Shown one piece after another: positions 1 to 64,000 of a stretch of 64,000 nucleotides of DNA. Positions within the stretch are counted from its first letter, which is position 1. Every line of letters starts with the position of its first letter. The stretch lies in assembly GCA_030628945.1 (NCBI GenBank), contig DAOVPY010000002.1:23831-87830 (forward strand). The letters are read 5' to 3'. A model generated the notes under the pieces. That model did not search any database. It saw only the letters and a program-made list of their open reading frames with translations, and was not told the DNA's origin. Source of the stretch: Candidatus Nealsonbacteria bacterium (GTDB lineage Bacteria > Patescibacteriota > Minisyncoccia > Minisyncoccales > DAOVPY01). Position numbers and translations under genes: made by a program.

Positions 1-1144
1 AAGCCAATCCGCCCTTGGAATATGGTTTTTCGTTCAAAGCGATGATGATTTTTTTTTCTTCCTGATCTAAATTTTCAGATGGAATTACATCGGCAAGATA
101 ATCGTCTTTTTTAACATAAGCCGTTAAATGCCTTACGTCAAAGATCGGCTCCCCTGTTAAACGACCTTTCTTGTCAAATTCTAAAGTAAGAATGAGATAA
201 CCCAGTTCAAATGGAACCACGGTTCTCCCTCTCCTGGCAAGCTGCCGTTTGGTGGCAGTGTGCAACGAAGGAATGGTCTGAGCGTAAAAATTATTTTTTC
301 TTTCTTTTTTCAACGGCAATTCAGGCGGAATTTCAAAATCAGCGTTAATGCCGCCCATCAGTAAAATATTGGGCGTATTTTCTTTCAGAAAGACATACTC
401 GGTGGCGTCCTGGTAACGTTCCATTGCCACCTCTAAACCGTAACTCAAGGTATAAGCGGAAGCATCAGCGTCTAAATGAGAAACCGTAATTAACGTATCT
501 CCGACTAAAAAGCTTGTTTGGTGATTCCCGTAACACTTAATATCTTTCCTTTTTTCTGCCAGGGCCTCGCCTATTGTCTTTGGTTCGCTAAAACTTAATT
601 CTCTGTAACTGTTTATAATATAATGCTTAAACCCTGCCTGGGGAAAATGCTCAACCAAGTAATCAAGCTCTTCTTCGTAATCAGATAAAAAATGGTCATC
701 TGTATCTTTCTTGGTCTTGGGTCTCCCGGCGCAAAGATTACCGGCAACCACGCTAAAGTATATATCTTCCTCTTTTTCTATTTCCTTAAAAACGGTTGCT
801 ATTAAATCTCCCTGTTGAGTTTTTAGCCCTAATCCCCAATCAGAAGTAAATAAAATTTTTACTGTCTGGGAAGCAATTTTGGGGAATTCAAGAATTCTGC
901 CGGGAGTAGTTTCTCTGGTTAGAGAAATCTTCCGGCTTTTTCTTTCAAATTCTATAAGATAACCGGTTTTTTTGTAAATTGGGCCCCTGATCTTATCCAA
1001 AAGGTCAAAAACATCTTCTTTTGGAATATCAAACGTCTCTGAAACCTCGGTAATATTTGAGTCCCCTTTCTCAAGTAATTGAATTATTTTTTCCTGGGCT
1101 TTAATCAAGCTAAAACCAACCTTTCCTTTTCCTGTTTGCTTCAT
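1..1144 (-). CDS. hypothetical protein, C-terminus beyond window; HTH-like N-terminus and degenerate calcineurin-like phosphoesterase motifs
   Basis: Not in the ORF track because it runs off the edge. Own minus-strand translation from ATG at 1144: MKQTGKGKVGFSLIKAQEKIIQLLEKGDSNITEVSETF...ILFTSDWGLG...VVAGNLCAG...CYGNHQT. No stop down to base 1. Confidence 0.6.
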   Translation of the reverse strand, partial: MKQTGKGKVGFSLIKAQEKIIQLLEKGDSNITEVSETFDIPKEDVFDLLDKIRGPIYKKTGYLIEFERKSRKISLTRETTPGRILEFPKIASQTVKILFTSDWGLGLKTQQGDLIATVFKEIEKEEDIYFSVVAGNLCAGRPKTKKDTDDHFLSDYEEELDYLVEHFPQAGFKHYIINSYRELSFSEPKTIGEALAEKRKDIKCYGNHQTSFLVGDTLITVSHLDADASAYTLSYGLEVAMERYQDATEYVFLKENTPNILLMGGINADFEIPPELPLKKERKNNFYAQTIPSLHTATKRQLARRGRTVVPFELGYLILTLEFDKKGRLTGEPIFDVRHLTAYVKKDDYLADVIPSENLDQEEKKIIIALNEKPYSKGGLA

Positions 1145-1264
1145 CTTTCTCTTTCCTTTTTTTAATTTACAATGTGCCTTATTATTTCAAGATACACGAT
1201 TATTAAAAATCCGTCAACTACCATGCCTCTTGAAAACAGATTTCTAACAAGGTAAAATAAAATA

Positions 1265-1852
1265 ATGTTTGAATCATTTTTGCATTTATTCATCACCCTG
1301 CTTATTATTATTGACCCCTTTGGCCTGATTCCTTATTTCTTGGCTCTTACCTCAAACTTTTCCCAAAAAGAAAGGGCTCTTGCTATTTCCAAGGCGGTTT
1401 TATTTGCTGCTTTGATTTTAAGTATTTTTGCCGTGTTCGGACAACATCTTTTAGAATATCTTAGTTTAAGCATTGCTTCTTTTAAGGTGGCCGGCGGACT
1501 TCTTCTGCTCTGGGTGGCTTTTGAAATGATTTTAAGCCATCCCAAACCCCCAAAAGAAAAAGAAGATATCGCGCTTGCGCCTTTGGCCACTCCCCTTTTA
1601 GCCGGGCCCGCGGCCATTGCCACAATAATTATCTACACGGGTCAGGCGTCTGGTTTTGTGGTTTCAAGATTGATTATAATCGGAATAGTTTTCGCGGTTT
1701 TATTTTTAACCTGGCTGATTTTAGTCAACTCGGAATATTTATTCAGGATTCTAAAAAAACAGGGCTCTCTTGCCTTGGCAAAAATTATGGGTCTTATCCT
1801 GGCGGCCTTGGCAATAGAAATGATATTCGCCGGAGTTAAAATCTTATTATAA
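1265..1852 (+). CDS. MarC/UPF0056 family integral membrane protein
   Basis: 195 aa, multi-TM. N-terminal IIDPFGLIPYFL and central FKVAGGLLLL resemble the MarC family. Confidence 0.7.
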   Translation: MFESFLHLFITLLIIIDPFGLIPYFLALTSNFSQKERALAISKAVLFAALILSIFAVFGQHLLEYLSLSIASFKVAGGLLLLWVAFEMILSHPKPPKEKEDIALAPLATPLLAGPAAIATIIIYTGQASGFVVSRLIIIGIVFAVLFLTWLILVNSEYLFRILKKQGSLALAKIMGLILAALAIEMIFAGVKILL

Positions 1853-1898
1853 TAATTAATTAAACAAACATTCATTCATGCCAATATAATATATTGAT

Positions 1899-3131
1899 AT
1901 GATTGTCCTTAAAAAAATGAACAATCAAAAATTAATAAAAGCAATAGAAAAATATTTTGTAAATACCTACCATCGTCAGGAAATAGCAGCGAAAAAAGCA
2001 GCTGGTTCGTTTATAGAAGATGTTGAAGGAAATCTTTATTTAGACTGGCTTTGCAATTATTCAGCAGCCGCTGCCGGACACTGCCACCCTAAAATAATAA
2101 AAGCAATCAAGGAACAAGCCGGAACAATGGACGCTGTTTCTAACGTGGTTTATCATACCGGATTACAGGTTGCTGAAAAAATTGTTGATTTTTGCGGATA
2201 TAAAACTCAACAAGGAAAAGTTCTGTTTATGAATAGTGGCTCCGAAGCAGTAGAAGCAGCCATTAAAATCGCCAGAATAACTGCTTATACCGGAAAAGGT
2301 ATAGCCAGAAATAAAGCTGAAATTATCAGCGCAAAAAATAGTTTTCATGGAAGAACTCCCGGAGCTATAGCCCTGTCCGGCGATTCCATTTATAAAAATT
2401 TTGAACCTCATCTTCCCGGATTCAGGCAAATTCCTTTTGGCGACAGCGAAGCCCTGAAAAAGGCTATTAACAAAAACACTTGCGCTGCCGTATTGGAGCC
2501 GATTCAAGCCGAAGGAGGAGTTAATATTCCGCCTTCGGGATATTTAAGAGAATGCAGGGAAATTTGCAAAAACGCTGAAATTCTATTTATTTTAGATGAA
2601 ATTCAAACCGGTTTTGGAAGAACCGGGGCAAAATTCTGCTGGCAGCATGAAAACGCTCAACCAGACCTTATGCTCGGTGGAAAATTTGCCGGAGGCAATC
2701 AAATTCCCGTTTCTTTTGTCGTAGGTCCGAAAGATATAATTGACATCATTCCCTCCGGACTGCATGGAAGCACTTATGGGGCCAATCCCTTAGGCTGCGC
2801 TATAATAAAAGCTGTGATAGAGGTCTTTGAAGAAGAAAAATTAGACCAACAAGCAAAAAAAACAGGTGAGTATCTGCTCAAAAAATTAGAAGAGGAAATC
2901 GGCGACAGCCCCCTTGTAAAGGAAATTCGAGGCAAGGGCCTGCTAATCGGGATTGAATTAAGCGCAAAAGCGAAAAAAGCCCGAAAGTACACCGAAGAGT
3001 TGCTGCAAAAAGAACATCTCCTTGTTAAAGAAAGGGGCGATAAAGTAATAGCGCTTACACCGCAACTGAATATCCAGCGGGATTTAGTAAATAAAGGAAT
3101 AGAAAAAATCAAAAAAGTTTTGGGAAAGTGA
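1899..3131 (+). CDS. class-III PLP-dependent aminotransferase (ornithine/acetylornithine aminotransferase-like)
   Basis: Motifs FMNSGSEAVEAAIKIAR, SFHGRT, EPIQAEGG, LDEIQTGFGRTG. Confidence 0.85.
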   Translation: MIVLKKMNNQKLIKAIEKYFVNTYHRQEIAAKKAAGSFIEDVEGNLYLDWLCNYSAAAAGHCHPKIIKAIKEQAGTMDAVSNVVYHTGLQVAEKIVDFCGYKTQQGKVLFMNSGSEAVEAAIKIARITAYTGKGIARNKAEIISAKNSFHGRTPGAIALSGDSIYKNFEPHLPGFRQIPFGDSEALKKAINKNTCAAVLEPIQAEGGVNIPPSGYLRECREICKNAEILFILDEIQTGFGRTGAKFCWQHENAQPDLMLGGKFAGGNQIPVSFVVGPKDIIDIIPSGLHGSTYGANPLGCAIIKAVIEVFEEEKLDQQAKKTGEYLLKKLEEEIGDSPLVKEIRGKGLLIGIELSAKAKKARKYTEELLQKEHLLVKERGDKVIALTPQLNIQRDLVNKGIEKIKKVLGK

Positions 3132-3171
3132 GTGGTTTGCTTTGTTTTTAGAATTTTGTTAAAATAATACT

Positions 3172-3864
3172 ATGAAAAATTCTCAAACCATTGTTATTGC
3201 TTTGGGCGGCTCAATAATCGTTCCTCAGAAAATTCAAATAAACTTTCTGAAAAAATTCAGAAAGTTTGTTTTGAAATTTTTGAAACAAGGCGCGAGATTT
3301 GTAATAGTTGCCGGCGGCGGAGCAATTGCCCGGAATTATCAAAACGCGGCCGCTGAAATCACCAGAATATCTGACGAAGACAAGGATTGGCTTGGAGTCC
3401 ACGCTACCCGCGACAACGCGCATCTTCTGCGGACTATTTTCAAAAATCATGCCTGCCCAATAGTTTTGGATAATCCATTCAAAAAAGTGGACGATAGAAA
3501 ATATCGTCTTTTTATTGGTTCCGGCTGGAAACCGGGCTGGTCCACGGACTATGACACAATTCTGCTTGCCAAAAGATTTAAAGCGGATAAAATCATTATC
3601 GCCTCAAAAATCGCTTATGTTTATGACAGCGATATTGAACAGAATAAAAATGCCAAACCCTTGTCAGAAATAACTTGGGCTGATTACCGTCGGCTCATAA
3701 GTTCAAAATGGAAGCCGGGAATGGGGGCGCCGGTGGACCCTGTGGCTGCCAAATTGGCCGCAAAACTCAAGATGGAGGTAATTGTTGTTAGGGGAACGAA
3801 CTTGAAAAATCTGGAAAACATTCTGCGAGACAAAAAATTCAAAGGAACCGTGATTAGACCTTGA
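3172..3864 (+). CDS. pyrH: uridylate kinase, short archaeal-type
   Basis: 230 aa amino-acid-kinase fold. ALGGSIIVP, VIVAGGGAIARNY, THATRDNAHLL, PGWSTDYDTILLA, VDPVAAKL and C-terminal GTVIRP parallel archaeal PyrH. Confidence 0.7.
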   Translation: MKNSQTIVIALGGSIIVPQKIQINFLKKFRKFVLKFLKQGARFVIVAGGGAIARNYQNAAAEITRISDEDKDWLGVHATRDNAHLLRTIFKNHACPIVLDNPFKKVDDRKYRLFIGSGWKPGWSTDYDTILLAKRFKADKIIIASKIAYVYDSDIEQNKNAKPLSEITWADYRRLISSKWKPGMGAPVDPVAAKLAAKLKMEVIVVRGTNLKNLENILRDKKFKGTVIRP

Positions 3865-3870
3865 GATTAT

Positions 3871-3988
3871 ATTTCGGGAAGTAATTTTAAGGATACGCTC
3901 GCTCGCTTCCTCGGCAAAATTCTCCCGCTAAAAGCGGGAGACCAAGCAATTTTGCCTCCGGATGCTCCTTAAAACTACTTCCCGAAAT
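3871..3988. repeat. 118-bp long imperfect palindrome in the pyrH / COG2403-gene spacer
   Basis: Outer arms atttcgggaagtaattttaagga / tccttaaaactacttcccgaaat (one mismatch). Inner arms ggcaaaatt / aattttgcc. Central hairpin ctcccgc-taaaa-gcgggag. Confidence 0.85.
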
Positions 3989-4009
3989 AACAAACAACGT
4001 AAAAATAAA

Positions 4010-5368
4010 ATGAAAAAATCCGTCAAAAAAATAATAATCCTTGGCGCTGCTGGCAGGGATTTTCATGATTTTAATGTATGTTTTCGTAATAATTCGGATT
4101 ACAAAGTAATAGCCTTTACTGCCGCTCAAATCCCCGGCATTGAAAACAGGATTTATCCTCCGGAGCTCAGCGGGCATTTTTATCCGAAAGGCATTCCAAT
4201 TTTTTCCGAGAAAAAACTTTCCGAATTGATTAAAAAACACAAGATAGACGAGGTGGTTTTTTCTTACAGCGATGTTTCTCATCAAAATGTAATGCATAAA
4301 GCATCACAAGTTCTCGCCGCTGGCGCGAATTTTTCGCTTTTGGGACCAAAAACCACAATGCTCAAAAGCAAAAAGCCGATAATCGCGGTTTGCGCGGTGC
4401 GGACCGGCTGCGGCAAAAGTCCGACAACCAGAAAAATCGCTGAAATTTTAAAAAAAGCAGGAAAAAAAGTGGCGATAATACGCCACCCAATGCCCTACGG
4501 CAACCTAAAAAAACAAATTACACAGAGATTTGAAAATTATGATGACTTAGGCAAGGCAAAATGCACCATAGAAGAAAGAGAAGAATATGAACCTATAATT
4601 AACGCTGGTTTTGTTGTATGGGCAGGCGTGGATTATGAAAAAATTCTGAGACAAGCGGAAAAAGAAACGGATATAATTATCTGGGACGGCGGCAACAATG
4701 ACCTGCCTTTTATAAAACCAAATTTATTTTTTACAATAACTGACCCGCGCCGGGTTGGCCACGAAACCTTATATCACTGCGGCGAAACAAATTTGAGAAT
4801 GGCGGATGTTGTAATTATCAGCAAAGAAGGCGATGCCGCAAAAAAAGACATCAAGCAACTCTGCGCAAATATTAAAAACATCAATCCAAAAGCAAAAATT
4901 CTCCACAGCAAGAGTAAAATTTCAGCAGACAAACCCGAACTGATAAAAAATAAAAATGTCCTGGTGATTGAAGACGGACCCACTGCCACTCACGGCGAAA
5001 TGCCGTTTGGCGCCGGAACAGTGGCAGCGAAAAAATACAGGGCTAAAAAAGTTGTTGAACCGAAAAAATGGGCAAAGGGAACTATTAAAAACGCGTTCAA
5101 AAAATATCCACATCTAAAAAATGTCCTGCCCGCAATTGGCTACAGCCAGAAACAAATCAAAGACCTTGAACAAACCATTAACGCTATCCCCTGCGATACC
5201 GTGATTTCCGCGACCCCTATCAATCTTTCCAGAATTATAAAAATAAACCCCCACTACCAAAAAATTGGTGTGAGGGCAAGTAAACCAATAGTTCAAATTT
5301 CCTACGAATTCCAGGAAATCGGGTCCCTAACCTTGACAAAAATCCTAAAAAACGCTCATTTTATCTAA
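4010..5368 (+). CDS. COG2403-type P-loop protein (predicted GTPase / cyclic 2,3-diphosphoglycerate synthetase-like)
   Basis: Start moved to MKKSVKKIIILGAAGRDFHDFN, after the palindrome. P-loop-like AVRTGCGKSPTT. Family assignment is from recall of COG2403 N-termini only. Confidence 0.55.
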   Translation: MKKSVKKIIILGAAGRDFHDFNVCFRNNSDYKVIAFTAAQIPGIENRIYPPELSGHFYPKGIPIFSEKKLSELIKKHKIDEVVFSYSDVSHQNVMHKASQVLAAGANFSLLGPKTTMLKSKKPIIAVCAVRTGCGKSPTTRKIAEILKKAGKKVAIIRHPMPYGNLKKQITQRFENYDDLGKAKCTIEEREEYEPIINAGFVVWAGVDYEKILRQAEKETDIIIWDGGNNDLPFIKPNLFFTITDPRRVGHETLYHCGETNLRMADVVIISKEGDAAKKDIKQLCANIKNINPKAKILHSKSKISADKPELIKNKNVLVIEDGPTATHGEMPFGAGTVAAKKYRAKKVVEPKKWAKGTIKNAFKKYPHLKNVLPAIGYSQKQIKDLEQTINAIPCDTVISATPINLSRIIKINPHYQKIGVRASKPIVQISYEFQEIGSLTLTKILKNAHFI

Positions 5369-5394
5369 TATAGAAAAGAAAAATTAAGAGAGAG

Positions 5395-5425
5395 AAAGAG
5401 GGCTAATCCAATTCCCCTCTTTTTA
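5395..5425. terminator. hairpin between convergent genes
   Basis: aaagaggg-12 nt loop-ccctcttt followed by a T-run. Lies between the stops at 5368 (+) and 5449 (-). Confidence 0.5.
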
Positions 5426-5448
5426 TCTTTGACAGAATGATTAATTTT

Positions 5449-5889
5449 TCAAAATAATTTTCGGCTTTTGACTTGCATATCCAGCGCTTCGTTGACTAAT
5501 TCATCGGCTTGTTGATTTTTTTCCCGACGGATGAATTTTAATTTTATTCTTTTGAAGTCCAGACGCAGATTCCACGCCTTCAAAAACAAGATCTGGATTT
5601 TTGGGTCCAGAACTTTATACTCTCCTTTTATTTGCTTAACCAAAAATTCAGAGTCAGACCTGATTTCAACTTCTGAATTTTTGGCTATTTTTTTCCCAAA
5701 AAGCGCCTTGATTTTCTCCATCGCGAAAATTACGGCCTGATACTCTGCCTCGTTATTGGTTGCCTCGCCCAAAAATTCGGAATATTTCTTGATTGGCTGT
5801 AGTTTCTCGTTGCAAACCACTACCCCGATCGCGGCCGGCCCCGGGTTTCCACGCGACCCGCCGTCAGTATAAATAATAAGTTTTTTCAT
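5449..5889 (-). CDS. rnhA: ribonuclease HI
   Basis: IYTDGGSRGNPGPAA, TNNEAEYQAV, IRSDSEFLVKQ and NQQADELV match the RNase H DEDD pattern. Confidence 0.85.
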   Translation of the reverse strand: MKKLIIYTDGGSRGNPGPAAIGVVVCNEKLQPIKKYSEFLGEATNNEAEYQAVIFAMEKIKALFGKKIAKNSEVEIRSDSEFLVKQIKGEYKVLDPKIQILFLKAWNLRLDFKRIKLKFIRREKNQQADELVNEALDMQVKSRKLF

Positions 5890-5978
5890 AGCCCTTTAAT
5901 CCTTTATAACACTTCTAAAAATAAAACGCGAATGTGGTATTGTTTTTTTAAAAAGAAATGCTAAAATAAACAAAAAGT

Positions 5979-6266
5979 ATGATTTCTAAACAAGAAGTTC
6001 AACATATCGCCAAACTCGCCCGACTTGGTTTAAGCCAGAAAGAAATTAAAAAATTTGAGAAAGAGCTCTCTTCAATTTTAGATTACGCAAAAAAAATAAA
6101 GAAAATAGATGTTTCTAAAGTCAGGGCGACTACTCATCCTTTTTTTCTTGAAAACGTAACAAGAGAAGACCGGGTGAAAAAACAAAAGCCAACACTGGCG
6201 AATAAATTAGTAGAAGCGACGCCAGAGAAAAAGGGAAGATATGTGAAAGTAAAAAGCGTTTTATAA
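5979..6266 (+). CDS. gatC: Asp/Glu-tRNA amidotransferase subunit C
   Basis: 95 aa. VQHIAKLARLGLSQKEIKKFEKELSSILDY is typical of GatC. Lies directly upstream of gatA. Confidence 0.85.
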   Translation: MISKQEVQHIAKLARLGLSQKEIKKFEKELSSILDYAKKIKKIDVSKVRATTHPFFLENVTREDRVKKQKPTLANKLVEATPEKKGRYVKVKSVL

Positions 6267-6275
6267 ATTTTAAAA

Positions 6276-7778
6276 ATGAATTTAACTTCTCTTACTATTA
6301 CCCAAACTCACCAAGGACTGCTCAAAAAGAAATTTTCCGCTTTAGAGCTGGCTAAAGCATATTTGCGCAGGATAGAAAAAGAGGATAAAAAGATTTGTTC
6401 TTTTCTTACGGTCTTCAAACAATCGGCTCTTTCCCAAGCTAAAATAACAGATGACTTGATTTTACAAAACAGAAAAATTCCTTTATTAGCCGGAATTCCT
6501 TGCGCTATAAAAGACAATATCCTGGTTAAAGGAAAGAGATGCACCGCCGGTTCAAAAATTTTGGAAAATTACACTGCCTCGTATGATGCTACTAGTATAG
6601 AATTTCTCAAAGCCCAGGGAGCCGTAATTCTCGGAAAAACCAATCTTGATGAGTTCGGACATGGTTCTTCCTGCGAAAATTCCGCCTTTATAAAAACGCG
6701 CAATCCTCATGATTTAAGCAAAGTGCCTGGCGGGTCTTCGGGCGGCTCGGCCGCGGCAGTGGCAGCTGATTTATGCTGTTGCGCTTTGGGCTCTGACACC
6801 GGCGGTTCTATCCGTTTACCTGCTTCTTTTTGCGGAGTAGTCGGTTTAAAGCCGACTTACGGCGCAGTTTCCCGATATGGACTTATTGCCATGGCTTCTT
6901 CTCTGGACCAGATTGGACCGCTCGCTAAAAATGCAGAAGACGCTAAAATAGTATTTCAAGCGATTTCAGGAAAAGACCCGTTTGATTCGACCTCGGTCGA
7001 ATTAGACAAAAAAATTCACCCTGTTAAATGCCGCTTTGCGGCAATTTCGCGCACAGCGAAATTATTTAACAGGGTAAAAATTGGAATTCCGAAAGAGTAT
7101 TTTGTGAAAGGCATGAATCCAAAGGTGGAAAAAATAGTAAGAAACGCGATTAAAAAATACGAGGAGATGGGAATGAAAATTGAAGAAATTTCTCTGCCCC
7201 ACACCGAATACGCCCTGGCTGCTTATTACCTTATTATGGCATCGGAAGTTTCGGCTAATCTGGCGCGGTATGACGGAATTCGTTTTGGCTCTTCCAAAAC
7301 AAACTCCGGAATCAACCCTTTCGGCAAGCTCAGGGTTGATGGTGAGCGAAGCCGAACCATCAAAAATTTATTAGATGTCTATCTACAAACCAGAGGAGAG
7401 GGATTTGGCGAAGAAGTGCGGCGAAGAATTATGTTGGGAACATATACCTTATCTGCCGGTTATTATGAAGCATATTATCTAAGGGCGCAAAAAATCCGAA
7501 CCCTGATTAAACAAGATTTTGACAAAGCGTTCCAAAAAATTGATGTTATTTTAACTCCTGCTTCGCCTGTTCCAGCTTTTGGACTGGGCGAAAAAACAAC
7601 CGACCCTCTCGCTATGTATCTTTCTGATATTTTTATGGTAGCGGCAAATTTGGCTGGCTTGCCGGCTTTATCTATGCCCTGCGGCAAAATAGGAAAACTA
7701 CCTGTCGGCTTGCAGATTATTGGAAAACCGTTCAACGAAGAAACAATTTTAGAAACAGGAAAAATTCTGGAAAATTAA
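6276..7778 (+). CDS. gatA: Asp/Glu-tRNA amidotransferase subunit A
   Basis: Amidase signature GGSSGGSAAAVAA...GSDTGGSIRLPASFCGVVGLKPTYG. Carries two extra hairpin-forming segments (see findings). Confidence 0.95.
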   Translation: MNLTSLTITQTHQGLLKKKFSALELAKAYLRRIEKEDKKICSFLTVFKQSALSQAKITDDLILQNRKIPLLAGIPCAIKDNILVKGKRCTAGSKILENYTASYDATSIEFLKAQGAVILGKTNLDEFGHGSSCENSAFIKTRNPHDLSKVPGGSSGGSAAAVAADLCCCALGSDTGGSIRLPASFCGVVGLKPTYGAVSRYGLIAMASSLDQIGPLAKNAEDAKIVFQAISGKDPFDSTSVELDKKIHPVKCRFAAISRTAKLFNRVKIGIPKEYFVKGMNPKVEKIVRNAIKKYEEMGMKIEEISLPHTEYALAAYYLIMASEVSANLARYDGIRFGSSKTNSGINPFGKLRVDGERSRTIKNLLDVYLQTRGEGFGEEVRRRIMLGTYTLSAGYYEAYYLRAQKIRTLIKQDFDKAFQKIDVILTPASPVPAFGLGEKTTDPLAMYLSDIFMVAANLAGLPALSMPCGKIGKLPVGLQIIGKPFNEETILETGKILEN

Positions 7779-7802
7779 AAAATACAAATCAAAAATTTTA
7801 AT

Positions 7803-8315
7803 ATGGATATAAATAATTTATTCTCATATATCACTTCTTCCGAACTTCAGGAAACTATTTTGCCGCTAAAACTCGGCTTTTTAGCCATTTCTTTATTTTT
7901 TCTGGCTATGATTATTTTTGTTCTTGGAAAAACAGAATGGTTGAGGCACGCGTTTTTAGAAAAGACAATTGAGTTTTTATCCTATCATCCTTACAAGATG
8001 AAAAAAGTGACCAAGGACTGGGCAAAAATCCTGAAAAGATTAGAAAAGGGCGCTGAGGCAGAATATAAACTGGCTATAATTGAAGCAGATGAAGTGTTTG
8101 ATAATACCTTAAAGAAAATGGAATATGGCGGCAAGACCATGGAAGAGAAGATGGAACAGGTCTCAGTGATTCTTCCTAATATAGACGAAATCCGGGAAGC
8201 CCATAAAATTCGCGATAATGTTGTTCATAACCCTAACTATAAATTAGGTCTGGATGAAGCAAAAAGAATCTTAGAAACCTATGAAAAAGCTCTTCGCGAG
8301 CTTGAAGTGTTTTGA
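7803..8315 (+). CDS. hypothetical membrane-anchored protein
   Basis: 170 aa. One TM helix (LGFLAISLFFLAMIIFVL) followed by a helical soluble domain. Confidence 0.55.
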   Translation: MDINNLFSYITSSELQETILPLKLGFLAISLFFLAMIIFVLGKTEWLRHAFLEKTIEFLSYHPYKMKKVTKDWAKILKRLEKGAEAEYKLAIIEADEVFDNTLKKMEYGGKTMEEKMEQVSVILPNIDEIREAHKIRDNVVHNPNYKLGLDEAKRILETYEKALRELEVF

Positions 8316-8340
8316 AATTTATAGTAAAATAATCGCATAT

Positions 8341-8411
8341 CGCGGCGTGGAGAAGTAGTATCTTGCGAGGCTCATAACCTCGAGACCCTGGTGCAATTCC
8401 AGGCGCCGCAA
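8341..8411 (+). tRNA. initiator-like tRNA-Met (CAU) with an atypical elbow
   Basis: CGCGGCG-TG-GAGAAGTAGTATCTT-G-CGAGG-CTCATAA-CCTCG-AGAC-CCTGG-TGCAATT-CCAGG-CGCCGCA-A. C1 lies opposite A72 and the ends resemble E. coli tRNA-fMet. The D-loop has no GG and the T-loop reads TGC. No CCA is encoded. Confidence 0.7.
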
Positions 8412-8479
8412 CATAAATTTTTCGCTTTGTTAAAAATTTATTCCCAACTACGAATTACTCACACTAATTACAAAATTAT

Positions 8480-8552
8480 GGCGGTGTAGCTCAGTGGTTA
8501 GAGCGATGCCTTCATAAGGCAGAGGTCGCAGGTTCAAATCCTGCCATCGCTA
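8480..8552 (+). tRNA. tRNA with CAU anticodon (elongator Met or lysidine-dependent Ile2)
   Basis: GGCGGTG-TA-GCTCAGTGGTTAGAGC...CC-TTCATAA-GG...GCAGGTTCAAATCCTGC-CATCGCT-A. Canonical cloverleaf. Confidence 0.85.
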
Positions 8553-8600
8553 CAAATCTCAAATCCATATCTCAAAATTTAAAACTAAATTTTAGCATAT

Positions 8601-8675
8601 GCAGCGGTAGCTTAGCTGGTTTAAAGCGCCGCCCTGTCACGGCGGAGATCGTGGGTTCAAATCCCATTCGCTGCG
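8601..8675 (+). tRNA. tRNA-Asp (GUC)
   Basis: GCAGCGG-TA-GCTTAGCTGGTTTAAAGC...anticodon loop CTGTCAC...GTGGGTTCAAATCCCAT-TCGCTGC-G. Confidence 0.9.
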
Positions 8676-8695
8676 CAAAATAACGTTATATTTAT

Positions 8696-8711
8696 CCCCG
8701 CGTCTGCGGGG
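8696..8711 (+). terminator. GC hairpin after the tRNA cluster
   Basis: ccccgc-gtct-gcgggg followed by a T-rich tract. Confidence 0.45.
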
Positions 8712-8748
8712 ATTTACTTTTTAAGTAAAAATAGGTTAAGATAAAATA

Positions 8749-10185
8749 ATGGAAAAAATATCTAACATTAAAACAACCGAATATATCGGGAAACAAGTGA
8801 AAATTTGCGGCTGGGTTCAAACAAAAAGGTCGCATGGAAAAATTATTTTTATTGATTTGCGGGACAAATCAAGTTTGGTGCAAATTGTTTTCACCCCGAG
8901 TTCTAATATCTATAAATTAGCGCAAAAACTTCGGCCGGAATGGGTGCTCAAAATTCAGGGAGTTGTTAACAAAAGGCCGAAAGGAATGGAAAATCCAAAA
9001 CTTGAAACCGGAAAAATAGAAATTCAGGCGCGAAATCTTGAGGTTTTATTTCAAGCAAAAACTCTGCCCTTTTCAATTGATACCAATGGTTATGAAATAT
9101 CAGAAGAAAAACGGCTGAAATACCGCTATCTGGATTTAAGAAGGCCGCGGCTGAAAAAAAATCTGGAAATCCGGCAAAAAGTAATTCAATTTATGCGAAA
9201 TTTTTTAATTGAACGCGATTTTATTGAAATAGAAACTCCGCTCTTAACCAAATCAACGCCTGAGGGCTCAAGGGATTTCATAGTTCCTTCGCGATTGTAT
9301 CCTGGAAAATTTTACGCTCTGCCTCAAAGCCCCCAGCAGTATAAGCAAATGCTGATTGTGGCCGGTTTTGAGAAATATTTCCAGATTGCCAGATGTTTAA
9401 GAGATGAGGATATGCGCGGAAACAGACAAGCCGAACATACTCAATTGGATATTGAAATGGCTTTTGTTTCCAGAGAAGAAATTTTGGAATTGATAGAAAA
9501 ACTTTACATTGGCTTAGTGAAAAAAATATTTCCCGAGAAAAAAATTACCAAGATTCCTTTTATCCGGATGACCCACAAAGAGGCAATGAAAAAATACAAA
9601 AGCGACAAGCCGGATTTAAGAAAAAACAAAAAAGACCCGGATGAATTGGCTTTTGCTTTTATTACGGATTTTCCAATGTTCAAATGGCATGAAAATCCTT
9701 CGGCAGGGGCTTCGACTGAGCTCAGCCGAATGTCCTCAGGGCAAGGAAAATGGGGAGCGGAACATCATCCTTTTACAATGCCTCAAACAGAGGATATTAA
9801 AAAAATCAAAAAAGAGCCAAAGAATATTTTAGCTCTTCAGGACGATTTTGTGCTTAACGGACAGGAGATTGGCGGCGGTGGCATAAGAAATACAAATTTA
9901 GATGTCCTTACAGCTGTTTTCGAGGTTTGTGGGCACAAAAAAGCGGAAATTAAAAAGAATTTCAAAAATTATTTTGAAGCGTTTAGTTACGGAGTTCCGC
10001 CTCACGGAGGAATCGCGCCCGGCATAGACAGGTTTTTGGCAATAGTTCTAAACGAGCCCAATATCCGCGAAGTAATCGCATTTCCCAAGACAGGCGACAA
10101 CCGCGATTTAATGATGGACGTACCGAGTGAAGTAACGAACGAACAGTTAAAGGAATTGCATATTAAAATTGTAAAGAAAAAATAA
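8749..10185 (+). CDS. aspS: aspartyl-tRNA synthetase, short form without the large bacterial insertion domain
   Basis: FIDLRD, QSPQQYKQML, ARCLRDEDMRGNRQAEHTQLDIEMAF, GAEHHPFTMP, GGGIRN, PPHGGIAPGIDR. Confidence 0.95.
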   Translation: MEKISNIKTTEYIGKQVKICGWVQTKRSHGKIIFIDLRDKSSLVQIVFTPSSNIYKLAQKLRPEWVLKIQGVVNKRPKGMENPKLETGKIEIQARNLEVLFQAKTLPFSIDTNGYEISEEKRLKYRYLDLRRPRLKKNLEIRQKVIQFMRNFLIERDFIEIETPLLTKSTPEGSRDFIVPSRLYPGKFYALPQSPQQYKQMLIVAGFEKYFQIARCLRDEDMRGNRQAEHTQLDIEMAFVSREEILELIEKLYIGLVKKIFPEKKITKIPFIRMTHKEAMKKYKSDKPDLRKNKKDPDELAFAFITDFPMFKWHENPSAGASTELSRMSSGQGKWGAEHHPFTMPQTEDIKKIKKEPKNILALQDDFVLNGQEIGGGGIRNTNLDVLTAVFEVCGHKKAEIKKNFKNYFEAFSYGVPPHGGIAPGIDRFLAIVLNEPNIREVIAFPKTGDNRDLMMDVPSEVTNEQLKELHIKIVKKK

Positions 10186-10186
10186 A

Positions 10187-11107
10187 ATGAAACTAAAAAT
10201 TTTTATAATTGCGCTTTTGGTTAGTTTGCCTTTTTGGTGGGGCGCGAATATCCTGGAAAAAGATTTGCAAGAGATTTTCTATTGGCAGGAAATCGCGCGA
10301 AATCCCCAAATCCTTACAGCGCAGATTTATCCCGTTTATAATAGAGCAAATCAACAAAATTTAGAAATTTCCGCAAAAGCCGCGATTTGTGTTTATTCAA
10401 ACGGGAATAAAGAGAAAATCCTTTTTGAAAAAAACAGCGATAAAAAACTGCCAATTGCCAGTTTGTCCAAGTTAATGACCGCTCTGGTTGCTTTAGAACA
10501 TTATGATATGGAGCAGATTGTAAAAATTAGCAAAAGAGCGGCTGAACAGCCGGGAATTGACGCTGGAAAATTAAAAACTGGAGAAAAATTCCATGCAAAA
10601 GATGTTCTTTGGGCTATGCTGATAGGGTCAAATAACAGCGCCGCGTACGCTTTGGCTGAAATGATTAACGAGCAGGGATTTGTAGGGTTGATGAATTTGG
10701 AAGCAAAAAAAATCCACTTAGAAAACACTGTTTTCAAAAATCCCACCGGATTAGACCATTCGCAGCAATATTCTACTGCAAAGGATTTAGTAAAATTAAC
10801 TAATGAGCTGTTAGACAAGCATCCTGTGATATGGGAAATCCTTGTTAAACCTGAATTTGAACTCTGCTCTGTTGATAAAGCTTTCTCTTATAAATTTTTT
10901 AACACCAACGAACTTTTGGGAGAAATACCTTTAATTGTCGGAGGAAAAACAGGCGAAACCCCTAACGCAAATGGATGCTTTATTTTGGTTCTGAAAACGC
11001 AGGATAACGGATATTTGATAAACGTAATTTTGGGAAGCAATGACAGGTTTGGAGAAATGAAAAAACTAATCCACGAACAAATGAGCAAATTCAGAAAACA
11101 ATTTTAA
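10187..11107 (+). CDS. serine-type D-Ala-D-Ala carboxypeptidase (PBP5/S11-like)
   Basis: N-terminal signal/TM. SxxK (ASLSKLMT), SxN (GSNNSAA) and KTG (GGKTGET) motifs. Confidence 0.8.
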   Translation: MKLKIFIIALLVSLPFWWGANILEKDLQEIFYWQEIARNPQILTAQIYPVYNRANQQNLEISAKAAICVYSNGNKEKILFEKNSDKKLPIASLSKLMTALVALEHYDMEQIVKISKRAAEQPGIDAGKLKTGEKFHAKDVLWAMLIGSNNSAAYALAEMINEQGFVGLMNLEAKKIHLENTVFKNPTGLDHSQQYSTAKDLVKLTNELLDKHPVIWEILVKPEFELCSVDKAFSYKFFNTNELLGEIPLIVGGKTGETPNANGCFILVLKTQDNGYLINVILGSNDRFGEMKKLIHEQMSKFRKQF

Positions 11108-11128
11108 TGAGTATTAGGAGGCAAAATT

Positions 11129-11198
11129 GCTCGGTTTTCGCTCCAGCGAAAAATTTTGCGGACGCTTAAGCGAGTTTTGCCGCTGGAGCAAAACGAGC
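11129..11198. repeat. intergenic compound hairpin
   Basis: gctcggttttcgctccagcg pairs with cgctggagcaaaacgagc. Central palindrome cgcttaagcg. GC-richer than the flanks. Confidence 0.6.
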
Positions 11199-11240
11199 GG
11201 CTCGTTAAAATTGTTTTCTAAATTTGCTTCTATAACTATT

Positions 11241-12320
11241 ATGTCCCGCAAAAATATATTATTATTTTCATTGTTCGCAGTAATAATCCTGTTTGTATTG
11301 CTTTTGGTTTTTAAAGACAAAATTTTTCAAATTTCTGAAAACAACGAACAGATGGAAGAAACTAATTTATTTCATCCGGTTTTATTGGATTGGAAGCAGG
11401 CAACCTCAAGCGCGCCATGGTCAAAAAGGGACGCGGCCACAACACTGGTTTTTCAGGACAAAATTTGGCTGTTCGGAGGAATAGAGGGAAAGGATAATTT
11501 TGACAACAGATATTGGAAGCTTGTTCACAAAAATGATGTTTGGAATTCAGAGGATGGGAAAAACTGGAAATTAGTTCAGGATAGCGCTGATTGGAAGCCA
11601 AGAAGATCTTTGACAGCGATTAATTTTCAAGATAAAATTTGGCTGCTCGGAGGATGGGAAAAACAGAGCGGCTTGACAAAAAACGATGTCTGGCATTCTG
11701 AAAACGGAATAAACTGGATACAAGCTGTTTCTACTTCTTCGGATAAATGGAGTCCGCGCGAAGGCCATTGCGCTGTTGTTTTTGACAATAAAATTTGGGT
11801 GCTCGGAGGAGTGGATTTTGACAAAAGACAATGTAAAAATGATGTTTGGTATTCCGAGGACGGAAAAAATTGGCGCCTTGCAACGTCTTTTGCTCCATGG
11901 TCACCGAGATACGACCATACAGTAACCGTGTTTAAAAATAAAATGTGGATGATAGGGGGTGTTGGATTGGACCAGGATGGAGACGCTAAAAATGATGTTT
12001 GGGTTTCAGAAAACGGCAAAGATTGGAGCAGGATAACAACTAATATTATATTGCCCGAAAGACACGGGCATACTTCTGTTGTCTATAAAGATAGAATTTG
12101 GCTGCTCAGCGGCTGGAATACTCAAAAAAATAAGGGCTTAAAAGATGTTTGGTGGTCAAGAGACGGCGAACATTGGTCAAAAACTTCAGAAGATACTCCC
12201 TGGCTCGGAAGAGAAGACCATACTTCAATTGTTTTTCAGGATAAAATTTGGATAATGGGAGGAATGGATACTAATTGGGACTGGAAAAATGATGTCTGGT
12301 ATTCATCTTCCTCTTTTTAA
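11241..12320 (+). CDS. membrane-anchored Kelch-like beta-propeller repeat protein
   Basis: Start moved to MSRKNILLFSLFAVIILFVLLLV. About 7 repeats of W..R..H..VVF..KIW..GG...NDVW.SEDGKNW. Confidence 0.7.
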   Translation: MSRKNILLFSLFAVIILFVLLLVFKDKIFQISENNEQMEETNLFHPVLLDWKQATSSAPWSKRDAATTLVFQDKIWLFGGIEGKDNFDNRYWKLVHKNDVWNSEDGKNWKLVQDSADWKPRRSLTAINFQDKIWLLGGWEKQSGLTKNDVWHSENGINWIQAVSTSSDKWSPREGHCAVVFDNKIWVLGGVDFDKRQCKNDVWYSEDGKNWRLATSFAPWSPRYDHTVTVFKNKMWMIGGVGLDQDGDAKNDVWVSENGKDWSRITTNIILPERHGHTSVVYKDRIWLLSGWNTQKNKGLKDVWWSRDGEHWSKTSEDTPWLGREDHTSIVFQDKIWIMGGMDTNWDWKNDVWYSSSSF

Positions 12321-12325
12321 AAAAA

Positions 12326-12895
12326 ATGTCTAAAATTTATTTATTTTTTATTTTAATAGGAATTATTTTGGGAATTTTTGTTTCGCAGTTTATTATTCCT
12401 AAAATAGAAACATTTTTGGTTCCCATATTAGAAAAAACTTCCGAGGAAGAAGCGTTTATTCGGTCTGGCCAAACTGATTCGTTGGAAAAAGAAATTCGCG
12501 CGGTTTGCAAAAAAACTCAAAAAGGAAAATGGGCAGAAGTTGATCTTGAACAGCAAAAATTAAGAATGTGCGAAAATGGAAATATAATACAAGAATTTCA
12601 AATTTCCAGCGGCAAAAAAGAAAGTCCCACCCCTACTGGCTGGTTTCGGGTAATTTATAAAACGCCTGTTCTTTATTCCAACCTTGCCCAAAGCTGGATG
12701 CCGTTTTGGGTTGGATTTGGCGGCGATTATGGTTTTCATGAACTTCCGGTCAGCAAAGAAAGAGAAGTAAGGGTTGGAGGAGATAAAATCGGCCAGCCCG
12801 ATTCCATAGGTTGTATCAGATTAAACGTGGGGGACGCGGAAAAATTTTATCAATGGGCGGAAATTGAGACGAAAATTGTAATTTTAGAGAAGTAA
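12326..12895 (+). CDS. L,D-transpeptidase (YkuD domain)
   Basis: N-terminal TM. TPTGWFRV, YGFHELP and SIGCIRL supply the catalytic His/Cys motif. Confidence 0.85.
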   Translation: MSKIYLFFILIGIILGIFVSQFIIPKIETFLVPILEKTSEEEAFIRSGQTDSLEKEIRAVCKKTQKGKWAEVDLEQQKLRMCENGNIIQEFQISSGKKESPTPTGWFRVIYKTPVLYSNLAQSWMPFWVGFGGDYGFHELPVSKEREVRVGGDKIGQPDSIGCIRLNVGDAEKFYQWAEIETKIVILEK

Positions 12896-12896
12896 A

Positions 12897-13988
12897 ATGG
12901 AGCCAATAACTATTAATGTTATAAAAATTTTTGCTCTCGGCGTTTGTTCTTTTATTTTTGCTTTTTCAGCAACTCCGATTTTAACTCATTTTTTGTACAA
13001 ACATAAACTCTGGCGGAAAGAAGTGAGAGAAAAGGCAATAGACGGAGGCGATTTGCCTTATTTTCAAAAATTTCACAAGCAGGGAGAAACCCATATTCCC
13101 AGATTTGGCGGGCTTTTAATCTGGCTCACGCCCCTGTTTTTAGCGGGATTATTTTTTTTCCTGGCAAAAACCAATTTTTACTGGTTTCAAAAACTGAATT
13201 TTTTAAGCCGCTCCCAGACCTGGCTGCCTTTGTTTGCGTTAGGCGCGGCTTCTTTGGTTGGTTTTGTTGATGATATTCTACAAGTTGTGGCTCCCCCTTC
13301 TCAAAGATTTTTAAGAAAAATTTGGGAAAGTCAATATATTGCGCGTGGTTTGGCTCTCAGGCACCGGCTTTTTTTAGTCGGCTTAATCGGTCTTATTGGC
13401 GGCTGGTGGTTTTTTGAAAAATTGGGCTGGAATACTCTGCATATACCCGGAGGAGGAGATTTGGAAATCGGCATTTTATACATTCCTCTTTTTATATTAG
13501 TAACAATGGCGGCATACAGCGGCGGCGTAATTGACGGCTTGGACGGTTTGGCTGGCGGAGCTTTTGCTTCTATATTTGGCGCTTATGCCGCTATTGCTTT
13601 AAGTCAAGGCCAGGTTGATATTGCCGCCTTCTGCGCTGTGATTTTGGGCGCTTTGCTCGCTTTTTTATGGTTTAACATTCCGCCCGCCAGATTTTATATG
13701 GGGGAAACTGGAATAATGGGCCTTTGTGTTGTCCTTACAGTAATTGCTTTTTTAACTGATTCTGTTTTAGTTCTGCCGATTATCGGATTTTTACTTGTTA
13801 TTGAAGCCGGTTCAGTCATCTTGCAACTTCTTTCCAAAAAATTCCGGCATAAAAAATTATTTTTAGCGGCTCCTTTGCACCTTCATTTTGAGGCAAAGGG
13901 CTGGCCTCACTACAAAATAACAATGCGTTTCTGGGTCATTGGTATTGTTATGGCAACAATCGGCGTAGCAATCAGGTTGCTTGGTTGA
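12897..13988 (+). CDS. mraY: phospho-N-acetylmuramoyl-pentapeptide transferase
   Basis: Polytopic. VIDGLDGLAGG, and C-terminal APLHLHFEAKGWPHYKITMRFWVIG typical of MraY. Confidence 0.85.
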   Translation: MEPITINVIKIFALGVCSFIFAFSATPILTHFLYKHKLWRKEVREKAIDGGDLPYFQKFHKQGETHIPRFGGLLIWLTPLFLAGLFFFLAKTNFYWFQKLNFLSRSQTWLPLFALGAASLVGFVDDILQVVAPPSQRFLRKIWESQYIARGLALRHRLFLVGLIGLIGGWWFFEKLGWNTLHIPGGGDLEIGILYIPLFILVTMAAYSGGVIDGLDGLAGGAFASIFGAYAAIALSQGQVDIAAFCAVILGALLAFLWFNIPPARFYMGETGIMGLCVVLTVIAFLTDSVLVLPIIGFLLVIEAGSVILQLLSKKFRHKKLFLAAPLHLHFEAKGWPHYKITMRFWVIGIVMATIGVAIRLLG

Positions 13989-14066
13989 TGGATTTGACTA
14001 TTTTTGAAATTTAGTATAAACAAAAAGCAAGACCGCAATTTAAAAACAGAAGAGGGAAAGAAAAAA

Positions 14067-14936
14067 ATGAAAGCAGAAATAAAAGCGGTTAAACCGCGGA
14101 TTTGGAATTTTGAAGTTGTGAAAGGAAAAAACGCCTGGGAAGAAGTTGTTGAATGCGCCAGGTTGTCTAATGTGCCTAAAATCATTGAAGACGAAATTGT
14201 TTTTTTGATGATGATTGAAAATGATTATGGCTCTATTTTAGAACATATAGGTATAAAATTTAATATTCAAATGAGTAAAGGATGCGCATTGGAATTACTT
14301 GAACACAGAATAGCAAGCCATTCTGCCGCGTCAACGCGATACAGCGACGCTAACAAAATGATACAAGGGCGAGAATCTGTTTACGAAATAATTATGCCGT
14401 GGGAATATCTGTCGTTGCCGGAAAACGACCCTAAAAGAGTTTCATTTTTACGGTCTGTTAAACGAGACATAGAAACTTATCAATATGAATTAAAAGAATT
14501 AGGCGCAAGAAGAGAAAGCGCGCGATATAATCTGCCGTTTGCGCACGCAGCAGGAATATATCATTACACTATAAATTTAAGATCTTTGTTGAATTTTTTT
14601 GGTTTGCGATTATGCGTACGCGCGTCAGATGAGATTCGTTCCGTCGCGGCTCAATTATATTTTGAACTTTTGAAAGTTTTACCAAATGTTAGGGGACTAG
14701 TTGGCTGCCGTGGATTTGCTCTGGCGGTTTGCCTGGAAAATAATGTTACAGGAGTCAGAAAAGGCAAACCGCTTTCAGGATATTCGCCTTGCTTATTTAG
14801 AAATCCAAAGAGCGATATTTATATTGCAACAAAGAAAGAAATAAGAAAGGGACTAGTTTTGCAAAAATTCAATTTAGAAAAAGCGATAAAAACCCAAACA
14901 AAAATCTTCAAAAAATGGGCTGCCTGGGAGGGATAA
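14067..14936 (+). CDS. divergent ThyX-like (Thy1 family) protein
   Basis: Start moved to MKAEIKAV behind a GAGGGAAAG RBS. The ThyX signature reads EHRIASHSAASTRY rather than RHR..S....S.RY. ARYNLP and NLRSLLNFFGLR are also present. Cys-rich C-terminal extension. Confidence 0.6.
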   Translation: MKAEIKAVKPRIWNFEVVKGKNAWEEVVECARLSNVPKIIEDEIVFLMMIENDYGSILEHIGIKFNIQMSKGCALELLEHRIASHSAASTRYSDANKMIQGRESVYEIIMPWEYLSLPENDPKRVSFLRSVKRDIETYQYELKELGARRESARYNLPFAHAAGIYHYTINLRSLLNFFGLRLCVRASDEIRSVAAQLYFELLKVLPNVRGLVGCRGFALAVCLENNVTGVRKGKPLSGYSPCLFRNPKSDIYIATKKEIRKGLVLQKFNLEKAIKTQTKIFKKWAAWEG

Positions 14937-14947
14937 TATTCAAAAAA

Positions 14948-14974
14948 AATCGGATTAAGAAATTTAATCCGATT
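14948..14974 (+). terminator. rho-independent terminator after the thyX-like gene
   Basis: aatcggattaa-gaaat-ttaatccgatt followed by tttt. Confidence 0.7.
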
Positions 14975-15016
14975 TTTGCTTTCAGAAGAGTTTTAAGTTA
15001 TAATAAGATAAAAAAC

Positions 15017-16519
15017 ATGAGGAAAATTGATATTTTAAGAAAAAAATATCCGCGATTTGTTTATAAGAGCTATTCTTACAAAATAACCGGCAAAAACCTG
15101 GAGATTTTTTTTGACTTCAAAATTCGCGATATTTCTTTTAAACCGAGGATAATCATTAAAAATATTGGCAAAAAACAACTGGCATTGCTGGAAAAAGGAG
15201 TATTAAATAATTTTATTTTTCATCTTGGCATGATGGAAATTCCCAGTTATTGGAAAACAACCTGCTCTCCAATAATTGAGGTCAAAGCCGGCTATCTGTC
15301 AAAAGAACAAATTAAGTGGTGGAAGGACTTTATTGTAAATGGAATGGGGCAGTTTTTTTACGAAAACAAAATCAACTTCACAAAGCCAAACTTTTTTAGA
15401 ATTATTTCAAATCAACAAAGATTTAACGGAGAACAGTTCTCCGTTAATTTAACGGAGAACTGTTCTCCGTTATCTTTTGCGAAAAACAGAGTGTTAATTC
15501 CGATGGGCGAAGGCAAAGATTCAATCGTAACATTAGAGTTATTAAAGCAGGAATTTGGAAAGAGCGGTGTAAATTGCTTTATTGTTAATCCTGCAAAAAA
15601 CCATTTTCAGATTCTAAAAATCGCCGGAATTGAGGAGCCAATAATTGTAGAGCGAAAAATTGACCCTCTTTTGTTGAAACTTTATAAGCAAGGATTTCTA
15701 AACGGACACACTCCGATTACAGCCCTGATTTCTAATTTAGCTGTTTTTACGGCTGTTTTATTCGGTTTCAACTATGTGGCGCTGTCCTGCGAAAGAAGCG
15801 CTAACGAAGAAAATATAAAATACCTCGGAAAAACAATCAATCACCAGTGGTCCAAAAGTTTTGAATTTGAAAAAAAATTCAGAAATTATTTAGATACATA
15901 CTTAATAAACTACTCTCTTATTCGCGCGAATAAGAGAGTAAAAAAGGTGAATTATTTCAGTTTTTTGAGGCCGTTGTATGAAATTCAAATCGCCAAGATT
16001 TTCTCAAATTTTCCGCAATATTTTTCAAGTTTTCTAAGCTGTAATGAGGCCAGAAAAACAAAGTCGGGAACCAAAAAAGCCACAGGCCAATGGTGCGGCA
16101 ATTGTTCAAAATGCCTGTTTATCTTTAGCATCTTATACCCTTTTATTGACGAGAAAAGATTGATTAAAATTTTTGGGCAAAATCTTTTTGAAAAAAAAGA
16201 ATTGTTGCCAATAATGAAACAGCTTCTTAAAAAGAAAGAAACTAAACCCTTTGAGTGTGTAGGCACAAAAAAAGAATCTTTGATCGCTTTTTACCTGAGC
16301 TGGGAGAAAGCAAAAAATTTGAATTTTTCGACAGGGGTACAAAAAGTCAAATTTTCTTTGTCTTCACTTCCTCCCCTTTTGGAATATTTTGAGAAACAAA
16401 TTTTGCCGAAATATCCAAATCTTGAAAAACAATCCGAAAAAATGATGAATTCGTGGAACAAGCAAAATTATGTTCCGAAAGAATTAGAAAAAGCGTTGAA
16501 GTTGAAATTTAAAAATTAA
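15017..16519 (+). CDS. hypothetical protein with a PP-loop-like ATP pyrophosphatase motif
   Basis: Start moved to MRKIDILRKKYPRF, after the terminator. IPMGEGKDSIV resembles the SGGKDS PP-loop. C-terminal WCGNCSKCLF cysteine motif. Confidence 0.6.
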   Translation: MRKIDILRKKYPRFVYKSYSYKITGKNLEIFFDFKIRDISFKPRIIIKNIGKKQLALLEKGVLNNFIFHLGMMEIPSYWKTTCSPIIEVKAGYLSKEQIKWWKDFIVNGMGQFFYENKINFTKPNFFRIISNQQRFNGEQFSVNLTENCSPLSFAKNRVLIPMGEGKDSIVTLELLKQEFGKSGVNCFIVNPAKNHFQILKIAGIEEPIIVERKIDPLLLKLYKQGFLNGHTPITALISNLAVFTAVLFGFNYVALSCERSANEENIKYLGKTINHQWSKSFEFEKKFRNYLDTYLINYSLIRANKRVKKVNYFSFLRPLYEIQIAKIFSNFPQYFSSFLSCNEARKTKSGTKKATGQWCGNCSKCLFIFSILYPFIDEKRLIKIFGQNLFEKKELLPIMKQLLKKKETKPFECVGTKKESLIAFYLSWEKAKNLNFSTGVQKVKFSLSSLPPLLEYFEKQILPKYPNLEKQSEKMMNSWNKQNYVPKELEKALKLKFKN

Positions 16520-16574
16520 AATCCCCTGATTAAAAAACCAAGGAATTTGCTTGAATTGAAAAAATAGCAACTGT

Positions 16575-17093
16575 TTAGGACTCTTTGCCGTATTGGCATT
16601 GGTCGTCAAGAATGTCTTTTGCTTGCCAATCCTCTACCCATTCTTGAATTTTGAAAATTTTATATTTTTTATTTTTTGTGGAACAAATCACTCTATTTAA
16701 GCCGGCGTTAATAAGCATTTTTTTGCAAATAAAACAAGGTAAAGCGTCTATTGCCTTGCCCTGCTCATCCTCTCCGCACAGAAACATATCACCGCGAAGC
16801 AAACTTACTCCCGCGCGCGCGGAATTAATTATAGCGTTCTGCTCGGCATGGACCGAACGGCAAATTTCATAACGTTGTCCGTGAGGGATATCCAATTTAT
16901 TGCGAAGGCATTCCCCTCTTTCAAAACAATCTTTTGTTTTCCTGGGCGCTCCGTTATAACCAGTAGCAATAATCTGGTCGTCGCAGACAATAATCGCGCC
17001 GAATTTAACCCGAAAACAGGTTGACCTCTGAGCCACCTGTTTAGCGATATCCAAATAATATTGTTCTTTGGAAATCCTAGACATATTATTCAA
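16575..17093 (-). CDS. deoxycytidylate (dCMP) deaminase
   Basis: Zinc motifs VHAEQNAI and [13 protein letters not shown]. 172 aa. Confidence 0.85.
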
Positions 17094-17505
17094 TTTCTAT
17101 CCCCATATTTCTTGCAGTGCCTTCAATTATCTTCATTGCCTGTTCAATGTCCTCGGTATTTAAATCGGGCATCTTTTTTTCAGCGATTTCTTTAAGTTGG
17201 GTTTTGGAAATTTTAGCGACCTTGATCTTATTGGGCGTTGCCGAGCCCTTTTCAATCCCAGCGGCTTTTTTTAGAAGTTCTGAAACTAATGGCTGTTTCA
17301 ATTTAAAATCATAAGTCCTGTCCCCATAGACCATAATTTCTATCGGAATTTTAAAACCCGCCTTGTCTTTAGTGGCGTCATTGAACTTTTGGCAGAATTC
17401 AGCAATATTTAAGCCGTGCTGGGCTAATGCCGGACCCACTGGAGGCGCCGGGGTTGCTTGACCGGCAGGTATTTGTAATTTAATTATGGCTTTGACTTTT
17501 TTCAT
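17086..17505 (-). CDS. rplK: 50S ribosomal protein L11
   Basis: [26 protein letters not shown], typical L11 N-terminus. Confidence 0.95.
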
Positions 17506-18047
17506 ACTTTTTTGATTTGAAGAGAATCCAGTTCAACGGGCGTATCTCTGCCAAACATATTCACCAAGACCTTTACCTTTCCTTTTTCTTCGTCAATTTC
17601 TGAAACCTTACCGTCAAAATCCTTAAAAGGTCCGTCAGTAATTTTTACAAGGTCTCCAATCTCAACATCAATTTTATATTGCGGTTCTTCGGCTCCGAGC
17701 CGTTTTTTTAAATTCTCAACTTCGGCTAAAGAAACCGGGATCGGCGTGGTTCCGGCTCCGACAAAACCGGTCACATTTGGGGTATTTCTAATCACATACC
17801 AGGAATCATCAGTAACAATCATTTCCACTAAAATATAACCGGGATAAAGCTTTCCCTCAACCACCTTTCTTTTGCCCCCTTTGATTCTAATTTTTTTCTC
17901 TTTCGGCACCAGAACATTAAAAATTTTATCTTCCATACCTAAACTCTCCACTCTTTGATTTAAGGCCTTTGCCACCGCATCTTCGTAACCGGAATAAGTG
18001 TGGATTACATACCAGCTTCTTTTTTGAGAAATTTGCTGTTTAGACAT
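17502..18047 (-). CDS. nusG: transcription antitermination factor NusG
   Basis: [14 protein letters not shown], plus a KOW region [18 protein letters not shown]. Confidence 0.95.
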
Positions 18048-18064
18048 ACTCGCTATTGCTCAAA

Positions 18065-18277
18065 TTAAAAATTTCTCTGAATTCCCTTTTCCAGTAATAT
18101 CGTAAATAAAAAATCCAGGCCTCCAAGAAATATGGCGACCGCGACCGAGGCGACGATAACAATCAAAGTGTATTTTAAAATCTGCTCCTGATTTGGCCAG
18201 TTAACTTTTTTGAGTTCTATCCGAACCTCGCCTAAAAAAGTAATAATTTTATTAATGAATTTCATATTTTTTTTCAT
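18065..18277 (-). CDS. secE: preprotein translocase subunit SecE
   Basis: Start moved to MKKNMKFINKIITFLGEVRIELKKVNWP. Single C-terminal TM. secE-nusG-rplK order. Confidence 0.8.
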   Translation of the reverse strand: MKKNMKFINKIITFLGEVRIELKKVNWPNQEQILKYTLIVIVASVAVAIFLGGLDFLFTILLEKGIQRNF

Positions 18278-18346
18278 CTTAAAAAGACCTCGCGGCCTTT
18301 TTAAGTATATTAACAAAACCAAACCTCTGTGTCAATGCCGCATTAA

Positions 18347-18832
18347 TCACCCTGCTATTTCTACCGAGTCCACGTAATATCTATCTAAAATTTTAAAGAG
18401 AGTAACGGCTTCCACCAATTCGCCAACTTCATTCTCTTCTCTGATTTTTACTATAAATCTAAACGCAAAATCAGATAATTTTTCGCTTTTTATTATTTCA
18501 AAACTCTTAAAATCGTTAACCAAATCAAATTTGCCTTGGGAATACTGCTCCATTGCGTTCTCGGTCAAATAAATTAACGCCTGTTCTTTCTGTCTGGCAA
18601 TGCGGTTTTCCATAAACTTATCAAAAACATATTCAGCCGCATGTTGTTCCGCTTGAACCGCCTGTTGTTCTGTCGCTTCTTTCAGGGCCGGCACTTCTTT
18701 TTTGGCGAGTTGAAAAAACTGCCATACCAAAATACCTTCCGCTAAAACAACGCCTGAAACAGCGATCAAAATTATTATTGTCCAAATTGAAATTTTTCCT
18801 TGTGAAAATTGATTTGCGGTTTGATTATTCAT
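18347..18832 (-). CDS. hypothetical membrane-anchored protein
   Basis: 161 aa. One N-terminal TM (IWTIIILIAVSGVVLAEGILVW). Confidence 0.55.
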   Translation of the reverse strand: MNNQTANQFSQGKISIWTIIILIAVSGVVLAEGILVWQFFQLAKKEVPALKEATEQQAVQAEQHAAEYVFDKFMENRIARQKEQALIYLTENAMEQYSQGKFDLVNDFKSFEIIKSEKLSDFAFRFIVKIREENEVGELVEAVTLFKILDRYYVDSVEIAG

Positions 18833-18845
18833 TTTTTTTTATTTT

Positions 18846-20825
18846 TTAAATATCCAAGTTTTTAACTTTTTTGGCGTGCGCCTGGATGAACTTTCTACGG
18901 GGAAAAACCTCGTCGCCCATTAAAATATCAAAAATCCGGTCCGCCTCTTTGGCATTCTCAACAGTCACTTTCAATAAAATTCTGTTTTCCGGATTCATTG
19001 TTGTTATCCACAATTCTTCCGGATTCATTTCTCCCAAACCTTTATATCTTTGAATTGACGCAGGGGCCTGTTTCTGTTTCTTTATATCGCTTAAAATCTC
19101 TGTTTTGTCAGCATCGGTATAAGCGTATTCCAAGCGCCTGCCGCTTTGAATTTTGTAAAGCGGCGGCTGGGCAATGTAAAGATAGCCTTTTTCAATTATT
19201 TGAGGAAAATAACGGTAAAACAAGGTTAAAAGCAAAGTCCGAATATGCGAACCGTCCACATCAGCGTCAGACATCAATATAATTCTATGATATCTTAATT
19301 TTTCCAGATTAAAATCCTCGGCAATTGCCGTGCCCATGGCGATAATTAAAGATTTTATTTCTTTTGAATCCAAAATTTTATCCAAACGGGCCCTTTCCAC
19401 ATTCAAAATTTTTCCTTTGAGCGGCAAAATGGCCTGAAACCGCCGGTTCCTTGCCTGACGGCTGGAGCCTCCGGCTGATTCTCCTTCCACAATATAAAGT
19501 TCGGATTCCTCGGGCAAGCGCGAACTGCAATCAGCCAGTTTTCCTGGCAGGGCTAATCCGTCTAACGCGCCTTTTCTTAAAACGGTCTGCCGGGCCGCCC
19601 TTGCAGCTTTTCTTGCTTTGGCAACCAAAAGACAATTTTCAATAATAACTCTGGCATCCTGGGGATATCTTTCCAAAAAATCACACAAGCCCTCGGAAAC
19701 AACCGATTCCACTGCGAGCCGCGCTTCTGGATTGCCTAATTTTGCCTTTGTCTGCCCCTCAAATTGAGGTTCTTTTATTTTGACCGAAATTACACCGGTA
19801 AAGCCCTCTCTTATATCTTCGCCGGTAAGATTATCATCGCCGTCTTTAAGATAATTACTCCTTCTGGCATAATCATTAAGCGTTCGGGTAAGGGCGGCTC
19901 TAAAACCAGTAAGATGGCTTCCTCCCTCGCCCGTATAAATGTTATTGGCAAAACTTTCCTCGTAAGCTTCCCTCTCGTTAGTGTATCTGAAAGCGCCCTC
20001 TACTAAAATCCCCTCTTTTTCGCCATGCGTATAAAAAATTTCCTGCTGGCGAAAAGAAACGCCTCGCGTGAGATGCTTAATATACGCCCGAAGCCCGCCC
20101 TCAAAATAAAAAGTATAAATCTTATCCGGCGCTTTATCGTCGCGGCTGTCTTGAATGGTTATTTTAATACCTCTTGTCAAATAAGCCTGCTGGCGAAGAT
20201 GATTTAAGACCTTTTTCAGATTGAATTTTACTTCTTTAAAAATCTCCGTGTCCGGCTCAAAAGTAACGGTGGTTCCTGTCTGCCGGCAGGGGCTGATTTT
20301 TTTTACTTTTGTTTTCGCTATTCCCTCAGAATATTCCTGAACATACTTAAAACCTTGCCTGCAAACTTCGGCTTTCATATAAGAAGACAAAGCGCAAACA
20401 ACTGAAACGCCAACCCCGTGAAGACCGCCGGCCACCTGATATGCCTTGCCTCCAAATTTTGCTCCGGCATGCAGGGTAGTCATCACTGTCTCCAGGGCCG
20501 ACTTTTTGGTCTGAGGATGCTTGTCAACCGGAATGCCCCGGCCGTTGTCAGAAACCCTTACTCTGTTATTCGGCAAAAAACTTACTTCCATCCTGTTCCC
20601 GTATCCCATTATAAATTCATCTAAAACATTGTCGCAGCATTCCCAAATTAAATGATGTAAACCGTCAAATCCTGTAGAACCAATATACATTGCGGGCCGG
20701 CGCCGCACCGGAGCCAGACCTTGCAGGACATAAATGTCCTTTGCTGTATAGGATTCCTTTTGTTTTCGGGACTTCTTTATTTCCTTTATCTTATTTTGTT
20801 TTTTGATTATTTTTTTACGAACCAT
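18846..20825 (-). CDS. gyrB: DNA gyrase subunit B
   Basis: GLHHLIWECCDNVLDE, GGLHGVG, EGESAGGS, PLKGKILNVE, IMSDADVDGSHI. Confidence 0.97.
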   Translation of the reverse strand: MVRKKIIKKQNKIKEIKKSRKQKESYTAKDIYVLQGLAPVRRRPAMYIGSTGFDGLHHLIWECCDNVLDEFIMGYGNRMEVSFLPNNRVRVSDNGRGIPVDKHPQTKKSALETVMTTLHAGAKFGGKAYQVAGGLHGVGVSVVCALSSYMKAEVCRQGFKYVQEYSEGIAKTKVKKISPCRQTGTTVTFEPDTEIFKEVKFNLKKVLNHLRQQAYLTRGIKITIQDSRDDKAPDKIYTFYFEGGLRAYIKHLTRGVSFRQQEIFYTHGEKEGILVEGAFRYTNEREAYEESFANNIYTGEGGSHLTGFRAALTRTLNDYARRSNYLKDGDDNLTGEDIREGFTGVISVKIKEPQFEGQTKAKLGNPEARLAVESVVSEGLCDFLERYPQDARVIIENCLLVAKARKAARAARQTVLRKGALDGLALPGKLADCSSRLPEESELYIVEGESAGGSSRQARNRRFQAILPLKGKILNVERARLDKILDSKEIKSLIIAMGTAIAEDFNLEKLRYHRIILMSDADVDGSHIRTLLLTLFYRYFPQIIEKGYLYIAQPPLYKIQSGRRLEYAYTDADKTEILSDIKKQKQAPASIQRYKGLGEMNPEELWITTMNPENRILLKVTVENAKEADRIFDILMGDEVFPRRKFIQAHAKKVKNLDI

Positions 20826-20833
20826 AGTATTAA

Positions 20834-20947
20834 ACGTAAAGTGTAAAGTGAAAAGCGCAAAATAACAACTAAAAATTCAAAACAAAATTAAATTAAAAGT
20901 TTTAAGTTTTGAACTGTTGCTTTTCGCTTTTCGCTTTTCGTTTTGAG
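20834..20947. repeat. palindromic intergenic repeat element, copy 1
   Basis: Shares a 63-nt block (20867-20929) with 26428-26490, differing at one position. Flanks hold AAAGTG-type and cttttcg-type short repeats. Internal inverted repeats include ttcaaaac / gttttgaa. Confidence 0.9.
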
Positions 20948-20949
20948 TT

Positions 20950-23034
20950 TTATTTTCTTACTTCCCACGACGGCTGGCTTTCCAGCGCTTGCGCGATTTT
21001 TTGATGGACTGCGTCTATTTCTTTCGCGGTCAGAGTTCTGTCCTTTGCCTGATAAATAATATGAAAGGCGAAATTCTTTTTTCCCTCGGGCAATTCTTCG
21101 CCTTCGTAAATATCAAAAACATCCACATCCATGATTAATTTCCCTCCTGCCGTGTTAATTTTATTCAAAACCTCCACCACTTTTACTTTCCTCGGCACCA
21201 AGACAGCGATATCCCGGACAGCTGCCGGATAAGCGGAAATTGGCTGATACACCTGTTCTTCCGAGCATTGCTTTGCCAATCTTTCAAAATCAATGTTAAA
21301 AGCAACTACTCTTTGTTTAATTTTCAAAACTCTCAAAACCCCCTCGGAAATCCCTGCTAAAAATCCTATCTCTTCTCTATTAATCTTTATAACCGCGCAT
21401 TGTTCAAATGGGCGCATACCCGATTTTTTTGACGAACACTCATTATACCAAATATCGCTGATGCCTAATTTATTTAATAGTAAATCAACTATTCCTTTTA
21501 ATTCGTAAAACCCTTGTTTTGTTTCTCTTGTTGTTATAACACCCGCCAGACTCGTTTTTTCATGATTTTTACCAATAAAAATTTTGCCAATCTCAAAAAC
21601 TTTTATTTTCTCAAAATATTCTTGATTTTTTTGAATATTTTTCAGTAAATTGGGAATCAAACTCGGCCTCAAATATTTCTGCTCAACACTCACCGGATTC
21701 TCAACCTCAAGTAATCCCGGAATTTGTAACTTAAAATTTGAAACTTGTTTAGGGGAAATAAAAGAATAATTATAGACCTCTGCAAATCCAACTTCTTTCA
21801 AAATATTTTTTACCATTCCCTGCCAAAACAAATTGTCATTTTTCTGCGGCGGAATTAAAGTTGTTGTTGGCAAAATCCCGTTAATTTTTTCATATCCAAA
21901 AATTCGCGCAATTTCCTCAATTAAATCTTCCGGAATAGAAATATCTAATCTGAATGTGGGAACGCCCACATTCAGAATTTTCCTGAACCACGCTTTTAAC
22001 GGGGGACTCCCCCGCAGGGCTGCTTTGCTCCCGCTTTCAACGGGATTCAAACCCAATGATTTTAGAATTTTTATTATCTCTTTTTTGGAAATTTTTACGC
22101 CCAATAATTTATCAATATAAACCAAGTCCAATTTGATTATTTTTGGCAAGACCTTCTTGGGATAAAAATCCAGCAAGCCATTTGCGATTTTTCCATGGCT
22201 AATTTCTTGAATTAAACTTGTCGCTTTATTTATTGCCGCTTCAGTTAAATTCGGGTCTAATCCATGTTCAAAACGATAAGAGGCGTCAGTTTTCAGATTC
22301 AGCAATTTTGAACCTCGCCGAATAATTTGCGGCTCAAAATTCGCGGCCTCCAAAACTATTGTTTTGGTATTTTCATCAATCTCCGCTTTTTTGCCGCCTT
22401 TAATCCCGGCTATGGCCAACGGTTCCTTACTATCCGCAATTACTAAAATATTCTCATCTAACTCATATTTACTCCCATCCAAAGTGATTATCTCTTCTCC
22501 TCTCTTCGCTTTTCTCACAATGATTGTTTTGCCTTTGATTTTCTCAAAATCAAAAGCGTGCAGGGGTTGTCCTGTTTCTAACATTACATAATTTGCCGCG
22601 TCAACCACGTTATTGATTGGCTGTAAACCGCAAATTTTCAACCGCTCTTGCATCCATTTTGGCGAAAGACCAACTTTTACGCCAGTAATCATCCGGGCTG
22701 TATAACGAGAACACGATTTTTTGTCCGCAACTTCTACATTTAAAAAATTCTTGATGTTTAACTTTGAACTTTTAACTTTAATTTTTAACTTTTCATTTTT
22801 GACTTTTAACTTTGTAATCGCTCCTATCTCTCTCGCTAATCCCAAATAACAAGCGCAATCCGGCACCCTGTTTGGCAAAATATCAACATCCAAAACCCAA
22901 TCCTTGCCAGATTTTCTAATTTCTTCAACTTCAAAACTGCGAATAGCCAAAATCTCTGCCAACTTCTCTGGCTTGGGTAATTTTTTATTGAAAAAAGATT
23001 GCAGCCAATTATATGAAAAAATCATAATAATCAA
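20950..23034 (-). CDS. pheT: phenylalanyl-tRNA synthetase beta subunit
   Basis: FSYNWLQSF start, B3/4 and B5 regions, DLIEEIARIFGYEKI. 694 aa. Overlaps the pheS stop by 4 nt. Confidence 0.9.
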   Translation of the reverse strand: MIIMIFSYNWLQSFFNKKLPKPEKLAEILAIRSFEVEEIRKSGKDWVLDVDILPNRVPDCACYLGLAREIGAITKLKVKNEKLKIKVKSSKLNIKNFLNVEVADKKSCSRYTARMITGVKVGLSPKWMQERLKICGLQPINNVVDAANYVMLETGQPLHAFDFEKIKGKTIIVRKAKRGEEIITLDGSKYELDENILVIADSKEPLAIAGIKGGKKAEIDENTKTIVLEAANFEPQIIRRGSKLLNLKTDASYRFEHGLDPNLTEAAINKATSLIQEISHGKIANGLLDFYPKKVLPKIIKLDLVYIDKLLGVKISKKEIIKILKSLGLNPVESGSKAALRGSPPLKAWFRKILNVGVPTFRLDISIPEDLIEEIARIFGYEKINGILPTTTLIPPQKNDNLFWQGMVKNILKEVGFAEVYNYSFISPKQVSNFKLQIPGLLEVENPVSVEQKYLRPSLIPNLLKNIQKNQEYFEKIKVFEIGKIFIGKNHEKTSLAGVITTRETKQGFYELKGIVDLLLNKLGISDIWYNECSSKKSGMRPFEQCAVIKINREEIGFLAGISEGVLRVLKIKQRVVAFNIDFERLAKQCSEEQVYQPISAYPAAVRDIAVLVPRKVKVVEVLNKINTAGGKLIMDVDVFDIYEGEELPEGKKNFAFHIIYQAKDRTLTAKEIDAVHQKIAQALESQPSWEVRK

Positions 23035-23810
23035 AACTGTTCTAAAAATCGCAGGTCGTTGGAATAGAACAAACGGATATCGTTTATTTTGTATTTCATC
23101 ATTGCCAAACGGTCTAAACTAATACAGAAAGCAAACCCCTGCCAGAATTTAGGGTTGTAACCAACCGCCTTAAAAACATTGGGATGAACCATTCCGCCAG
23201 GCCAAAGTTCTATCCAGCCGGTCTGACCGCAAGTTGAACATCCTTTCCCTTTACAAACAAGACACTGGATATCCATCTCAAAGCTTGGCTCGGTAAAAGG
23301 AAAATAACCGGGTCTCATTCTTATTTTGACTTCTTTATTAAAAAATCGCTGAAAAAATTCTTTTGCTATTGCCTTGAAATTAGCCATTGAAATATCTTTG
23401 CCTATCATCAAACCTTCCACGTGATAAAATTGAACGTCGTGAGAAGCGTCTGTTGCTTCGTGCCGAAAAACCCTGCCCGGCGCGATAATCCTGAATGGCG
23501 GCTGATGCTTTTCCATATATCTAATTTGCACCGGCGAGGTGTGAGTACGAAGCAGTAGTTTATTTTTCAGCCAAAGAGTGTCCCACATATCCCGGGCCGG
23601 GTGGTCTTTGGGAATATTCAAAGCGTCAAAATTATACCATTCAGTTTCTATCTCTGGACCGCCAATTATGCTAAAACCCATTTGCTGAAAAATCTCCTCA
23701 ACCTGCCTTCTTACTAAAGTTAAAGGATGAAGATGGCCAAAAAATTGCTTTTTCCCGGGCGCGGTAACATCTATTCCCTGCTGTTTAATTTTAAGATTAT
23801 ATAAGCCCAT
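23031..23810 (-). CDS. pheS: phenylalanyl-tRNA synthetase alpha subunit, lacking the long N-terminal coiled coil
   Basis: GHLHPLT, RTHTSPVQIR, FRIIAPGRVFRHEATDASHDVQFYHVEGL, FPFTEPS, GWIELWPGGMVHP. Confidence 0.95.
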   Translation of the reverse strand: MGLYNLKIKQQGIDVTAPGKKQFFGHLHPLTLVRRQVEEIFQQMGFSIIGGPEIETEWYNFDALNIPKDHPARDMWDTLWLKNKLLLRTHTSPVQIRYMEKHQPPFRIIAPGRVFRHEATDASHDVQFYHVEGLMIGKDISMANFKAIAKEFFQRFFNKEVKIRMRPGYFPFTEPSFEMDIQCLVCKGKGCSTCGQTGWIELWPGGMVHPNVFKAVGYNPKFWQGFAFCISLDRLAMMKYKINDIRLFYSNDLRFLEQF

Positions 23811-23824
23811 TATTGTATTTTATC

Positions 23825-24049
23825 CTAATTTAAAGCAAAAAACAACCTGTTGAAAACTACAAATTCACCACAATCATCGGCTCTCCTGCCATTTTCAACC
23901 TCGGTATTCAGTAAAATATTTTCCGAGTTATTTTCAGGCGTTATTCCAATAACTTGAGGAGGCAGGACAAAAAAATAAAAACCGGTTCCTGTCGCGACAA
24001 AAATGAATAACAAGAAGAAGAAAAAAATGAATTTGAAAATCAATTTCAT
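23825..24049 (-). CDS. small membrane protein
   Basis: 74 aa with an N-terminal TM. Overlaps the upstream gene stop by 4 nt. Confidence 0.45.
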   Translation of the reverse strand: MKLIFKFIFFFFLLFIFVATGTGFYFFVLPPQVIGITPENNSENILLNTEVENGRRADDCGEFVVFNRLFFALN

Positions 24050-25209
24050 AAATTTTGTTTTAATTCAATGATTTTTAGAACCGGTTGTTCTATTTTTTCT
24101 TTTGAGAGCTCTTTGTTTTCAACTTCTTCTAAAAGCAAACTGAAAGACGTCTTTACGTCTTCCGGCTGGACAAAACCTGCCACCAGTAAAATATCCACCC
24201 CCGCTTTCACGGAAAAAATTATAGAATTTGGCAGAGAAAACTCTTTTTTCAGAGTTTTACTGGATAAATCGTCAGATATCAGCAAACAGTCGCTGCCTAA
24301 GGCGTTTTTCAAAAATTGAATACTTTTTGAAGAAAAAGCGAACGCCAGGTCTTGGTCTATTTTTTCATAAACAGCATTGGAAATCATTATCATTTCCGGC
24401 TCAGCCTCCATTGCTTTCTGAAATTGAGAAATCTCGGGTATTTTTGGCAAAAAAGGGATTTTCTCTGTTTCCGGATTAAAAGAAATGTTTCCGTAACCGG
24501 GAAAATGTTTTATAGCGGTCAAAATACCCGCTTCTTTTTGGCCCAAAATTATAGATTTTGCCAAGACGCCGGTTGAGGCCGGGGTTTTTTGAAAAGTTCT
24601 GGAGAATATAAAATCACCTGACGTTGATGTATCCAATACCGGCGCCAAATTAAGATTAACTCCTAATTTTTTGAGTTCTTTCCCTCTCCTTAATCCAACT
24701 TGGCGCGCGTCTTGTATATTTTTAATTTCTGATTGGGCAATTTTCTCTTCCAGCCATCCAATTCGGCAAAGCGGCTCACCTTCCTGGTCCACGGCAATAA
24801 ATAAGGGCAGGCCTGTATCTTCTAACGCGGCTTTTTGCAAATCATTAATCAGATCTTTCAATTGCTTTTCGTTTTTAATGTTTCTTTTCAGTAAAAGTAT
24901 GCCGCCGGGATGTATCTCTTTAATTAAATCTCTCAATTCAGGAGTTAAAACGATTCCTTCAAAGCCGATTATAAACATCTGGCCAACTTTTTGTTCTAAT
25001 GTAAGCCCTTGTAAAATCTCTTCGGCTTTGGCTAAATAAGGCTGGAACGAATCAGAAATTTTGATTTCTTGGAAATTGACCCGGTTTATTTTTCTGTCTT
25101 CAATCATTACTTCAAGGAAAAACCCAAAAATAAGAAAGCTTCCCACTAATATAAAAAGAATTATCAAATAAGAAATTTTTTGCATTTCATTAAAAACGAT
25201 TCGCCGCAA
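24046..25209 (-). CDS. glycoside hydrolase family 3 beta-N-acetylhexosaminidase-like (NagZ-like), membrane-anchored
   Basis: KVGQMFIIGF, AVDQEGE, KHFPGYG. Confidence 0.8.
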   Translation of the reverse strand: MRRIVFNEMQKISYLIILFILVGSFLIFGFFLEVMIEDRKINRVNFQEIKISDSFQPYLAKAEEILQGLTLEQKVGQMFIIGFEGIVLTPELRDLIKEIHPGGILLLKRNIKNEKQLKDLINDLQKAALEDTGLPLFIAVDQEGEPLCRIGWLEEKIAQSEIKNIQDARQVGLRRGKELKKLGVNLNLAPVLDTSTSGDFIFSRTFQKTPASTGVLAKSIILGQKEAGILTAIKHFPGYGNISFNPETEKIPFLPKIPEISQFQKAMEAEPEMIMISNAVYEKIDQDLAFAFSSKSIQFLKNALGSDCLLISDDLSSKTLKKEFSLPNSIIFSVKAGVDILLVAGFVQPEDVKTSFSLLLEEVENKELSKEKIEQPVLKIIELKQNL

Positions 25210-25259
25210 GCGAATTGTTTTAGTTTAATCGGGAAACATATTTTTTAACGATAAAATTA

Positions 25260-26387
25260 TTAAGCTTTAACTTCTTCAACTATTTTTTCCATTTCCATTT
25301 CTTTTGAACCGGTAATCAAAATCAAATCCCCTTTTTTCATTTTTTTCTGCAAAGCAAGGCCGGCTTCCGCGGTTTTGTCAAATTGAAAAATATTTTCCTT
25401 TGGAATTCCTTTGTCTAAAGCGCTTTTCGCGATAAATTTTGCTCTTTGCCCAACGGTAAAAAGCAAATCTACGCAGGCGGCCGCTTTCTCTCCAAGGGAT
25501 TCATGAGCTTCAACGCTATATTTCCCGATTTCTAAAATATCTCCCAAAACAGCGATTTTTCTGCCGTTTAAACCTCGCTTCTTTAAATCCAAACCCCATG
25601 GATTAATCCTTGATAAAATCTCCAGGGCCTCTGTTGTAGAATAAACAGTGGCGCCATTGCTGTTGTCTAAAATCCAGGAATTTTTTATCCCCTTGAGCAG
25701 CTTCATGCGGCCGCGTATACCCTGATAATTTTTTAGGGCTTGAGAAATTTGAACTAAATTCAAGCCAAAAATTATGCCAGCGGACGCCGCCACTAAGGCG
25801 GCGTAGATTTGTTCTTTGCCGAAAACCTTTTCCAGCCAAAATGGAATAATGTTGCCCTTATGATTTATTTTAAAATTTGTGCCGCCGTTTAATAAAATAT
25901 CGCTGGCCCGAAAATCAGCGTTTTTCTGAAAACCAAACGTCAAAGTGTGAAGATTGGTGAAATCGTCTATTTCTCTCACGGTTTCATCATCAAAATTTAA
26001 AATTAAATAACTGCGGGCTGGCAATGTCTTGGACAATTCAACAATCTCTTTAAGTTGTTTTTTCTCCCCGGCGAAAAAATCTTTATTTGAAGGAATCTCT
26101 CCTATATGGGTTATTGCCAAAACCAACAGCCGCGATTTCTTAATGAAAAAATTTAGATTTTGGGCTGTCCCGCCTCTCGCGCTTTTTTCAAAAAAAGTAA
26201 AGGGTAAAATCAAAACTTCGGACCCTAAAACACTCTTAAGGCCGATGTTTTGGCACTTTTTAACCTTAAAATGCTGAGATAAAATGATATAAATTGCCTC
26301 AGCCGCCGTCTCGTAATTATTGCCGGCGACAATAATGAGTTTCGGCTTTTTAAGAGAGAATATAAGTTTTGTGAAAAAATCAAACAT
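25260..26387 (-). CDS. Mur-ligase family protein, MurF-like with a degenerate ATP-binding loop
   Basis: C-terminal half is MurF-like (GRMKLL...ILDNSNGATVYST...KIAVLGDILEIGKYSVEAHESLG). The position of GxxGKT reads VAGNNYET. Confidence 0.65.
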   Translation of the reverse strand: MFDFFTKLIFSLKKPKLIIVAGNNYETAAEAIYIILSQHFKVKKCQNIGLKSVLGSEVLILPFTFFEKSARGGTAQNLNFFIKKSRLLVLAITHIGEIPSNKDFFAGEKKQLKEIVELSKTLPARSYLILNFDDETVREIDDFTNLHTLTFGFQKNADFRASDILLNGGTNFKINHKGNIIPFWLEKVFGKEQIYAALVAASAGIIFGLNLVQISQALKNYQGIRGRMKLLKGIKNSWILDNSNGATVYSTTEALEILSRINPWGLDLKKRGLNGRKIAVLGDILEIGKYSVEAHESLGEKAAACVDLLFTVGQRAKFIAKSALDKGIPKENIFQFDKTAEAGLALQKKMKKGDLILITGSKEMEMEKIVEEVKA

Positions 26388-26404
26388 AATCGCTAACGCT
26401 CAAA

Positions 26405-26522
26405 GCGTAAAGTGTAAAGCGAAAAAAGCAAAATAACAACTAAAAATTCAAAACAAAATTTAATTAAAAGTTTTAAGTTTTGAACTGTTGTTTTGCGTTT
26501 TTCACTTTTCATTTTGCGTTTT
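26405..26522. repeat. palindromic intergenic repeat element, copy 2
   Basis: See copy 1. Same orientation, again between the stop of one minus-strand gene (ftsI) and the start of the next. Confidence 0.9.
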
Positions 26523-26524
26523 TT

Positions 26525-28195
26525 TTAGTGGTCCGGCGGAATTTGATAAGAGTCAATGATATGTTTGGCTAATTTCTGAAAAATTGGCAACGCCGAATAT
26601 TCAGCCGTTTTGGTCTTGGGATTGTCTAATTTAACTAAAATCAAAAATTCTGGCTCAAAAGCCGGAGCCCAGCCAATAAACGACTGCCAGGTTTTATCGG
26701 CTGAATATGTTCCCTTTTCCGGCACCTGAGCCGTGCCGGTTTTGCCGGCAACATAATAACCCGGGATTTTCGCGCCTTTGGCAAAACCGTTTTCCACCAC
26801 GCTTACCAACATCGCCGTAAGAACAGAAGCTGTCCTCCGGGAAATTATATCATGGGAAATTATCTCGGGCCTGGTTTCAATTATTTTATCATTTTCAATA
26901 ATTTTTTCCACCACATAGGGCTTAATTAATTTCCCGCCGTTAGCAACAACGCAGAAAGCCCTTGCCAGCTGAATCGGAGTCATCTCAACCCCCTGGCCGA
27001 AAGACGCGGTAGCGAAATTTATTTCATAGCCCTTTTTCAACTCTTCATTAAGAGAACTAATTTCCCACGGCAAATCAATCCCTGTCTTTTCTAAAAGTCC
27101 AAAACGTTCAATATATTCCAAAAAAACATTATGTCCGGCTTGTCTTTCGGCAAACACGGCGCCGGTATTAATGGACTTCTCCAGAACCTCGGTCATTGAA
27201 ATTTTGCCCGGATAAATCATTTGTCCGTAATTTTCAATAGTTCTGCCACCTATTTTTACAATTCCCGGATCAACATACAATGTCTGCGGCGTTATTTTCT
27301 CTTCGTTAAGAGCGGCGGCCATGGTGATTACCTTAAAAACCGAACCGGGTTCAAAGAGTTTCTGAACCGCGCCGTTGAGAAATATCTCAAAATTTTCTTC
27401 TTCAGAATATTTATTGGGATTAAAACAAGGAAAATTGGCTAAAGCAAGAATCTTGCCGGAATGCGGATTCATAACTATAATCTCACCCCCTTCAATATCT
27501 AAATTGTCTTGCGCTTCTTTCAATAATTTTTCGGCAAAATATTGAATGTCGTAATCAACGGTAAGAATAAGGTCGGCTCCTTTTTCAGTTTTATTCCTCT
27601 CTAATAAAGAAAAGAACAAATATCCGCCAGAACCCCTTTCTCCCTCCATAAGCCCTTGCTCCCCCTTTAAAACATCATTCCAATATTCTTCCAAACCATA
27701 TTGACCGGCTCCCTCTCCTCCCAAAAAACCAACAAGCTGAGAAGCTAAAGACTTTTGAGGATATTCCCGCCAAATTTCTTCTCTCAAATAAACCCCGTGC
27801 AAATTTAACGTTTCTAAAGCATCCGCTTGTTCCGTGGTTAATCGCGTCTTGAGTAATTCAAATGAACTGCTGTTTTTTTCGATTTTTCTCAAAACCCATT
27901 CCTGGTCCAAGCCCAGAACGTCATTCAATAGGGCAGCTGTTTCCTGTTTTTTATCAATTTCCTTGGGCGAAACGTAGAGATATTTTCCTTTAATGCTGGT
28001 TGCCAATATTTCTTTGTTTTTAAAAAAAATCCCGCCTCGCTCTCCCTGAGTGGAAGAAAAAATTTTCTGCTGGCCCATGGCCAAAGCGCTGTAAAAATCG
28101 TAATAAATAACTTGGAGAAAAAACAAGCGGGTTCCTATTACCGCTCCAAAAAGAATAATTAAAATTAAAATGAAATTCGTCCGCCAATGTTTCAT
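26525..28195 (-). CDS. ftsI: penicillin-binding protein 2/3-type transpeptidase
   Basis: N-terminal TM. SxxK (GSVFKVIT), SxN (KSINT), KTG (GKTGTAQ). Sits in the dcw cluster. Confidence 0.9.
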   Translation of the reverse strand: MKHWRTNFILILIILFGAVIGTRLFFLQVIYYDFYSALAMGQQKIFSSTQGERGGIFFKNKEILATSIKGKYLYVSPKEIDKKQETAALLNDVLGLDQEWVLRKIEKNSSSFELLKTRLTTEQADALETLNLHGVYLREEIWREYPQKSLASQLVGFLGGEGAGQYGLEEYWNDVLKGEQGLMEGERGSGGYLFFSLLERNKTEKGADLILTVDYDIQYFAEKLLKEAQDNLDIEGGEIIVMNPHSGKILALANFPCFNPNKYSEEENFEIFLNGAVQKLFEPGSVFKVITMAAALNEEKITPQTLYVDPGIVKIGGRTIENYGQMIYPGKISMTEVLEKSINTGAVFAERQAGHNVFLEYIERFGLLEKTGIDLPWEISSLNEELKKGYEINFATASFGQGVEMTPIQLARAFCVVANGGKLIKPYVVEKIIENDKIIETRPEIISHDIISRRTASVLTAMLVSVVENGFAKGAKIPGYYVAGKTGTAQVPEKGTYSADKTWQSFIGWAPAFEPEFLILVKLDNPKTKTAEYSALPIFQKLAKHIIDSYQIPPDH

Positions 28196-28539
28196 TTTAC
28201 CGCAACGGCTCCGTCTAAAATTTGAATGTAGGAAGGTTCTTTTACTTTTTCAAAATTCAAATTATTGACTAACTTTTCAATATTCTCCAACGAATTTATC
28301 TGGACAAAGTTCATTTCCAGACTTTGATTTTCTTGAAAAAGTCTATTTATCTTTTTGTTATAATTTTCAACTAAATAACTGCTTCCGGCCATTTCGTTAA
28401 TTTGAAAAACATAAAAACTCAAAAGTAAAATCAAACCGATAAGACCTAAAACCAAAACCGCAACAAAGCGAACTCGCGGAAATCTCATTATAAATAATTT
28501 ATTTTGAGAAATAGAATAGGTTAGAGTATTGGTAGTCAT
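28192..28539 (-). CDS. ftsL: FtsL-like cell-division protein
   Basis: 115 aa with a TM then a coiled coil. Positioned between rsmH and ftsI. Confidence 0.6.
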   Translation of the reverse strand: MTTNTLTYSISQNKLFIMRFPRVRFVAVLVLGLIGLILLLSFYVFQINEMAGSSYLVENYNKKINRLFQENQSLEMNFVQINSLENIEKLVNNLNFEKVKEPSYIQILDGAVAVK

Positions 28540-28566
28540 AAATAATATATCGAAATATCGAAATAT

Positions 28567-29463
28567 TTAGAACTTTATAACTGCTCGCAGTTTGGCTGAC
28601 CGCGAACGAGGATTTATTCTCACCTCCTCTTCTGATGGTTCGACTGGCTTTTTTGTTAAAATTCTTAACAAACCCTGCTTTGCTTGGTCCCGAAAAAAAT
28701 TCTTAACAATTCTGTCCTCGCCGGAATGGAAAGAAATCACTACGAGTCGTCCGCTCGGTTCTAAAATGTCCAATGCCTGCGGGAGAACAATCTTTAAATT
28801 CTCTAATTCCTGATTTACAGCGATTCTCAACGCCTGAAACGTCCGGGTAGCAAAATGGATTTTTCCGAACTTATATCGCTTCGGAAACGCTCTTCTGATA
28901 ATTTCTTTCAATTGAAAAGTGGTTTTAATCGGCTTTACTTTTCTTATCTCGCAAATTCTTTTAGCTATTCTTTTAGCAAACCTCTCCCCACCATACTCTC
29001 TTAAGATTTCTTCTATCTTTTCTTCTGACCAGGTATTTACAATTTTCTCTGCCGTTTCTTGATAATGGATTTTTAACGACCGTGAGAAATCTATTACATC
29101 GGAATATCGCATGTCTAATGGTTCATCTTTTTGAAAACTAAATCCCCTTTTACTCTCCTCAAGGTGCCACGATGACATTCCAAGGTCAAACAAGATTCCA
29201 TCTGGCTTAAAATTATATCTCTCAGTAATCTTCTTTAAATTTGCATAAGAATCATTAACAAGTATCAATCGATTTTTTAATTCTAAATTCTTGATTATCG
29301 TTGGGTCGCGGTCTATTCCCAAAACCTTTCCGCTCAAACCATTCTTTTCTAAAATTGCCATTGCGTGGCCTCCTTCGCCAATAGTACAATCAATAAAATT
29401 TTCATTCCATTGAGGATTTAAATACCTTAAAACCTCTTTTTTAAGAACCGGAATATGCTTCAA
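28567..29463 (-). CDS. rsmH: 16S rRNA m4C1402 methyltransferase
   Basis: HIPVLKKEVL, DCTIGEGGHA, GIDRDP, FDLGMSS, ISFHSGEDRIVK. Confidence 0.95.
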   Translation of the reverse strand: MKHIPVLKKEVLRYLNPQWNENFIDCTIGEGGHAMAILEKNGLSGKVLGIDRDPTIIKNLELKNRLILVNDSYANLKKITERYNFKPDGILFDLGMSSWHLEESKRGFSFQKDEPLDMRYSDVIDFSRSLKIHYQETAEKIVNTWSEEKIEEILREYGGERFAKRIAKRICEIRKVKPIKTTFQLKEIIRRAFPKRYKFGKIHFATRTFQALRIAVNQELENLKIVLPQALDILEPSGRLVVISFHSGEDRIVKNFFRDQAKQGLLRILTKKPVEPSEEEVRINPRSRSAKLRAVIKF

Positions 29464-29472
29464 AATTCAAGA

Positions 29473-29904
29473 TTATATGCCTAACTCTCCCAACTTAGCG
29501 GCAAAATCGCCTACTTCCTTTTCAGTTCTCTTTTTATAATTATCCCATTTTTGCGCGTCCCAAATTTCTAATCTGTTATAAAGACCGCAAATTACCGTAT
29601 TTTTCTTTAGATTGGCGTATTGTTTTAAATACTCTGGAATAAGAATTCTGCCTAATTTATCCAAATCCACGGCCATTGCTCCGGCTAACATAATTCTCGC
29701 AAAGCCCCGGGCTTCCAGCTGGCTGGCAGGCAGCTTGCCTAATTTATCAGACATCACTTGCCATGCTTTTAAGGAATAGACAACTAAACAATTATCCAAA
29801 CCCCTGGTAATTATTGCGGTTTTACCAAGTTCTTTTCGAAATTTAGCTGGAAGAGCCAATCTTTTTTTAGTATCAATAGTATGTCTGTATTCGCCTATGA
29901 ACAT
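29473..29904 (-). CDS. mraZ: transcriptional regulator MraZ
   Basis: Start moved to MFIGEYRHTIDTKKRLALPAKFR. A second SpoVT/AbrB-like half contains DKLGRILIP. Confidence 0.9.
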   Translation of the reverse strand: MFIGEYRHTIDTKKRLALPAKFRKELGKTAIITRGLDNCLVVYSLKAWQVMSDKLGKLPASQLEARGFARIMLAGAMAVDLDKLGRILIPEYLKQYANLKKNTVICGLYNRLEIWDAQKWDNYKKRTEKEVGDFAAKLGELGI

Positions 29905-29961
29905 GCTGAATGTAGTACGAACTTTGTGAGTTATCCACAAAATTCGAAGTTATTAACATAG

Positions 29962-30003
29962 TTTTCCACAATCTCCCACTACACTTTATCTATACTCCAC
30001 TTT
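29962..30003 (-). promoter_or_regulatory. candidate MraZ operator (GTGG-type boxes at helical spacing)
   Basis: The minus strand reads AAAGTGGAGTATAGATAAAGTGTAGTGGGAGATTGTGGAAAAC. GTGG words sit at offsets 0, 21 and 31, with GTGT at 16. The region is 60-100 nt upstream of mraZ. Confidence 0.45.
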
Positions 30004-30041
30004 ATATGCCTCGTCAACCCTTATTTTTCCACAGAATATCC

Positions 30042-30075
30042 ACAACCCCGCCTTTGTGTACAAAAGCGGGGTTGT
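30042..30075. repeat. long GC-rich hairpin
   Basis: acaaccccgc ... gcggggttgt, with an internally pairing loop (tttgt/acaaa). Confidence 0.7.
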
Positions 30076-30108
30076 GCCCCACTCTAAAAATAAAAATCCC
30101 CTAAACCA

Positions 30109-30150
30109 ATCCATTACAAACTAATCCGATCGGATTAGTTTGTAATGGAT
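30109..30150. repeat. perfect 42-bp palindrome
   Basis: atccattacaaactaatccga|tcggattagtttgtaatggat with no mismatches. Confidence 0.95.
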
Positions 30151-30164
30151 ATAAAAACAAAAAA

Positions 30165-30189
30165 CAAAATAAAAAGCGCCTACGGCGCC
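30165..30189 (-). terminator. rho-independent terminator of the 35394-30191 operon
   Basis: The minus strand reads GCGCC-GTA-GGCGC followed by TTTTTATTTTGTTTTTT, immediately after the stop at 30191. Confidence 0.75.
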
Positions 30190-30190
30190 T

Positions 30191-30412
30191 TTATTTATTT
30201 AGCTCAAAACATTCTAAAAGTTTTTCTGCTTCTTCTAATCTCAATACTCTGTATCTATCTCCGCCAGACTCTTTTATAGTTTTTATATCTTTTTGTAAAA
30301 CCCGTATAACTTCCTTAACTTTCATATCAGAAAGATATACCATTATTTTTGTCTTTTTCAAAATATGAAGAACCGCTCTAATTTCTTCCGCAGAAAGTAT
30401 TAATTCTGCCAT
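30191..30412 (-). CDS. hypothetical small protein (73 aa)
   Basis: Start moved to MAELILSAEEIRAV, preceded by an AGGAGG RBS. The longer track version overlaps the upstream ORF. Confidence 0.55.
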   Translation of the reverse strand: MAELILSAEEIRAVLHILKKTKIMVYLSDMKVKEVIRVLQKDIKTIKESGGDRYRVLRLEEAEKLLECFELNK

Positions 30413-30428
30413 TTTTCCTTTTGGCCTC

Positions 30429-30746
30429 CTATTTTCTATATTTCTCCAGACAGCTTTCAACCATTTCTTTCTCTGCCTCAACTTTTCCGTTGGGAAATCG
30501 TTTTGTGACTTCATTCATAAACATCTTTCCTTTTTCAATGTCCTCTGCCTTGGGCCCATCAAGACTAAAAAATCTTCGTCCTTTTTCTTTTTCCTTTATG
30601 GATACTATCACGTCCAAACACATAAAATCGCAGGCAAGTTGCCAGGCTTCTATTTGTTCCTGTTCGGACTGCCCCCAAGATTGTAATCCATTCAAAATAA
30701 CCTCCATTGCCACATCCTCCCGACATATATCCTTTCCTTTATTCAT
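30429..30746 (-). CDS. hypothetical small acidic protein (105 aa)
   Basis: AGGAGGG RBS upstream of MNKGKDICRE. Ends 17 nt before the 73-aa ORF. Confidence 0.55.
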   Translation of the reverse strand: MNKGKDICREDVAMEVILNGLQSWGQSEQEQIEAWQLACDFMCLDVIVSIKEKEKGRRFFSLDGPKAEDIEKGKMFMNEVTKRFPNGKVEAEKEMVESCLEKYRK

Positions 30747-30794
30747 TTTTACCCTCCTGTTGAATCTTACAACAAACTATCAAATTTGTCAAAT

Positions 30795-33344
30795 TTAGTT
30801 AATCTTCAATTTAAATTCTTTTGGCTCTATTTCCGCTCTATCCCCTCTTTTAAGTTCGTTGCTCAAAATGGCATGGGCTAAAACATTTTCCACTTTGTCC
30901 TGGATAACCCGGGCCAGATTTCTCGCGCCGAAAACCGGATTATAGCCCAATTCCACAATTTTTTCTTTTAAGGGCTGGGTGATTATAAAATCAATGCCCT
31001 TTTCTTTGAGATTTTTCTTTAATTTTTGAAACATCAATCCGGAAATGTCCAAAAGATTTTCTTTGCTCAAAGGTTGAAAAACAACCATTGCCGTAAACCG
31101 GTTAATAAATTCGGGACGGAAAATGGCTTTTTTGAATAAGTAATCCAGAAGTTTTTGTTTTACCAAAGACCATTCGCTTTTTTCTTTCAGGACTTGCAAA
31201 ATAATCTTATAGCCCGCGTTAGAAGTGGCAATAATAATAGTATTGGAAAAATCTACTTTTCTGCCATGACCGTCTGTAAGATGACCCTCGTCCAACACCT
31301 GCAAAAACAAATTCAGGATATTGGGATGGGCTTTTTCAATTTCGTCTAAAAGAACCAAGGAAAAAGGATTTTCCCTCACTTCAGTGGTCAAAAGGCCCTC
31401 TGCTTCCGAAGAGCCAATCAAACGGCTGATATCTTTCACTGCTTGAAATTCCGACATATCCAAACGGATCATTCGCGATTCTGCTTTAAAATAAATCTCG
31501 GCAAGGGCTTTGGCTGTTTCGGTTTTTCCAACCCCGGTAGGGCCTAAAAATAAAAAGCAGCCCATTGGTCCTTTTGCTTTACTCACTTCAGCCCTTGCCC
31601 TTCTTAAGGCGGCAGAAATTTCTTCCACCGCTTTATCCTGATTAATAAGCCGCTTGTGAATTAAATTTTCCAAGTTAAGGAGAATTTCTTTTTCTTTTTC
31701 TTCCATTTCGCCAACCGGAATTTCGGTCTTCTGGGCAATGAGCTTGGCTATATGTTTTGACAGAACTAATTTATCTTTGGTTGAATGGATAACATAAACC
31801 ACTGCTTCGTCCAATAAATCCATTGCTTTCTTGGGAAAAGGCGTGGCAGGCATATAACGTTTGGCAAAATAAAAAATATCCCTGATAGCCGGATAAGTTA
31901 TTAATAATTTGTATTTTGTTTCCAGACGCAGGGCTAAATTCTCTAACAATCTAATGGTGTCCTGTTGAGAAATCTCGGATGCCTCTACTTTTTCAAAAAG
32001 CGAAAGCAAAGAAGGATTTTTTTCAATATATTTATGAAAGCCGGCATAACTGGTGATAGCTATAATTTGAAATTGCGGCAATTTTAAGTATGGAGAAATA
32101 AGCCCTGAAATATCAATTGTCCCGGGTCGCGCGACGCTGCGCGCAAAATTATGAAATCCATCAATCACTAAAATAATATTCCCTGCTGAAACCACTTCTT
32201 GAAAAATTTTATCTAAAATAATCTCTGTTTCTTTCGCGTCTTCAATGTTGGAGATTAAAGACGGCAGATTCAGTTCAACCACTCTTTTATAATTTATCGG
32301 TTCCAAGCTAAGACCAAAAAAACTCTTCTGAGCCAATGCCCGGACAATGCTTTTGCGGCCGACTCCGGGCTCGCCAACCAATAAAACATTATTAAGTTTT
32401 GAACGGGATAATATTCTCTCAGCGGACTTTATTTCATTTTTATGGCCAATAATTTCTTCAAATCTTTCCTGCTTTATTATATCTCCCCAATCAAAAGAAT
32501 ATTGGTCCAGAGTTATGGTGTAGCCACTTGTCCACTCTTTTGCCAAACTTCCTCTCTTTAATAAATTTTTATATTCCCACCATTTTTTTCTCTCCGCGAT
32601 TCTCTTTTCCAGAGATTCCATCCACCAAACCAAATTCTCAATGTCTTGAACGTTAAGCTCGGTCCTAATTAAAATCCGCGCGAAAATCGGGTTGTGTTTA
32701 GCCAGCGCCGTTAAAACATCTCCTATTTCTATTCTTTGATGTTCCTTTTGAACGGCAAGTTTGAGCGCCTCTAAAATTGTTTTTTGAAAATCCTTTGAAA
32801 AAAATTGAGCGGAGGCCTGTCCTCCTCTATTTTGTTCAATCTCGATTTTTAAGATTTTTTTGAGCTCCCCTATATCCAAAATGGCTCGCGCGAAGATAAA
32901 ATTTAATTTCAAGTTATCTGTCAAAAGAAAATAAAACAAAATAGACGAGTTTAAAAAGACATTTTTCCTTTTAGCGAATTTCTCGGCGCGCCTTGCTGCT
33001 TTTGCCGCTTCAAAACCTAAAAACTCGGCTATGTTAAACCTTTTCGGTTCCAAAACAACGTCGGACATCTTAATCTTAAACCCGGGATTTTTTAATCGTA
33101 AATCAAAAAAAGCCCGCTTCCATGAACAGGCGATAAAAATAAGCAAAGAAATTATTGAAAGCCCGAGCAGAACCGACAAAATTTCAGGAGGAAATATTTC
33201 CAATAAAAAAGCAACTAAAAAAAAGAAGAAAAGAAGAACAGATATAATCTTAAAGAGTTTCTTGAAAAAACCAACCAATCTAAAGCTTGGCTCCCATTTC
33301 ACTGCTTGATAAATTTTTGTCTTTTTCAAATGAAAATTAAACAT
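30795..33344 (-). CDS. ClpB/ClpC-like double AAA+ protein with N-terminal TM helices and a degenerate first ATPase module
   Basis: D2 is canonical (GPTGVGKTETAKAL, LVLLDEIEKAHPNILN, GARNLARVIQ). D1 reads GEPGVGRKS and ILVIDGFHNF. The N-terminus has hydrophobic helices and then Clp_N-like repeats. Confidence 0.85.
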   Translation of the reverse strand: MFNFHLKKTKIYQAVKWEPSFRLVGFFKKLFKIISVLLFFFFLVAFLLEIFPPEILSVLLGLSIISLLIFIACSWKRAFFDLRLKNPGFKIKMSDVVLEPKRFNIAEFLGFEAAKAARRAEKFAKRKNVFLNSSILFYFLLTDNLKLNFIFARAILDIGELKKILKIEIEQNRGGQASAQFFSKDFQKTILEALKLAVQKEHQRIEIGDVLTALAKHNPIFARILIRTELNVQDIENLVWWMESLEKRIAERKKWWEYKNLLKRGSLAKEWTSGYTITLDQYSFDWGDIIKQERFEEIIGHKNEIKSAERILSRSKLNNVLLVGEPGVGRKSIVRALAQKSFFGLSLEPINYKRVVELNLPSLISNIEDAKETEIILDKIFQEVVSAGNIILVIDGFHNFARSVARPGTIDISGLISPYLKLPQFQIIAITSYAGFHKYIEKNPSLLSLFEKVEASEISQQDTIRLLENLALRLETKYKLLITYPAIRDIFYFAKRYMPATPFPKKAMDLLDEAVVYVIHSTKDKLVLSKHIAKLIAQKTEIPVGEMEEKEKEILLNLENLIHKRLINQDKAVEEISAALRRARAEVSKAKGPMGCFLFLGPTGVGKTETAKALAEIYFKAESRMIRLDMSEFQAVKDISRLIGSSEAEGLLTTEVRENPFSLVLLDEIEKAHPNILNLFLQVLDEGHLTDGHGRKVDFSNTIIIATSNAGYKIILQVLKEKSEWSLVKQKLLDYLFKKAIFRPEFINRFTAMVVFQPLSKENLLDISGLMFQKLKKNLKEKGIDFIITQPLKEKIVELGYNPVFGARNLARVIQDKVENVLAHAILSNELKRGDRAEIEPKEFKLKIN

Positions 33345-33347
33345 TTT

Positions 33348-33731
33348 TCAAAACATTATTTTGAAACCAAAGCCAAAACCAAAAATGAGCAATACGGGAA
33401 GGGCGAGCCAGGCCAAAAACACAACCATTCCCGCAATAATTATAAAAATCTCAAAAATCAATCCAAAAACTATCAATATGCTCCTTACAATCGCTCCCAA
33501 ACTGCGGGAAATAACGTTAAAACACCAAACCTCAAAATATCTCTTGAAATCAAATCCTCTACCGTAAAAATAGCGGTATCTCCGCCAATGAGAAAAAAAG
33601 GTCTTAAAAAGCAAAGGAAGAGAAAAATAATTCAGGTTAAATCTAAGAAAATTTCGCCAGGCCTCTAAAATCTCCTGCGGCATTTTCAAAAAATGCCATT
33701 CTAAAAATTGAATAAAAATGCTTTTCCCCAT
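33348..33731 (-). CDS. hypothetical membrane protein (127 aa)
   Basis: Aromatic/basic N-terminal half and two C-terminal TM helices. Its stop lies 3 nt from the ClpB-like start. Confidence 0.6.
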   Translation of the reverse strand: MGKSIFIQFLEWHFLKMPQEILEAWRNFLRFNLNYFSLPLLFKTFFSHWRRYRYFYGRGFDFKRYFEVWCFNVISRSLGAIVRSILIVFGLIFEIFIIIAGMVVFLAWLALPVLLIFGFGFGFKIMF

Positions 33732-33802
33732 TAAATATATTTTACCACAAAACCTAATAAAAATGAATTCCAGGAAATGAAAAAGTCCCCAACAAATGAG
33801 GA

Positions 33803-35020
33803 CTATTCTTCTTCTATTAAATCAAATAAAGACGGAACATTCTTGCCTTTCTCTTCCAATTTAGAAATTTTATTTTGCATTTCTATTTCTTTTTCTCTCT
33901 CTTTCACCAAATAAGCGTCCGAGCCCGCGTAAAACTTTTCTATTCTTTTTAACCGCGGCAGTTGAGAAAGAACAATGGTAACGCTTACCGAACCTCCTCC
34001 CGAAACAGGATAATATCCTCCCCTGATTTCGGCTTCGGGCGCGAATTTTTTCAGACGTTTCTCAATATCGCTAAGAATATTGGCATAAGTATCTTTCTCC
34101 GATGCCCGCAGAAGAAACAGAATTCTTCCTGCTTCCTTGCCCATCTCTTCCAAACTTGAATACTTGGAATAAAGAGACAACTCTGCTAACGCTTCTTCTA
34201 CAGCGGCTATGGCATAAGAAATCACATCGCTTTCTTCGGTAAAATCTTTTTTCTTGAGCCGGTCCCAAAAAGGTATTTTTGATTGTCCGGAGCCCATAAT
34301 TGTCCAGCCGTTCAAAGAAACAATAATATCGCTGGCATCTACTACCTTATTAATATGCTTTGTTTTCCTCTGCTCTCCCGCGTATAACAGGTCTATGAAG
34401 GGAAAAACTATTTCGTAATTGATTGCCTCCAGATTGCCTGATAAAGAAGCGTTTTTTTGGATATAAGCTTCATTATCCACTAAGAACACTGCGTCAGCCT
34501 CTTCGTAGGTTGCCTTAAGGCAGATGGCAGTATTATAGACCGCCCTTTCTTCGTTTTTTTCTTCGTATTCAAAAGGAAGAACTAACAGAGCGTAAATCGG
34601 CATATCCCTGCCGTAATTCTTTTTCATCTGTTTAACAATCACGGGTACCGAACCAGAGCCGGTGCCGCCGCTCGTGGCTCCAATCACTAAAACAGCGTCT
34701 GTTTTTCCGTAAAAACCTTTAATCTTTTCATTAATGACATCGGTTATCAAACCGAACTTGTCATGAGCAAGTTGAGCGCCTTTTTCATTGAGCTTGCCGG
34801 CTCCGGATCCTTTGCCCCTTTCATCGGTAAGTAAAATGCGAAATTCTTTAGATATGTTTTTCACCCCGTAAAGGTCAATTCGCGCCGTATTTATCGCCAA
34901 GGCGCCGGTGAGAATTTTTTCTTTTAAATGTCTCTTCCTTCTTATATCCTGCGCCGAATATACAAACTCGTCTGCAATCCTGTTTCCGCACTGTCCGCAT
35001 CCTATAACAAACAATTTCAT
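33803..35020 (-). CDS. tubulin/FtsZ-superfamily GTPase, CetZ-like
   Basis: MKLFVIGCGQCGNRIADEF, AINTARIDL, GKGSGAGKLNEKGA, GATSGGTGSGSVPVIV, FLVDNEA, VVDASDI, C-terminal NVPSLFDLIEEE. Confidence 0.8.
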   Translation of the reverse strand: MKLFVIGCGQCGNRIADEFVYSAQDIRRKRHLKEKILTGALAINTARIDLYGVKNISKEFRILLTDERGKGSGAGKLNEKGAQLAHDKFGLITDVINEKIKGFYGKTDAVLVIGATSGGTGSGSVPVIVKQMKKNYGRDMPIYALLVLPFEYEEKNEERAVYNTAICLKATYEEADAVFLVDNEAYIQKNASLSGNLEAINYEIVFPFIDLLYAGEQRKTKHINKVVDASDIIVSLNGWTIMGSGQSKIPFWDRLKKKDFTEESDVISYAIAAVEEALAELSLYSKYSSLEEMGKEAGRILFLLRASEKDTYANILSDIEKRLKKFAPEAEIRGGYYPVSGGGSVSVTIVLSQLPRLKRIEKFYAGSDAYLVKEREKEIEMQNKISKLEEKGKNVPSLFDLIEEE

Positions 35021-35043
35021 TTTTTTCGTCTCCTTTTTTTATT

Positions 35044-35394
35044 CTATCTATTGCAGAAAAAAGCAATAAGCAATAAAACTATTGCCACAAGAATAGCTAT
35101 AAATGTCCAATACCAAGCGTTAAATAAAACAGCTAAAACCACCCCGATAAATGTCATTGCTAAAGCGATTGCTTGAATAACAGAATTAAATAAATTAACC
35201 ATTACAAAACCGCGTAAAACGCCAAACATTGCAGCTACTACTCCCACGCCGACAATTACTAAAAATGTCCAATTTTGGCTGATAAAAACTGCTGCCGCTC
35301 CAACAACCATTAAAATCACGCCTAATCCTAAAAGAGTCGGAGTCAATATTTCGGTTCTCTCAAATCCTTGTCTTCTCATTTTGTTTTTCTTCAC
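35044..35394 (-). CDS. hypothetical 4-TM membrane protein (116 aa)
   Basis: Four hydrophobic helices. An AGGAG RBS for the next gene lies in the 23-nt gap. Confidence 0.6.
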   Translation of the reverse strand: MKKNKMRRQGFERTEILTPTLLGLGVILMVVGAAAVFISQNWTFLVIVGVGVVAAMFGVLRGFVMVNLFNSVIQAIALAMTFIGVVLAVLFNAWYWTFIAILVAIVLLLIAFFCNR

Positions 35395-35420
35395 CCCGTT
35401 AATTTTTCAACGAACCTCGG

Positions 35421-35494
<74 letters not shown>

Positions 35495-35533
35495 CTTATT
35501 TCCATACTAACATCTATCACCAAAAAAAGTAAA

Positions 35534-35560
35534 CCCCCACACCAAAATTTGGTGTGGGGG
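35534..35560 (-). terminator. perfect 13-bp-stem hairpin terminator
   Basis: cccccacaccaaa-a-tttggtgtggggg, with a T-run on the minus strand. Lies downstream of the stop at 35589. Confidence 0.8.
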
Positions 35561-35588
35561 TTCTAATATCTCTATATTTTATTCCTTT

Positions 35589-36269
35589 TTACTCTCCTTT
35601 CAGTTTCCGATGCAAATCCCGCAAAATCTCGCCTGCTATATCCTTTCCTCCAAGACCAAAAGCCAAACCAGCGCCTATAACTATCATCGCCACTAAACCG
35701 GTGAACATGGTATACATCAAAGCCGGAGCAATCTTAAGCTGAACCAATATAGCCAAAATAGCAAATATCCAAATTGACCACTTGACAATTATTCCAGCTA
35801 TATGACCATATCCTATTTTTGCTCCCTCTATACCGGCTCTTACTATTTTTTCCGTAATATCGGCAATAAGCACTGCTACAACAAAAATCAGAACCGCTAC
35901 TATTACGTTGGGAAGATAATTCAAAACATTTGTCAGGAAATCCGCAAACTGAACCAATCCTAAAATTTCTACTGCCGCTAAAAGAAAGACAACAAATAAA
36001 ACCCACTTAAAAATAGCTCCGATAAATCCGGCTACGTCAACTTTAATTTCAGCTTTCTCCAGGGCCTCTCTCCAGCCGGCTTTTTCCAGAAGTTGATTAA
36101 GTCGCGCTTTTTCAAGAATTTTAGCCGCTAATTTACCGACTCCTACGGCAATAAACCAACCCACAACGAGAATCACAATCGCCCCAACAAGATTTGGAAT
36201 AAAAGCCAAAAATCCCTGCCAGAGATTTTGGAGAGCTTCAAGGGTTACTGAATACCAATCTAAAACCAT
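35589..36269 (-). CDS. conserved-TM-helix repeat membrane protein (small mechanosensitive-channel-like)
   Basis: 226 aa. Repeated hydrophobic helix units separated by short amphipathic linkers. Family assignment is tentative. Confidence 0.5.
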   Translation of the reverse strand: MVLDWYSVTLEALQNLWQGFLAFIPNLVGAIVILVVGWFIAVGVGKLAAKILEKARLNQLLEKAGWREALEKAEIKVDVAGFIGAIFKWVLFVVFLLAAVEILGLVQFADFLTNVLNYLPNVIVAVLIFVVAVLIADITEKIVRAGIEGAKIGYGHIAGIIVKWSIWIFAILAILVQLKIAPALMYTMFTGLVAMIVIGAGLAFGLGGKDIAGEILRDLHRKLKGE

Positions 36270-36378
36270 AATTAATAATATGTTTATATGTTTAACAGTT
36301 ATTTTCGACCTTTATTGAAAGATTAAGTTATTATACCAGAAAATAAAAAAGTTCCCCTGTGGAAAACTTTTGAAACAA

Positions 36379-36897
36379 CTAAATCCTTTTTATGCTCCTC
36401 AGAACAAAATAAGCGATTAAGCCGCCGACCAAAGCCGTTGCAAGCTGTGGCCAGCTAAACATCAATGCCGCTTTTTGGGCAATCTCTTTTTTGAGAAGCA
36501 AATCAATAACTATTGAACTCGCGCCGAATAAAAAGACAAACTTTAAAATACTCGCCAAAATTATGCCCAGCCAGTAATTTCTTTCCTTAAAATAACCGAA
36601 AACCACAATCAAAATAGTGTTGCCGAGCATAATAAAGGGAATTATCGGGGCCAATATTGGCGGCAAAAGCCCGACAGATAAAGCGATTACGCTGGGAATA
36701 ATGCCAACCAAAATCGCGTTTTGGGTTCCCAAAACTCCAACCGAGATAAAAAGCGCGGCATTAACAATAGGGCCGGTAATTGCCTGCTGGCGCAATAAAG
36801 AAGCAGCGCTTACAATGCCGACCAATACAATAAATTGGATTAAAATAAAAACTTTTTCTTTTGAAATTATTGTTGTTAGAGTTTTTTCTTGGTTCAT
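36379..36897 (-). CDS. integral membrane protein, translationally coupled to hydA (possibly ECF S-component-like)
   Basis: Start moved to MNQEKT so that its ATG overlaps the hydA TGA (ATGA). 5-6 TM helices. Confidence 0.55.
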   Translation of the reverse strand: MNQEKTLTTIISKEKVFILIQFIVLVGIVSAASLLRQQAITGPIVNAALFISVGVLGTQNAILVGIIPSVIALSVGLLPPILAPIIPFIMLGNTILIVVFGYFKERNYWLGIILASILKFVFLFGASSIVIDLLLKKEIAQKAALMFSWPQLATALVGGLIAYFVLRSIKRI

Positions 36898-38576
36898 ATA
36901 ACTTCTCTTCTCTTTGCAAAATATTTTGTGCGGCAAATAAGCCGGATTTTTTCTTTTGAAAAAAGAAAATCGCGATAAACTTTCTTTATTGCGGGATTAT
37001 GATGAGCCAGACGGATTTCTTTTTTGGCGTCAATCCTATAAAGAGCTTTTGCCCTCTCCTCTCTGATTTTACCATTCGTCGGCATTGGCTGACCACCGCC
37101 GCCGATACATCCGCCGGGACAAGCCATTATTTCCACGGCGTCGTATAATTTAGGATTTCTTTTTAAATCTTCCAAAATCTTTTTGGCATTCCCCAAACCG
37201 CTCGCCACGGCTATTTTTATCGGCCTTCCATTGATATTTATCGCGGCTTTCTTTATCCCCTCCATCCCCCGCGCCTTTTTAAACTCTATTCTCAATGGCT
37301 TGTTTTTGGCAAATTTGTCAAAAATAGTACGCAGGGCTGACTCCATAACCCCGCCGCTGGCTCCGTAAATCACTCCCCCGCCGCTTGGAATGCCCAAAGG
37401 GTCATCGGCTTTCTCTCCCAAAATTTTTTTGAGATTAATTTTGCGCTTTTTGAAAAAACAAGCTATCTCCCGGGTAGTTAAAACATAATCAACCGGTTTT
37501 AAGCCGTTTATTTCCAACTCCTTTCTTTGAATTTCATATTTTTTAGCCACGCAGGGCATAATAGAAACAACTATTATTTTTTTGGGCTCAATGTCTTGTT
37601 TTTCAGCCCAATAGGTTTTAATCAATCCGCCCAAAATGGCCTGAGGCGACCTCACCGCGGCTAAATTAGAAACAAATTCCGGATAATAGAATTCAACGAA
37701 TTTGACCCACGCGGGACAGCAGGAACTCAGACAAGGGCCGGTTTGATTTTCCAACTTCTCAAGTAATTCCCCGGATTCTTCAACAGTGGTAAAATCAGCG
37801 CCCACGCTGGTATCAAAAACTTTAGCAGCTCCTAATTTTTTGAGGCCCGCGACTAATTGCTCTGTCACTATTGAACCGTAAGGCATATTAAATTCCTCGC
37901 CAATGCTGGTTCTGATAGAAGGCGCAAATTGAAAAACAACAATTTTATTCTTGTTTTTCAACGCTCTCTCAACGTCTTTCAAATTTGACGCAGCTTCAAG
38001 GGCGCCGGTCGGACAATGAATAATACACTGGCCGCAATAAACGCAGTCCCGAGTTTGTTTTTGGGAAGGAGTTATTTTCAGAAGATGGCCCCTGCCCTTA
38101 ATTTCCAAAAAGCGCGCGCCCTGGTTTTCGCAAACCTCAACGCAATTGCGGCAGTCAATGCATTTTGAACTGTCAAAAACAACTGCGGGCCCGAATTTGC
38201 GAACCGGCTCATCGCCTTTTCTGAAAGAAAACCTGTTTATTTCTATTTTGTATTTTTTGGCTAATCTAAAAAGCTCACAATCCCCGCGGTGCCGGGCGAA
38301 AATCAATTCTAAATTAATTTTTCTGGCTTTTTTAATTTTCGCGGACTCGGTGATAATTTCCATGCCCGGTTCAATCTTTGTCGCGCAAGCCGCAAACAGC
38401 CCCTTCCTTCCCTTGATTTCCACCATACAAATTCGGCAAATAGCCTTGATATTAAGGTCCGGGTGAAAACAAAGAGCCGGAATTTCAATTCCATTTTCTT
38501 GAGCTACCTCTAATATGGTTTGCTCTTTTTGGCACTCAATCTTTTTGTTGTTAATAACGGCTCTAATTTTTTTCAT
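36894..38576 (-). CDS. hydA: [FeFe]-hydrogenase catalytic subunit
   Basis: N-terminal 2Fe-2S and 4Fe-4S cysteine motifs. H-cluster motifs SSCCPAW, MPCVAKKYE, EIMACPGGCIGGGGQP. Confidence 0.92.
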   Translation of the reverse strand: MKKIRAVINNKKIECQKEQTILEVAQENGIEIPALCFHPDLNIKAICRICMVEIKGRKGLFAACATKIEPGMEIITESAKIKKARKINLELIFARHRGDCELFRLAKKYKIEINRFSFRKGDEPVRKFGPAVVFDSSKCIDCRNCVEVCENQGARFLEIKGRGHLLKITPSQKQTRDCVYCGQCIIHCPTGALEAASNLKDVERALKNKNKIVVFQFAPSIRTSIGEEFNMPYGSIVTEQLVAGLKKLGAAKVFDTSVGADFTTVEESGELLEKLENQTGPCLSSCCPAWVKFVEFYYPEFVSNLAAVRSPQAILGGLIKTYWAEKQDIEPKKIIVVSIMPCVAKKYEIQRKELEINGLKPVDYVLTTREIACFFKKRKINLKKILGEKADDPLGIPSGGGVIYGASGGVMESALRTIFDKFAKNKPLRIEFKKARGMEGIKKAAININGRPIKIAVASGLGNAKKILEDLKRNPKLYDAVEIMACPGGCIGGGGQPMPTNGKIREERAKALYRIDAKKEIRLAHHNPAIKKVYRDFLFSKEKIRLICRTKYFAKRREVI

Positions 38577-39562
38577 TTCCCCTTTTTCATAATTTTTTCA
38601 ATTAAACTTCTGAAAGGAGGAACCAAGATTTTTCCAAAAGAGCAAAAACTGGTTTCCTCTAAAACAAAAAACAGGTCTTGTATTGTTTTTTTGTCAATGT
38701 TTTCTTTTTGCGCCATTTCAGCGATACGATAAACGCCTTCCCGGCAAGGCGTACATTTGCCGCAGCCGGATTCAAGAAAAAACTTGGCCCATTTCTTGAG
38801 CAAAAACTCGGGTTTGGTTTTTGCGCGGTTAAAAACAATAATAGCTCCCTGTCCCTTGGCTTTCTGTTTTAATTCCTTGGGAAGCAAAATCTCGCCGGAA
38901 GCGCCGCCGCCAACCTGAACAAAAAAATCAAACGCGGGTAAATTTTCAGTTTTTTCCAAAACCCTCTCAATTGGCCAATTTTCCGGCAAATCATAAACGC
39001 CTTTGTTTTTTACCTCGCCGCTGATTGAATAAAAACGAGTTCCAAGGAACTCGTTTTTAGCGATTTTAGCGACGCAATAAAATGTCTCGGCATTGTTAAT
39101 CAAAGTCGGGCAGCCAAAAAGGCCGAACTGAACGGGATATGGCGGCTTCATTCTCGGCTCTAACCTTTTTCCTTCAATCGCGTTTAGCAAAACCGTTTCT
39201 TCACCCGCCAGATAACCGCCTGTTTTTTTGAAAAGCGTAATTGGCAGATTTCGTGTAAGCGCATCTAATTTCTTTTTGAATTTTTCATAATAATCTTTGC
39301 GAAGATAGATGTAAGCCGAACTATTATCAATCGTTTTCAGGGCTATTTTTATTCCTTCCATCATTTCCTCAAGATAATTCTCTAAAATAAAACCGTCCTT
39401 GAAAACATCGGGCTCGCCTTCGGAAACATTGCAAATAATATATTTCTTTTTTGCTTTGGCTTTCCTGACCATCTCCCATTTTAGACCGGTTGGAAAACCA
39501 GACCCGCTCCTGCCCAGGAGATTGTGTTTTTTTAATTTCGCGATAATATCTTGCTTGTCCAT
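38573..39562 (-). CDS. NuoF-like flavoprotein subunit (HydB-like), short form
   Basis: GRSGSGFPTGLKWE, CNVSEGEPDVFKD, GGYLAGEETVLLNAIEG, PPYPVQFGLFGCPTLINNAETF, SGCGKCTPCREG. ATGA overlap with hydA. Confidence 0.85.
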   Translation of the reverse strand: MDKQDIIAKLKKHNLLGRSGSGFPTGLKWEMVRKAKAKKKYIICNVSEGEPDVFKDGFILENYLEEMMEGIKIALKTIDNSSAYIYLRKDYYEKFKKKLDALTRNLPITLFKKTGGYLAGEETVLLNAIEGKRLEPRMKPPYPVQFGLFGCPTLINNAETFYCVAKIAKNEFLGTRFYSISGEVKNKGVYDLPENWPIERVLEKTENLPAFDFFVQVGGGASGEILLPKELKQKAKGQGAIIVFNRAKTKPEFLLKKWAKFFLESGCGKCTPCREGVYRIAEMAQKENIDKKTIQDLFFVLEETSFCSFGKILVPPFRSLIEKIMKKGK

Positions 39563-39565
39563 AAA
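39535..39565. repeat. 31-nt direct repeat, copy A (covers the nuoF-like start codon)
   Basis: atttcgcgataatatcttgcttgtccataaa. Matches 44690-44720 at 28 of 31 positions. Confidence 0.9.
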
Positions 39566-39706
39566 TTAAAAAGGTGTTTGTTAGATAAAGTTAGAACTTT
39601 TTACGAACAAAACCTTGACGCTGATTGATTGCCAGCCTACTTGCCCCGACTTCGCCAAGATTTTTTTTTCGGCGGACGGACTACAAATCAAGGGGTGACG
39701 GGTGGG

Positions 39707-41248
39707 TCAAAAATTATTTTTAAAAATGGAATTAAAAATACTTTGATAGTCTTCCTTAAATAAGAATTTAGCATTTTTATAGTATTCTGTAAATATACTA
39801 CTCATGAAAGATTGAAACGCCCATTTCTTTTTATCGTCGTCAAAAACTTTCTTCTGCATAAAATCTGAAATCCCTGTTTTTTGTATTATTTGGATCATAT
39901 TTTCAAACTCATCAACTGAGCAAATTGAATAAGGCATTTGTTCCAAATATGACGGGTCAATCTTTTCTTGCTTTAGTTTTTCAATCAATATTTTGTTTAA
40001 TTCATTAAAAAACCGATCACCAAATAAATACCATTGCTCAAGAGTTAATACTAAAGGAAATATCTTTTTATTTTTATCAAACTTGAATGAAGGATATTTA
40101 TTGTCCTTATAATCTTTTATTGTTTTGTAGATTTGCAAAACAAAACTTGCCATTTTTTCTAATTCCTCGTTAACATAAGAGCTATCATTAAGTTCAAACT
40201 TTGCCGGCAATCTTAATCTTTTAGTTTTACATTCTACAAATAAAGCAGAATCATTATCATAAATAATCCAATCAGCACTATCTTTTCTATCTTTTCCGAC
40301 GAAGTATTGTTCCTCTGCCTGAAAATTAATTTTTTCATTAGTCGCCGTAGCTTTCTCAATAACTTCACCTGTATAATTTTGGAAAGATGTACCGAAATAG
40401 TTATCAAAATTTTTTCCATTGCAAATTTCATAATAGACACCACTGGTTATACGCCAAAATAACAAAGTCGGCAATGGACAGACTAAACGCTCTTGACCAA
40501 AATAAATCATTTTAATAATCGGGGAAGCTCTTAACGACGAAAAAGAATAAACAAATTTGTTATTAAATTCTTGTTCATTTTTTATTTTTTCTTTTAGTCC
40601 ACTGATTGAGACAGAGAAAACTTTTAAAAACTTTTCAACATTTTCCTGGTTTATTTCTTTAACTTCTACTTTGATTGGTAAATTAACAGCAGGATATTTT
40701 AAATAGGCACCTATAAACATCATTCCTACGAGATACAAATTTTTTGCTGTTAATCCAATGGATTTTTGTAAAATTTCATCTAATTTTGGCATACTAAAAA
40801 TTTTGTAATAGCGGGTTAAAAATTTACTATTTGGTCTTGCCTGCCAAGGAAATTGACGATGTGATATTCGAAATAATTCAACAAGAATATTATCTTTATT
40901 TATATAAGCACCACCAATATTATTTTCTAAATTTTTTAGTTTATTAACAGCGCCAGCAAAATAACCCGATTTTTTAAGAGTTTGATTATTAAAAGAGCTT
41001 TCTTGTCCATTGATGATTATTTCTCTTGATAAAGCTTCTAATTCCCATTCAGAACACATTCTTGTTTTCTGTATGTGATCGTTATTCAAAAACTCTAAAA
41101 TCACTTCTATTTCTTTGGATATTGGATTATTGAATTGTAAATGTTGAATGTATGACCAAATGACGAAAAAAGAATCATCAAGCGACAATTTGCTTAGATG
41201 ATTTCTTAGTGGTTTATATTCATTAAAAACAAAATCATCTTGTGTCAT
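39707..41248 (-). CDS. hypothetical protein with a PD-(D/E)xK nuclease motif (candidate second endonuclease subunit)
   Basis: 513 aa. SADWIIYDNDSALFVECKTKR fits D...ExK. The gap to the upstream gene is 13 nt. Confidence 0.5.
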   Translation of the reverse strand: MTQDDFVFNEYKPLRNHLSKLSLDDSFFVIWSYIQHLQFNNPISKEIEVILEFLNNDHIQKTRMCSEWELEALSREIIINGQESSFNNQTLKKSGYFAGAVNKLKNLENNIGGAYINKDNILVELFRISHRQFPWQARPNSKFLTRYYKIFSMPKLDEILQKSIGLTAKNLYLVGMMFIGAYLKYPAVNLPIKVEVKEINQENVEKFLKVFSVSISGLKEKIKNEQEFNNKFVYSFSSLRASPIIKMIYFGQERLVCPLPTLLFWRITSGVYYEICNGKNFDNYFGTSFQNYTGEVIEKATATNEKINFQAEEQYFVGKDRKDSADWIIYDNDSALFVECKTKRLRLPAKFELNDSSYVNEELEKMASFVLQIYKTIKDYKDNKYPSFKFDKNKKIFPLVLTLEQWYLFGDRFFNELNKILIEKLKQEKIDPSYLEQMPYSICSVDEFENMIQIIQKTGISDFMQKKVFDDDKKKWAFQSFMSSIFTEYYKNAKFLFKEDYQSIFNSIFKNNF

Positions 41249-41261
41249 TTTTTATACAATT

Positions 41262-42653
41262 TTATGACCAAAAATCCAAAAGATTTTTTATTGCTTCCTT
41301 AAATAATGCAGGGGCTTTTATTCCCAAAACAAGATCGCCGTTTTCATTAAGTAAAAAGCCGACTTTAATTTCAACGACTTTCTTTTCTGTCCCGCCGTAC
41401 AAAACAACAGTGCGGATAATTTTGTATTTTGGATAATACTTTTTAATATAAATTTTTTCTATATCACCGAAACTTTTTAATTCCTTAATTCCATTTTGGC
41501 GAAATTGATATTTTTTACCTTCAATATTTATAATTTTACTTCTACCGAAGTCAATTAAAATTAAATCTGGGATACTGATAATTTTATTTTTATTGCCAGC
41601 TTTATACGCCTTTCTGTCCGAGTATTTTTCAAGCGGAATATACTTACCATCACTCGTTATAAAATAACCCTTTTCGCAACCGGCATGATTTTCAAAAATT
41701 GAAAATCCTTTAGTAAAGTTTTCAACGACTAGATGAATAAAAATTGTGCCAAGCTTTTCGCCCTCTATTTCATATTTCCAATAAATATCCCTTTCTTTAC
41801 TTGTAGGCAAAGTCAATCCTTGAATTTGTAATTTTAAATGATTGGCAATTTTTACAAATTTATTACCAGATTGCAGATGTTTTTGTTTTAATCCGTGTTT
41901 TGTAATAACAATTTCGCCAGTCCAACCCAATTTTCGAATTGCCGCACTAATTAAACTTAACGCTCCGATATTTGGATCGTGAGCAAGCCCGCCTAATTTA
42001 TACAATCTTCCTGAAATTGTTATTTTATTATCCTTTTTCTTTATTAAAATCGGCACATTGCCTTTATGGGCGTGGTGCATTTTCTTCTTAAGGGCAACGA
42101 TTTCATCAATTGAATTAAACGGCCTAAAGATTTTTTCATCTAATTTCTTGCCAAGTATTTCTACACCAAGCATCAGCAACAATTTTGTACCGAAAATATA
42201 AGTGGCTGTCGGTATTTCCTTTTGTTCTACTTTTAGATTATAGAGCATTACTTTTTTGATTTCGGGGTAATAATTTTCAATAAAAACAAATTTTGAGGCG
42301 CGTTGATATACGCCGGTATTTCGGCTTTCTTTGTCATCGGTTTTTGTTTCTTCAATCGCGTAAAGCGGAGTATCTTTTTGCGTTGGCTGTTTCCCTTGAT
42401 AGAAAATAAGAAAATCAACAAAGCTGGAAAATCCGCTAACGGATTTTATAAAAACCCTTTCAATTTTATTACAACGAAAACCAACTACCTCGTATAAAAA
42501 AGCAAATTTTTCGCTCTCTAAAATTGGCAAAATCCTAATTGTGTCAACAAAACAAGCGAACTTATTGTCTTTCGCAAACATCATTAAAATATTTGCGATA
42601 ACTTCTCGCTTTGGTCTTTCTTCTGTTAAAATCCACAAATTTTTATTTTTCAT
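41262..42653 (-). CDS. putative type II restriction endonuclease
   Basis: 463 aa. IPDLILIDFGRSKIINIEGKK fits PD...ExK. The gap to the methyltransferase gene is 2 nt. Confidence 0.55.
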   Translation of the reverse strand: MKNKNLWILTEERPKREVIANILMMFAKDNKFACFVDTIRILPILESEKFAFLYEVVGFRCNKIERVFIKSVSGFSSFVDFLIFYQGKQPTQKDTPLYAIEETKTDDKESRNTGVYQRASKFVFIENYYPEIKKVMLYNLKVEQKEIPTATYIFGTKLLLMLGVEILGKKLDEKIFRPFNSIDEIVALKKKMHHAHKGNVPILIKKKDNKITISGRLYKLGGLAHDPNIGALSLISAAIRKLGWTGEIVITKHGLKQKHLQSGNKFVKIANHLKLQIQGLTLPTSKERDIYWKYEIEGEKLGTIFIHLVVENFTKGFSIFENHAGCEKGYFITSDGKYIPLEKYSDRKAYKAGNKNKIISIPDLILIDFGRSKIINIEGKKYQFRQNGIKELKSFGDIEKIYIKKYYPKYKIIRTVVLYGGTEKKVVEIKVGFLLNENGDLVLGIKAPALFKEAIKNLLDFWS

Positions 42654-42655
42654 AA

Positions 42656-44542
42656 TTATTTTTCTTTACGAAATATCATAATGAATTGATGAAATTGGTT
42701 GGCAACGAAAGCGTGGGGATATCCGAACGGATAAAGTTTTTGCGTTGCGTCATACCAAATTTTATAACCCTTGAAAGAAAGGTCTGGTACTTCAAGCAAC
42801 TTATCAGTAATAGAACAATGCAACATATTATGCCCGTTTCCATTCGGCTGTAAATCTTTAACGAAAATCGCAATGTATCCTTTTGGTTTTAGATATTTCG
42901 CCGACTTCGCGATAACATCTTTTAGAGATTCAAGGAAATTTTCTCTCTCCATATTTCCTAAATCGCTTTCGTGATTTGTAAAAGGGGTGGCGACAGCAAA
43001 ACCGGTTTTCTTTTTTTTCTGACCTGTCCTTTTTTTGCTCAACATTTCTCCGTATGGCGGATCAGTAAGAATAAAATCAATTTGAGTATTCTTTGGTAAA
43101 ACTTTGTCTATTTCTAAAGAATTTCCAACAATCGCTTTTTGTTCTGTAATACCAAGCTCTTTGCAAACTTTTTTATACAAGTCAATATATTTTTTAGATA
43201 GATCAACGCCAATTCCTTTTCTATCGGACAATGAACATGCAATAAGCGTTCCACCAACGCCCATGAAAGGATCAAATACTATTTGATTTTCCTTTGTAAA
43301 GAAATCAACGAATTTTTTCATCAATTGCGGAGGTTTTGGCGAAGGATGCTTGCCTCGCAAATGATGAGCAAAACCGTCAGCTCCTTTTGTTGAATAATGC
43401 GTAACTTCAACAGAATTAAGAAAGTATATCCATTCAGAGCCGCTTAAATCGTTAAGTTTATTTTTTTGATTAATCCTTTTCAAATAATAAATTTTTTCTT
43501 TTACTCCGTTTTTTTGTTTTCCGTTGCTATTACTTTTGTATCTTTGATAATTTTGCTCTGCGATTTCGGTTTTTCCTGCTTTATTGAATAACTTTAATAT
43601 TTCGTTTTCGGACATTATCCCGTCATCGTTATAACTTAAAAGCAAATGTTTAAAATTATTTTTCTTTATGATTTCGTCAAGTGCTTTTATTCCTGTTCTC
43701 GCGTTGCAAAATTCCGACTTTTGGTTTTCGTAAGTCCTCATTCCAGTAACACCTTTAATTTCCGGTTTGTCCCATTTAGCGATAGTTTCCAAAATGTGAT
43801 AGTTGGGGGCGTATTGTCGCTCATTATACGGCGGATCAAGATATAAAATATCAATACATTTTACTTGGTCTAAAACTTTTAATCCGTTGCCATAATAAAC
43901 TTTATTTGTTGTCTCGCTTTTTATGATTTCCGGCACTTCAAGCGTTAATTTTTTGAAAGCTCTTTTGTCCCATTCTTTCAAAAATGCCGAATATGTTCCG
44001 CTTATATTTGCCACAAACGGCACGGCCTCAATAAGCGAGGCGAGTAAAAAATAATATTCTTGCTCATTGATAAGATTTGATTTTTCCCATTCTTCTGTTT
44101 TTTCTCTTATTGCGTCAATTCGTTTAGAATTTTCGCCAGTAAAATATTTACGATGATGATTTTGTCCTTGCGTGCCTTCGGGAGAATAATTTTTATAAAC
44201 AAACCCTTCCACACCCTCTAAATTATTAAGGTATTTAATTATTTCTTTGGCATTTTGGCTGTCGCTTATAAAAAGCGTTTCCTCAACAGGATCAATTTTT
44301 AAGTGTTTTAATAATTTTGTAAATTTAGGATATTGATTTTGCTCAATATAAACTTTTTGCAGAACATAAGAAAAATACAAAAGGTCAGACGAGATAATTT
44401 TGTAGCCGAGTTTCTTAAAATGTTTTGCAACACTTCCGGTTCCGGCGAATAAATCGCAAAAAACATTACCCTTCAAATCCTTTCCTTTAACAAAGGTCTC
44501 TATAAAATCAAGTAAATTTTCTTTACAGCCAATAAATCGCAT
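42656..44542 (-). CDS. fused two-domain DNA methyltransferase (Dam/D12-like plus N6A/N4C-type)
   Basis: The N-terminal half has FIGCKENLLDFI, DLFAGTGSV, YLDPPYNERQY. The C-terminal half has HPSPKPPQLMKKFV, FDPFMGVGGT, ILTDPPYGE. Confidence 0.85.
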   Translation of the reverse strand: MRFIGCKENLLDFIETFVKGKDLKGNVFCDLFAGTGSVAKHFKKLGYKIISSDLLYFSYVLQKVYIEQNQYPKFTKLLKHLKIDPVEETLFISDSQNAKEIIKYLNNLEGVEGFVYKNYSPEGTQGQNHHRKYFTGENSKRIDAIREKTEEWEKSNLINEQEYYFLLASLIEAVPFVANISGTYSAFLKEWDKRAFKKLTLEVPEIIKSETTNKVYYGNGLKVLDQVKCIDILYLDPPYNERQYAPNYHILETIAKWDKPEIKGVTGMRTYENQKSEFCNARTGIKALDEIIKKNNFKHLLLSYNDDGIMSENEILKLFNKAGKTEIAEQNYQRYKSNSNGKQKNGVKEKIYYLKRINQKNKLNDLSGSEWIYFLNSVEVTHYSTKGADGFAHHLRGKHPSPKPPQLMKKFVDFFTKENQIVFDPFMGVGGTLIACSLSDRKGIGVDLSKKYIDLYKKVCKELGITEQKAIVGNSLEIDKVLPKNTQIDFILTDPPYGEMLSKKRTGQKKKKTGFAVATPFTNHESDLGNMERENFLESLKDVIAKSAKYLKPKGYIAIFVKDLQPNGNGHNMLHCSITDKLLEVPDLSFKGYKIWYDATQKLYPFGYPHAFVANQFHQFIMIFRKEK

Positions 44543-44689
44543 AGTTATTTTATAAAATCATTAACACAAACGCCCGACACTCTGGCGATTTTTTTATGTT
44601 TTTTTAATTTTCAAATTCTGACCATCGCATTAAAAACCCATCTTCCCCAATTTTATTAAATTCAAAGCAGTGATATTCCATAATTTTTT

Positions 44690-44720
44690 ATTTCGCGATA
44701 ATATCTTGCGCATCCATAAA
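44690..44720. repeat. 31-nt direct repeat, copy B (relic of the nuoF-like 5' end)
   Basis: atttcgcgataatatcttgcgcatccataaa. The minus strand encodes MDAQDIIAK then a stop, versus MDKQDIIAK at the real gene start. Confidence 0.9.
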
Positions 44721-44748
44721 ATTTACTACGAAAAAATCTTAATCTTAT

Positions 44749-45030
44749 CTATATTTTTAACCCGGAATATTCGCGCAAGGTTTTTAATGTTGCTTGGACA
44801 GATTCATTTTCAGTGTTTAACAATTTTATATTTTTAAATCTTTCAGCCAGCATAGTAATCACTTCATCAGCCCAGGACGGCGTCAAAACTTCTACTCCTG
44901 AAAAATCTATTTCAATTAATTCATCATCTCTCAAATCTTTAATCAAAGAAGATTGCATTACAAAAAATGCTTCTCTGCCGGCTGGACGAGAAATAAGCAT
45001 ACGGCCAAATTTCTTTAGTTTAATTTGCAT
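44749..45030 (-). CDS. STAS-like small protein (DUF4325-like)
   Basis: 93 aa. GREAFFVM...IEIDFSGVEVLTPSWADEVI resembles STAS/anti-anti-sigma-like folds. Assignment is from recall only. Confidence 0.5.
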   Translation of the reverse strand: MQIKLKKFGRMLISRPAGREAFFVMQSSLIKDLRDDELIEIDFSGVEVLTPSWADEVITMLAERFKNIKLLNTENESVQATLKTLREYSGLKI

Positions 45031-45034
45031 ATAT

Positions 45035-45607
45035 TTAAGATTTAATAATGGCTAAACAACCTTTAATATTTTTTGTAATCTTTTTTACTTCAAAAATTTT
45101 ATTTATGTTTATTTCTGCATTACCGCTTATAAATATTAAATCAAATTTTTTGCTCTTTACGCTATCTTTGACAAACTTTAATCCATTGCCCCTCCTTTCG
45201 GGGTATCTAGAGGAGATAGTTTGAGTAAAAGCCACATTCAAAGCGTCTTTGTGATTATTTAATGCTGGTTTAACTCTTTGCAGGGTTTTTAAAATTCCCA
45301 ATCCCCTATCTGCTAAAACTATAATACATTTATCACCTAAAATTTCATAACCAAAAAAAATTCCCATTACATCGGGCCAATTGCCTAAATTATGATCAAA
45401 AGAATTATTGCCTATTTCTCCGGCTATTGCTGAAAGCAATGCTTTACTTTGATTTAATTTTTCATTTTTGGATAACATTATCGTCATCTTTTCCAGGCGC
45501 GCCTGAAAAATGTCTCGGGTTTGGCAATAATAATTACTATCTACGTCTATTCTATCTGCTTCTAATGTTGTCCAATTATAAACTAATTTTTCTATGTTGA
45601 TGTCCAT
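45035..45607 (-). CDS. GHKL/HATPase_c-type ATP-binding protein (anti-sigma-factor-kinase-like)
   Basis: N-box-like EIGNNSFDH, G1-like LADRGLGI, G2-like RRGNGLKF. 190 aa. Confidence 0.6.
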   Translation of the reverse strand: MDINIEKLVYNWTTLEADRIDVDSNYYCQTRDIFQARLEKMTIMLSKNEKLNQSKALLSAIAGEIGNNSFDHNLGNWPDVMGIFFGYEILGDKCIIVLADRGLGILKTLQRVKPALNNHKDALNVAFTQTISSRYPERRGNGLKFVKDSVKSKKFDLIFISGNAEININKIFEVKKITKNIKGCLAIIKS

Positions 45608-45635
45608 AAAATTAAAAACATTAACAAATCGCTTG

Positions 45636-45709
45636 TGGTGGACCTGGGCAGAATCGGACTGCCATTTCTACATTGCAAATGTAGTGTTCTACCACTAAAC
45701 TACAGGCCC
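45636..45709 (-). tRNA. tRNA-Cys (GCA), CCA encoded
   Basis: Reverse complement GGGCCTGTAGTTTAGTGGTAGAACACTACATTTGCAATGTAGAAATGGCAGTCCGATTCTGCCCAGGTCCACCA. Confidence 0.9.
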
Positions 45710-45721
45710 TAAATTTTTATG

Positions 45722-45795
45722 TGGGCGCGGCAGGAGTCGAACCTGCGACCTCACGATTATCAGTCGTGTGCTCTAACCAACTGAGCTACGCGCCC
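45722..45795 (-). tRNA. tRNA-Ile (GAU)
   Basis: Reverse complement GGGCGCGTAGCTCAGTTGGTTAGAGCACACGACTGATAATCGTGAGGTCGCAGGTTCGACTCCTGCCGCGCCCA. Confidence 0.9.
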
Positions 45796-46478
45796 TTTTT
45801 GTATTCCATATATTTATCAATAAAAGCCTGAATTGCCATCATTAACTCTCGCTTTTTTTCTACACCAAGAACATAAATGCTGCAAGTTCCGTGTCGGAAC
45901 GATTCCTTGTATGAAAAACTTGATTTTTGTAATTTACGAATTGCCGGTTTATAAAACTGCTTTTTCTGAAATCCTAATTCAATCTCCCAAAATTTTTTCT
46001 CCTTCTCAATATCCATATTTTCATAGAGATGTAATTGCACTTTTATTTTTTCTTTTGTAATGCCGAGAAAATCAACTAGCCACTTAATAAAAAACTTAAT
46101 AATCCAAGGATCGGTATTTGCCAAACCGATCTTATCACGATTTTTCTTATCTCCCTCACCTAAATAAAGCATTAAACCTGCTATAAAAAAGGCGTCTTTA
46201 GAAAGTTTAGTAAATCTTTTTTGGTATTTATTATAAACCTCCAAATCTTTCTGTTTTCTCTTTTGCCGCATCGCGGCGCGAAATCTTTCTATCTTTACCT
46301 CGCTTTTCTTCCACCCTTTCTTTCGCAACTCTTTGATTTTCTCTTCACTAAGTGGAAATTCCTGAAGCCAATAACTTAGAGTGCTTTTAGCTACACCCAA
46401 TCTTTTTCTAATTTCCCCATAACTGAATTCGTTTTCTGTGCGAAGTTTAACGGCTTGTTCTCGTAGTTGTGAATTCAT
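45786..46478 (-). CDS. HTH plus LAGLIDADG-like endonuclease-family protein
   Basis: N-terminal HTH (SYGEIRKRLGVAKSTLSYWL). FIAGLMLYLGEGDK and LANTDPWIIKFFIKWL resemble LAGLIDADG_3-type domains. The last 10 nt overlap tRNA-Ile. Confidence 0.55.
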   Translation of the reverse strand: MNSQLREQAVKLRTENEFSYGEIRKRLGVAKSTLSYWLQEFPLSEEKIKELRKKGWKKSEVKIERFRAAMRQKRKQKDLEVYNKYQKRFTKLSKDAFFIAGLMLYLGEGDKKNRDKIGLANTDPWIIKFFIKWLVDFLGITKEKIKVQLHLYENMDIEKEKKFWEIELGFQKKQFYKPAIRKLQKSSFSYKESFRHGTCSIYVLGVEKKRELMMAIQAFIDKYMEYKKGA

Positions 46479-47014
46479 TTTTTTCTTTTTATTTTCTTTT
46501 TGTTTTTCTTCTTCTTTGCTTCGCTGAAATTTCCAAGTATTAAATTTGGTATCAATTTTTTCAGATTATTCGGGCTGATTTTAATTGACCAATTATAATC
46601 GCCGCTATTGATAATGATTTTTGGATTTCTTAACAATCCCCTATCAACGAAAGTCAACAGCTTCCACAAACTCCCAAAACACGGAATCGCGCCAATCTTC
46701 GCGCCTTTTAGATTTTTCTTCATCCACAACTCAATGGCAAAATCAATTTTCTTCACTATTTTCTCTCCTGTTTTTTTTCGCCCAGCATTTATCGCTTTTT
46801 TTAATTTCATTTTATCCAAATTCTTATTTGCCGGAATTAGAACTAATCCTATACTGCGGTCAAATTTTATTACCAATGTCTTGCCAACAATTTTTTGAGG
46901 AACTCTTAAAGTAGCCGCTTTATCATAAGCGGTATAAACGGTCCGATGTTCTATTGATTCATATTTAACCCCTGCTTTCCCCAAAAAATTAAGTATCTTT
47001 TTAGAAATAGCCAT
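46475..47014 (-). CDS. YbaK/aminoacyl-tRNA-editing-domain-like protein with a Lys-rich tail
   Basis: VKYESIEHRTVYTAYDKAATLRVPQKIVGKTLVIK resembles the YbaK/ProX family. C-terminal KKKKNKKKIKRKK. Confidence 0.55.
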   Translation of the reverse strand: MAISKKILNFLGKAGVKYESIEHRTVYTAYDKAATLRVPQKIVGKTLVIKFDRSIGLVLIPANKNLDKMKLKKAINAGRKKTGEKIVKKIDFAIELWMKKNLKGAKIGAIPCFGSLWKLLTFVDRGLLRNPKIIINSGDYNWSIKISPNNLKKLIPNLILGNFSEAKKKKNKKKIKRKK

Positions 47015-47078
47015 ATTAATCTTATTCTACAAAAAAATCCGAAAATTACAACCCGAGAAAGAGCGATTTTCGCCCTAT

Positions 47079-48299
47079 TTAGGCTTTTTGGCTTAATTTC
47101 TTTCCGACCATTGCGACAACAAAGACGAAAATTCCACCCAGAATAAATAAATTGCTAAAGCCCAAAATACCGATAATCAATCCGGAAAGCAAAGAACCCA
47201 AAGCCGCTCCTAACGGCGAGAAAATCGTATCCAGAGCGCCTGCTTCCTTGGGATGTTCTTTTAACCGCTGAGACAGCAAACCGCTTCTTCCCGAACCAGA
47301 CATCAAACCGCCAACTGCCTGGCCAATTTTTACGAAAAAAATACTGGAAAAATTGGCAAAACCGCCCAAACTGCCCAAAGCGATTGAAAAAAATCCTGTG
47401 ATTGCCGCTCCCTGAAAAATACTTTTTTGGCTGGTTAATTTCTCTATTCGCTTGATGAGTAAAAGGGAGAGAGGCAGGAAAACCAGGGAAAGCAGGGAGA
47501 CAAAAAGCAAAATTAAATTTTGAGTCCAGCCCAAATCTTTCAAAAACAAAACAAAGAAAGCGCGGTAAAACCCGCCCAAAAGCAAAACGCAAAAAGCAAC
47601 CATAATCGGAATAAAGATATTTCTTTTTTTTAATTTTTCAAAGACGCTCTGATAATTTTGTTGAATATCCTGAAATTTCTCTTTCCACAATAACGTTTTC
47701 CCGGATATCTTTATGGAAAGGCCCGGGATTTTTTGCCTTTCAAGCGAAATAAAGCAAAAGATAGCGTTAAAAAACTGCAAGACCAAGCTAAAAGCGAAAA
47801 CTCCGAAAAAATTAAATTTCCAAATAAGAATGGCGCCGACAACCGGAGCAATAACAGCGGCGTAAAAAGGAGCCGAATAAAACCAGGCAAAAGCCCGATT
47901 TGGATTTTCCAAGGGAGCGGCAATAAGAATTCCGCGCATACTCACGAAAAATAAAGCCGCTGAAATCCCCAAAAAAATCTGGAAAAGAGAAAACAAAATC
48001 CACATTTGAACCGGGTGAATCAGAATCATTCCCAGACAATAAATCCCATAGCCGAAAATCCCTGATGTTGCTAAAATTATCGGGCTTATTTTATGGCTGA
48101 AAAAACCAACAACAGGGGCGAAAAGGGCAAGCGGCAGATAAATCAAGAGATAGGTATAACCAACCTGGGGCAAAGAAAAACCTCTGGCAATTAAAAACAA
48201 AGGGAAATACAAAGAAAAAAGTTTGTAACCGAACATCAAAAGAAAATGCGAGACAGTCGCGTCCCGGGTAATCCTCTCAATTTTCGGAAAAATGGTCAT
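47079..48299 (-). CDS. MFS-type transporter
   Basis: 406 aa, about 12 TM helices in a 6+6 layout with a central loop. Confidence 0.65.
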   Translation of the reverse strand: MTIFPKIERITRDATVSHFLLMFGYKLFSLYFPLFLIARGFSLPQVGYTYLLIYLPLALFAPVVGFFSHKISPIILATSGIFGYGIYCLGMILIHPVQMWILFSLFQIFLGISAALFFVSMRGILIAAPLENPNRAFAWFYSAPFYAAVIAPVVGAILIWKFNFFGVFAFSLVLQFFNAIFCFISLERQKIPGLSIKISGKTLLWKEKFQDIQQNYQSVFEKLKKRNIFIPIMVAFCVLLLGGFYRAFFVLFLKDLGWTQNLILLFVSLLSLVFLPLSLLLIKRIEKLTSQKSIFQGAAITGFFSIALGSLGGFANFSSIFFVKIGQAVGGLMSGSGRSGLLSQRLKEHPKEAGALDTIFSPLGAALGSLLSGLIIGILGFSNLFILGGIFVFVVAMVGKKLSQKA

Positions 48300-48399
48300 T
48301 AGTTCATTATACCTTATCAGCGTAAAACATAAAATAAATATGCCCAGCCAATCGGTTAAGCAGATTGAAATTTTCTGTCAAGTAATTTAGGATACTATA

Positions 48400-49662
48400 A
48401 TGACTAAAAAAACGCAGACTATTTTATCTTTGATTTGTTTGTTTCTTCTTTTCTTGACAGCGCCAATATCCATTTTTTACTCCCAGGGATACCGTTTTGA
48501 TTTTGAGGCGAAAAAAATTGTCCAAACCGGCGGTTTTTACGCCAAAACCCTGCCGAAAAGCGCTGAAATCCATATCAATGAAAAACTCAGAGAAAAAACC
48601 GACTTTTTATTTGGAACCGCGCTTATTAAAAATCTTTTGCCCAAAACCTATGAAATAGAAATAAAAAAACAGGGCTACCACCCCTGGAAAAAATCTTTGG
48701 AAATAAAAGAAAAACAGGTTACCGAGGCAAAAAATATTGTGTTAATTCCTGAAAATCCTGATTTTGTCCTTTTAGATAAAAATATAAAAAACTTTTGGTT
48801 TTCGCCAAATTCGCAAAAAATAATTCTTAAAAAAGAAAACGAAAAAGGCTGGATTTTAGATATTCTTGACATAAAACAGGATACTCAAACTCCGCTCCTC
48901 TCCGAAGAAAAAGTCGGACAAACGAATATTTTAGACCTTGTCTGGTCATCAGACTCAAATAAAATTTTATTGAAAACCCTGAATTCATTTTTTGTTTTAG
49001 AATTAGATAATCCGTCTATTATTTTCCCTTTGGACTTTTTAGGGAAAAACATTGAAAAAATATCTTTTGACCCATCCAATACAAAAAAAATATTTTTCTT
49101 CATGCCTTCAACAACCGCCAATTCTCTTTTTCTAATGAACTATCGCGAAAAAAAAATCCCTGAACCAATTTTAAATAATGTAATAACCTATGAAAATTTT
49201 GGGAAAGATATTATTTGGCTCTCAAGTGAGGGATTTGTTTATCGCAGTAATTCCAACGGAAAAATTTTACAAGTTTTTAATTCCAAGCCGCTCAAAACGC
49301 CTGAATCAATTAAAAATTTTATATTTTCTCCCGACAATAAAAAAATCGCTTATTCCAGCGATTTTGAAATCTGGATTTTCTTTTTGGAGCAGCAAGATTG
49401 CCAGCCCCAAAAAGCCATGGGAGAAAAAGTATTTCTAACCCGTTTTTCAAAAAAAATTGACAACTGCTTCTGGCTTACAAGCCATTATTTAATATTTAAT
49501 GTGGACAACAAAATAAAAATCGCGGAAATTGACGACCGCGACAGAATAAATATCATTGAATTGTGTGAATTTAAAAATCCGCAACTCTTCTTTAATCAAA
49601 ATGACAAAAAACTCTATATTCTGAGCGAAGGAAATTTATATCAATCAAAAAAATTATACTAA
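48400..49662 (+). CDS. membrane-anchored PEGA-domain / beta-propeller-like protein
   Basis: N-terminal TM. PEGA-like PKSAEIHINEKL...LPKTYEIEIKKQGYHPW. The C-terminal region has TolB-like repeats (FSPNSQKI, WSSDSNKI, FSPDNKKIAY). Confidence 0.55.
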   Translation: MTKKTQTILSLICLFLLFLTAPISIFYSQGYRFDFEAKKIVQTGGFYAKTLPKSAEIHINEKLREKTDFLFGTALIKNLLPKTYEIEIKKQGYHPWKKSLEIKEKQVTEAKNIVLIPENPDFVLLDKNIKNFWFSPNSQKIILKKENEKGWILDILDIKQDTQTPLLSEEKVGQTNILDLVWSSDSNKILLKTLNSFFVLELDNPSIIFPLDFLGKNIEKISFDPSNTKKIFFFMPSTTANSLFLMNYREKKIPEPILNNVITYENFGKDIIWLSSEGFVYRSNSNGKILQVFNSKPLKTPESIKNFIFSPDNKKIAYSSDFEIWIFFLEQQDCQPQKAMGEKVFLTRFSKKIDNCFWLTSHYLIFNVDNKIKIAEIDDRDRINIIELCEFKNPQLFFNQNDKKLYILSEGNLYQSKKLY

Positions 49663-50280
49663 TTTCTGGCATTCTTCCTGATATTCGCAATATTCGCAAC
49701 GCCAGTGTTCAATATCAGAAGGTATTGGAGGAATGCTATCTTCCTTAATCTGTTTTTCCAGAACTTCAAATTCCTTCAGAATATTTTTGACTAAACTTTC
49801 GTCATAATCAATTAAAAACTCTTTTAATTCCTGATTATCCTTATTTTCATAAAGCACTATGCCTTTTGGAATCTTGAAATAGTGTAAATAGAGTTGTAGT
49901 TGTTTTAAGTGACCTTGATCCGGAGCGGTTAATTTATCAAATTTGTATTTAGAAATACTTTTGATTTCTACCACGCAGGGTTTTCCATCTAATCCAATAA
50001 TTACATCTGCTCTCCCTGAAAAAAGTTGTCCATGCGGGGTCTTTACTTCTGCCGCCTGAACCACTCCCAAACTAAAAAGAGCGCTCACAATTCTGGTATG
50101 GGTCTGCTCGCCGTTATCAAAAATTCTTAGGACTCGCGGCTCGGTTTCTTTCTTGGGATATTTCTTGAATTTAAAATAAACCTGGCGCGGACATCTCGCA
50201 ACGTCAGTAACATAAAAATGCTTCTGCTCCCTGTCTTTAAATCTATCCCTATAAAATTGGTCAATGAGTTCCTTAAGCAT
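49654..50280 (-). CDS. Cas4/RecB-like PD-(D/E)xK exonuclease with a Fe-S cysteine cluster
   Basis: N-terminal Cys (DVARCPRQVYF), GRADVIIG...VVEIKS, QLQLY, C-terminal CEYCEYQEEC. Confidence 0.75.
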   Translation of the reverse strand: MLKELIDQFYRDRFKDREQKHFYVTDVARCPRQVYFKFKKYPKKETEPRVLRIFDNGEQTHTRIVSALFSLGVVQAAEVKTPHGQLFSGRADVIIGLDGKPCVVEIKSISKYKFDKLTAPDQGHLKQLQLYLHYFKIPKGIVLYENKDNQELKEFLIDYDESLVKNILKEFEVLEKQIKEDSIPPIPSDIEHWRCEYCEYQEECQKLV

Positions 50281-50448
50281 TAATCAAACTTTTTTATTTT
50301 CCTACCGCTTTGCCCACTGAAGTGATAAATGATACCACTTCAGACAAATCGCTTCTCTACGGCTAAATAAATAGGAATTAGAATAATCGGCTTCTAAGTG
50401 AATTATATTTTATTTCTATCAAATGTCAAAGGACTAAAAAAACCCAAC

Positions 50449-50640
50449 CTAAACTACGCGATCAATGTAGCGGTTGAGTTGTCTAATCAGCGGCTTCATT
50501 ATTAAAAGTCGCTCTCTGTATCTTAACAGTTTTCTATATTTTACTTCTGGGATTTTATAAATCCTTTGTTTTGTTTTAGTTTTATTTTCCATAGTTTTCC
50601 ACAGCTTAACCTTTCTACTTTTAATTTTAATGATTTTCAA
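50449..50640 (-). CDS. small basic hypothetical protein
   Basis: 63 aa, Lys/Arg-rich, downstream of the integrase. No motif recognised. Confidence 0.35.
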   Translation of the reverse strand: MKIIKIKSRKVKLWKTMENKTKTKQRIYKIPEVKYRKLLRYRERLLIMKPLIRQLNRYIDRVV

Positions 50641-50684
50641 ACCTTTGTCAAGTCCTGACTTGTCCCCAACATTTCCACAGCCCC

Positions 50685-51578
50685 CTAAACCTCATTCATA
50701 ATCCTCTGGTGCGTCTCTTTCGCTTTCCTTATTTCCACTTTCGCATAAAATTTCAAAGTGGTGCGCGGCGACTTATGCCGAGCAAGATGTTGAACCTCTT
50801 TTATTGTCGCACCCTTGTCTAATAATAAAGAACAAAAACTTCTTCTTAAAGAATGATGAGTGATCTGTTTCGTAAATCCAAACTCCTTTCTATATTTTAA
50901 CAAATGCTTTCTGGCTACACAAGACGATAATCTTGAAATCTTTTGCGGATTGTAAGTAATAAATAAATCCGGGCACTCATCTCCTCGCGTTGCCAAATAT
51001 CTTTTGAGCCAACTCAAACTTCTTTCCGAAAAATAAAGCCATCCTTCATTCTCTCCTTTTGCTCCTTTAATTTTTACTTCTCTATTTTCTAAATCAATAC
51101 CATTTTTATTAAGCGACAAAATTTCTGAAATCCTTGCTCCGGTTGAAAAAAGTATTTCGTATAATGTGCGATCCCGCAATCCGTAAAGAGTATGTAAGGA
51201 TATTTTTTCAACAAAATTGTTAAACTCTGTCTCGGTTAAAAAGTCCTGTTCTTTTTCGGCAACTTTTGGGACCTCAATTTCTCTCCAGTCAAACGGAATT
51301 TTTTCCCCGCTTTCTTTTAAGAATTTTAGATAGCGCCGAAGGGTGCAAATGGCCCGGGTTGGTCCATGTTCTCCGTGAGTCCTGCCGGCTTCTATAACTG
51401 AAGCCACATCGGCGATTTTCAAATGTTTTATTTTTTTATCTATCAATAAAGAATGCGAAACCGCGCCAAACAAAAATCGGCGATGTTCCCGGATTGTTTT
51501 TTCAGTCAATCCTTTCTGTCTCATGTATTCAAAATAATTTTGGAAGCCGTCTTTTACTCTCATAAAAAAACCACTCAT
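50685..51578 (-). CDS. tyrosine site-specific recombinase/integrase
   Basis: SAM-like N-domain. Catalytic pattern GARISEIL, HHSLRRSF, LARHKSPRTTLKFY. Confidence 0.9.
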   Translation of the reverse strand: MSGFFMRVKDGFQNYFEYMRQKGLTEKTIREHRRFLFGAVSHSLLIDKKIKHLKIADVASVIEAGRTHGEHGPTRAICTLRRYLKFLKESGEKIPFDWREIEVPKVAEKEQDFLTETEFNNFVEKISLHTLYGLRDRTLYEILFSTGARISEILSLNKNGIDLENREVKIKGAKGENEGWLYFSERSLSWLKRYLATRGDECPDLFITYNPQKISRLSSCVARKHLLKYRKEFGFTKQITHHSLRRSFCSLLLDKGATIKEVQHLARHKSPRTTLKFYAKVEIRKAKETHQRIMNEV

Positions 51579-51800
51579 CTACTCCCATCTTAACCTGGAG
51601 GGCAAAATAGTTTCAATGAGTGGCTCTTCTATTATACCAAAAGAACCAATTTCAATGAAACCGCTTACCTCCAGGTTCTTGCCAGAAGGCAAGGCGTCCC
51701 AAGGGACACAAGCGGTTCGTATTTAGTATAATATCCTATCTTACACAAACTAAAAACCCTGTCAAGGGCGACAAGATTTTTAGCAAAATTCTGGATCCTT

Positions 51801-52013
51801 TTATATTTGCGATTTGTTTATCAGTATAAGCTCGCTCGCTTCGTTTTGCCACTCCCTAAGCGCTTTCAGCATTGCCGCTACAATTCCGATTATTCCTGCC
51901 GGAAGCAAAATTTGAAATTCTTGCGAACTCAAAAGCCCGATGACTCCCGCCACTACAAAAATCTCAATGAACCGCATCACTATTCTCTTTATGGTTGTAT
52001 TATAAATGCTCAT
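51801..52013 (-). CDS. holin-like small membrane protein
   Basis: 70 aa with two TM helices, next to the lysin gene. Confidence 0.45.
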   Translation of the reverse strand: MSIYNTTIKRIVMRFIEIFVVAGVIGLLSSQEFQILLPAGIIGIVAAMLKALREWQNEASELILINKSQI

Positions 52014-52051
52014 GATGGTTTTTAGATTTCGTTTTTAAATTATTCGACCTT

Positions 52052-52438
52052 TTATAAATACTTCAAATAAAGCCCTGACCAATATCCAACCCAGTCATCT
52101 ATGCGTCCTTTCCTATATCTGTCAATCATTAAATTAACGCATTTGTTAATATCATTAAGGGCTTCCCATTTTGTAATTAGTTGCATTTTTTCAATATACC
52201 ATTCTGAATTATACTGACATAAACCATAATCATAACTGCCGTTCCAATTTCTGTTTATCGCTTTCGGGTTCATATCTGATTCAGCGTAGATTACTGCCAC
52301 TATCAAATTGCATTCCCATTCTTCTAATCTTCTCTTTTCGCAAATTCTTCTGACTTTTAATTCAACCCTTAATTTTTTAAGAGCTTGAAGCTGTAAAGAG
52401 ATTATTTTTTTAATAAGAGAAATGATTTTGAATTTCAT
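52052..52438 (-). CDS. lytic transglycosylase (SLT-domain) endolysin
   Basis: Start moved to MKFKIISL so that its ATG overlaps the upstream TGA. VIYAESDMNPKA...YDYGLCQYN fits the SLT E-S...GLxQ pattern. Confidence 0.7.
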   Translation of the reverse strand: MKFKIISLIKKIISLQLQALKKLRVELKVRRICEKRRLEEWECNLIVAVIYAESDMNPKAINRNWNGSYDYGLCQYNSEWYIEKMQLITKWEALNDINKCVNLMIDRYRKGRIDDWVGYWSGLYLKYL

Positions 52439-52701
52439 TTTGTTAAAATATAAATTATTAAAGCGGTAACGATAGTCACTAACGCGGTAATAAAATGAGA
52501 CAATCTCCAAGAGGGCTTTTCCACATTCTTAATAAGCGCTAAATTTAATTTTTCCCGCGATTCTTTTCTAAAATCGTTAAAATCTTTTACAAAGTGAGGG
52601 AAATCATTATCCAGAAATTTCAAAAACCGCTCTGATAAAACTTCCTGCCGGGCCATTCGTTCATATAGAGATATCTCTTTTTTGTTATTGTTTTCTGACA
52701 T
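52435..52701 (-). CDS. small membrane protein (holin or spanin candidate)
   Basis: 88 aa with a C-terminal TM (ITALVTIVTALIIYIL). Translationally coupled to the lysin. Confidence 0.45.
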   Translation of the reverse strand: MSENNNKKEISLYERMARQEVLSERFLKFLDNDFPHFVKDFNDFRKESREKLNLALIKNVEKPSWRLSHFITALVTIVTALIIYILTK

Positions 52702-52741
52702 AGGACTTTACAAAATTTTAATTATAAAGTATTAAATAATA

Positions 52742-52909
52742 ATGAAAGAGCGAATTAAAACAATCTGGGAATTTATCAAAACTAATTGGTTTAAAATTGC
52801 TATTTTAATATCGCTCTATTGGTTTATTCAGGAAATCAGTTATTTAAATAACTTAAGTATAGATATTTGGCATCACTCCCCTTCTTCTTCTCTTCCCGGT
52901 CTTCATTAG
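52742..52909 (+). CDS. possible small TM protein, below the ORF-track cutoff
   Basis: Own translation MKERIKTIWEFIKTNWFKIAILISLYWFIQEISYLNNLSIDIWHHSPSSSLPGLH. Opposite strand to its neighbours. Confidence 0.25.
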   Translation: MKERIKTIWEFIKTNWFKIAILISLYWFIQEISYLNNLSIDIWHHSPSSSLPGLH

Positions 52910-52910
52910 T

Positions 52911-55900
52911 CTATAATCCTGGCAAAGTCGGCAATGATGGACTAAACAATTCCCCCATCGTTTTCTTTTTTTCTAATCCCGGCAACGTGGGAAGTTCAAG
53001 TTCCAATTTTTTAAATTCTTCAGGCAATTTGCCTGATTTTTTTTCTTTATATTTAGACGCTTTTCCAAACCACCAATAATATAATTTTCCACCAATGGGG
53101 ATATTCTGAACTGTTCTCATATCATTTACATCAAAACATTCATCTGGATTTTTCCATACTTTGGTTAAATCTTTCCATACATCGTCCACTACATTAGTCG
53201 GTGGTAGTATCTCGCCCGCAACGCGAGCGCCAAGTCCTTGTTCGGCTAATTCTCTTCTTTCCCACTTACTCGCAAAAAATAATTTAGCCGTGCTTTCTAT
53301 TACTCTATCAGAAAGTTTCATTTCTCTTCCGAGTATTATATCTTTTATTTCATCAGCAGTTGCTTCACAAGCCACTAATGCGGCTGTCAATTTTAGAAAA
53401 TTTGAGAAACCCTCAACAAAAGTTTCTTTTTTTGTCATTTTTGAAATAGCTTCTCGTCTATAAATATCCATCATTTTTATCGTCCAAGTTTTAAGCATAT
53501 AAAATATCTTACCATTTCCGCTTTTAAGATATTGTTCTGGCACTTCTGATAAAGCGACTGGCTGAAAATCTAATAATTTATTAAAAGCCAAATACTTCAC
53601 ATCATCAGTAATCTCTCCGCGTTGTAAATCTCTAATAATATCATCGGTTTTATCTCCGAAAACATCCGTTAATTCTTTCATAAATTTTTTATACTTTTGG
53701 ATATTTTTAGATTGATGCTGAAGTCGTCTAATAGTTGAATTGATTAAACTTTCTTTTCCAATAGCGTCTATTTTATCTAATCCAATTATCTTAAAAGTCT
53801 TATTAACCGCTTGCGACCCTTTGCTGGCATCGGCAAATTCTGAGGCAATTCTTTCTATCCCTAAATCAGCTTTCTTAATTTTTGCCTTTCCTATTATTAT
53901 TCTTGGCAATCCTGTAATTGTTCTAATTAGTCCGCCGGAATAAATACTGAAAGCTAAGTCGCCAATCTGGGTTATAGCGTTATAAGGACTACCCATTACG
54001 GTAATATAAGAGAGATTTTTAATTGGTCCGACAACCCTACCCATTTTTCCAGGGTTAAATCTCGCTCTTAAAATAGATGTTAATTCTTTTTCCTGGGCTA
54101 CTGTTATTTTTCCTTTGGCCATTAAATCCATAACATAAGCGCCGATACTATTGTCTATGTGTAATCCTCCCTCCACATCGGTTATAATATGTTTTCCAAA
54201 AAATTTGCGAGCCTCTATTGCATCATTCACCTGGTCAATATAAGAAATAATGGTTTTATCCGATTCTAAATAAAATTGGTTGAGTTCTGGACTGATAAAA
54301 TCCAATACTCTTTCCTTCATCGCGGCAGTTTTTGAAAGAGCTACCTGTCCTCGGCCATATCCTCTTATGGCTGTATTGATAAGATACGCTTTTTCATCGG
54401 CGTCTAACACTCTGCCTAATATCATTTCTTTTTCTTTAATGGCCGCGTCAAATTTACTCCAGTCATCTCTTTTCATTATAAATTCTAAAAATCCTTCAGG
54501 GTCTTTGATTATTCTCGGCCAATAATTTTTCTCGTAGCCAAGTTCGTATCCAACATCATTGGCTCTCTTGTAAAGGTCATCAAGAGTATCTTTAACTTTT
54601 AGATACTCATTTTCCATTTTGTATTTTTTCGCTAATTCAAATACTTTATCTTGTTTTCCATTTTTCAGAGCCAAATCAAGTTCCAGCCAATCTGTTTTAC
54701 TCATTCCTTTTTTTATTAAAAATCCTCTGGGTTTTGCTTTTTCTAAAAAGTTTTTGGCAATCGTTTTATCCGCCGCGCTTTTAGTTTTAATTTCATACTC
54801 CATTCTTCTAATCGCTCTTTTCAAAGAAATATCTATATTTTCAAGCCGGGTAGAAATAACTCCTATTATATTTTCAATTTCTTTTTTGGGCTCTTTCGCC
54901 GCTTTTTTTATTCTTTCTATTTTCGGTTCCTTAATCCCTTTCAAAATTCTGTTCGCTTCATACATTTCTTCTGTAATCTCCGGAGCTTCTTTTCCTATTG
55001 CTTCAATTTTTGGAACAAACCCTCTTGCTTTCTTAAAAGCCAACCGCTCTTTCATTTTATTAAGAATTTTTTCAAGTTCTGTTGTGTTCATTTTTCTAAG
55101 CGGTTTTAAAATTCCAAACTCTTTTTTTATTTCGTTAATTGGGGTTTGATTAAATTCGCCTAATAATTTTTGATAAGATATTTTTGTTCTCATTAATCCC
55201 CTTTCCTTATGTATATTTTTTAAAATTCCTTTTTCTATATCAGATTGAATAGTTGCCATTTCTATTTTTTGCTTATTTAAAATTTCAGCAATTTTGTTTT
55301 GTATTTTTTGAGAAATACTTTTTAATTCAGATTCATCCGCTTGTTTAATTCTGGCTATCTCTTTTCTATCGGCGATTTGAGATAATAATTTTTTTCTCAT
55401 TTCTCTTTTTCCTGCTTCTACTCCTATCCGAGCTCCTCGCGCTTCAGCCCTCAATTTTGCTTTTAATGCTGCTTTTTCTGTTGGTATTATTTTTATACGA
55501 CCTGCCTCTATTGCCGTTGGTGAAATAACTTCACCTGGTTTTTCTATCGGTTTAATAATCTGTTTCAATGTTTTTGTGGGTTTTATCTCTGCGGCTTTAA
55601 TTATCTTCTCTGACTTTATCTTTGTAGTTTTTTGTATCTCATCAACCCTATTTAGTATTTTGGCTATTTCATCGGCTTTGTTTGTTTCTGCGATTACTTT
55701 TGAAAAAGAAGGAATTAAATCATCGGCAACATTTACTTTTTTAAGAATTTTTACCACATCATCAACTTTATTCATTTTTGCTAAAATTTTAATCACTCCG
55801 CTTTTCCCAGCTCCCCAGCCGGTAAAATCAAGTCCGATTACAGCACCAACTCCTAACGCACCGAATCCTAATGGATATTTTTCAAATGGTTTTATTTTAT

Positions 55901-56414
55901 ATCTTTTGCCTATTTTTACCGCAGTTAATTCCGCTTCGGCGATGCGAGTTGAGATTGCTTTTAACGGTTCTTTACCAAAAATAAGTTCCTTAAATTGTTT
56001 TTGAAATCCTTCGCCTAATTCCTCTGATGTTAATTCCTTTTTTCCTGTAATAGGCGAAGTCAAAGTCAATCCTACACTTGCTCCTGATTTTGCTATTTCT
56101 TCCTGAATGGTTTTCAGAAATCCTGTCCCGCCTTTTACTATCTTTTTAGTTACTTCGGGCATTTCTCTAATAACATCTCTTACTCTTACTTTTGGAGTTG
56201 GTTTTAACCATTCTCCCAATGTTAGCGTTGGTTTTGGCGGAGCTTCTTTCGCCATCATCTCAATTTTCTCCTCGGCCGCTTTTTTCTGAAGAGACCCTAA
56301 ACCCGCTCCCACTTCAAAAGTCATTGGTTTTTCTTCTGGTTTCTTAAACCAACTACCGACCGTTTCAACTGGCTTTTTAATTTTCCCCTTAAATTGTTGC
56401 CAAAAATTAGCCAT
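52911..56414 (-). CDS. tape-measure-like / internal virion giant protein
   Basis: 1167 aa, long Lys/Glu-rich helical stretches, Gly-rich hydrophobic segment GFGALGVGAVIGLDFTGWGAG. The C-terminus repeats LPTLPGL. Confidence 0.5.
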   Translation of the reverse strand: MANFWQQFKGKIKKPVETVGSWFKKPEEKPMTFEVGAGLGSLQKKAAEEKIEMMAKEAPPKPTLTLGEWLKPTPKVRVRDVIREMPEVTKKIVKGGTGFLKTIQEEIAKSGASVGLTLTSPITGKKELTSEELGEGFQKQFKELIFGKEPLKAISTRIAEAELTAVKIGKRYKIKPFEKYPLGFGALGVGAVIGLDFTGWGAGKSGVIKILAKMNKVDDVVKILKKVNVADDLIPSFSKVIAETNKADEIAKILNRVDEIQKTTKIKSEKIIKAAEIKPTKTLKQIIKPIEKPGEVISPTAIEAGRIKIIPTEKAALKAKLRAEARGARIGVEAGKREMRKKLLSQIADRKEIARIKQADESELKSISQKIQNKIAEILNKQKIEMATIQSDIEKGILKNIHKERGLMRTKISYQKLLGEFNQTPINEIKKEFGILKPLRKMNTTELEKILNKMKERLAFKKARGFVPKIEAIGKEAPEITEEMYEANRILKGIKEPKIERIKKAAKEPKKEIENIIGVISTRLENIDISLKRAIRRMEYEIKTKSAADKTIAKNFLEKAKPRGFLIKKGMSKTDWLELDLALKNGKQDKVFELAKKYKMENEYLKVKDTLDDLYKRANDVGYELGYEKNYWPRIIKDPEGFLEFIMKRDDWSKFDAAIKEKEMILGRVLDADEKAYLINTAIRGYGRGQVALSKTAAMKERVLDFISPELNQFYLESDKTIISYIDQVNDAIEARKFFGKHIITDVEGGLHIDNSIGAYVMDLMAKGKITVAQEKELTSILRARFNPGKMGRVVGPIKNLSYITVMGSPYNAITQIGDLAFSIYSGGLIRTITGLPRIIIGKAKIKKADLGIERIASEFADASKGSQAVNKTFKIIGLDKIDAIGKESLINSTIRRLQHQSKNIQKYKKFMKELTDVFGDKTDDIIRDLQRGEITDDVKYLAFNKLLDFQPVALSEVPEQYLKSGNGKIFYMLKTWTIKMMDIYRREAISKMTKKETFVEGFSNFLKLTAALVACEATADEIKDIILGREMKLSDRVIESTAKLFFASKWERRELAEQGLGARVAGEILPPTNVVDDVWKDLTKVWKNPDECFDVNDMRTVQNIPIGGKLYYWWFGKASKYKEKKSGKLPEEFKKLELELPTLPGLEKKKTMGELFSPSLPTLPGL

Positions 56415-56458
56415 ATCTAAAAAAGATAAATAAAATAAAACTTCTAATCCTCGGTTTT

Positions 56459-57688
56459 TTACTTAATTCCTGGTAATCTGTGCCAAATTTCGCTTAAAAA
56501 ACCTTTTTTCTTTTTTCCGTAAAATTTATCTAATGCCATTTCTACCTCTAACGGAATTGGTTTCTCTGCTTCTTTATACATATTTTCAATATCTTTCCTG
56601 GTCTTACCATAATCAAAATACTCTTTTATCATCTCGTCTGCGATTTCCTCCGGCGTTTTTTCCTCTGCTTTTTCTTTTTCAAAAATATCAGATAATACTT
56701 TTTGTGCTTCACTTTCTGGCATTCCAATCAATCCATACTTTGCAGCCCACTCACTCCAGCCAACTGTTTTTTCCGGTTCTGGCTTTTTTGCCTCCGCCTC
56801 TCTTAACGCCATTAACCTTTCGTCAAGCCCAAATCCTTTTTCCCATCTCTCCGTTTTTTCTTCCTCGCTCAATTCTTTAATCAATGCTGTCTGATAACTT
56901 TTTACTAAACCACTTAATCGTTTTTCCTCGCTTTCCCAATAAGTATATTTGGTGCCGGCGTCTTTCATTCCATATCCAACCTTTCTGGTTACCTCGTCTA
57001 TGCCGGTATTGTATTGACTGGCTAAGGTATTTCTCTGGTCTATGAGCCGATTTAAATCAGCTGTCGCAGCATCTACTTCTTCTTTCTTTCTTCCCTTAAT
57101 CATCCATTGAGGAATTGGCTTGCCCATTTCGTCAAGCAACATCTTATCTCTTAAAGATTTTCTATTTGTAATATCTGTATCAATTCCAGCAATTTTGGTT
57201 TTCGTATCTCCTAATCCAACCTTGCCATATTCGTCTTCGTAAAGGCTCACCTGTAGTCCGAGCATTTCATCGTAGGCGCTTTTTTTCTCTGTTCCTGCCG
57301 TGGCTAAATCGGTCTGAATTTTACTGTAATTGTAAATATCAGTCGGCTTGCCCGGTTCCGCTATTTCTTCCTTCTGAAATTCGTCCACACCTGCCCCCAC
57401 GGGGGCTTTCGGCTCTTCTAAGGCATACAATCCTCTTCCCGCGGCCTCACCCCCTAATTGAGCGCTAATCTCCTCAGCTCGTTTCACTGGCTCTGTTTTC
57501 AACGGCACTTCACCCGTTCTCGGTATTCCCGGCCCAACAACCCCCGGGATAGGCGTGTAATGAGTAACTGAAAGGGGTTTAGGTTTCAGCGCTACCTCTT
57601 GTATCTTCGGTCGAGCCAAAAACTCAGCCAGAGTTCCCGGTTGTGGTTTCCTATATTTTGGTTTGAAATAATCAGTTAAAAATGCCAT
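56459..57688 (-). CDS. phage hypothetical protein (409 aa)
   Basis: Pro/Gly-rich N-terminus, then a charged helical region. Lies in the structural block. Confidence 0.5.
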   Translation of the reverse strand: MAFLTDYFKPKYRKPQPGTLAEFLARPKIQEVALKPKPLSVTHYTPIPGVVGPGIPRTGEVPLKTEPVKRAEEISAQLGGEAAGRGLYALEEPKAPVGAGVDEFQKEEIAEPGKPTDIYNYSKIQTDLATAGTEKKSAYDEMLGLQVSLYEDEYGKVGLGDTKTKIAGIDTDITNRKSLRDKMLLDEMGKPIPQWMIKGRKKEEVDAATADLNRLIDQRNTLASQYNTGIDEVTRKVGYGMKDAGTKYTYWESEEKRLSGLVKSYQTALIKELSEEEKTERWEKGFGLDERLMALREAEAKKPEPEKTVGWSEWAAKYGLIGMPESEAQKVLSDIFEKEKAEEKTPEEIADEMIKEYFDYGKTRKDIENMYKEAEKPIPLEVEMALDKFYGKKKKGFLSEIWHRLPGIK

Positions 57689-57689
57689 A

Positions 57690-57905
57690 TTATTTTTGTG
57701 GTTGTTTCGCTAATTTAATCTTGCCCGTCTTAAGGTCTATTTCGTAGTTTTGATTCATATCTAAAGAATAACGAGGGAGCAAATTTTTAATATAAATCTG
57801 ATTTTGAATTTCTAAAGCCTGAGAAATCAAGATATGCTGATTTATCAAATCAGCTCTTTTTTTTAATTCTTCTAAATCTTCTGATTTTAATTTTTTCTCA
57901 AACAT
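57690..57905 (-). CDS. phage hypothetical small protein
   Basis: 71 aa. Its stop is adjacent to the next gene's start. Confidence 0.4.
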   Translation of the reverse strand: MFEKKLKSEDLEELKKRADLINQHILISQALEIQNQIYIKNLLPRYSLDMNQNYEIDLKTGKIKLAKQPQK

Positions 57906-57978
57906 AATTTTGATTTGATTTATTGACTTAATTCGACGTTTAATTTGACTTATTTTTTAATTAAGTTATCATTTAATA

Positions 57979-58533
57979 ATGGACACAAAATCTTTAATCA
58001 GCGGAATTTTAATCGGGGCTATTGCTATTCCTACCTTAGGAATGGCCGGCTCATTTACCAGTTCTCTCATTGCCGGTAAAACTCCCGCTGAAGCTGTAGA
58101 AATCCTCGCCACTCGGATTGACACTCTCATCGGCCGGGTTGAAATTGTTGAGACCAAACAGACAAAAACCGAATTGTGGCAAGAAAAAGAAGATGCGTGT
58201 AATAAGGCAAGAGACTTTTTGACTGAAAATATGCCTACTGGATATAAATGGTTTTTAGACACAATTTCTCGTCGAGAAAGAGGTATTATGGGAACTGAAT
58301 CTCAAATTAGTCTTCTAATCTGTCAAGGATTTGTGAAAGAAGAAGAAGATTGCAAAATCGGAGAAGTAAATTGTAAAGGCAAATGCATAACAGTTGAAGA
58401 TAGAAAAAATTCGCAAACATACTTAGAAACAAATGCTAAACCAGAACTTTCAAGACTTATTTCTATCAAAGAACAATATTTATTGCTTAAACAGAAATGT
58501 GATGATTTAACCGACCAATATAATTCTTTATAA
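57979..58533 (+). CDS. opposite-strand membrane-anchored Cys-containing protein (moron candidate)
   Basis: 184 aa. N-terminal TM (GILIGAIAIPTLGMAG). Followed by its own hairpin terminator. Confidence 0.55.
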   Translation: MDTKSLISGILIGAIAIPTLGMAGSFTSSLIAGKTPAEAVEILATRIDTLIGRVEIVETKQTKTELWQEKEDACNKARDFLTENMPTGYKWFLDTISRRERGIMGTESQISLLICQGFVKEEEDCKIGEVNCKGKCITVEDRKNSQTYLETNAKPELSRLISIKEQYLLLKQKCDDLTDQYNSL

Positions 58534-58561
58534 AAAGAACTAATCTTTAATTTTATTTTCT

Positions 58562-58586
58562 GTCGCTCTTTATGAGCGATTTTTTA
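58562..58586. terminator. bidirectional hairpin between convergent genes
   Basis: gtcgctc-tttat-gagcgat followed by tttttattt. Confidence 0.6.
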
Positions 58587-60035
58587 TTTGAGCTCTAAAT
58601 TTTCAACTTTTTCCAAAATCTCTTTTTGACCCTTGATCAACATTCCAATAACTGGTTTTAAATCTATGCGTTTTTTATTCTTTTTCCCGGATATCTCCAA
58701 CTGAAATTCTTCTGGGAAAGCACGAGTATTAAAACAAAGTCCTTCTTTCTTCAATATCGTTGGTGCTTTTATTTTCTTTAATTGTTCAATTCCCGAAGCA
58801 AAAGTAGGAATAGGAGAGCCAGCATTTCTCTCATCGTAATAACATAAATCTCTAAAGTTGTTATCGCCGTCAGCACATCTTGGTCTTCGTTTGTTAGGCG
58901 TTGCTTCCCAATTCTGAAAGAACATTTGTCCACAATATTTATTAGCTGTTGGGTCGGAACTAAGATAATTCAACCTTATTCTTGTTAGAAATTTCGTTTG
59001 ATAAGAATAAAAATCCTGAAGTGCAGTAGCTCCGTGATAAATTTTTCCATAAGAAGAATTAAATTTTAAATATTTTAAAAATACATCTCTCCAATAATAA
59101 ACAGAAGTGCCTAAATCATAAGATACAGATACTCCAGGTATTAAGTTAACAGCTGACATATTACAATCATTTGAAGCTAAAAATCTCGCGTTTCCATTAT
59201 AAGAAAGACCTACTCCACTTGGTCCATTTAATAATAACTGACCCGCTCCACTATCTGTTATCCAACTTAATAGCGAATTTGCTGCATTCCACCATGTTAA
59301 ATAATGATGATAACCCGCATGTTTTAGTTCTACTCGAAAATTTCCATCTGGCGCGGTTTGCATCTTTATAGCCGTCAAAGTTCCAACAGTGATTTTATTA
59401 GCGTTTAAATCATTTGCTATTTTTAAATTGGTGACTTGTGCATCTCCAATTTTGGCTGTGGTGATAATCGCATTTTTAATCTGGGCTGATAAAGTAATAA
59501 GCTGTCCTGTGGTCACCTTTGCCGATGTCACGGCGTAAGCGTCTATCTTCTCGGTTGTAATTGCCCCTGATAATATTTTTATGGCTGTCACTGCTCCTGT
59601 CGCGATTTTCCCGGCATCTATTGCTCCTACTTGGATTTTTGGCGTGCTTATGGCAAGATTACCAATTTTAGTTTCAGTAATCGCTCCAGCCGCTATTACA
59701 GCGCCCTGGATAGCATTCACAGCTATCTTAGCGTTTGTTACTGCTTGGCCGGCCAATTTTATTTCAGTTACCGCTCCATCAAAAAGATATTTATTGATTG
59801 CTCCCTCCGGTAAGTCATCGGAATCGTGATTTGCCAAATTCATAGCGCCGCTTTCTATTCCTGCCAGTTTTACTCCCTCTATCTTATTAATGTCTTTTAA
59901 CTCTTCCGGCTTCACTAAAAGGTTTTTATAAGAAATCAATTTCGGAAAAGGTTTGTCCTCAATCGACCAGTCCGGGTAATAAACTTTATTTTTTTCTTCT
60001 TTTGACATATTTAATAATCTCTTATAATGGTTCAA
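58584..60035 (-). CDS. tail-fibre-like protein with short periodic repeats
   Basis: Run of GA(V/I)T..KI-type repeats (AVTNAKIA, AITETKIG, AIDAGKIA, AVTAIKIL, AITTEKID, AVTSAKVT...), then a globular C-terminal domain. Confidence 0.6.
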   Translation of the reverse strand: MNHYKRLLNMSKEEKNKVYYPDWSIEDKPFPKLISYKNLLVKPEELKDINKIEGVKLAGIESGAMNLANHDSDDLPEGAINKYLFDGAVTEIKLAGQAVTNAKIAVNAIQGAVIAAGAITETKIGNLAISTPKIQVGAIDAGKIATGAVTAIKILSGAITTEKIDAYAVTSAKVTTGQLITLSAQIKNAIITTAKIGDAQVTNLKIANDLNANKITVGTLTAIKMQTAPDGNFRVELKHAGYHHYLTWWNAANSLLSWITDSGAGQLLLNGPSGVGLSYNGNARFLASNDCNMSAVNLIPGVSVSYDLGTSVYYWRDVFLKYLKFNSSYGKIYHGATALQDFYSYQTKFLTRIRLNYLSSDPTANKYCGQMFFQNWEATPNKRRPRCADGDNNFRDLCYYDERNAGSPIPTFASGIEQLKKIKAPTILKKEGLCFNTRAFPEEFQLEISGKKNKKRIDLKPVIGMLIKGQKEILEKVENLELK

Positions 60036-61608
60036 AATAATTATTGATAAACAAAATTTCAGGCGTAAAATTTCCCGAAGAATACAATTTCAAACGAACT
60101 TCGTAAACCTCGCCTTGTCCTTCTAAATCAAAAATTGCTTTTGTTTCTCCAATAATTGTATATGCCTTTCCGCTGCCTGTTGTTCCTTTATAAGCTCTTG
60201 CAAGGGTTAATTCTGTAGCAGAGACCACTGCCTGAATCTCATATGGTTTGTCATCTTCATCAACCTTGAATTTTCTTCCCACCATTGACGAATCCCATGA
60301 TGTTTCGGATCCCATTACCGTAACCAAATTATTAGTGACTGAAACCGTCCCTGCCTTATAATCGTCTTTATCAAAAACATCTGATTCGTCCTGCATTGCG
60401 GTTTCTAAATAATCTCCTATTCCATTGACGCGGTATTCAACCTTAACCGAACAGCCTAATGGTAAGGGTTTAGTAAGTATTTTAATGTGCCGGAATAAAG
60501 AATCTTTGTCAGCCTTAAATTCTAAAGATTCGTAAACCGCTTCGGCTTTATTGTCAGGGTCAATGTTATCTAATCCATAAGTTTCTCCATCCTTCCACGC
60601 CACAAGAAAATCATCGCCCCTGCCTAATATCGCCCCAATTTCTATGCTCTTTGAATCTATATTCGCTATGGTTATAGGTGAAGGTGTGTATTCCGCATTC
60701 AAGACCATTGGATAATTTTTATTTCTCTGATGATAAGAATAAACAAAGTTTATCCCGCCAAAAAGCATTTTTCCTTTCCAAACGTCAATTGCTCCCTGTC
60801 TAATTTGTGATGGTAATTCTCTTGCTTTATCTGTTACTCCCTGGCTAAACCAATATAATAATTCACCGGCAAAAATAAAAGTTGTCCCAATTGCTTTTAA
60901 GAAAGCGTTAATATCTCGTTCCTCCCAACCTTCCACCGGATCGTATGACTCAGAGGTTAAATCCCAGGTGACCATTTCTGCTTTCTCGTAATTTTTTGCT
61001 CCGATTAAAAGATTCGGTTTGTCCAAATCTAAGCATTGAATTTCCCAACCATAAAATAAATCCAATGCTTGATTATTCCACACTTCGCCGGCGCTTAAAG
61101 TGGCCACGTATCTCTTATTTCCAATACACATTAAATCTGATTTAGGAACAATAAAAATCGGATGTTTAGTATAGGAATATAATGTCTTCCAATTCGGTAA
61201 TGCATCGGCATTCCAATCAGAAGAAGTTTCAATGCATCTACCCAATTTTGTGGCAGTTGTAAAATAAAGATATCCATAAAAATATTCGGCATCTAATATT
61301 GCTCCGTTCGGATTGGTATAAACCTTAGTGACGGTTTCATTAACTATTTTGTAAACATTACCGGCATCTCCAAATCCATAAGACTTAGTGGCCGTAACTG
61401 GCACGGTTTTAATAATTAAATCCGTCACTTGATGATCCCCTGAATCTGGCGAAATCTTTTTCAATCTTTGATTCGCCGAAAGTGTGTTCGCATTCTTTTT
61501 ATGAATATTTAATCCCCACCCATTTTTAAATGAGCCTGGCACTCCCCGACCACCTTCGGAACTTTTTCCTCCGCAAAAATTATTGATTATAAAATTTGGC
61601 AATTGCAT
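60022..61608 (-). CDS. phage structural protein (528 aa)
   Basis: Overlaps the fibre gene start. Aromatic-rich and beta-rich in appearance. No motif recognised. Confidence 0.5.
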   Translation of the reverse strand: MQLPNFIINNFCGGKSSEGGRGVPGSFKNGWGLNIHKKNANTLSANQRLKKISPDSGDHQVTDLIIKTVPVTATKSYGFGDAGNVYKIVNETVTKVYTNPNGAILDAEYFYGYLYFTTATKLGRCIETSSDWNADALPNWKTLYSYTKHPIFIVPKSDLMCIGNKRYVATLSAGEVWNNQALDLFYGWEIQCLDLDKPNLLIGAKNYEKAEMVTWDLTSESYDPVEGWEERDINAFLKAIGTTFIFAGELLYWFSQGVTDKARELPSQIRQGAIDVWKGKMLFGGINFVYSYHQRNKNYPMVLNAEYTPSPITIANIDSKSIEIGAILGRGDDFLVAWKDGETYGLDNIDPDNKAEAVYESLEFKADKDSLFRHIKILTKPLPLGCSVKVEYRVNGIGDYLETAMQDESDVFDKDDYKAGTVSVTNNLVTVMGSETSWDSSMVGRKFKVDEDDKPYEIQAVVSATELTLARAYKGTTGSGKAYTIIGETKAIFDLEGQGEVYEVRLKLYSSGNFTPEILFINNYFEPL

Positions 61609-61633
61609 TTTACTTTATTTTTTAATTATGTAT

Positions 61634-62293
61634 TCAATCCCACCTTGAACATTTTGCTTGGCCGATAAAGCCCCCTGCCGGTTCCTCTTCTTCTCTGGCA
61701 ATCATTCTGGCTAATATCCCTCCCGATCCTTCTATTCTTGGGTTAGCTGGCGCCTCTACCTCTCTTCTTTCATCTAACGCTCCATTTCTCTTCCTTGCTT
61801 TTTGAAGACAAGTCGCAAAAGCCAGTTTCACAATTGACTCATCAAGTTCGCTAGGCGTCACTGGTTCGTCATTGTTATCTACTAATTTCTTCCATTTTTT
61901 AATTCCCCAAATATCTATTACTAAATCCGCTTCGCTGGGAGTTGGGCCAATAAAGTAAAATCCATTATGGGAACAAAAAACTTTCTTTGTGCTTTCGTTT
62001 ATCCGACAGGCCTGATAATCACTCCATTTTTTAATCTTAGTATATTTTTTGCTGTCAACTTCTAAATGATAAATGCTGTTTTCTTGAAACTCGTCGGGGT
62101 AATCATAATATTCACCATCAACCTTTGTCTTTGTAAATTTCGCGTATTCTAACGCTTTCCAATTATAATAATTGCACACTCTTTCGCCTGCATTATTAAG
62201 CCATTGTTTTTTCATTGCTTCGTTCCAGAAACCCGAAATCTTAGCCGCAGAGATTCTATTGTTTAACTCCGTAAGGAATTCGCTTAGTTTCAT
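61634..62293 (-). CDS. phage hypothetical protein (219 aa)
   Basis: Lies in the structural block. No motif recognised. Confidence 0.5.
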   Translation of the reverse strand: MKLSEFLTELNNRISAAKISGFWNEAMKKQWLNNAGERVCNYYNWKALEYAKFTKTKVDGEYYDYPDEFQENSIYHLEVDSKKYTKIKKWSDYQACRINESTKKVFCSHNGFYFIGPTPSEADLVIDIWGIKKWKKLVDNNDEPVTPSELDESIVKLAFATCLQKARKRNGALDERREVEAPANPRIEGSGGILARMIAREEEEPAGGFIGQAKCSRWD

Positions 62294-62298
62294 ATTTT

Positions 62299-64000
62299 TT
62301 AAAAATATTTATTTTGATAAAATGTATTTCGTTTGGAATATTTATTTTGATAAAATGTATTTCGTTTGGAATATTTATTTTGATAAAATGTAGGCACTTT
62401 AATCCGGTCCGCTCCCACTCCTGCCTCCTGGATTAAAATCTTGGCTAAAATTTCCGCAATCACATCTACTCCGGCCCCGCTATCAATCAAATCCACAACG
62501 CCTTTCATTACTACTTGGTCCGCTCCCGCGCCAGTATCTTGAAGCAATAACTTTGCCACAATAAGTTTAATAATATCGTTTCCTACTCCCTGGTCATCTA
62601 TATCTACCAATCCCAACATTTCTGCTGTATCCTGCCCTACTCCGCTATCTTCAATTTTTAGTCCAGATTTTATGCCAATCACCTCCGCTCCTGCTCCTGC
62701 TTCGATTAATAATAATTTCGCTTTAATGGCAGAAATTAAATCTGCTCCTATTCCTGAATCCTGAATTGCTTTTACTAATTTTATTTCCAAAAATGTTTCA
62801 TTTCCTATACCCGAATCTAAAATTGACTTCGCGTGAATTTTTAATATTGCGTCAACTCCACTCCCTTGATCTGCTATCGGTATTTTTCCTGTAATTAATG
62901 CTATTAAATCTACCCCTGCCCCACTCTCCGTTAAATTGAATTGTGCTTTTATGCCCGACATATCTGATCCCTGTCCTGTATCTTGTAAAGTTAATTTATT
63001 TACTATTGAAAGCGCATCTGCTCCAGAACCTAAATCGGAAACTTCTTTTTGGGTTATTATTGTATAAGTCACGCTCAAATAAGGGTCAGAACCAGTATTA
63101 GCGTATTCAGAAGACCTAAACGCCATATTTAATTTACAAACAGAAATATAAGTATCTCCTATATCCCACTCAACATCACGAATGCCGAATGCTGTCCATC
63201 CTGTTTTGTTAATCGCGTTTCTTCCTGCTTCATTAAGAACCCAAGCTACTTCAGTGCCAGCACTAGCCCAATCACTACCTAATCTATCAGTAGCCAAAGC
63301 TGTGCTTCCAAATTTAGTTCTATCCCAATCTCCTACAGCTAAAACAGTGTTAGATGTTCTTGTATGAGCCAATAGGCGGAAATAAGATGTCATTGCTCCT
63401 GATGCTGTTAGATATGCAGTAGAATGAAAAGTAGCCGCAGATATAACAGCACTATCATCTAATCCCGAAGTATCAAAAGGAAATGAAGACCTTACTAATC
63501 TACTACCTCCCAAATCTCCTATAACAACTTCCCAGTATGCAGCAGTGTATTGAGCCCACTCAGAACTGACGGCAGCCACAAGTGTATGCCACGCAGCTTC
63601 GTCCGCAATATTATATTTTCCCATACGCCCATCTCCTGCCCCAGCAAAATAACTTGTAGTAGTATCTGTTCTTATGGGATAAATCGCTTTTTCTAAAAAC
63701 TCTCTTGGTATTCGTTTAATCATCTTTCCTGCTAAAAATTCCATTTCAATGTCTAAGCTTCTTCCCCCATTTTCTTCCCAAACTCTTGCATTTCTAAAAT
63801 GAATATCTTTTTCTTGAAATCTCTGGTCTATTTTTTTAATAAAAGAACTATTTGTATCAAATTCTATTTCAAAGAAATCGCCTGTAAATTCGGGTTTCTT
63901 TTTAATTATTATTTCTTTTCTGAAAGAATTATATCCACAGGATAATTGAAAATCTATATTCGGTGCTATTTCGGAATAAGTAATTTGACAATGTTCAGTT
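62299..64000 (-). CDS. phage structural repeat protein, N-terminus beyond window
   Basis: The track starts at Met 63744, but the same frame stays open to base 64000 (own translation ...TEHCQITYSEIAPNIDFQLSCGYNSFRKEIIIKKKPEFTGDFFEIEFDT...LDIEMEFLAGK). Confidence 0.7.
   Translation of the reverse strand, partial: TEHCQITYSEIAPNIDFQLSCGYNSFRKEIIIKKKPEFTGDFFEIEFDTNSSFIKKIDQRFQEKDIHFRNARVWEENGGRSLDIEMEFLAGKMIKRIPREFLEKAIYPIRTDTTTSYFAGAGDGRMGKYNIADEAAWHTLVAAVSSEWAQYTAAYWEVVIGDLGGSRLVRSSFPFDTSGLDDSAVISAATFHSTAYLTASGAMTSYFRLLAHTRTSNTVLAVGDWDRTKFGSTALATDRLGSDWASAGTEVAWVLNEAGRNAINKTGWTAFGIRDVEWDIGDTYISVCKLNMAFRSSEYANTGSDPYLSVTYTIITQKEVSDLGSGADALSIVNKLTLQDTGQGSDMSGIKAQFNLTESGAGVDLIALITGKIPIADQGSGVDAILKIHAKSILDSGIGNETFLEIKLVKAIQDSGIGADLISAIKAKLLLIEAGAGAEVIGIKSGLKIEDSGVGQDTAEMLGLVDIDDQGVGNDIIKLIVAKLLLQDTGAGADQVVMKGVVDLIDSGAGVDVIAEILAKILIQEAGVGADRIKVPTFYQNKYSKRNTFYQNKYSKRNTFYQNKYF
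62304..62392. repeat. 33-bp tandem repeat, about 2.7 copies
   Basis: The unit aatatttattttgataaaatgtatttcgtttgg is repeated head to tail. It encodes TFYQNKYSKRN x3 at the C-terminus of the repeat protein. Confidence 0.95.

What the first reader, a model, noticed from the sequence alone, without database searches (positions are those of the whole stretch)
39535..44720. R-M islet bracketed by 31-nt direct repeats that duplicate the 5' end of the hydrogenase flavoprotein gene
atttcgcgataatatcttgcttgtccataaa (39535-39565) recurs as atttcgcgataatatcttgcgcatccataaa (44690-44720), identical at 28 of 31 positions, with a T-run on one side of both. Copy A contains the real start of the nuoF-like gene (MDKQDIIAK...). 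Copy B encodes MDAQDIIAK followed by a stop, so it is a relic start. The ~5.1 kb between the copies holds only the three R-M genes and looks more AT-rich than its surroundings. This reads as a cassette insertion or exchange exactly at the 5' end of the hydrogenase operon. It separated that operon from its former upstream neighbours, the HATPase/STAS pair.
Basis: seen in the sequence. Interest (0 to 1): 0.7.

Follow-up and report, generated by a model that had tools for sequence, protein, structure and literature searches.

The report
Defence islet inserted at hydrogenase gene start
A 5.1-kb block of horizontally acquired phage-defence genes sits exactly at the start of a hydrogenase gene in a Patescibacteria genome, flanked by a 37-base duplicate of that gene's start; this pattern is already known for restriction-modification genes, so it is a clean but ordinary example.

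Summary
The repeat is real and slightly longer than reported. It is 37 nt (39529-39565 and 44684-44720, 33/37 identical), occurs only twice in the window, and never arose in shuffles. Copy A holds the working start of the NuoF-like gene. Copy B encodes MDAQDIIAK followed by a stop. Three independent assemblies agree on both junctions.

The DNA between the copies is a mosaic of mobile modules, not "three R-M genes":
- a remnant of a controller gene;
- a fused two-domain methyltransferase plus a Type II restriction enzyme, 83-87% identical in DNA to copies in unrelated genomic contexts;
- a separate GapS1-like PD-(D/E)xK defence gene, 88-89% identical to copies elsewhere;
- a conserved non-coding tail that reaches to within 7 nt of copy A.

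By contrast, the closest NuoF-like relative among 5.8 billion non-redundant proteins is only 73% identical.

The best fit is the known class "R-M insertion with long target duplication" (Furuta et al. 2010). The sequence-internal criteria are met. The decisive one, an empty site in a close relative, cannot be tested because no such relative was found in the protein collection or the species-representative genomes searched. Integration of a donor fragment through a short nuoF homology cannot be excluded.

AT-richness ends sharply only on the nuoF side. Nowhere else is the HATPase/STAS pair linked to nuoF. Interest is low to moderate.

The parts
39529..39565 (-). Direct repeat copy A. On the minus strand it reads TTTATGGACAAGCAAGATATTATCGCGAAATTAAAAA, covering positions -3 to +34 of the working NuoF-like gene.
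44684..44720 (-). Direct repeat copy B. On the minus strand it reads TTTATGGATGCGCAAGATATTATCGCGAAATAAAAAA. It is a relic start encoding MDAQDIIAK followed by TAA, 28 nt downstream of the STAS-like gene's stop codon.
38573..39562 (-). NuoF-like flavoprotein gene (329 aa; Complex1_51K plus NADH_4Fe-4S). First gene of a conserved trio.
36894..38576 (-). [FeFe]-hydrogenase HydA-like gene (560 aa).
36379..36936 (-). 185-aa membrane protein (weak ECF_trnsprt match). Found next to nuoF-hydA in 8 of the 11 related loci.
39573..39706 (-). Conserved non-coding tail of the islet. The GC-rich part (about 39630-39706) is homologous to DNA that follows OLD-nuclease genes in L017, L018 and L020. The part 39573-39640 is homologous to L071:1-95. 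It ends 7 nt from copy A.
39707..41248 (-). GapS1-like PD-(D/E)xK protein (513 aa). A stand-alone defence-type gene, not part of the R-M pair. It has the lowest GC in the window (27.8%).
41262..42653 (-). Type II restriction endonuclease (463 aa).
42656..44542 (-). Fused two-domain DNA methyltransferase (628 aa; D12-class N6A domain plus N6_N4 domain).
44543..44595 (-). Relic of the 3' end of an HTH_3 controller (C-protein) gene. The gene is intact upstream of the M-R pair in L018, L019 and L030. DNA homology to other M-R units starts here.
44596..44683 (-). 88-nt stretch of unknown origin between copy B and the M-R unit. It contains a 25-codon ORF (44607-44681) with no detectable relatives.
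44749..45030 (-). STAS-like DUF4325 protein (93 aa), flanking gene on the copy B side.
45035..45607 (-). 190-aa partner of the STAS-like gene. It has no Pfam, NCBIfam or PADLOC match; the GHKL/HATPase-like label rests on motifs read from the sequence. The two genes form a conserved pair (76 of 80 related loci).
45636..45795 (-). tRNA-Ala(TGC) and tRNA-Ile(GAT). They mark the upstream end of the AT-rich tract.

Best explanation
A roughly 5.1-kb fragment of a Patescibacterial defence island was inserted right at the start of the NuoF-like gene. The fragment carries a truncated controller gene, a fused methyltransferase, a Type II restriction enzyme, a GapS1-like nuclease and a conserved non-coding tail. 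The insertion duplicated 37 bp of the target, from position -3 to +34 relative to the ATG.

The copy still joined to the gene body (A) remains the working start, now preceded by foreign DNA. The copy left next to the old upstream gene (B) is a dead start that has since picked up a stop codon.

This is the pattern called "insertion of R-M genes with long target duplication", which needs no transposase or integrase in the insert. The 20-nt perfectly identical core of the repeats would also allow precise loss of the islet by recombination.

Shown: the repeat, the foreign and mosaic nature of the insert, and foreign DNA abutting copy A.
Inferred: the direction of the event (insertion rather than another rearrangement), the duplication mechanism itself, and the possibility of loss by recombination.
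For: 1. The repeat is statistically real, unique in the window, and sharply limited to 37 nt.
2. It starts 3 nt before the nuoF ATG and covers the first 11 codons. Copy B keeps the reading frame for 9 codons and then stops.
3. The insert is mobile DNA. The M-R unit (44595-41245) is 83-87% identical at DNA level in at least 9 loci with different neighbours, and REase relatives of 77-91% identity occur in contigs labelled Parcubacteria, Nealsonbacteria, Berkelbacteria and Firestonebacteria, with 56-57% relatives on Bartonella and Psychrobacter plasmids. The GapS1-like module is 88-89% identical in other islets.
4. The NuoF-like gene's closest relative is only 73% identical in protein and about 75% in DNA.
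5. GC3 is 0.22-0.29 in the insert against 0.42 for nuoF and a window mean of 0.353. The cassettes keep this low GC in every host.
6. Sequence homologous to cassette-flanking non-coding DNA reaches to 39573, 7 nt from copy A, so the repeat edge coincides with the foreign/native junction.
7. No integrase or transposase lies inside the insert, its ends carry no terminal inverted repeats, and there is no tRNA-fragment repeat.
8. The sequence-internal criteria of Furuta et al. 2010 (PMC2853133) are met: R and M genes inside, insert under 20 kb, repeat over 30 bp.
9. In a related islet (L026) that carries a homologous GapS1-like gene, 113-nt direct repeats of 94% identity bracket a Type IIG enzyme, the GapS1-like gene and GmrSD.
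Against: - No empty site is available, so neither the direction nor the mechanism of the event is demonstrated.
- The two copies differ at 4 of 37 positions, and three of these are adjacent. That is a lot for a recent duplication and fits equally well with two different nuoF alleles meeting by recombination.
- The insert is a fragment truncated at both ends rather than a defined unit, and 88 nt next to copy B have no known origin.
- The AT-rich tract does not stop at copy B.
- Uniqueness of the repeat could be tested only within 64 kb of a contig of about 145 kb.
Confidence: 0.55

Rival explanations
1. Homology-guided integration. A circular or linear donor fragment already carried a short piece of a nuoF 5' end, picked up where the cassette lay next to a nuoF gene in a donor. 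It recombined with the resident nuoF start through a single crossover in the 20-nt identical core. This leaves the homologous segment on both sides of the insert. The mismatches would then be allelic differences between donor and recipient, not later mutations.
For: - The homology begins almost exactly at the start codon, where coding conservation between genomes begins.
- Three of the four mismatches are adjacent and change codon 3 (K to A). This position varies among natural NuoF N-termini: MDTK, MDSK, MDGK, MAQD and others.
- Homologous recombination into the islet is evidently active: a 267-nt patch in the methyltransferase gene holds 35 of the 41 differences between two strains.
Against: - None of the loci fetched for homologues of the restriction enzyme or the GapS1-like gene (L017-L030) has a nuoF homologue next to the cassette.
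- 20 nt of perfect identity is a very short substrate for RecA-type recombination.
- No donor allele starting MDAQDIIAK was seen among the 120 closest NuoF proteins.
Confidence: 0.2
2. Relic of a larger rearrangement. The genome once had a second nuoF (or a tandemly duplicated hydrogenase module) next to the STAS-like gene. Defence genes replaced most of it, and only the first 37 nt survive.
For: In all 11 related loci nuoF-hydA travel together, with the 185-aa membrane gene in 8 of them, and the genes flanking the module differ from those in the window. Rearrangement or transfer of the module is therefore common.
Against: - No further trace of nuoF sequence lies beyond the 37 nt.
- It requires more events than a single insertion.
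- The remaining piece ends within 7 nt of where foreign DNA begins on the other side, which is what an insertion junction predicts.
Confidence: 0.1
3. Site-specific recombination. The two copies are attL and attR of an element integrated by a tyrosine recombinase acting in trans, for example the 297-aa Phage_integrase-family protein at 50685-51578.
For: - A Phage_integrase-family gene lies about 6 kb away.
- tRNA genes, which are common integration targets, lie 0.9 kb from copy B.
- In related islets, 113-nt elements recur between cassettes.
Against: - There is no integrase inside the repeat-bounded segment.
- The repeat is not a tRNA fragment, and no tRNA-derived repeat is present.
- The 37-mer is not found beside any homologous cassette.
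- Cassette homology ends at different points in different loci, so there is no fixed element end.
Confidence: 0.05
4. A chance or functional repeat unrelated to insertion, for example a shared translation-initiation or regulatory module.
For: Both copies carry TTTATGGA. The gene for the STAS partner also starts with TTTATGGAC.
Against: - 33 of 37 matches never arose in shuffles.
- Copy B is followed by a stop and by no homologous gene.
- The copies bracket exactly the foreign DNA.
Confidence: 0.03

Closest known systems
R-M gene insertion with long target duplication (Nobusato et al. 2000 in Helicobacter pylori, cited from memory; Furuta, Abe and Kobayashi 2010, PMC2853133)
   Same: R and M genes lie in a short insert (5.1 kb) with no mobility gene. 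The insert is flanked by a direct repeat longer than 30 bp that derives from the local target. The repeats are of comparable length to the published cases (46-47 bp at 44/46 to 47/47 identity in that paper's Table 2). The original H. pylori cases were Type IIS systems, and the fused two-domain methyltransferase here suggests an asymmetric, Type IIS-like site.
   Different: No empty-site genome is available, which is the evidence on which the published cases rest. The repeats are more diverged (33/37). The insert also carries a non-R-M defence gene and is a mosaic truncated at both ends. The host is a Patescibacterium; the species that quotes from the paper do not include Patescibacteria.
Defence islands and defence-gene hotspots with cassette exchange
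   Same: Several unrelated defence genes are clustered. The gene after the M-R pair is swapped between loci: an OLD nuclease, an AIPR protein or the GapS1-like gene. The GapS1-like gene also sits next to AlwI-type and Eco57I-type R-M systems and GmrSD elsewhere.
   Different: Here the boundary is a duplication of a housekeeping gene's start. It is not a conserved pair of core genes or an integrase-associated hotspot.
GAPS1 single-protein anti-phage system (Mahata et al., bioRxiv 10.1101/2023.03.28.534373)
   Same: The 513-aa protein matches the NCBIfam GapS1 model over nearly its full length (E = 3.8e-25). It has an invariant D...ExK motif with the same 15-residue spacing between D and K as the GAPS1 catalytic residues D313 and K328.
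   Different: The score of 88.7 bits is far below the family cut-off of 320, so it is at best a distant relative. Its function is untested.
Transposon-like R-M units flanked by inverted repeats (Furuta et al. 2010, third class)
   Same: In L018 the homologous C-M-R-OLD cassette lies between inverted copies (at least 41 nt, 100% identical) of the GC-rich element whose start is also present at the window islet's end.
   Different: The window has only one truncated copy of that element, no inverted partner and no short target duplication.

Membership tests
R-M insertion with long target duplication (Furuta 2010 criteria) | Both an R and an M gene homologue lie inside the inserted segment | tested here: met
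   The methyltransferase matches MethyltransfD12 (1.4e-42) and N6_N4_Mtase (3.8e-29). The restriction enzyme matches PADLOC REase_II (4.8e-65).
R-M insertion with long target duplication (Furuta 2010 criteria) | Insert shorter than 20 kb | tested here: met
   5,118 bp lie between the repeats (39566-44683).
R-M insertion with long target duplication (Furuta 2010 criteria) | Flanking direct repeat longer than 30 bp | tested here: met
   37 bp, 33/37 identical.
R-M insertion with long target duplication (Furuta 2010 criteria) | No other mobile element (integrase, transposase, prophage) accounts for the insert | tested here: met
   Pfam, PADLOC and NCBIfam give no mobility domain in the three genes. 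There are no terminal inverted repeats. The nearest integrase-family gene is about 6 kb outside.
R-M insertion with long target duplication (Furuta 2010 criteria) | The repeat sequence does not occur elsewhere in the genome | tested here: inconclusive
   It occurs only twice in the 64-kb window.
R-M insertion with long target duplication (Furuta 2010 criteria) | A related genome shows the empty site with a single copy of the repeat | not testable with these tools
   The NuoF 90% cluster has one member and the next relative is 73% identical. All contigs with the exact NuoF or STAS protein carry the islet. Species-representative genomes share no synteny beyond the hydrogenase module.
Integrase-mediated genomic island (att sites, often in a tRNA) | Integrase gene inside the element, and att repeats derived from a tRNA or other fixed site | tested here: not met
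   There is no integrase between the repeats. No repeat of the tRNA-Ala or tRNA-Ile sequence lies near the islet.
IS or transposon insertion | Terminal inverted repeats, a transposase and a short (under 15 bp) target duplication | tested here: not met
   No inverted repeats pair the ends of the islet. No transposase domain was found. The duplication is 37 bp.
Type IIS restriction-modification system | Two methyltransferase activities for an asymmetric site (separate or fused) | tested here: met
   One 628-aa protein carries a D12-class domain (residues 1-313) and an N6_N4 domain (about 360-627).
Type IIS restriction-modification system | Endonuclease with separate recognition and cleavage domains that cuts outside its site | tested here: inconclusive
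   Conserved D...ExK-like motifs are present (E102/K104 and PD363...E378-x-K380). The AlphaFold model has mean pLDDT 69.7 and only weak matches to PD-(D/E)xK nuclease folds, E = 0.014 or worse. The cleavage position cannot be tested in silico.
GapS1 anti-phage family (NCBIfam NF047931) | Score above the curated family cut-off | tested here: not met
   88.7 bits against a cut-off of 320, although E = 3.8e-25 over profile positions 63-446 of 455.
GapS1 anti-phage family (NCBIfam NF047931) | Conserved PD-(D/E)xK active site (D313 and K328 in GAPS1) | tested here: met
   D326, E339 and K341 are invariant in 28 homologues, with the same D-to-K spacing of 15 residues.

The most novel reading that the evidence does not exclude
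Defence cassettes in Patescibacteria may move as fragments bounded by conserved non-coding elements that Rfam does not describe. Two such elements were seen. One is a GC-rich element of at least 300 nt that folds far better than shuffles. The other is a 113-nt C/T-rich element that recurs between cassettes. On this reading the 37-bp duplication at nuoF is the footprint of a transposase-free insertion route, possibly driven by the R-M system or by these elements, and this route also rewires the promoter of a core energy-metabolism operon.
Probability: 0.12. Interest if true: 0.6.

Novelty: new member of a known kind. Interest (0 to 1): 0.3.

Why it matters
If the insertion reading is right, the "long target duplication" mode of R-M gene mobility extends to the reduced genomes of Patescibacteria, and to a mixed cargo of an R-M pair plus a GapS1-like gene. 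The mode has so far been documented by genome comparison in cultivated bacteria such as Helicobacter, Haemophilus and Neisseria.

The case also shows a defence insertion replacing the native upstream region of a hydrogenase operon without breaking the gene. This is relevant to how streamlined symbiont genomes tolerate defence-gene turnover. Finally, the repeats give a ready-made assay for gain or loss of the islet in population data.

None of this overturns current understanding.

Tried and rejected
- **Longer, decayed duplication.** A collinear 27-nt match of 70% identity (39447-39473 and 44600-44626) and a GF..W resemblance in translation suggested a duplication of about 120 nt. Shuffle tests on the left flanks gave no support (global p about 0.5, local p about 0.05). 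The right flanks gave global p about 0.014 and local p about 0.2. The protein-level offsets are not collinear with the DNA. Rejected.
- **tRNA-derived att repeat.** Only tRNA-to-tRNA similarity was found.
- **Known RNA family in the non-coding tail or the related GC-rich elements.** Nothing reached gathering score and nothing credible appeared at E up to 1.
- **Promoter and terminator scans.** Counts were at background level and uninformative.
- **Empty site.** Sought through exact-protein look-ups (NuoF, REase, STAS), species-representative genomes and the 5.8-billion protein collection. None exists there.
- **The HATPase/STAS pair as a defence module.** PADLOC gives only a marginal PtuA match, and its neighbours in other genomes are mostly housekeeping genes. 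I do not claim it is one.
- **Naming the restriction enzyme by structure.** The model's C-terminal third has low confidence, and Foldseek against the PDB gives only weak nuclease-fold matches. A PDB sequence search found nothing useful.
- **The conserved tail motif in viral contigs.** No matches.
- **The 88 nt next to copy B and its 25-codon ORF.** No relatives in any fetched locus.
Full report
**1. The observation**

Ungapped extension gives a 37-nt direct repeat, 39529-39565 and 44684-44720, with 33/37 identical. With up to three mismatches allowed, the 31-mer occurs only twice in the 64-kb window; 100 dinucleotide-preserving shuffles never produced a match.

Similarity stops at the ends of the 37 nt. 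A collinear weak match about 60 nt further in (family D19) did not survive shuffle tests. The right flanks reached a nominal global-alignment p of about 0.014 but a local p of about 0.2, and I do not count that as extension.

All genes here are on the minus strand. On that strand:
- copy A reads TTT ATG GAC AAG CAA GAT ATT ATC GCG AAA TTA AAA A. It is the true start of a 329-aa NuoF-like gene;
- copy B reads TTT ATG GAT GCG CAA GAT ATT ATC GCG AAA TAA. That is MDAQDIIAK followed by a stop.

Both junctions are reproduced in contigs from other samples and another assembler. These include a strain variant at 99.4% identity whose repeats are identical. The repeat is therefore not an assembly artefact.

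**2. Gene content**

In the direction of transcription the order is:
- a 230-aa HTH protein;
- tRNA-Ile and tRNA-Ala;
- a 190-aa protein and a 93-aa STAS-like DUF4325 protein. The 190-aa protein has no Pfam, NCBIfam or PADLOC match, and the GHKL/HATPase-like label rests on motifs read from its sequence;
- copy B;
- a 628-aa fused methyltransferase with a D12-class domain and an N6_N4 domain;
- a 463-aa protein that matches a PADLOC Type II restriction enzyme model at 4.8e-65;
- a 513-aa protein;
- copy A with the NuoF-like gene, an [FeFe]-hydrogenase HydA gene and a 185-aa membrane protein.

The 513-aa protein is not an R-M component. It matches the NCBIfam GapS1 anti-phage model over almost its whole length (E = 3.8e-25), although well below the family cut-off. 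Its family has an invariant D326...E339-x-K341 motif. The spacing between D and K is the same as between the catalytic D313 and K328 of GAPS1, a single-protein PD-(D/E)xK defence system (bioRxiv 10.1101/2023.03.28.534373).

**3. The insert is foreign and mosaic**

The restriction enzyme has dozens of relatives at 77-91% protein identity in contigs labelled Parcubacteria, Nealsonbacteria, Berkelbacteria and even Firestonebacteria. Relatives at 56-57% sit on small Bartonella and Psychrobacter plasmids.

Fetching their loci shows that the methyltransferase-endonuclease pair is a conserved two-gene unit in quite different places: after lexA, after rpsI, or after a 66-aa HTH_3 controller gene. DNA identity to the window is 83-87% and runs from 44595 to 41245.

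The window keeps only the last 50 nt or so of the controller gene (44543-44595).

The gene after the pair varies between loci: an OLD-family nuclease, an AIPR protein, or the GapS1-like gene in the window and in L030. The GapS1-like gene is itself a module, 88-89% identical in DNA (41266-39709) to copies beside AlwI-type and Eco57I-type R-M systems and GmrSD.

The NuoF-like protein is very different. Its 90% cluster contains only itself, and the next relative among 5.8 billion non-redundant proteins is 73% identical; DNA identity to the nearest genes is about 75%.

Composition agrees. GC3 is 0.22, 0.28 and 0.29 for the three insert genes, against 0.42 for nuoF and a window mean of 0.353 with sd 0.055. 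The cassettes keep the same low GC in every host examined.

**4. The junctions**

The 141 nt between the GapS1-like stop codon and copy A are not native nuoF leader sequence. Their GC-rich first part is homologous to DNA that follows the OLD gene in L017, L018 and L020. The remainder, down to 39573, matches the start of L071. Recognisably foreign DNA therefore reaches to within 7 nt of copy A, and the edge of the repeat coincides with the foreign/native boundary. This is what an insertion predicts.

On the other side, 88 nt next to copy B (44596-44683) have no detectable relatives.

The repeat-bounded segment contains no integrase or transposase and has no terminal inverted repeats. No tRNA fragment is repeated.

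**5. Mechanism**

The anatomy matches the class that Kobayashi's group called insertion with long target duplication. Their operational criteria are R and M genes inside, an insert under 20 kb, a flanking repeat over 30 bp and no other mobile element. Their examples have 46-47-bp repeats, and the first cases were Type IIS systems (PMC2853133). Those criteria are met here. The fused two-domain methyltransferase suggests, but does not prove, an asymmetric Type IIS-like site. The structure model of the endonuclease was too weak to settle its architecture.

The criterion that carries the published cases is an empty site in a related genome, and it cannot be tested. Exact-protein look-ups for NuoF, the endonuclease and the STAS-like protein return only contigs with the islet. 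In the 11 related loci from species-representative genomes, nuoF and hydA always travel together, with the 185-aa membrane gene in 8 of them, and the other window genes flanking the module are not found beside it. In the nearest relatives, for example, the gene upstream of nuoF ends with a YchF-like C-terminus, as read from the sequence.

I therefore give the long-target-duplication reading 0.55. The broader statement, that this is horizontally acquired DNA inserted at the nuoF start, I hold at roughly 0.85.

**6. Rivals**

The main rival (0.2) is integration of a donor fragment that already carried a short nuoF 5' piece, by a crossover in the 20-nt perfectly identical core.
- For: three of the four mismatches are adjacent and change codon 3, a position that varies among natural NuoF N-termini. 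Homology starts almost at the start codon. Recombination into the islet is visibly active, since 35 of 41 differences between two strains fall in a 267-nt patch of the methyltransferase gene.
- Against: no cassette homologue among the fetched cassette loci lies next to a nuoF gene, and 20 nt is a very short substrate.

The other rivals are less likely, for the reasons given in their entries: a relic of a second nuoF copy (0.1), integrase att sites (0.05), and chance or a regulatory repeat (0.03).

**7.

Insertion or exchange at the 5' end of the hydrogenase operon is supported as the best reading. Three points need correction.
- The cargo is two R-M genes plus a separate defence gene, a gene relic and a non-coding tail.
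- AT-richness has a sharp edge only at copy A. Beyond copy B it continues through the STAS-like gene (GC3 0.28) and its partner (GC3 0.26) up to tRNA-Ala. Gene-level GC varies across this genome, so this does not show that the pair is foreign.
- That the pair was the operon's former neighbour follows from the model but has no outside support. The pair is a conserved two-gene module (76 of 80 related metagenome loci). In those loci it shows no hit to the hydrogenase, R-M or GapS1-like proteins of the window, it often lies near tRNA genes (at least 14 loci), and its neighbours are mostly housekeeping genes.

**8. Novelty and interest**

This is a new member of a known kind: an R-M-containing defence islet with a long direct repeat of the target, in a Patescibacterium. 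It is neat because the duplicated target is the first 11 codons of a core metabolic gene, so a readable dead start is left behind. It does not challenge current understanding, and I score interest at 0.3.

The most novel reading not excluded is that undescribed conserved non-coding elements bracket these cassettes and take part in their movement. Two such elements were seen: a GC-rich element of at least 300 nt with a folding z-score of -5.3, and a 113-nt repeat that recurs between cassettes in L026, L027 and L029. I give that reading about 0.12.

Noticed in passing
window 39630-39706; L018:1385-1700 (minus) and 7038-7103; L017:11100-11250; L020:4190-4352; L019:429-444: A GC-rich non-coding element follows the third gene of the M-R cassettes. 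In L018 it brackets the C-M-R-OLD cassette as inverted copies (at least 41 nt, 100% identical, cut off by the contig end). The 316-nt L018 version folds at -137.8 kcal/mol, z = -5.3 against shuffles. No Rfam family matches. The window keeps only its first 70-80 nt.
   Followed up: partly
window 39573-39640; L071:1-95: The spacer just upstream of the working nuoF start is conserved in an unrelated metagenome contig: 32 nt at 90.6%, with a wider collinear match by eye. There it precedes further GC-rich sequence and an HTH gene. Function unknown. No match in viral contigs.
   Followed up: partly
L026:6951-7063 and 13710-13822; L027:5470-5489 and 7735-7754; L028:5445-5464; L029:6755-6774: A 113-nt C/T-rich element (94% identical copies) lies in direct orientation on both sides of another defence islet (a Type IIG enzyme, a 246-aa protein, a GapS1-like gene and GmrSD). 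It recurs after the next two genes, like a spacer between cassettes. It is absent from the window.
   Followed up: partly
window 44039-44305: 35 of the 41 differences between this contig and a 99.4%-identical contig from another sample (L005) fall in a 267-nt patch of the methyltransferase gene. This looks like a recombination or gene-conversion tract from another M-R allele. A co-assembly chimera is not excluded.
   Followed up: partly
window 44543-44595: A relic of the 3' end of an HTH_3 controller (C-protein) gene. The gene is intact in L018, L019 and L030. L023-L025 appear to share the same truncation, so a controller-less lineage of this M-R unit seems to be circulating.
   Followed up: partly
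window 44749-45607; L033-L112: The pair formed by the 190-aa protein and the DUF4325 STAS-like protein is a very widespread two-gene module in Patescibacteria-like metagenome contigs: 457 or more relatives, with the partner present in 76 of 80 loci. It lies in varied, mostly housekeeping neighbourhoods and often near tRNA genes. It resembles an RsbW/RsbV-type partner switch. Function unknown.
   Followed up: partly
window 36379-39562; L006-L016: The NuoF-like and HydA genes travel together in all 11 related loci, with the 185-aa membrane gene (weak ECF_trnsprt match) in 8 of them. The other window genes flanking the module are not found next to it there, so the hydrogenase module itself appears to be shuffled or transferred.
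   Followed up: partly
window 33803-35020: A 405-aa protein with Tubulin and CetZ_C Pfam domains, an archaeal-type CetZ-like tubulin, is encoded in this bacterial (Patescibacteria) contig.
   Followed up: no
window 45786-45795: The stop-proximal 10 nt of the 230-aa HTH gene overlap the 5' end of tRNA-Ile. The protein has only weak HTH matches (MerR_1, IS3-type HTH).
   Followed up: no
L017:1289-5392: A 1367-aa UvrD/PDDEXK helicase-nuclease with an intein (Hint/Intein_splicing) lies upstream of lexA and the homologous M-R cassette.
   Followed up: no

What the first reader, a model, noticed from the sequence alone, without database searches (positions are those of the whole stretch)
49654..64000. 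Prophage-like region extending past the window
Read in the direction of transcription (minus strand), the order is structural repeat protein, 219-aa, 528-aa, fibre-like, 71-aa, 409-aa, 1167-aa tape-measure-like, then the membrane protein/SLT lysin/holin-like trio. Next come a structured spacer, a tyrosine integrase, a small basic protein and a Cas4-like nuclease. I could assign almost none of the structural proteins to a family, which suggests a poorly sampled CPR phage lineage. The capsid and terminase genes and the other attachment site should lie beyond 64000.
Basis: partly seen in the sequence, partly recalled or inferred. Interest (0 to 1): 0.55.

Follow-up and report, generated by a model that had tools for sequence, protein, structure and literature searches.

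The report
Complete prophage inserted in rpsI
The region is one end of a complete 36.4-kb tailed-phage genome integrated into the last codons of the ribosomal protein S9 gene of a candidate-phyla-radiation bacterium; this is a well-delimited but ordinary kind of element, and the Cas4-like gene next to it belongs to the host.

Summary
The prophage call is right, but its left edge and two labels are wrong. A 99.96%-identical sibling scaffold extended the window by 27.8 kb. Beyond 64000 lie an SU10-type capsid, portal, large and small terminase, and a replication/recombination module, then host rpsI-rplM-rplQ-rpoA. An exact 17-bp direct repeat (CAGTGGGCAAAGCGGTA, the last five rpsI codons plus TA of the stop) sits at window 50303-50319 and at the rpsI stop, bounding 36,394 bp. 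Seven related Nealsonbacteria/Parcubacteria genomes have rpsI directly followed by the Cas4-like gene with no phage. So Cas4-like (49654-50280) is a conserved host gene. A related phage contig (L099) joins integrase, a near-identical core and Rad52, which is the attP form. The integrase family carries an S9 C-terminus string downstream of int in 20 of 57 loci and none in controls. The 1167-aa protein is not supported as a tape measure: it has no family match, lies after the fibres, and has polyvalent-type relatives. The lineage is abundant in metagenomes but has no close GenBank phage. This is a new member of a known kind. Extras are a promoter-core-terminator attP layout and a structured integrase leader with compensatory changes.

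The parts
49654..50280 (-). Cas4-like PD-(D/E)XK nuclease, 208 aa. It is a host gene flanking the prophage, not part of it. Its start lies 21 nt after the TAG that completes the int-proximal core copy, which was the rpsI stop at the unoccupied site.
   Evidence: Pfam PDDEXK_1 and Cas_Cas4, about 1e-7. Found directly downstream of rpsI at 47-49% identity in L014-L018, L020 and L021, with no phage genes present.
50303..50319 (-). Integrase-proximal attachment-site core. On the minus strand it reads CAGTGGGCAAAGCGGTA, which encodes Q-W-A-K-R plus TA of the stop.
   Evidence: An exact 17-bp direct repeat with the 3' end of rpsI, 36,394 bp away. It occurs once in the window, against 0.04 expected. 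The longest repeat in 300 shuffles was 15 bp. The same core, 16 of 17 bases, sits between int and Rad52 in the related contig L099.
50317..50448 (-). Phage arm (P arm) of the attachment site. It holds a perfect TTGACA-16-TATAAT promoter (50429->50402) that reads outward through an 8-bp-stem hairpin (50343->50317) and the core into the host Cas4-like gene.
   Evidence: The promoter scores 12 of 12. The arm is about 95% identical in the related prophage L165, while the neighbouring ORF is about 50% identical. Promoters scoring 10-12 of 12 lie 50-115 nt upstream of the core in 11 related loci.
50449..50640 (-). Small basic ORF downstream of int (63 aa; gene callers give 47 aa, 50449-50592). It is a candidate excision or directionality factor. 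An 11/12 promoter lies just upstream, at 50651->50624.
   Evidence: ORF list. A 47-aa gene was called in all sibling assemblies and in L165. Weak homologues follow int in L110 and L111. No Pfam or PHROG family.
50685..51578 (-). Tyrosine integrase, 297 aa.
   Evidence: PF00589, 1.6e-26; phrog_1, 9e-36. In the 37-sequence family alignment R149, K174, R245 and Y278 are invariant, and H242 and H268 are nearly so. The family is associated with rpsI-type cores.
51579..51800 (-). Structured spacer. A terminator-like hairpin follows the lysis genes (about 51784-51750). Next come two small hairpins and a long outer stem (51677-51668 pairing with 51602-51592). The outer stem encloses an extended -10 box, TGGTATAAT (51639->51631), just upstream of int.
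   Evidence: The minus-strand RNA fold is -85.5 kcal/mol, z = -6.6. The plus strand folds at -58.2, z = -3.4. No Rfam family matches. Compared with L165, 7 of 62 pairs changed on both sides and 94.8% of cells are paired, against 38-50% in the slid controls.
51801..52013 (-). Holin-like protein, 70 aa, with two hydrophobic segments.
   Evidence: Sequence. No family match. The assignment rests on position and hydrophobicity only.
52052..52438 (-). Lysozyme-like / SLT transglycosylase (128 aa; the longest ORF reaches 52510). Probable endolysin.
   Evidence: PF01464 SLT, 3.2e-5; SLT_3; phrog_34720. Gene calls.
52435..52701 (-). 88-aa protein with a C-terminal membrane anchor. Lysis accessory candidate.
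   Evidence: Sequence. No family match.
52911..56414 (-). 1167-aa virion-module protein. An N-terminal module of about 270 aa is shared with other CPR-phage giant proteins. A C-terminal module of about 640 aa, predicted all-helical, is shared with polyvalent-type phage proteins. It is probably a packaged or ejected internal protein, not a tape measure.
   Evidence: No Pfam, PHROG or PDB match. It has 26 relatives, and one of them carries ART-PolyVal. It lies after the fibre genes and last in the virion module, as it does in relatives. BFVD hits to a 'PcfJ-like' fragment score 2.5e-14, while tape-measure hits score E >= 0.7, on a low-confidence model.
56459..57905 (-). 409-aa and 71-aa proteins of unknown family in the virion module.
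   Evidence: ORFs. No family match. Conserved in the sibling assemblies.
57979..58533 (+). 184-aa ORF on the opposite strand inside the tail module, with an N-terminal hydrophobic segment. Moron candidate.
   Evidence: ORF and gene calls. No family match.
58584..60008 (-). Tail fibre protein, 474 aa.
   Evidence: phrog_892 tail fibre, 4.5e-19, plus 11 other tail or virion PHROGs; Pfam Phage_Tail_Tip, 2e-4.
60022..61608 (-). 528-aa tail protein with a tail-fibre N-terminal-type domain at residues 417-486.
   Evidence: phrog_1980, 1.8e-13; phrog_2712; phrog_24607.
61634..62293 (-). 219-aa putative tail protein.
   Evidence: phrog_6013 'tail protein', 1e-3; weak.
62299..64000 (-). C-terminal 567 codons of a 735-aa repeat-rich tail protein. 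The gene starts at about 64506, outside the window. A 33-nt x3 tandem repeat lies at its 3' end.
   Evidence: Full-length gene in L001. The repeats hit phrog_1696, 6e-9.

Best explanation
Window 50303-64000 is the integrase-proximal 13.7 kb of a complete 36,394-bp temperate tailed-phage genome. It is integrated by its tyrosine integrase into the 3' end of rpsI (ribosomal protein S9) of a Nealsonbacteria-like CPR bacterium.

Read along the minus strand, the order is:
- host rpoA-rplQ-rplM-rpsI
- att core and a phage terminator
- the early module: Rad52-like protein, exonuclease, RepO-like protein, ParB, ATPase, methyltransferase
- TerS, TerL, portal, scaffold(?), SU10-type capsid
- tail and fibre genes, then the 409- and 1167-aa proteins
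- the lysis cassette (88 aa, SLT, 70 aa)
- a structured leader, int, a small basic ORF and an outward promoter
- att core, then the host Cas4-like gene.

Shown:
- The phage site carries the last five rpsI codons plus TA, so S9 stays intact after insertion and only the stop changes, from TAG to TAA.
- Relatives have empty sites.
- A related phage has the joined (attP) form.

Inferred:
- The phage arm next to rpsI supplies a strong terminator that shields the early genes from read-through of the ribosomal operon.
- The arm next to Cas4-like supplies a consensus promoter that restores transcription of that host gene, which otherwise lies only 21 nt behind rpsI.
- The virion is probably short-tailed, and the 1167-aa protein is probably a packaged or ejected internal protein rather than a tape measure.

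Whether the prophage is inducible is unknown.
For: Extension of the contig:
- L001, L004 and L006 come from a 144,953-bp scaffold that is 99.96% identical to the window over 13,979 bp.

Phage genes beyond 64000:
- SU10_MCP, 4.7e-42.
- Portal: phrog_1216 and SU10_portal. Homologues carry PF23899 and PF16510.
- TerL phrog_675, 1.9e-70, and TerS phrog_2538.
- Rad52, exonuclease, RepO and ParB.

Boundaries:
- An exact 17-bp direct repeat lies at 50303-50319 and at the rpsI stop. No shuffle gave a repeat longer than 15 bp.
- The empty site, rpsI followed directly by Cas4-like, occurs in L014-L018, L020 and L021.
- The attP form is seen in L099 (int at 68% identity, core 16 of 17, Rad52 at 75%) and in L133.
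- A related prophage in a different host (L165) has the same phage arm. Its identity to the window ends inside the core, CAGTGGGCAAA|, which is best explained by crossover within those 11 nt.
- The S9-tail string lies downstream of int in 20 of 57 family loci and in none of the controls.

Insulating elements:
- The terminator has a 15-bp stem plus a U-run, z = -5.4.
- The promoter scores 12 of 12 and is conserved in relatives.
Against: - No excised circle or empty-site contig was found among the sibling samples by exact-protein look-ups, so activity is unproven.
- No CI/Cro-type repressor was recognised.
- Coordinates beyond 64000 come from a sibling assembly that differs from the window by 5 SNPs.
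- The promoter and terminator roles rest on sequence only, and CPR promoter rules are assumed to be sigma-70-like.
- In the circular form the same terminator lies between the promoter and the early genes, so the promoter's role in the phage cycle is unclear.
- The short-tail inference rests on gene order, portal and capsid family, and the absence of tube or tape-measure matches. It does not rest on a positive identification of adaptor or nozzle proteins.
Confidence: 0.86

Rival explanations
1. The element starts at 49654 and includes the Cas4-like nuclease. It is a long-tailed (sipho-type) phage whose 1167-aa protein is the tape measure.
For: The Cas4-like protein hits phage families strongly (phrog_1706, 2.6e-35), and Cas4-like nucleases are common in phages. 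The 1167-aa protein is long and predicted to be all-helical, as tape measures are.
Against: The Cas4-like gene lies outside the direct repeats. It sits next to rpsI in seven phage-free relatives, at a divergence similar to that of housekeeping genes. In attP-form relatives int is followed by Rad52, not by Cas4. The 1167-aa gene lies after the fibre genes. No tube, chaperone or tape-measure family was hit. Fold matches to tape measures score E >= 0.7.
Confidence: 0.06
2. A cryptic or domesticated prophage: integrated and bounded as described, but no longer able to excise or to form particles.
For: No attP or attB junction contigs were found in four sibling assemblies. No repressor was recognised. 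The early region has no strong promoter of its own. Decayed elements occur at the same target in other CPR genomes (L149/L150).
Against: All 47 or so genes are intact, with a full head, packaging, tail, lysis and replication set. The two att cores are identical. The copies in different samples are almost identical, and three of their four differences inside genes are synonymous. Close relatives exist in the non-integrated form.
Confidence: 0.15
3. An assembly chimera: a free phage genome joined to a host contig by the shared 17-mer.
For: A 17-bp repeat shared by phage and host could mislead a de Bruijn assembler.
Against: The int-Cas4 junction was assembled independently in four samples or assemblers (L009-L013). 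The rpsI junction is on two long contigs, of 145 and 161 kb. A related prophage shows the same junction type in another host (L165).
Confidence: 0.02

Closest known systems
Tyrosine integrases of Streptococcus ICEs and IMEs that insert in the 3' end of rpsI (Ambroset et al. 2016, PMC4701971)
   Same: The target is the same: the 3' end of the S9 gene. The logic is also the same: a conserved housekeeping gene is targeted, and the element carries the gene's last codons so that the product is preserved.
   Different: Here the element is a tailed phage in a CPR bacterium, not a conjugative element in Firmicutes. Whether the integrases are related beyond PF00589 was not tested.
Classical temperate phages with tyrosine integrases that insert at the 3' ends of genes and duplicate the end (for example phage 21 in icd, and tRNA-targeting lambdoid phages; my own knowledge)
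   Same: int lies next to attP. There is a short identity core, the target gene's 3' end is reconstituted, and direct repeats flank the prophage.
   Different: No recognisable CI/Cro module was found. All genes but two small ORFs are co-oriented. A promoter and a terminator flank the core.
SU10 (Kuravirus) and P22-type podovirus head proteins (Pfam PF17236 SU10_MCP, PF23899 SU10_portal, PF16510 P22_portal)
   Same: The capsid protein passes the SU10_MCP threshold (144.9 bits against 24.1). Portal homologues carry PF23899 and PF16510.
   Different: Identity to any GenBank phage is 30% or less for the MCP and about 25% for TerL, and the portal has no match at all. No tail protein of SU10 or P22 was matched. 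The genome is 36 kb and temperate.
Proviruses reported in Patescibacteria MAGs (PMC12455944; PMC12960796)
   Same: Temperate phages of a few tens of kb in Paceibacteria-class genomes. Proviruses were reported in 20.4% of 519 Patescibacteria MAGs.
   Different: The passages I read from those surveys mention no attachment sites or integration targets, and 'integrase' does not occur in PMC12455944. Here the boundaries, the target gene and the attP form are resolved to the base.
Polyvalent / large virion proteins of phages (Pfam ART-PolyVal PF18760, LPD38 PF18857; the packaged-and-injected role is from my own knowledge of Iyer et al. 2017, which I did not read)
   Same: The C-terminal module of the 1167-aa protein is homologous to part of a 1919-aa phage protein that carries ART-PolyVal. 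Its N-terminal module is shared with a protein that carries LPD38.
   Different: No defining polyvalent domain (ART, MuF or LPD) was detected in the 1167-aa protein itself.

Membership tests
Integrated tailed-phage genome (Caudoviricetes prophage) | HK97-type major capsid protein, portal and large terminase | tested here: met
   SU10_MCP, 4.7e-42. Portal: phrog_1216, 2.4e-6, with PF23899/PF16510 on homologues. TerL: phrog_675, 1.9e-70, and PF05876. All three lie beyond 64000, on the extended scaffold.
Integrated tailed-phage genome (Caudoviricetes prophage) | Flanking direct repeats (attL/attR) that coincide with a synteny break | tested here: met
   A 17-bp exact repeat lies at 50303-50319 and at the rpsI stop.
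Integrated tailed-phage genome (Caudoviricetes prophage) | Unoccupied site in related genomes, and a joined attP in related phages | tested here: met
   Seven empty sites. attP forms in L099 and L133.
Integrated tailed-phage genome (Caudoviricetes prophage) | Excision, replication and particle formation | not testable with these tools
   No junction contigs were found. Reads or culture would be needed.
Tyrosine recombinase / phage integrase (PF00589) | Catalytic R-K-H-R-H/W-Y residues and a domain match above threshold | tested here: met
   PF00589 scores 93.6 bits against a cut-off of 27.1. R149, K174, R245 and Y278 are invariant, and H242 and H268 nearly so, in 37 family members.
Tail tape measure protein | A match to a tape-measure family model | tested here: not met
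   No Pfam or PHROG hit for the 1167-aa protein. None of its homologues carries a tape-measure domain either.
Tail tape measure protein | Gene lies between the tail tube/chaperone genes and the distal-tail/fibre genes | tested here: not met
   The gene follows the fibre genes and is the last virion gene before the lysis cassette, both here and in relatives. No tube or chaperone gene was detected.
Tail tape measure protein | Structural similarity to known tape measures | tested here: inconclusive
   The AF2 model is poor (pLDDT 54.9) and all-helical. BFVD tape-measure hits score E >= 0.7.
Cas4 (CRISPR-associated) | PD-(D/E)XK nuclease with a four-cysteine cluster | tested here: met
   Cas_Cas4, 1.4e-7, above the cut-off. 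One N-terminal Cys (..ARCPRQ..) and a C-terminal CEYCEYQEEC are visible in the sequence.
Cas4 (CRISPR-associated) | Encoded next to cas1/cas2 or a CRISPR array | tested here: not met
   Its neighbours are rpsI and a PD40-like membrane protein, here and in seven relatives. It is a stand-alone Cas4-like nuclease.
Polyvalent protein | At least one defining domain (ART-PolyVal, MuF or LPD) in the protein itself | tested here: not met
   None is present in the 1167-aa protein. ART-PolyVal is found only in the homologue P0129 (5.9e-26), and LPD38 only in P0144.
Short-tailed (podovirus-type) virion | Adaptor and nozzle proteins, and internal/ejection proteins, identified | not tested
   Support is indirect only: portal and capsid family, gene order, and a layout like that of CRP-810, which has an annotated internal virion protein.

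The most novel reading that the evidence does not exclude
The attachment region may act as a regulatory switch as well as a landing site. Integration separates the only consensus promoter (in the P arm) from the co-oriented early operon. That operon has no strong promoter of its own, and in the lysogen it lies behind a phage-supplied terminator. The same promoter is redirected into a host nuclease gene. Integrase is preceded by a conserved structured RNA that encloses its own extended -10 promoter, so read-through transcripts and promoter-initiated transcripts would fold differently. That logic resembles lambda sib, but acts from upstream. Lysogeny in this CPR phage lineage would then be held by genome topology and RNA structure rather than by a CI-type repressor.
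Probability: 0.15. Interest if true: 0.6.

Novelty: new member of a known kind. Interest (0 to 1): 0.4.

Why it matters
CPR/Patescibacteria make up a large share of bacterial diversity and have almost no experimentally tractable phages. This case gives a base-resolved example of lysogeny in that group. It defines a complete 36.4-kb genome, its integration target (the rpsI 3' end) and its attP, attL and attR. It also links a compact integrase family to that target across many metagenomic loci.

That knowledge has practical uses:
- Prophage boundaries in CPR MAGs can be set more reliably by looking for a duplicated S9 C-terminus next to this integrase family.
- It separates a conserved host Cas4-like gene from phage cargo.
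- It offers a site-specific integrase and att pair that could become a genetic tool for organisms that have none.

It does not change how prophages are understood in general.

Tried and rejected
- An exact look-up of the '481-aa' protein found nothing, because that ORF is a truncated 735-aa gene.
- A genome-contig scan with the 1167-aa protein found nothing.
- An IMG/VR scan with the integrase alone found nothing.
- PDB sequence searches with the 1167-aa protein and with its family profile gave only chance-level hits.
- An AF2 model of its C-terminal 638 aa from a 9-sequence alignment was poor (pLDDT 54.9). Foldseek against PDB gave nothing with E below 1.
- A covariance model of the int-upstream element, built from four related loci, recovered only those four. 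Homology between that subgroup and the window's element is therefore not shown. The compensatory evidence comes instead from the closer relative L165.
- Rfam found no family in 50200-52100.
- Exact-protein look-ups found no attP or attB contig in the sibling samples.
- CRP-810, the GenBank phage with the closest capsid, shares no other detectable protein with this phage.
- Pfam found no repressor-like domain in ten small early ORFs.

I considered and rejected tRNA-Ile/tRNA-Ala (45.6-45.8 kb) as the integration site. MFS, YbaK-like and PD40-like host genes lie between them and the phage, and relatives share that synteny.

Full report
**Observation.**
- Phage character is real. The 474-aa protein hits tail-fibre families (phrog_892, 4.5e-19, and eleven others). 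The 528-aa protein has a tail-fibre N-terminal-type domain (phrog_1980, 1.8e-13). The repeat protein hits phrog_1696.
- The 128/152-aa protein has an SLT/lysozyme-like domain. The 297-aa protein is a tyrosine integrase (PF00589, 1.6e-26; phrog_1, 9e-36). The 208-aa protein is a Cas4-like PD-(D/E)XK nuclease.
- The rest of the window is ordinary cellular DNA: GyrB, PheT, AspS, ClpB, a PBP, an FeFe hydrogenase and tRNAs.
- One listed ORF is incomplete. The '481-aa' repeat protein is open to the window end and is the C-terminal part of a 735-aa protein.
- A 184-aa ORF on the opposite strand (57979-58533) sits inside the tail module and was not listed.

**Extending the contig.** An exact-protein look-up of the 528-aa protein found a 144,953-bp scaffold from a sibling sample. 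It matches window 50022-64000 with 5 mismatches in 13,979 bp. Two further steps walked 27.8 kb past the window end. The first used the portal and the second a small early gene, both obtained as cluster members. Going outward from 64000, the scaffold carries:
- the rest of the 735-aa gene, then three small genes;
- a 396-aa capsid protein (PF17236 SU10_MCP, 4.7e-42; phrog_1328, 5.4e-33);
- a 294-aa scaffold candidate and five small genes;
- a 614-aa portal (phrog_1216, 2.4e-6; SU10_portal, 1e-6; homologues carry PF23899 and PF16510);
- TerL (PF05876; phrog_675, 1.9e-70) and TerS (phrog_2538);
- an N6/N4 methyltransferase, a KH protein, a DUF87/HerA-like ATPase and ParB;
- a RepO-like initiator, an exonuclease (phrog_298, 3.6e-33), a Rad52-like protein and a 69-aa gene;
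- host rpsI, rplM, rplQ, rpoA, rpsD, rpsK, rpsM, infA and alaS.

The predicted capsid and terminase genes therefore exist, and the element ends about 22.7 kb beyond the window.

**Boundaries.**
- The longest exact repeat between the two ends is 17 bp, TACCGCTTTGCCCACTG. It lies at window 50303-50319 and at extended coordinate 86697-86713. None of 300 shuffles exceeded 15 bp, and the motif occurs once in the window.
- On the coding strand it reads CAGTGGGCAAAGCGGTA, which is the last five codons of rpsI (Q-W-A-K-R) plus TA of the stop.
- The prophage is 36,394 bp. S9 is unchanged by the insertion, and only the stop codon differs (TAA in the lysogen, TAG at the other copy).
- The Cas4-like gene starts 21 nt beyond the int-proximal copy, so it lies outside the element.

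**Independent tests of the boundaries.**
1. Empty sites. A scan of species-representative genomes with the host RpoA returned Candidatus Nealsonbacteria/Parcubacteria MAGs as the closest relatives, at 62-67% identity. In seven of them the order is rpoA-rplQ-rplM-rpsI-Cas4-like, then the convergent PD40-like gene (then MFS in two). The Cas4-like protein is 47-49% identical, and there is no hit to integrase, Rad52, SLT or the 1167-aa protein. The Cas4-like gene is thus a vertically conserved host gene, and the phage is an insertion between it and rpsI.
2. Joined form. In the metagenome contig L099 the integrase is 68% identical to the window's. It is followed by AGTGGGCAAAGCGGTAA (16 of 17 core bases), a terminator hairpin, and homologues of the 69-aa gene (68% identity) and of Rad52 (75% identity). 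This is exactly the attP reconstructed from the two ends. L133, on a 37.6-kb contig, shows int, then QWAKR*, then Rad52 and the exonuclease.
3. A second host. L165 is a related prophage end whose integrase is 86% identical. It lies next to a Cas4-like gene, but with different host genes beyond. Its phage arm is about 95% identical to the window's up to CAGTGGGCAAA. It then diverges (AAGATAA against GCGGTAG), following that host's own rpsI codons. I take this to place strand exchange within the left 11 nt of the core.
4. Family level. Of 57 metagenomic loci with an integrase of this family, 20 carry a [QK]W.[KR]R-stop string within 600 nt downstream of int on the same strand. None was found on the opposite strand or upstream. 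Forty-four of the loci have at least 450 nt downstream.
5. Decayed copies. Remnants flanked by duplicated rpsI ends occur in near-complete CPR contigs (L149/L150).

**How it probably works.**
- Shown by sequence: the integrase has the conserved catalytic residues. R149, K174, R245 and Y278 are invariant, and H242 and H268 nearly so. It lies 365 nt from the core.
- Inferred: two elements flanking the core look like insulators.
  - Thirty-five nucleotides after the rpsI stop, the phage arm forms a 15-bp-stem hairpin followed by UUUUUUAUU. L099 keeps the same hairpin with different stem bases. It would stop ribosomal-operon transcripts from entering the early genes.
  - On the other arm, a 12/12 TTGACA-16-TATAAT promoter (50429->50402) points through the core into the Cas4-like gene. 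Promoters scoring 10-12 of 12 occupy the same place in eleven related loci.
  - In this genome, and in L017 and L018, the Cas4-like gene starts 1-22 nt after rpsI. It must therefore normally be co-transcribed with rpsI. The phage promoter would compensate for the 36-kb interruption.
- Caveat: in the circular phage the promoter, core and terminator form a unit of about 170 nt whose own role is unknown.

**The structured spacer.**
- The 222 nt between the holin-like gene and int fold far better than shuffles on the transcribed strand (-85.5 kcal/mol, z = -6.6). The other strand folds much less well (-58.2). No Rfam family matches.
- The element consists of a terminator-like hairpin, two small hairpins, and a long stem that encloses an extended -10 box (TGGTATAAT).
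- Against L165 the region is 79% identical, and 7 of 62 pairs changed on both sides. Four of those are in the outer stem (AACCTGGAGG/CCTCCAGGTT becomes AACTTTCAAG/CTTGAAAGTT). In all, 94.8% of cells are paired, against 38-50% when the partners are slid.
- More distant relatives show the same architecture with other sequences, and with their own compensatory changes. A covariance model built from those relatives did not reach the window's element.
- I regard it as a real structured element in the int leader. Its function is untested.

**The 1167-aa protein.**
- It has no Pfam, PHROG or PDB match and only 26 detectable relatives.
- Its N-terminal 270 aa or so recur in CPR-phage giant proteins that have other C-termini; one of these carries LPD38. 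Its C-terminal 640 aa or so recur in large phage proteins; one of these carries ART-PolyVal (5.9e-26).
- In two relatives the homologue is again the last virion gene.
- The AF2 model is helical but of low confidence. BFVD matches are to fragments of giant phage proteins ('PcfJ-like', 2.5e-14). Matches to tape measures are not significant.
- Other evidence points the same way. The portal and capsid are P22/SU10-type. No tube or chaperone genes were found. The layout mirrors Roseobacter phage CRP-810, whose capsid is the closest in GenBank at 30% identity. That phage's virion module ends with an annotated 'internal virion protein D', 2016- and 839-aa proteins, and then the lysis genes.
- A short-tailed virion with internal or ejected proteins is therefore more likely than a tape measure. 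This is an inference and is not shown.

**Sampling and novelty.**
- The portal family has at least 222 relatives at 45-75% identity. Many lie on 33-39-kb contigs. Others lie on long contigs named Paceibacterota, Parcubacteria or Woesebacteria. IMG/VR holds at least 58.
- No GenBank phage record matches the portal. TerL and MCP reach only 25-30% identity.
- Proviruses in Patescibacteria are already reported. The 3' end of rpsI is a known target of streptococcal ICE integrases.
- The finding is therefore a well-resolved new member of a known kind. The attP layout and the int leader are the parts that may repay further work.

**Limits.**
- Everything beyond 64000 is read from a sibling assembly.
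- Activity of the prophage, the promoter and terminator functions, the RNA element's role and the tail type are all untested.
- No repressor was recognised. The early region has no strong sigma-70-like promoter of its own. The speculative topology-switch reading in the novel case rests on those two negative results.

Noticed in passing
window 39707-45607: A low-GC island (0.32, against 0.385 for window 1-39000) lies beside tRNA-Ala/tRNA-Ile. It holds two large ORFs (513 and 463 aa) with no Pfam family, a fused D12 + N6_N4 DNA methyltransferase (628 aa), a DUF4325 protein and a 190-aa protein (phrog_3364). It may be a restriction-modification or defence island.
   Followed up: partly
window 45636-45795: A tRNA-Ile(GAT)/tRNA-Ala(TGC) pair, which usually sits in the 16S-23S spacer, stands alone here. 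Rfam finds no rRNA gene anywhere in the 64-kb window.
   Followed up: no
window 57979-58533 (+): A 184-aa ORF on the opposite strand inside the tail-gene block has an N-terminal hydrophobic segment and no family match. It is a moron or lysogenic-conversion candidate. One of the 5 SNPs between assemblies (57938) lies just upstream of it.
   Followed up: no
window 51579-51800 (-): The structured int leader encloses an extended -10 box. It shows compensatory changes against L165, and relatives have analogous architectures (L099, L102-L105, L109, L113). No Rfam family matches.
   Followed up: partly
window 62299-62400: A 33-nt unit is repeated three times at the 3' end of the 735-aa tail gene, giving TFYQNKYSKRN x3 at the C-terminus.
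   Followed up: no
L149 and L150, 6008-8751: Two large CPR contigs (624 and 661 kb) carry an exact 17-nt direct repeat of their own rpsI 3' end (CAGTGGCAGAAGCGCTA), the copies 2.7 kb apart. Between the copies lies a C-terminal fragment of an integrase of this family. This looks like a decayed element at the same target.
   Followed up: partly
L123, L125, L152, L153, downstream of int: Two or three tandem copies of an S9 C-terminus-like string lie within about 60 nt of each other after the integrase. They may be traces of repeated integration at rpsI.
   Followed up: no
L114 748-6861; L106-L108, L117, L118: In L114 a related integrase lies only 4.9 kb downstream of rpsI, which suggests a small element at the same site. 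Five other loci (L106-L108, L117, L118) carry two paralogous integrases of this family in tandem.
   Followed up: no
L008 1-980 versus L006 8700-9230: A sibling-sample contig shares the phage early genes from the 100-aa gene onward but has different small genes upstream of it. The early region is therefore mosaic among co-occurring variants.
   Followed up: no
window 54531, 54534, 54537: Three of the five differences between the window and the sibling scaffold are third-codon-position changes spaced 3 nt apart in the 1167-aa gene. A fourth (55331) changes residue 362 (Ser in the window, Ala in the sibling scaffold).
   Followed up: yes
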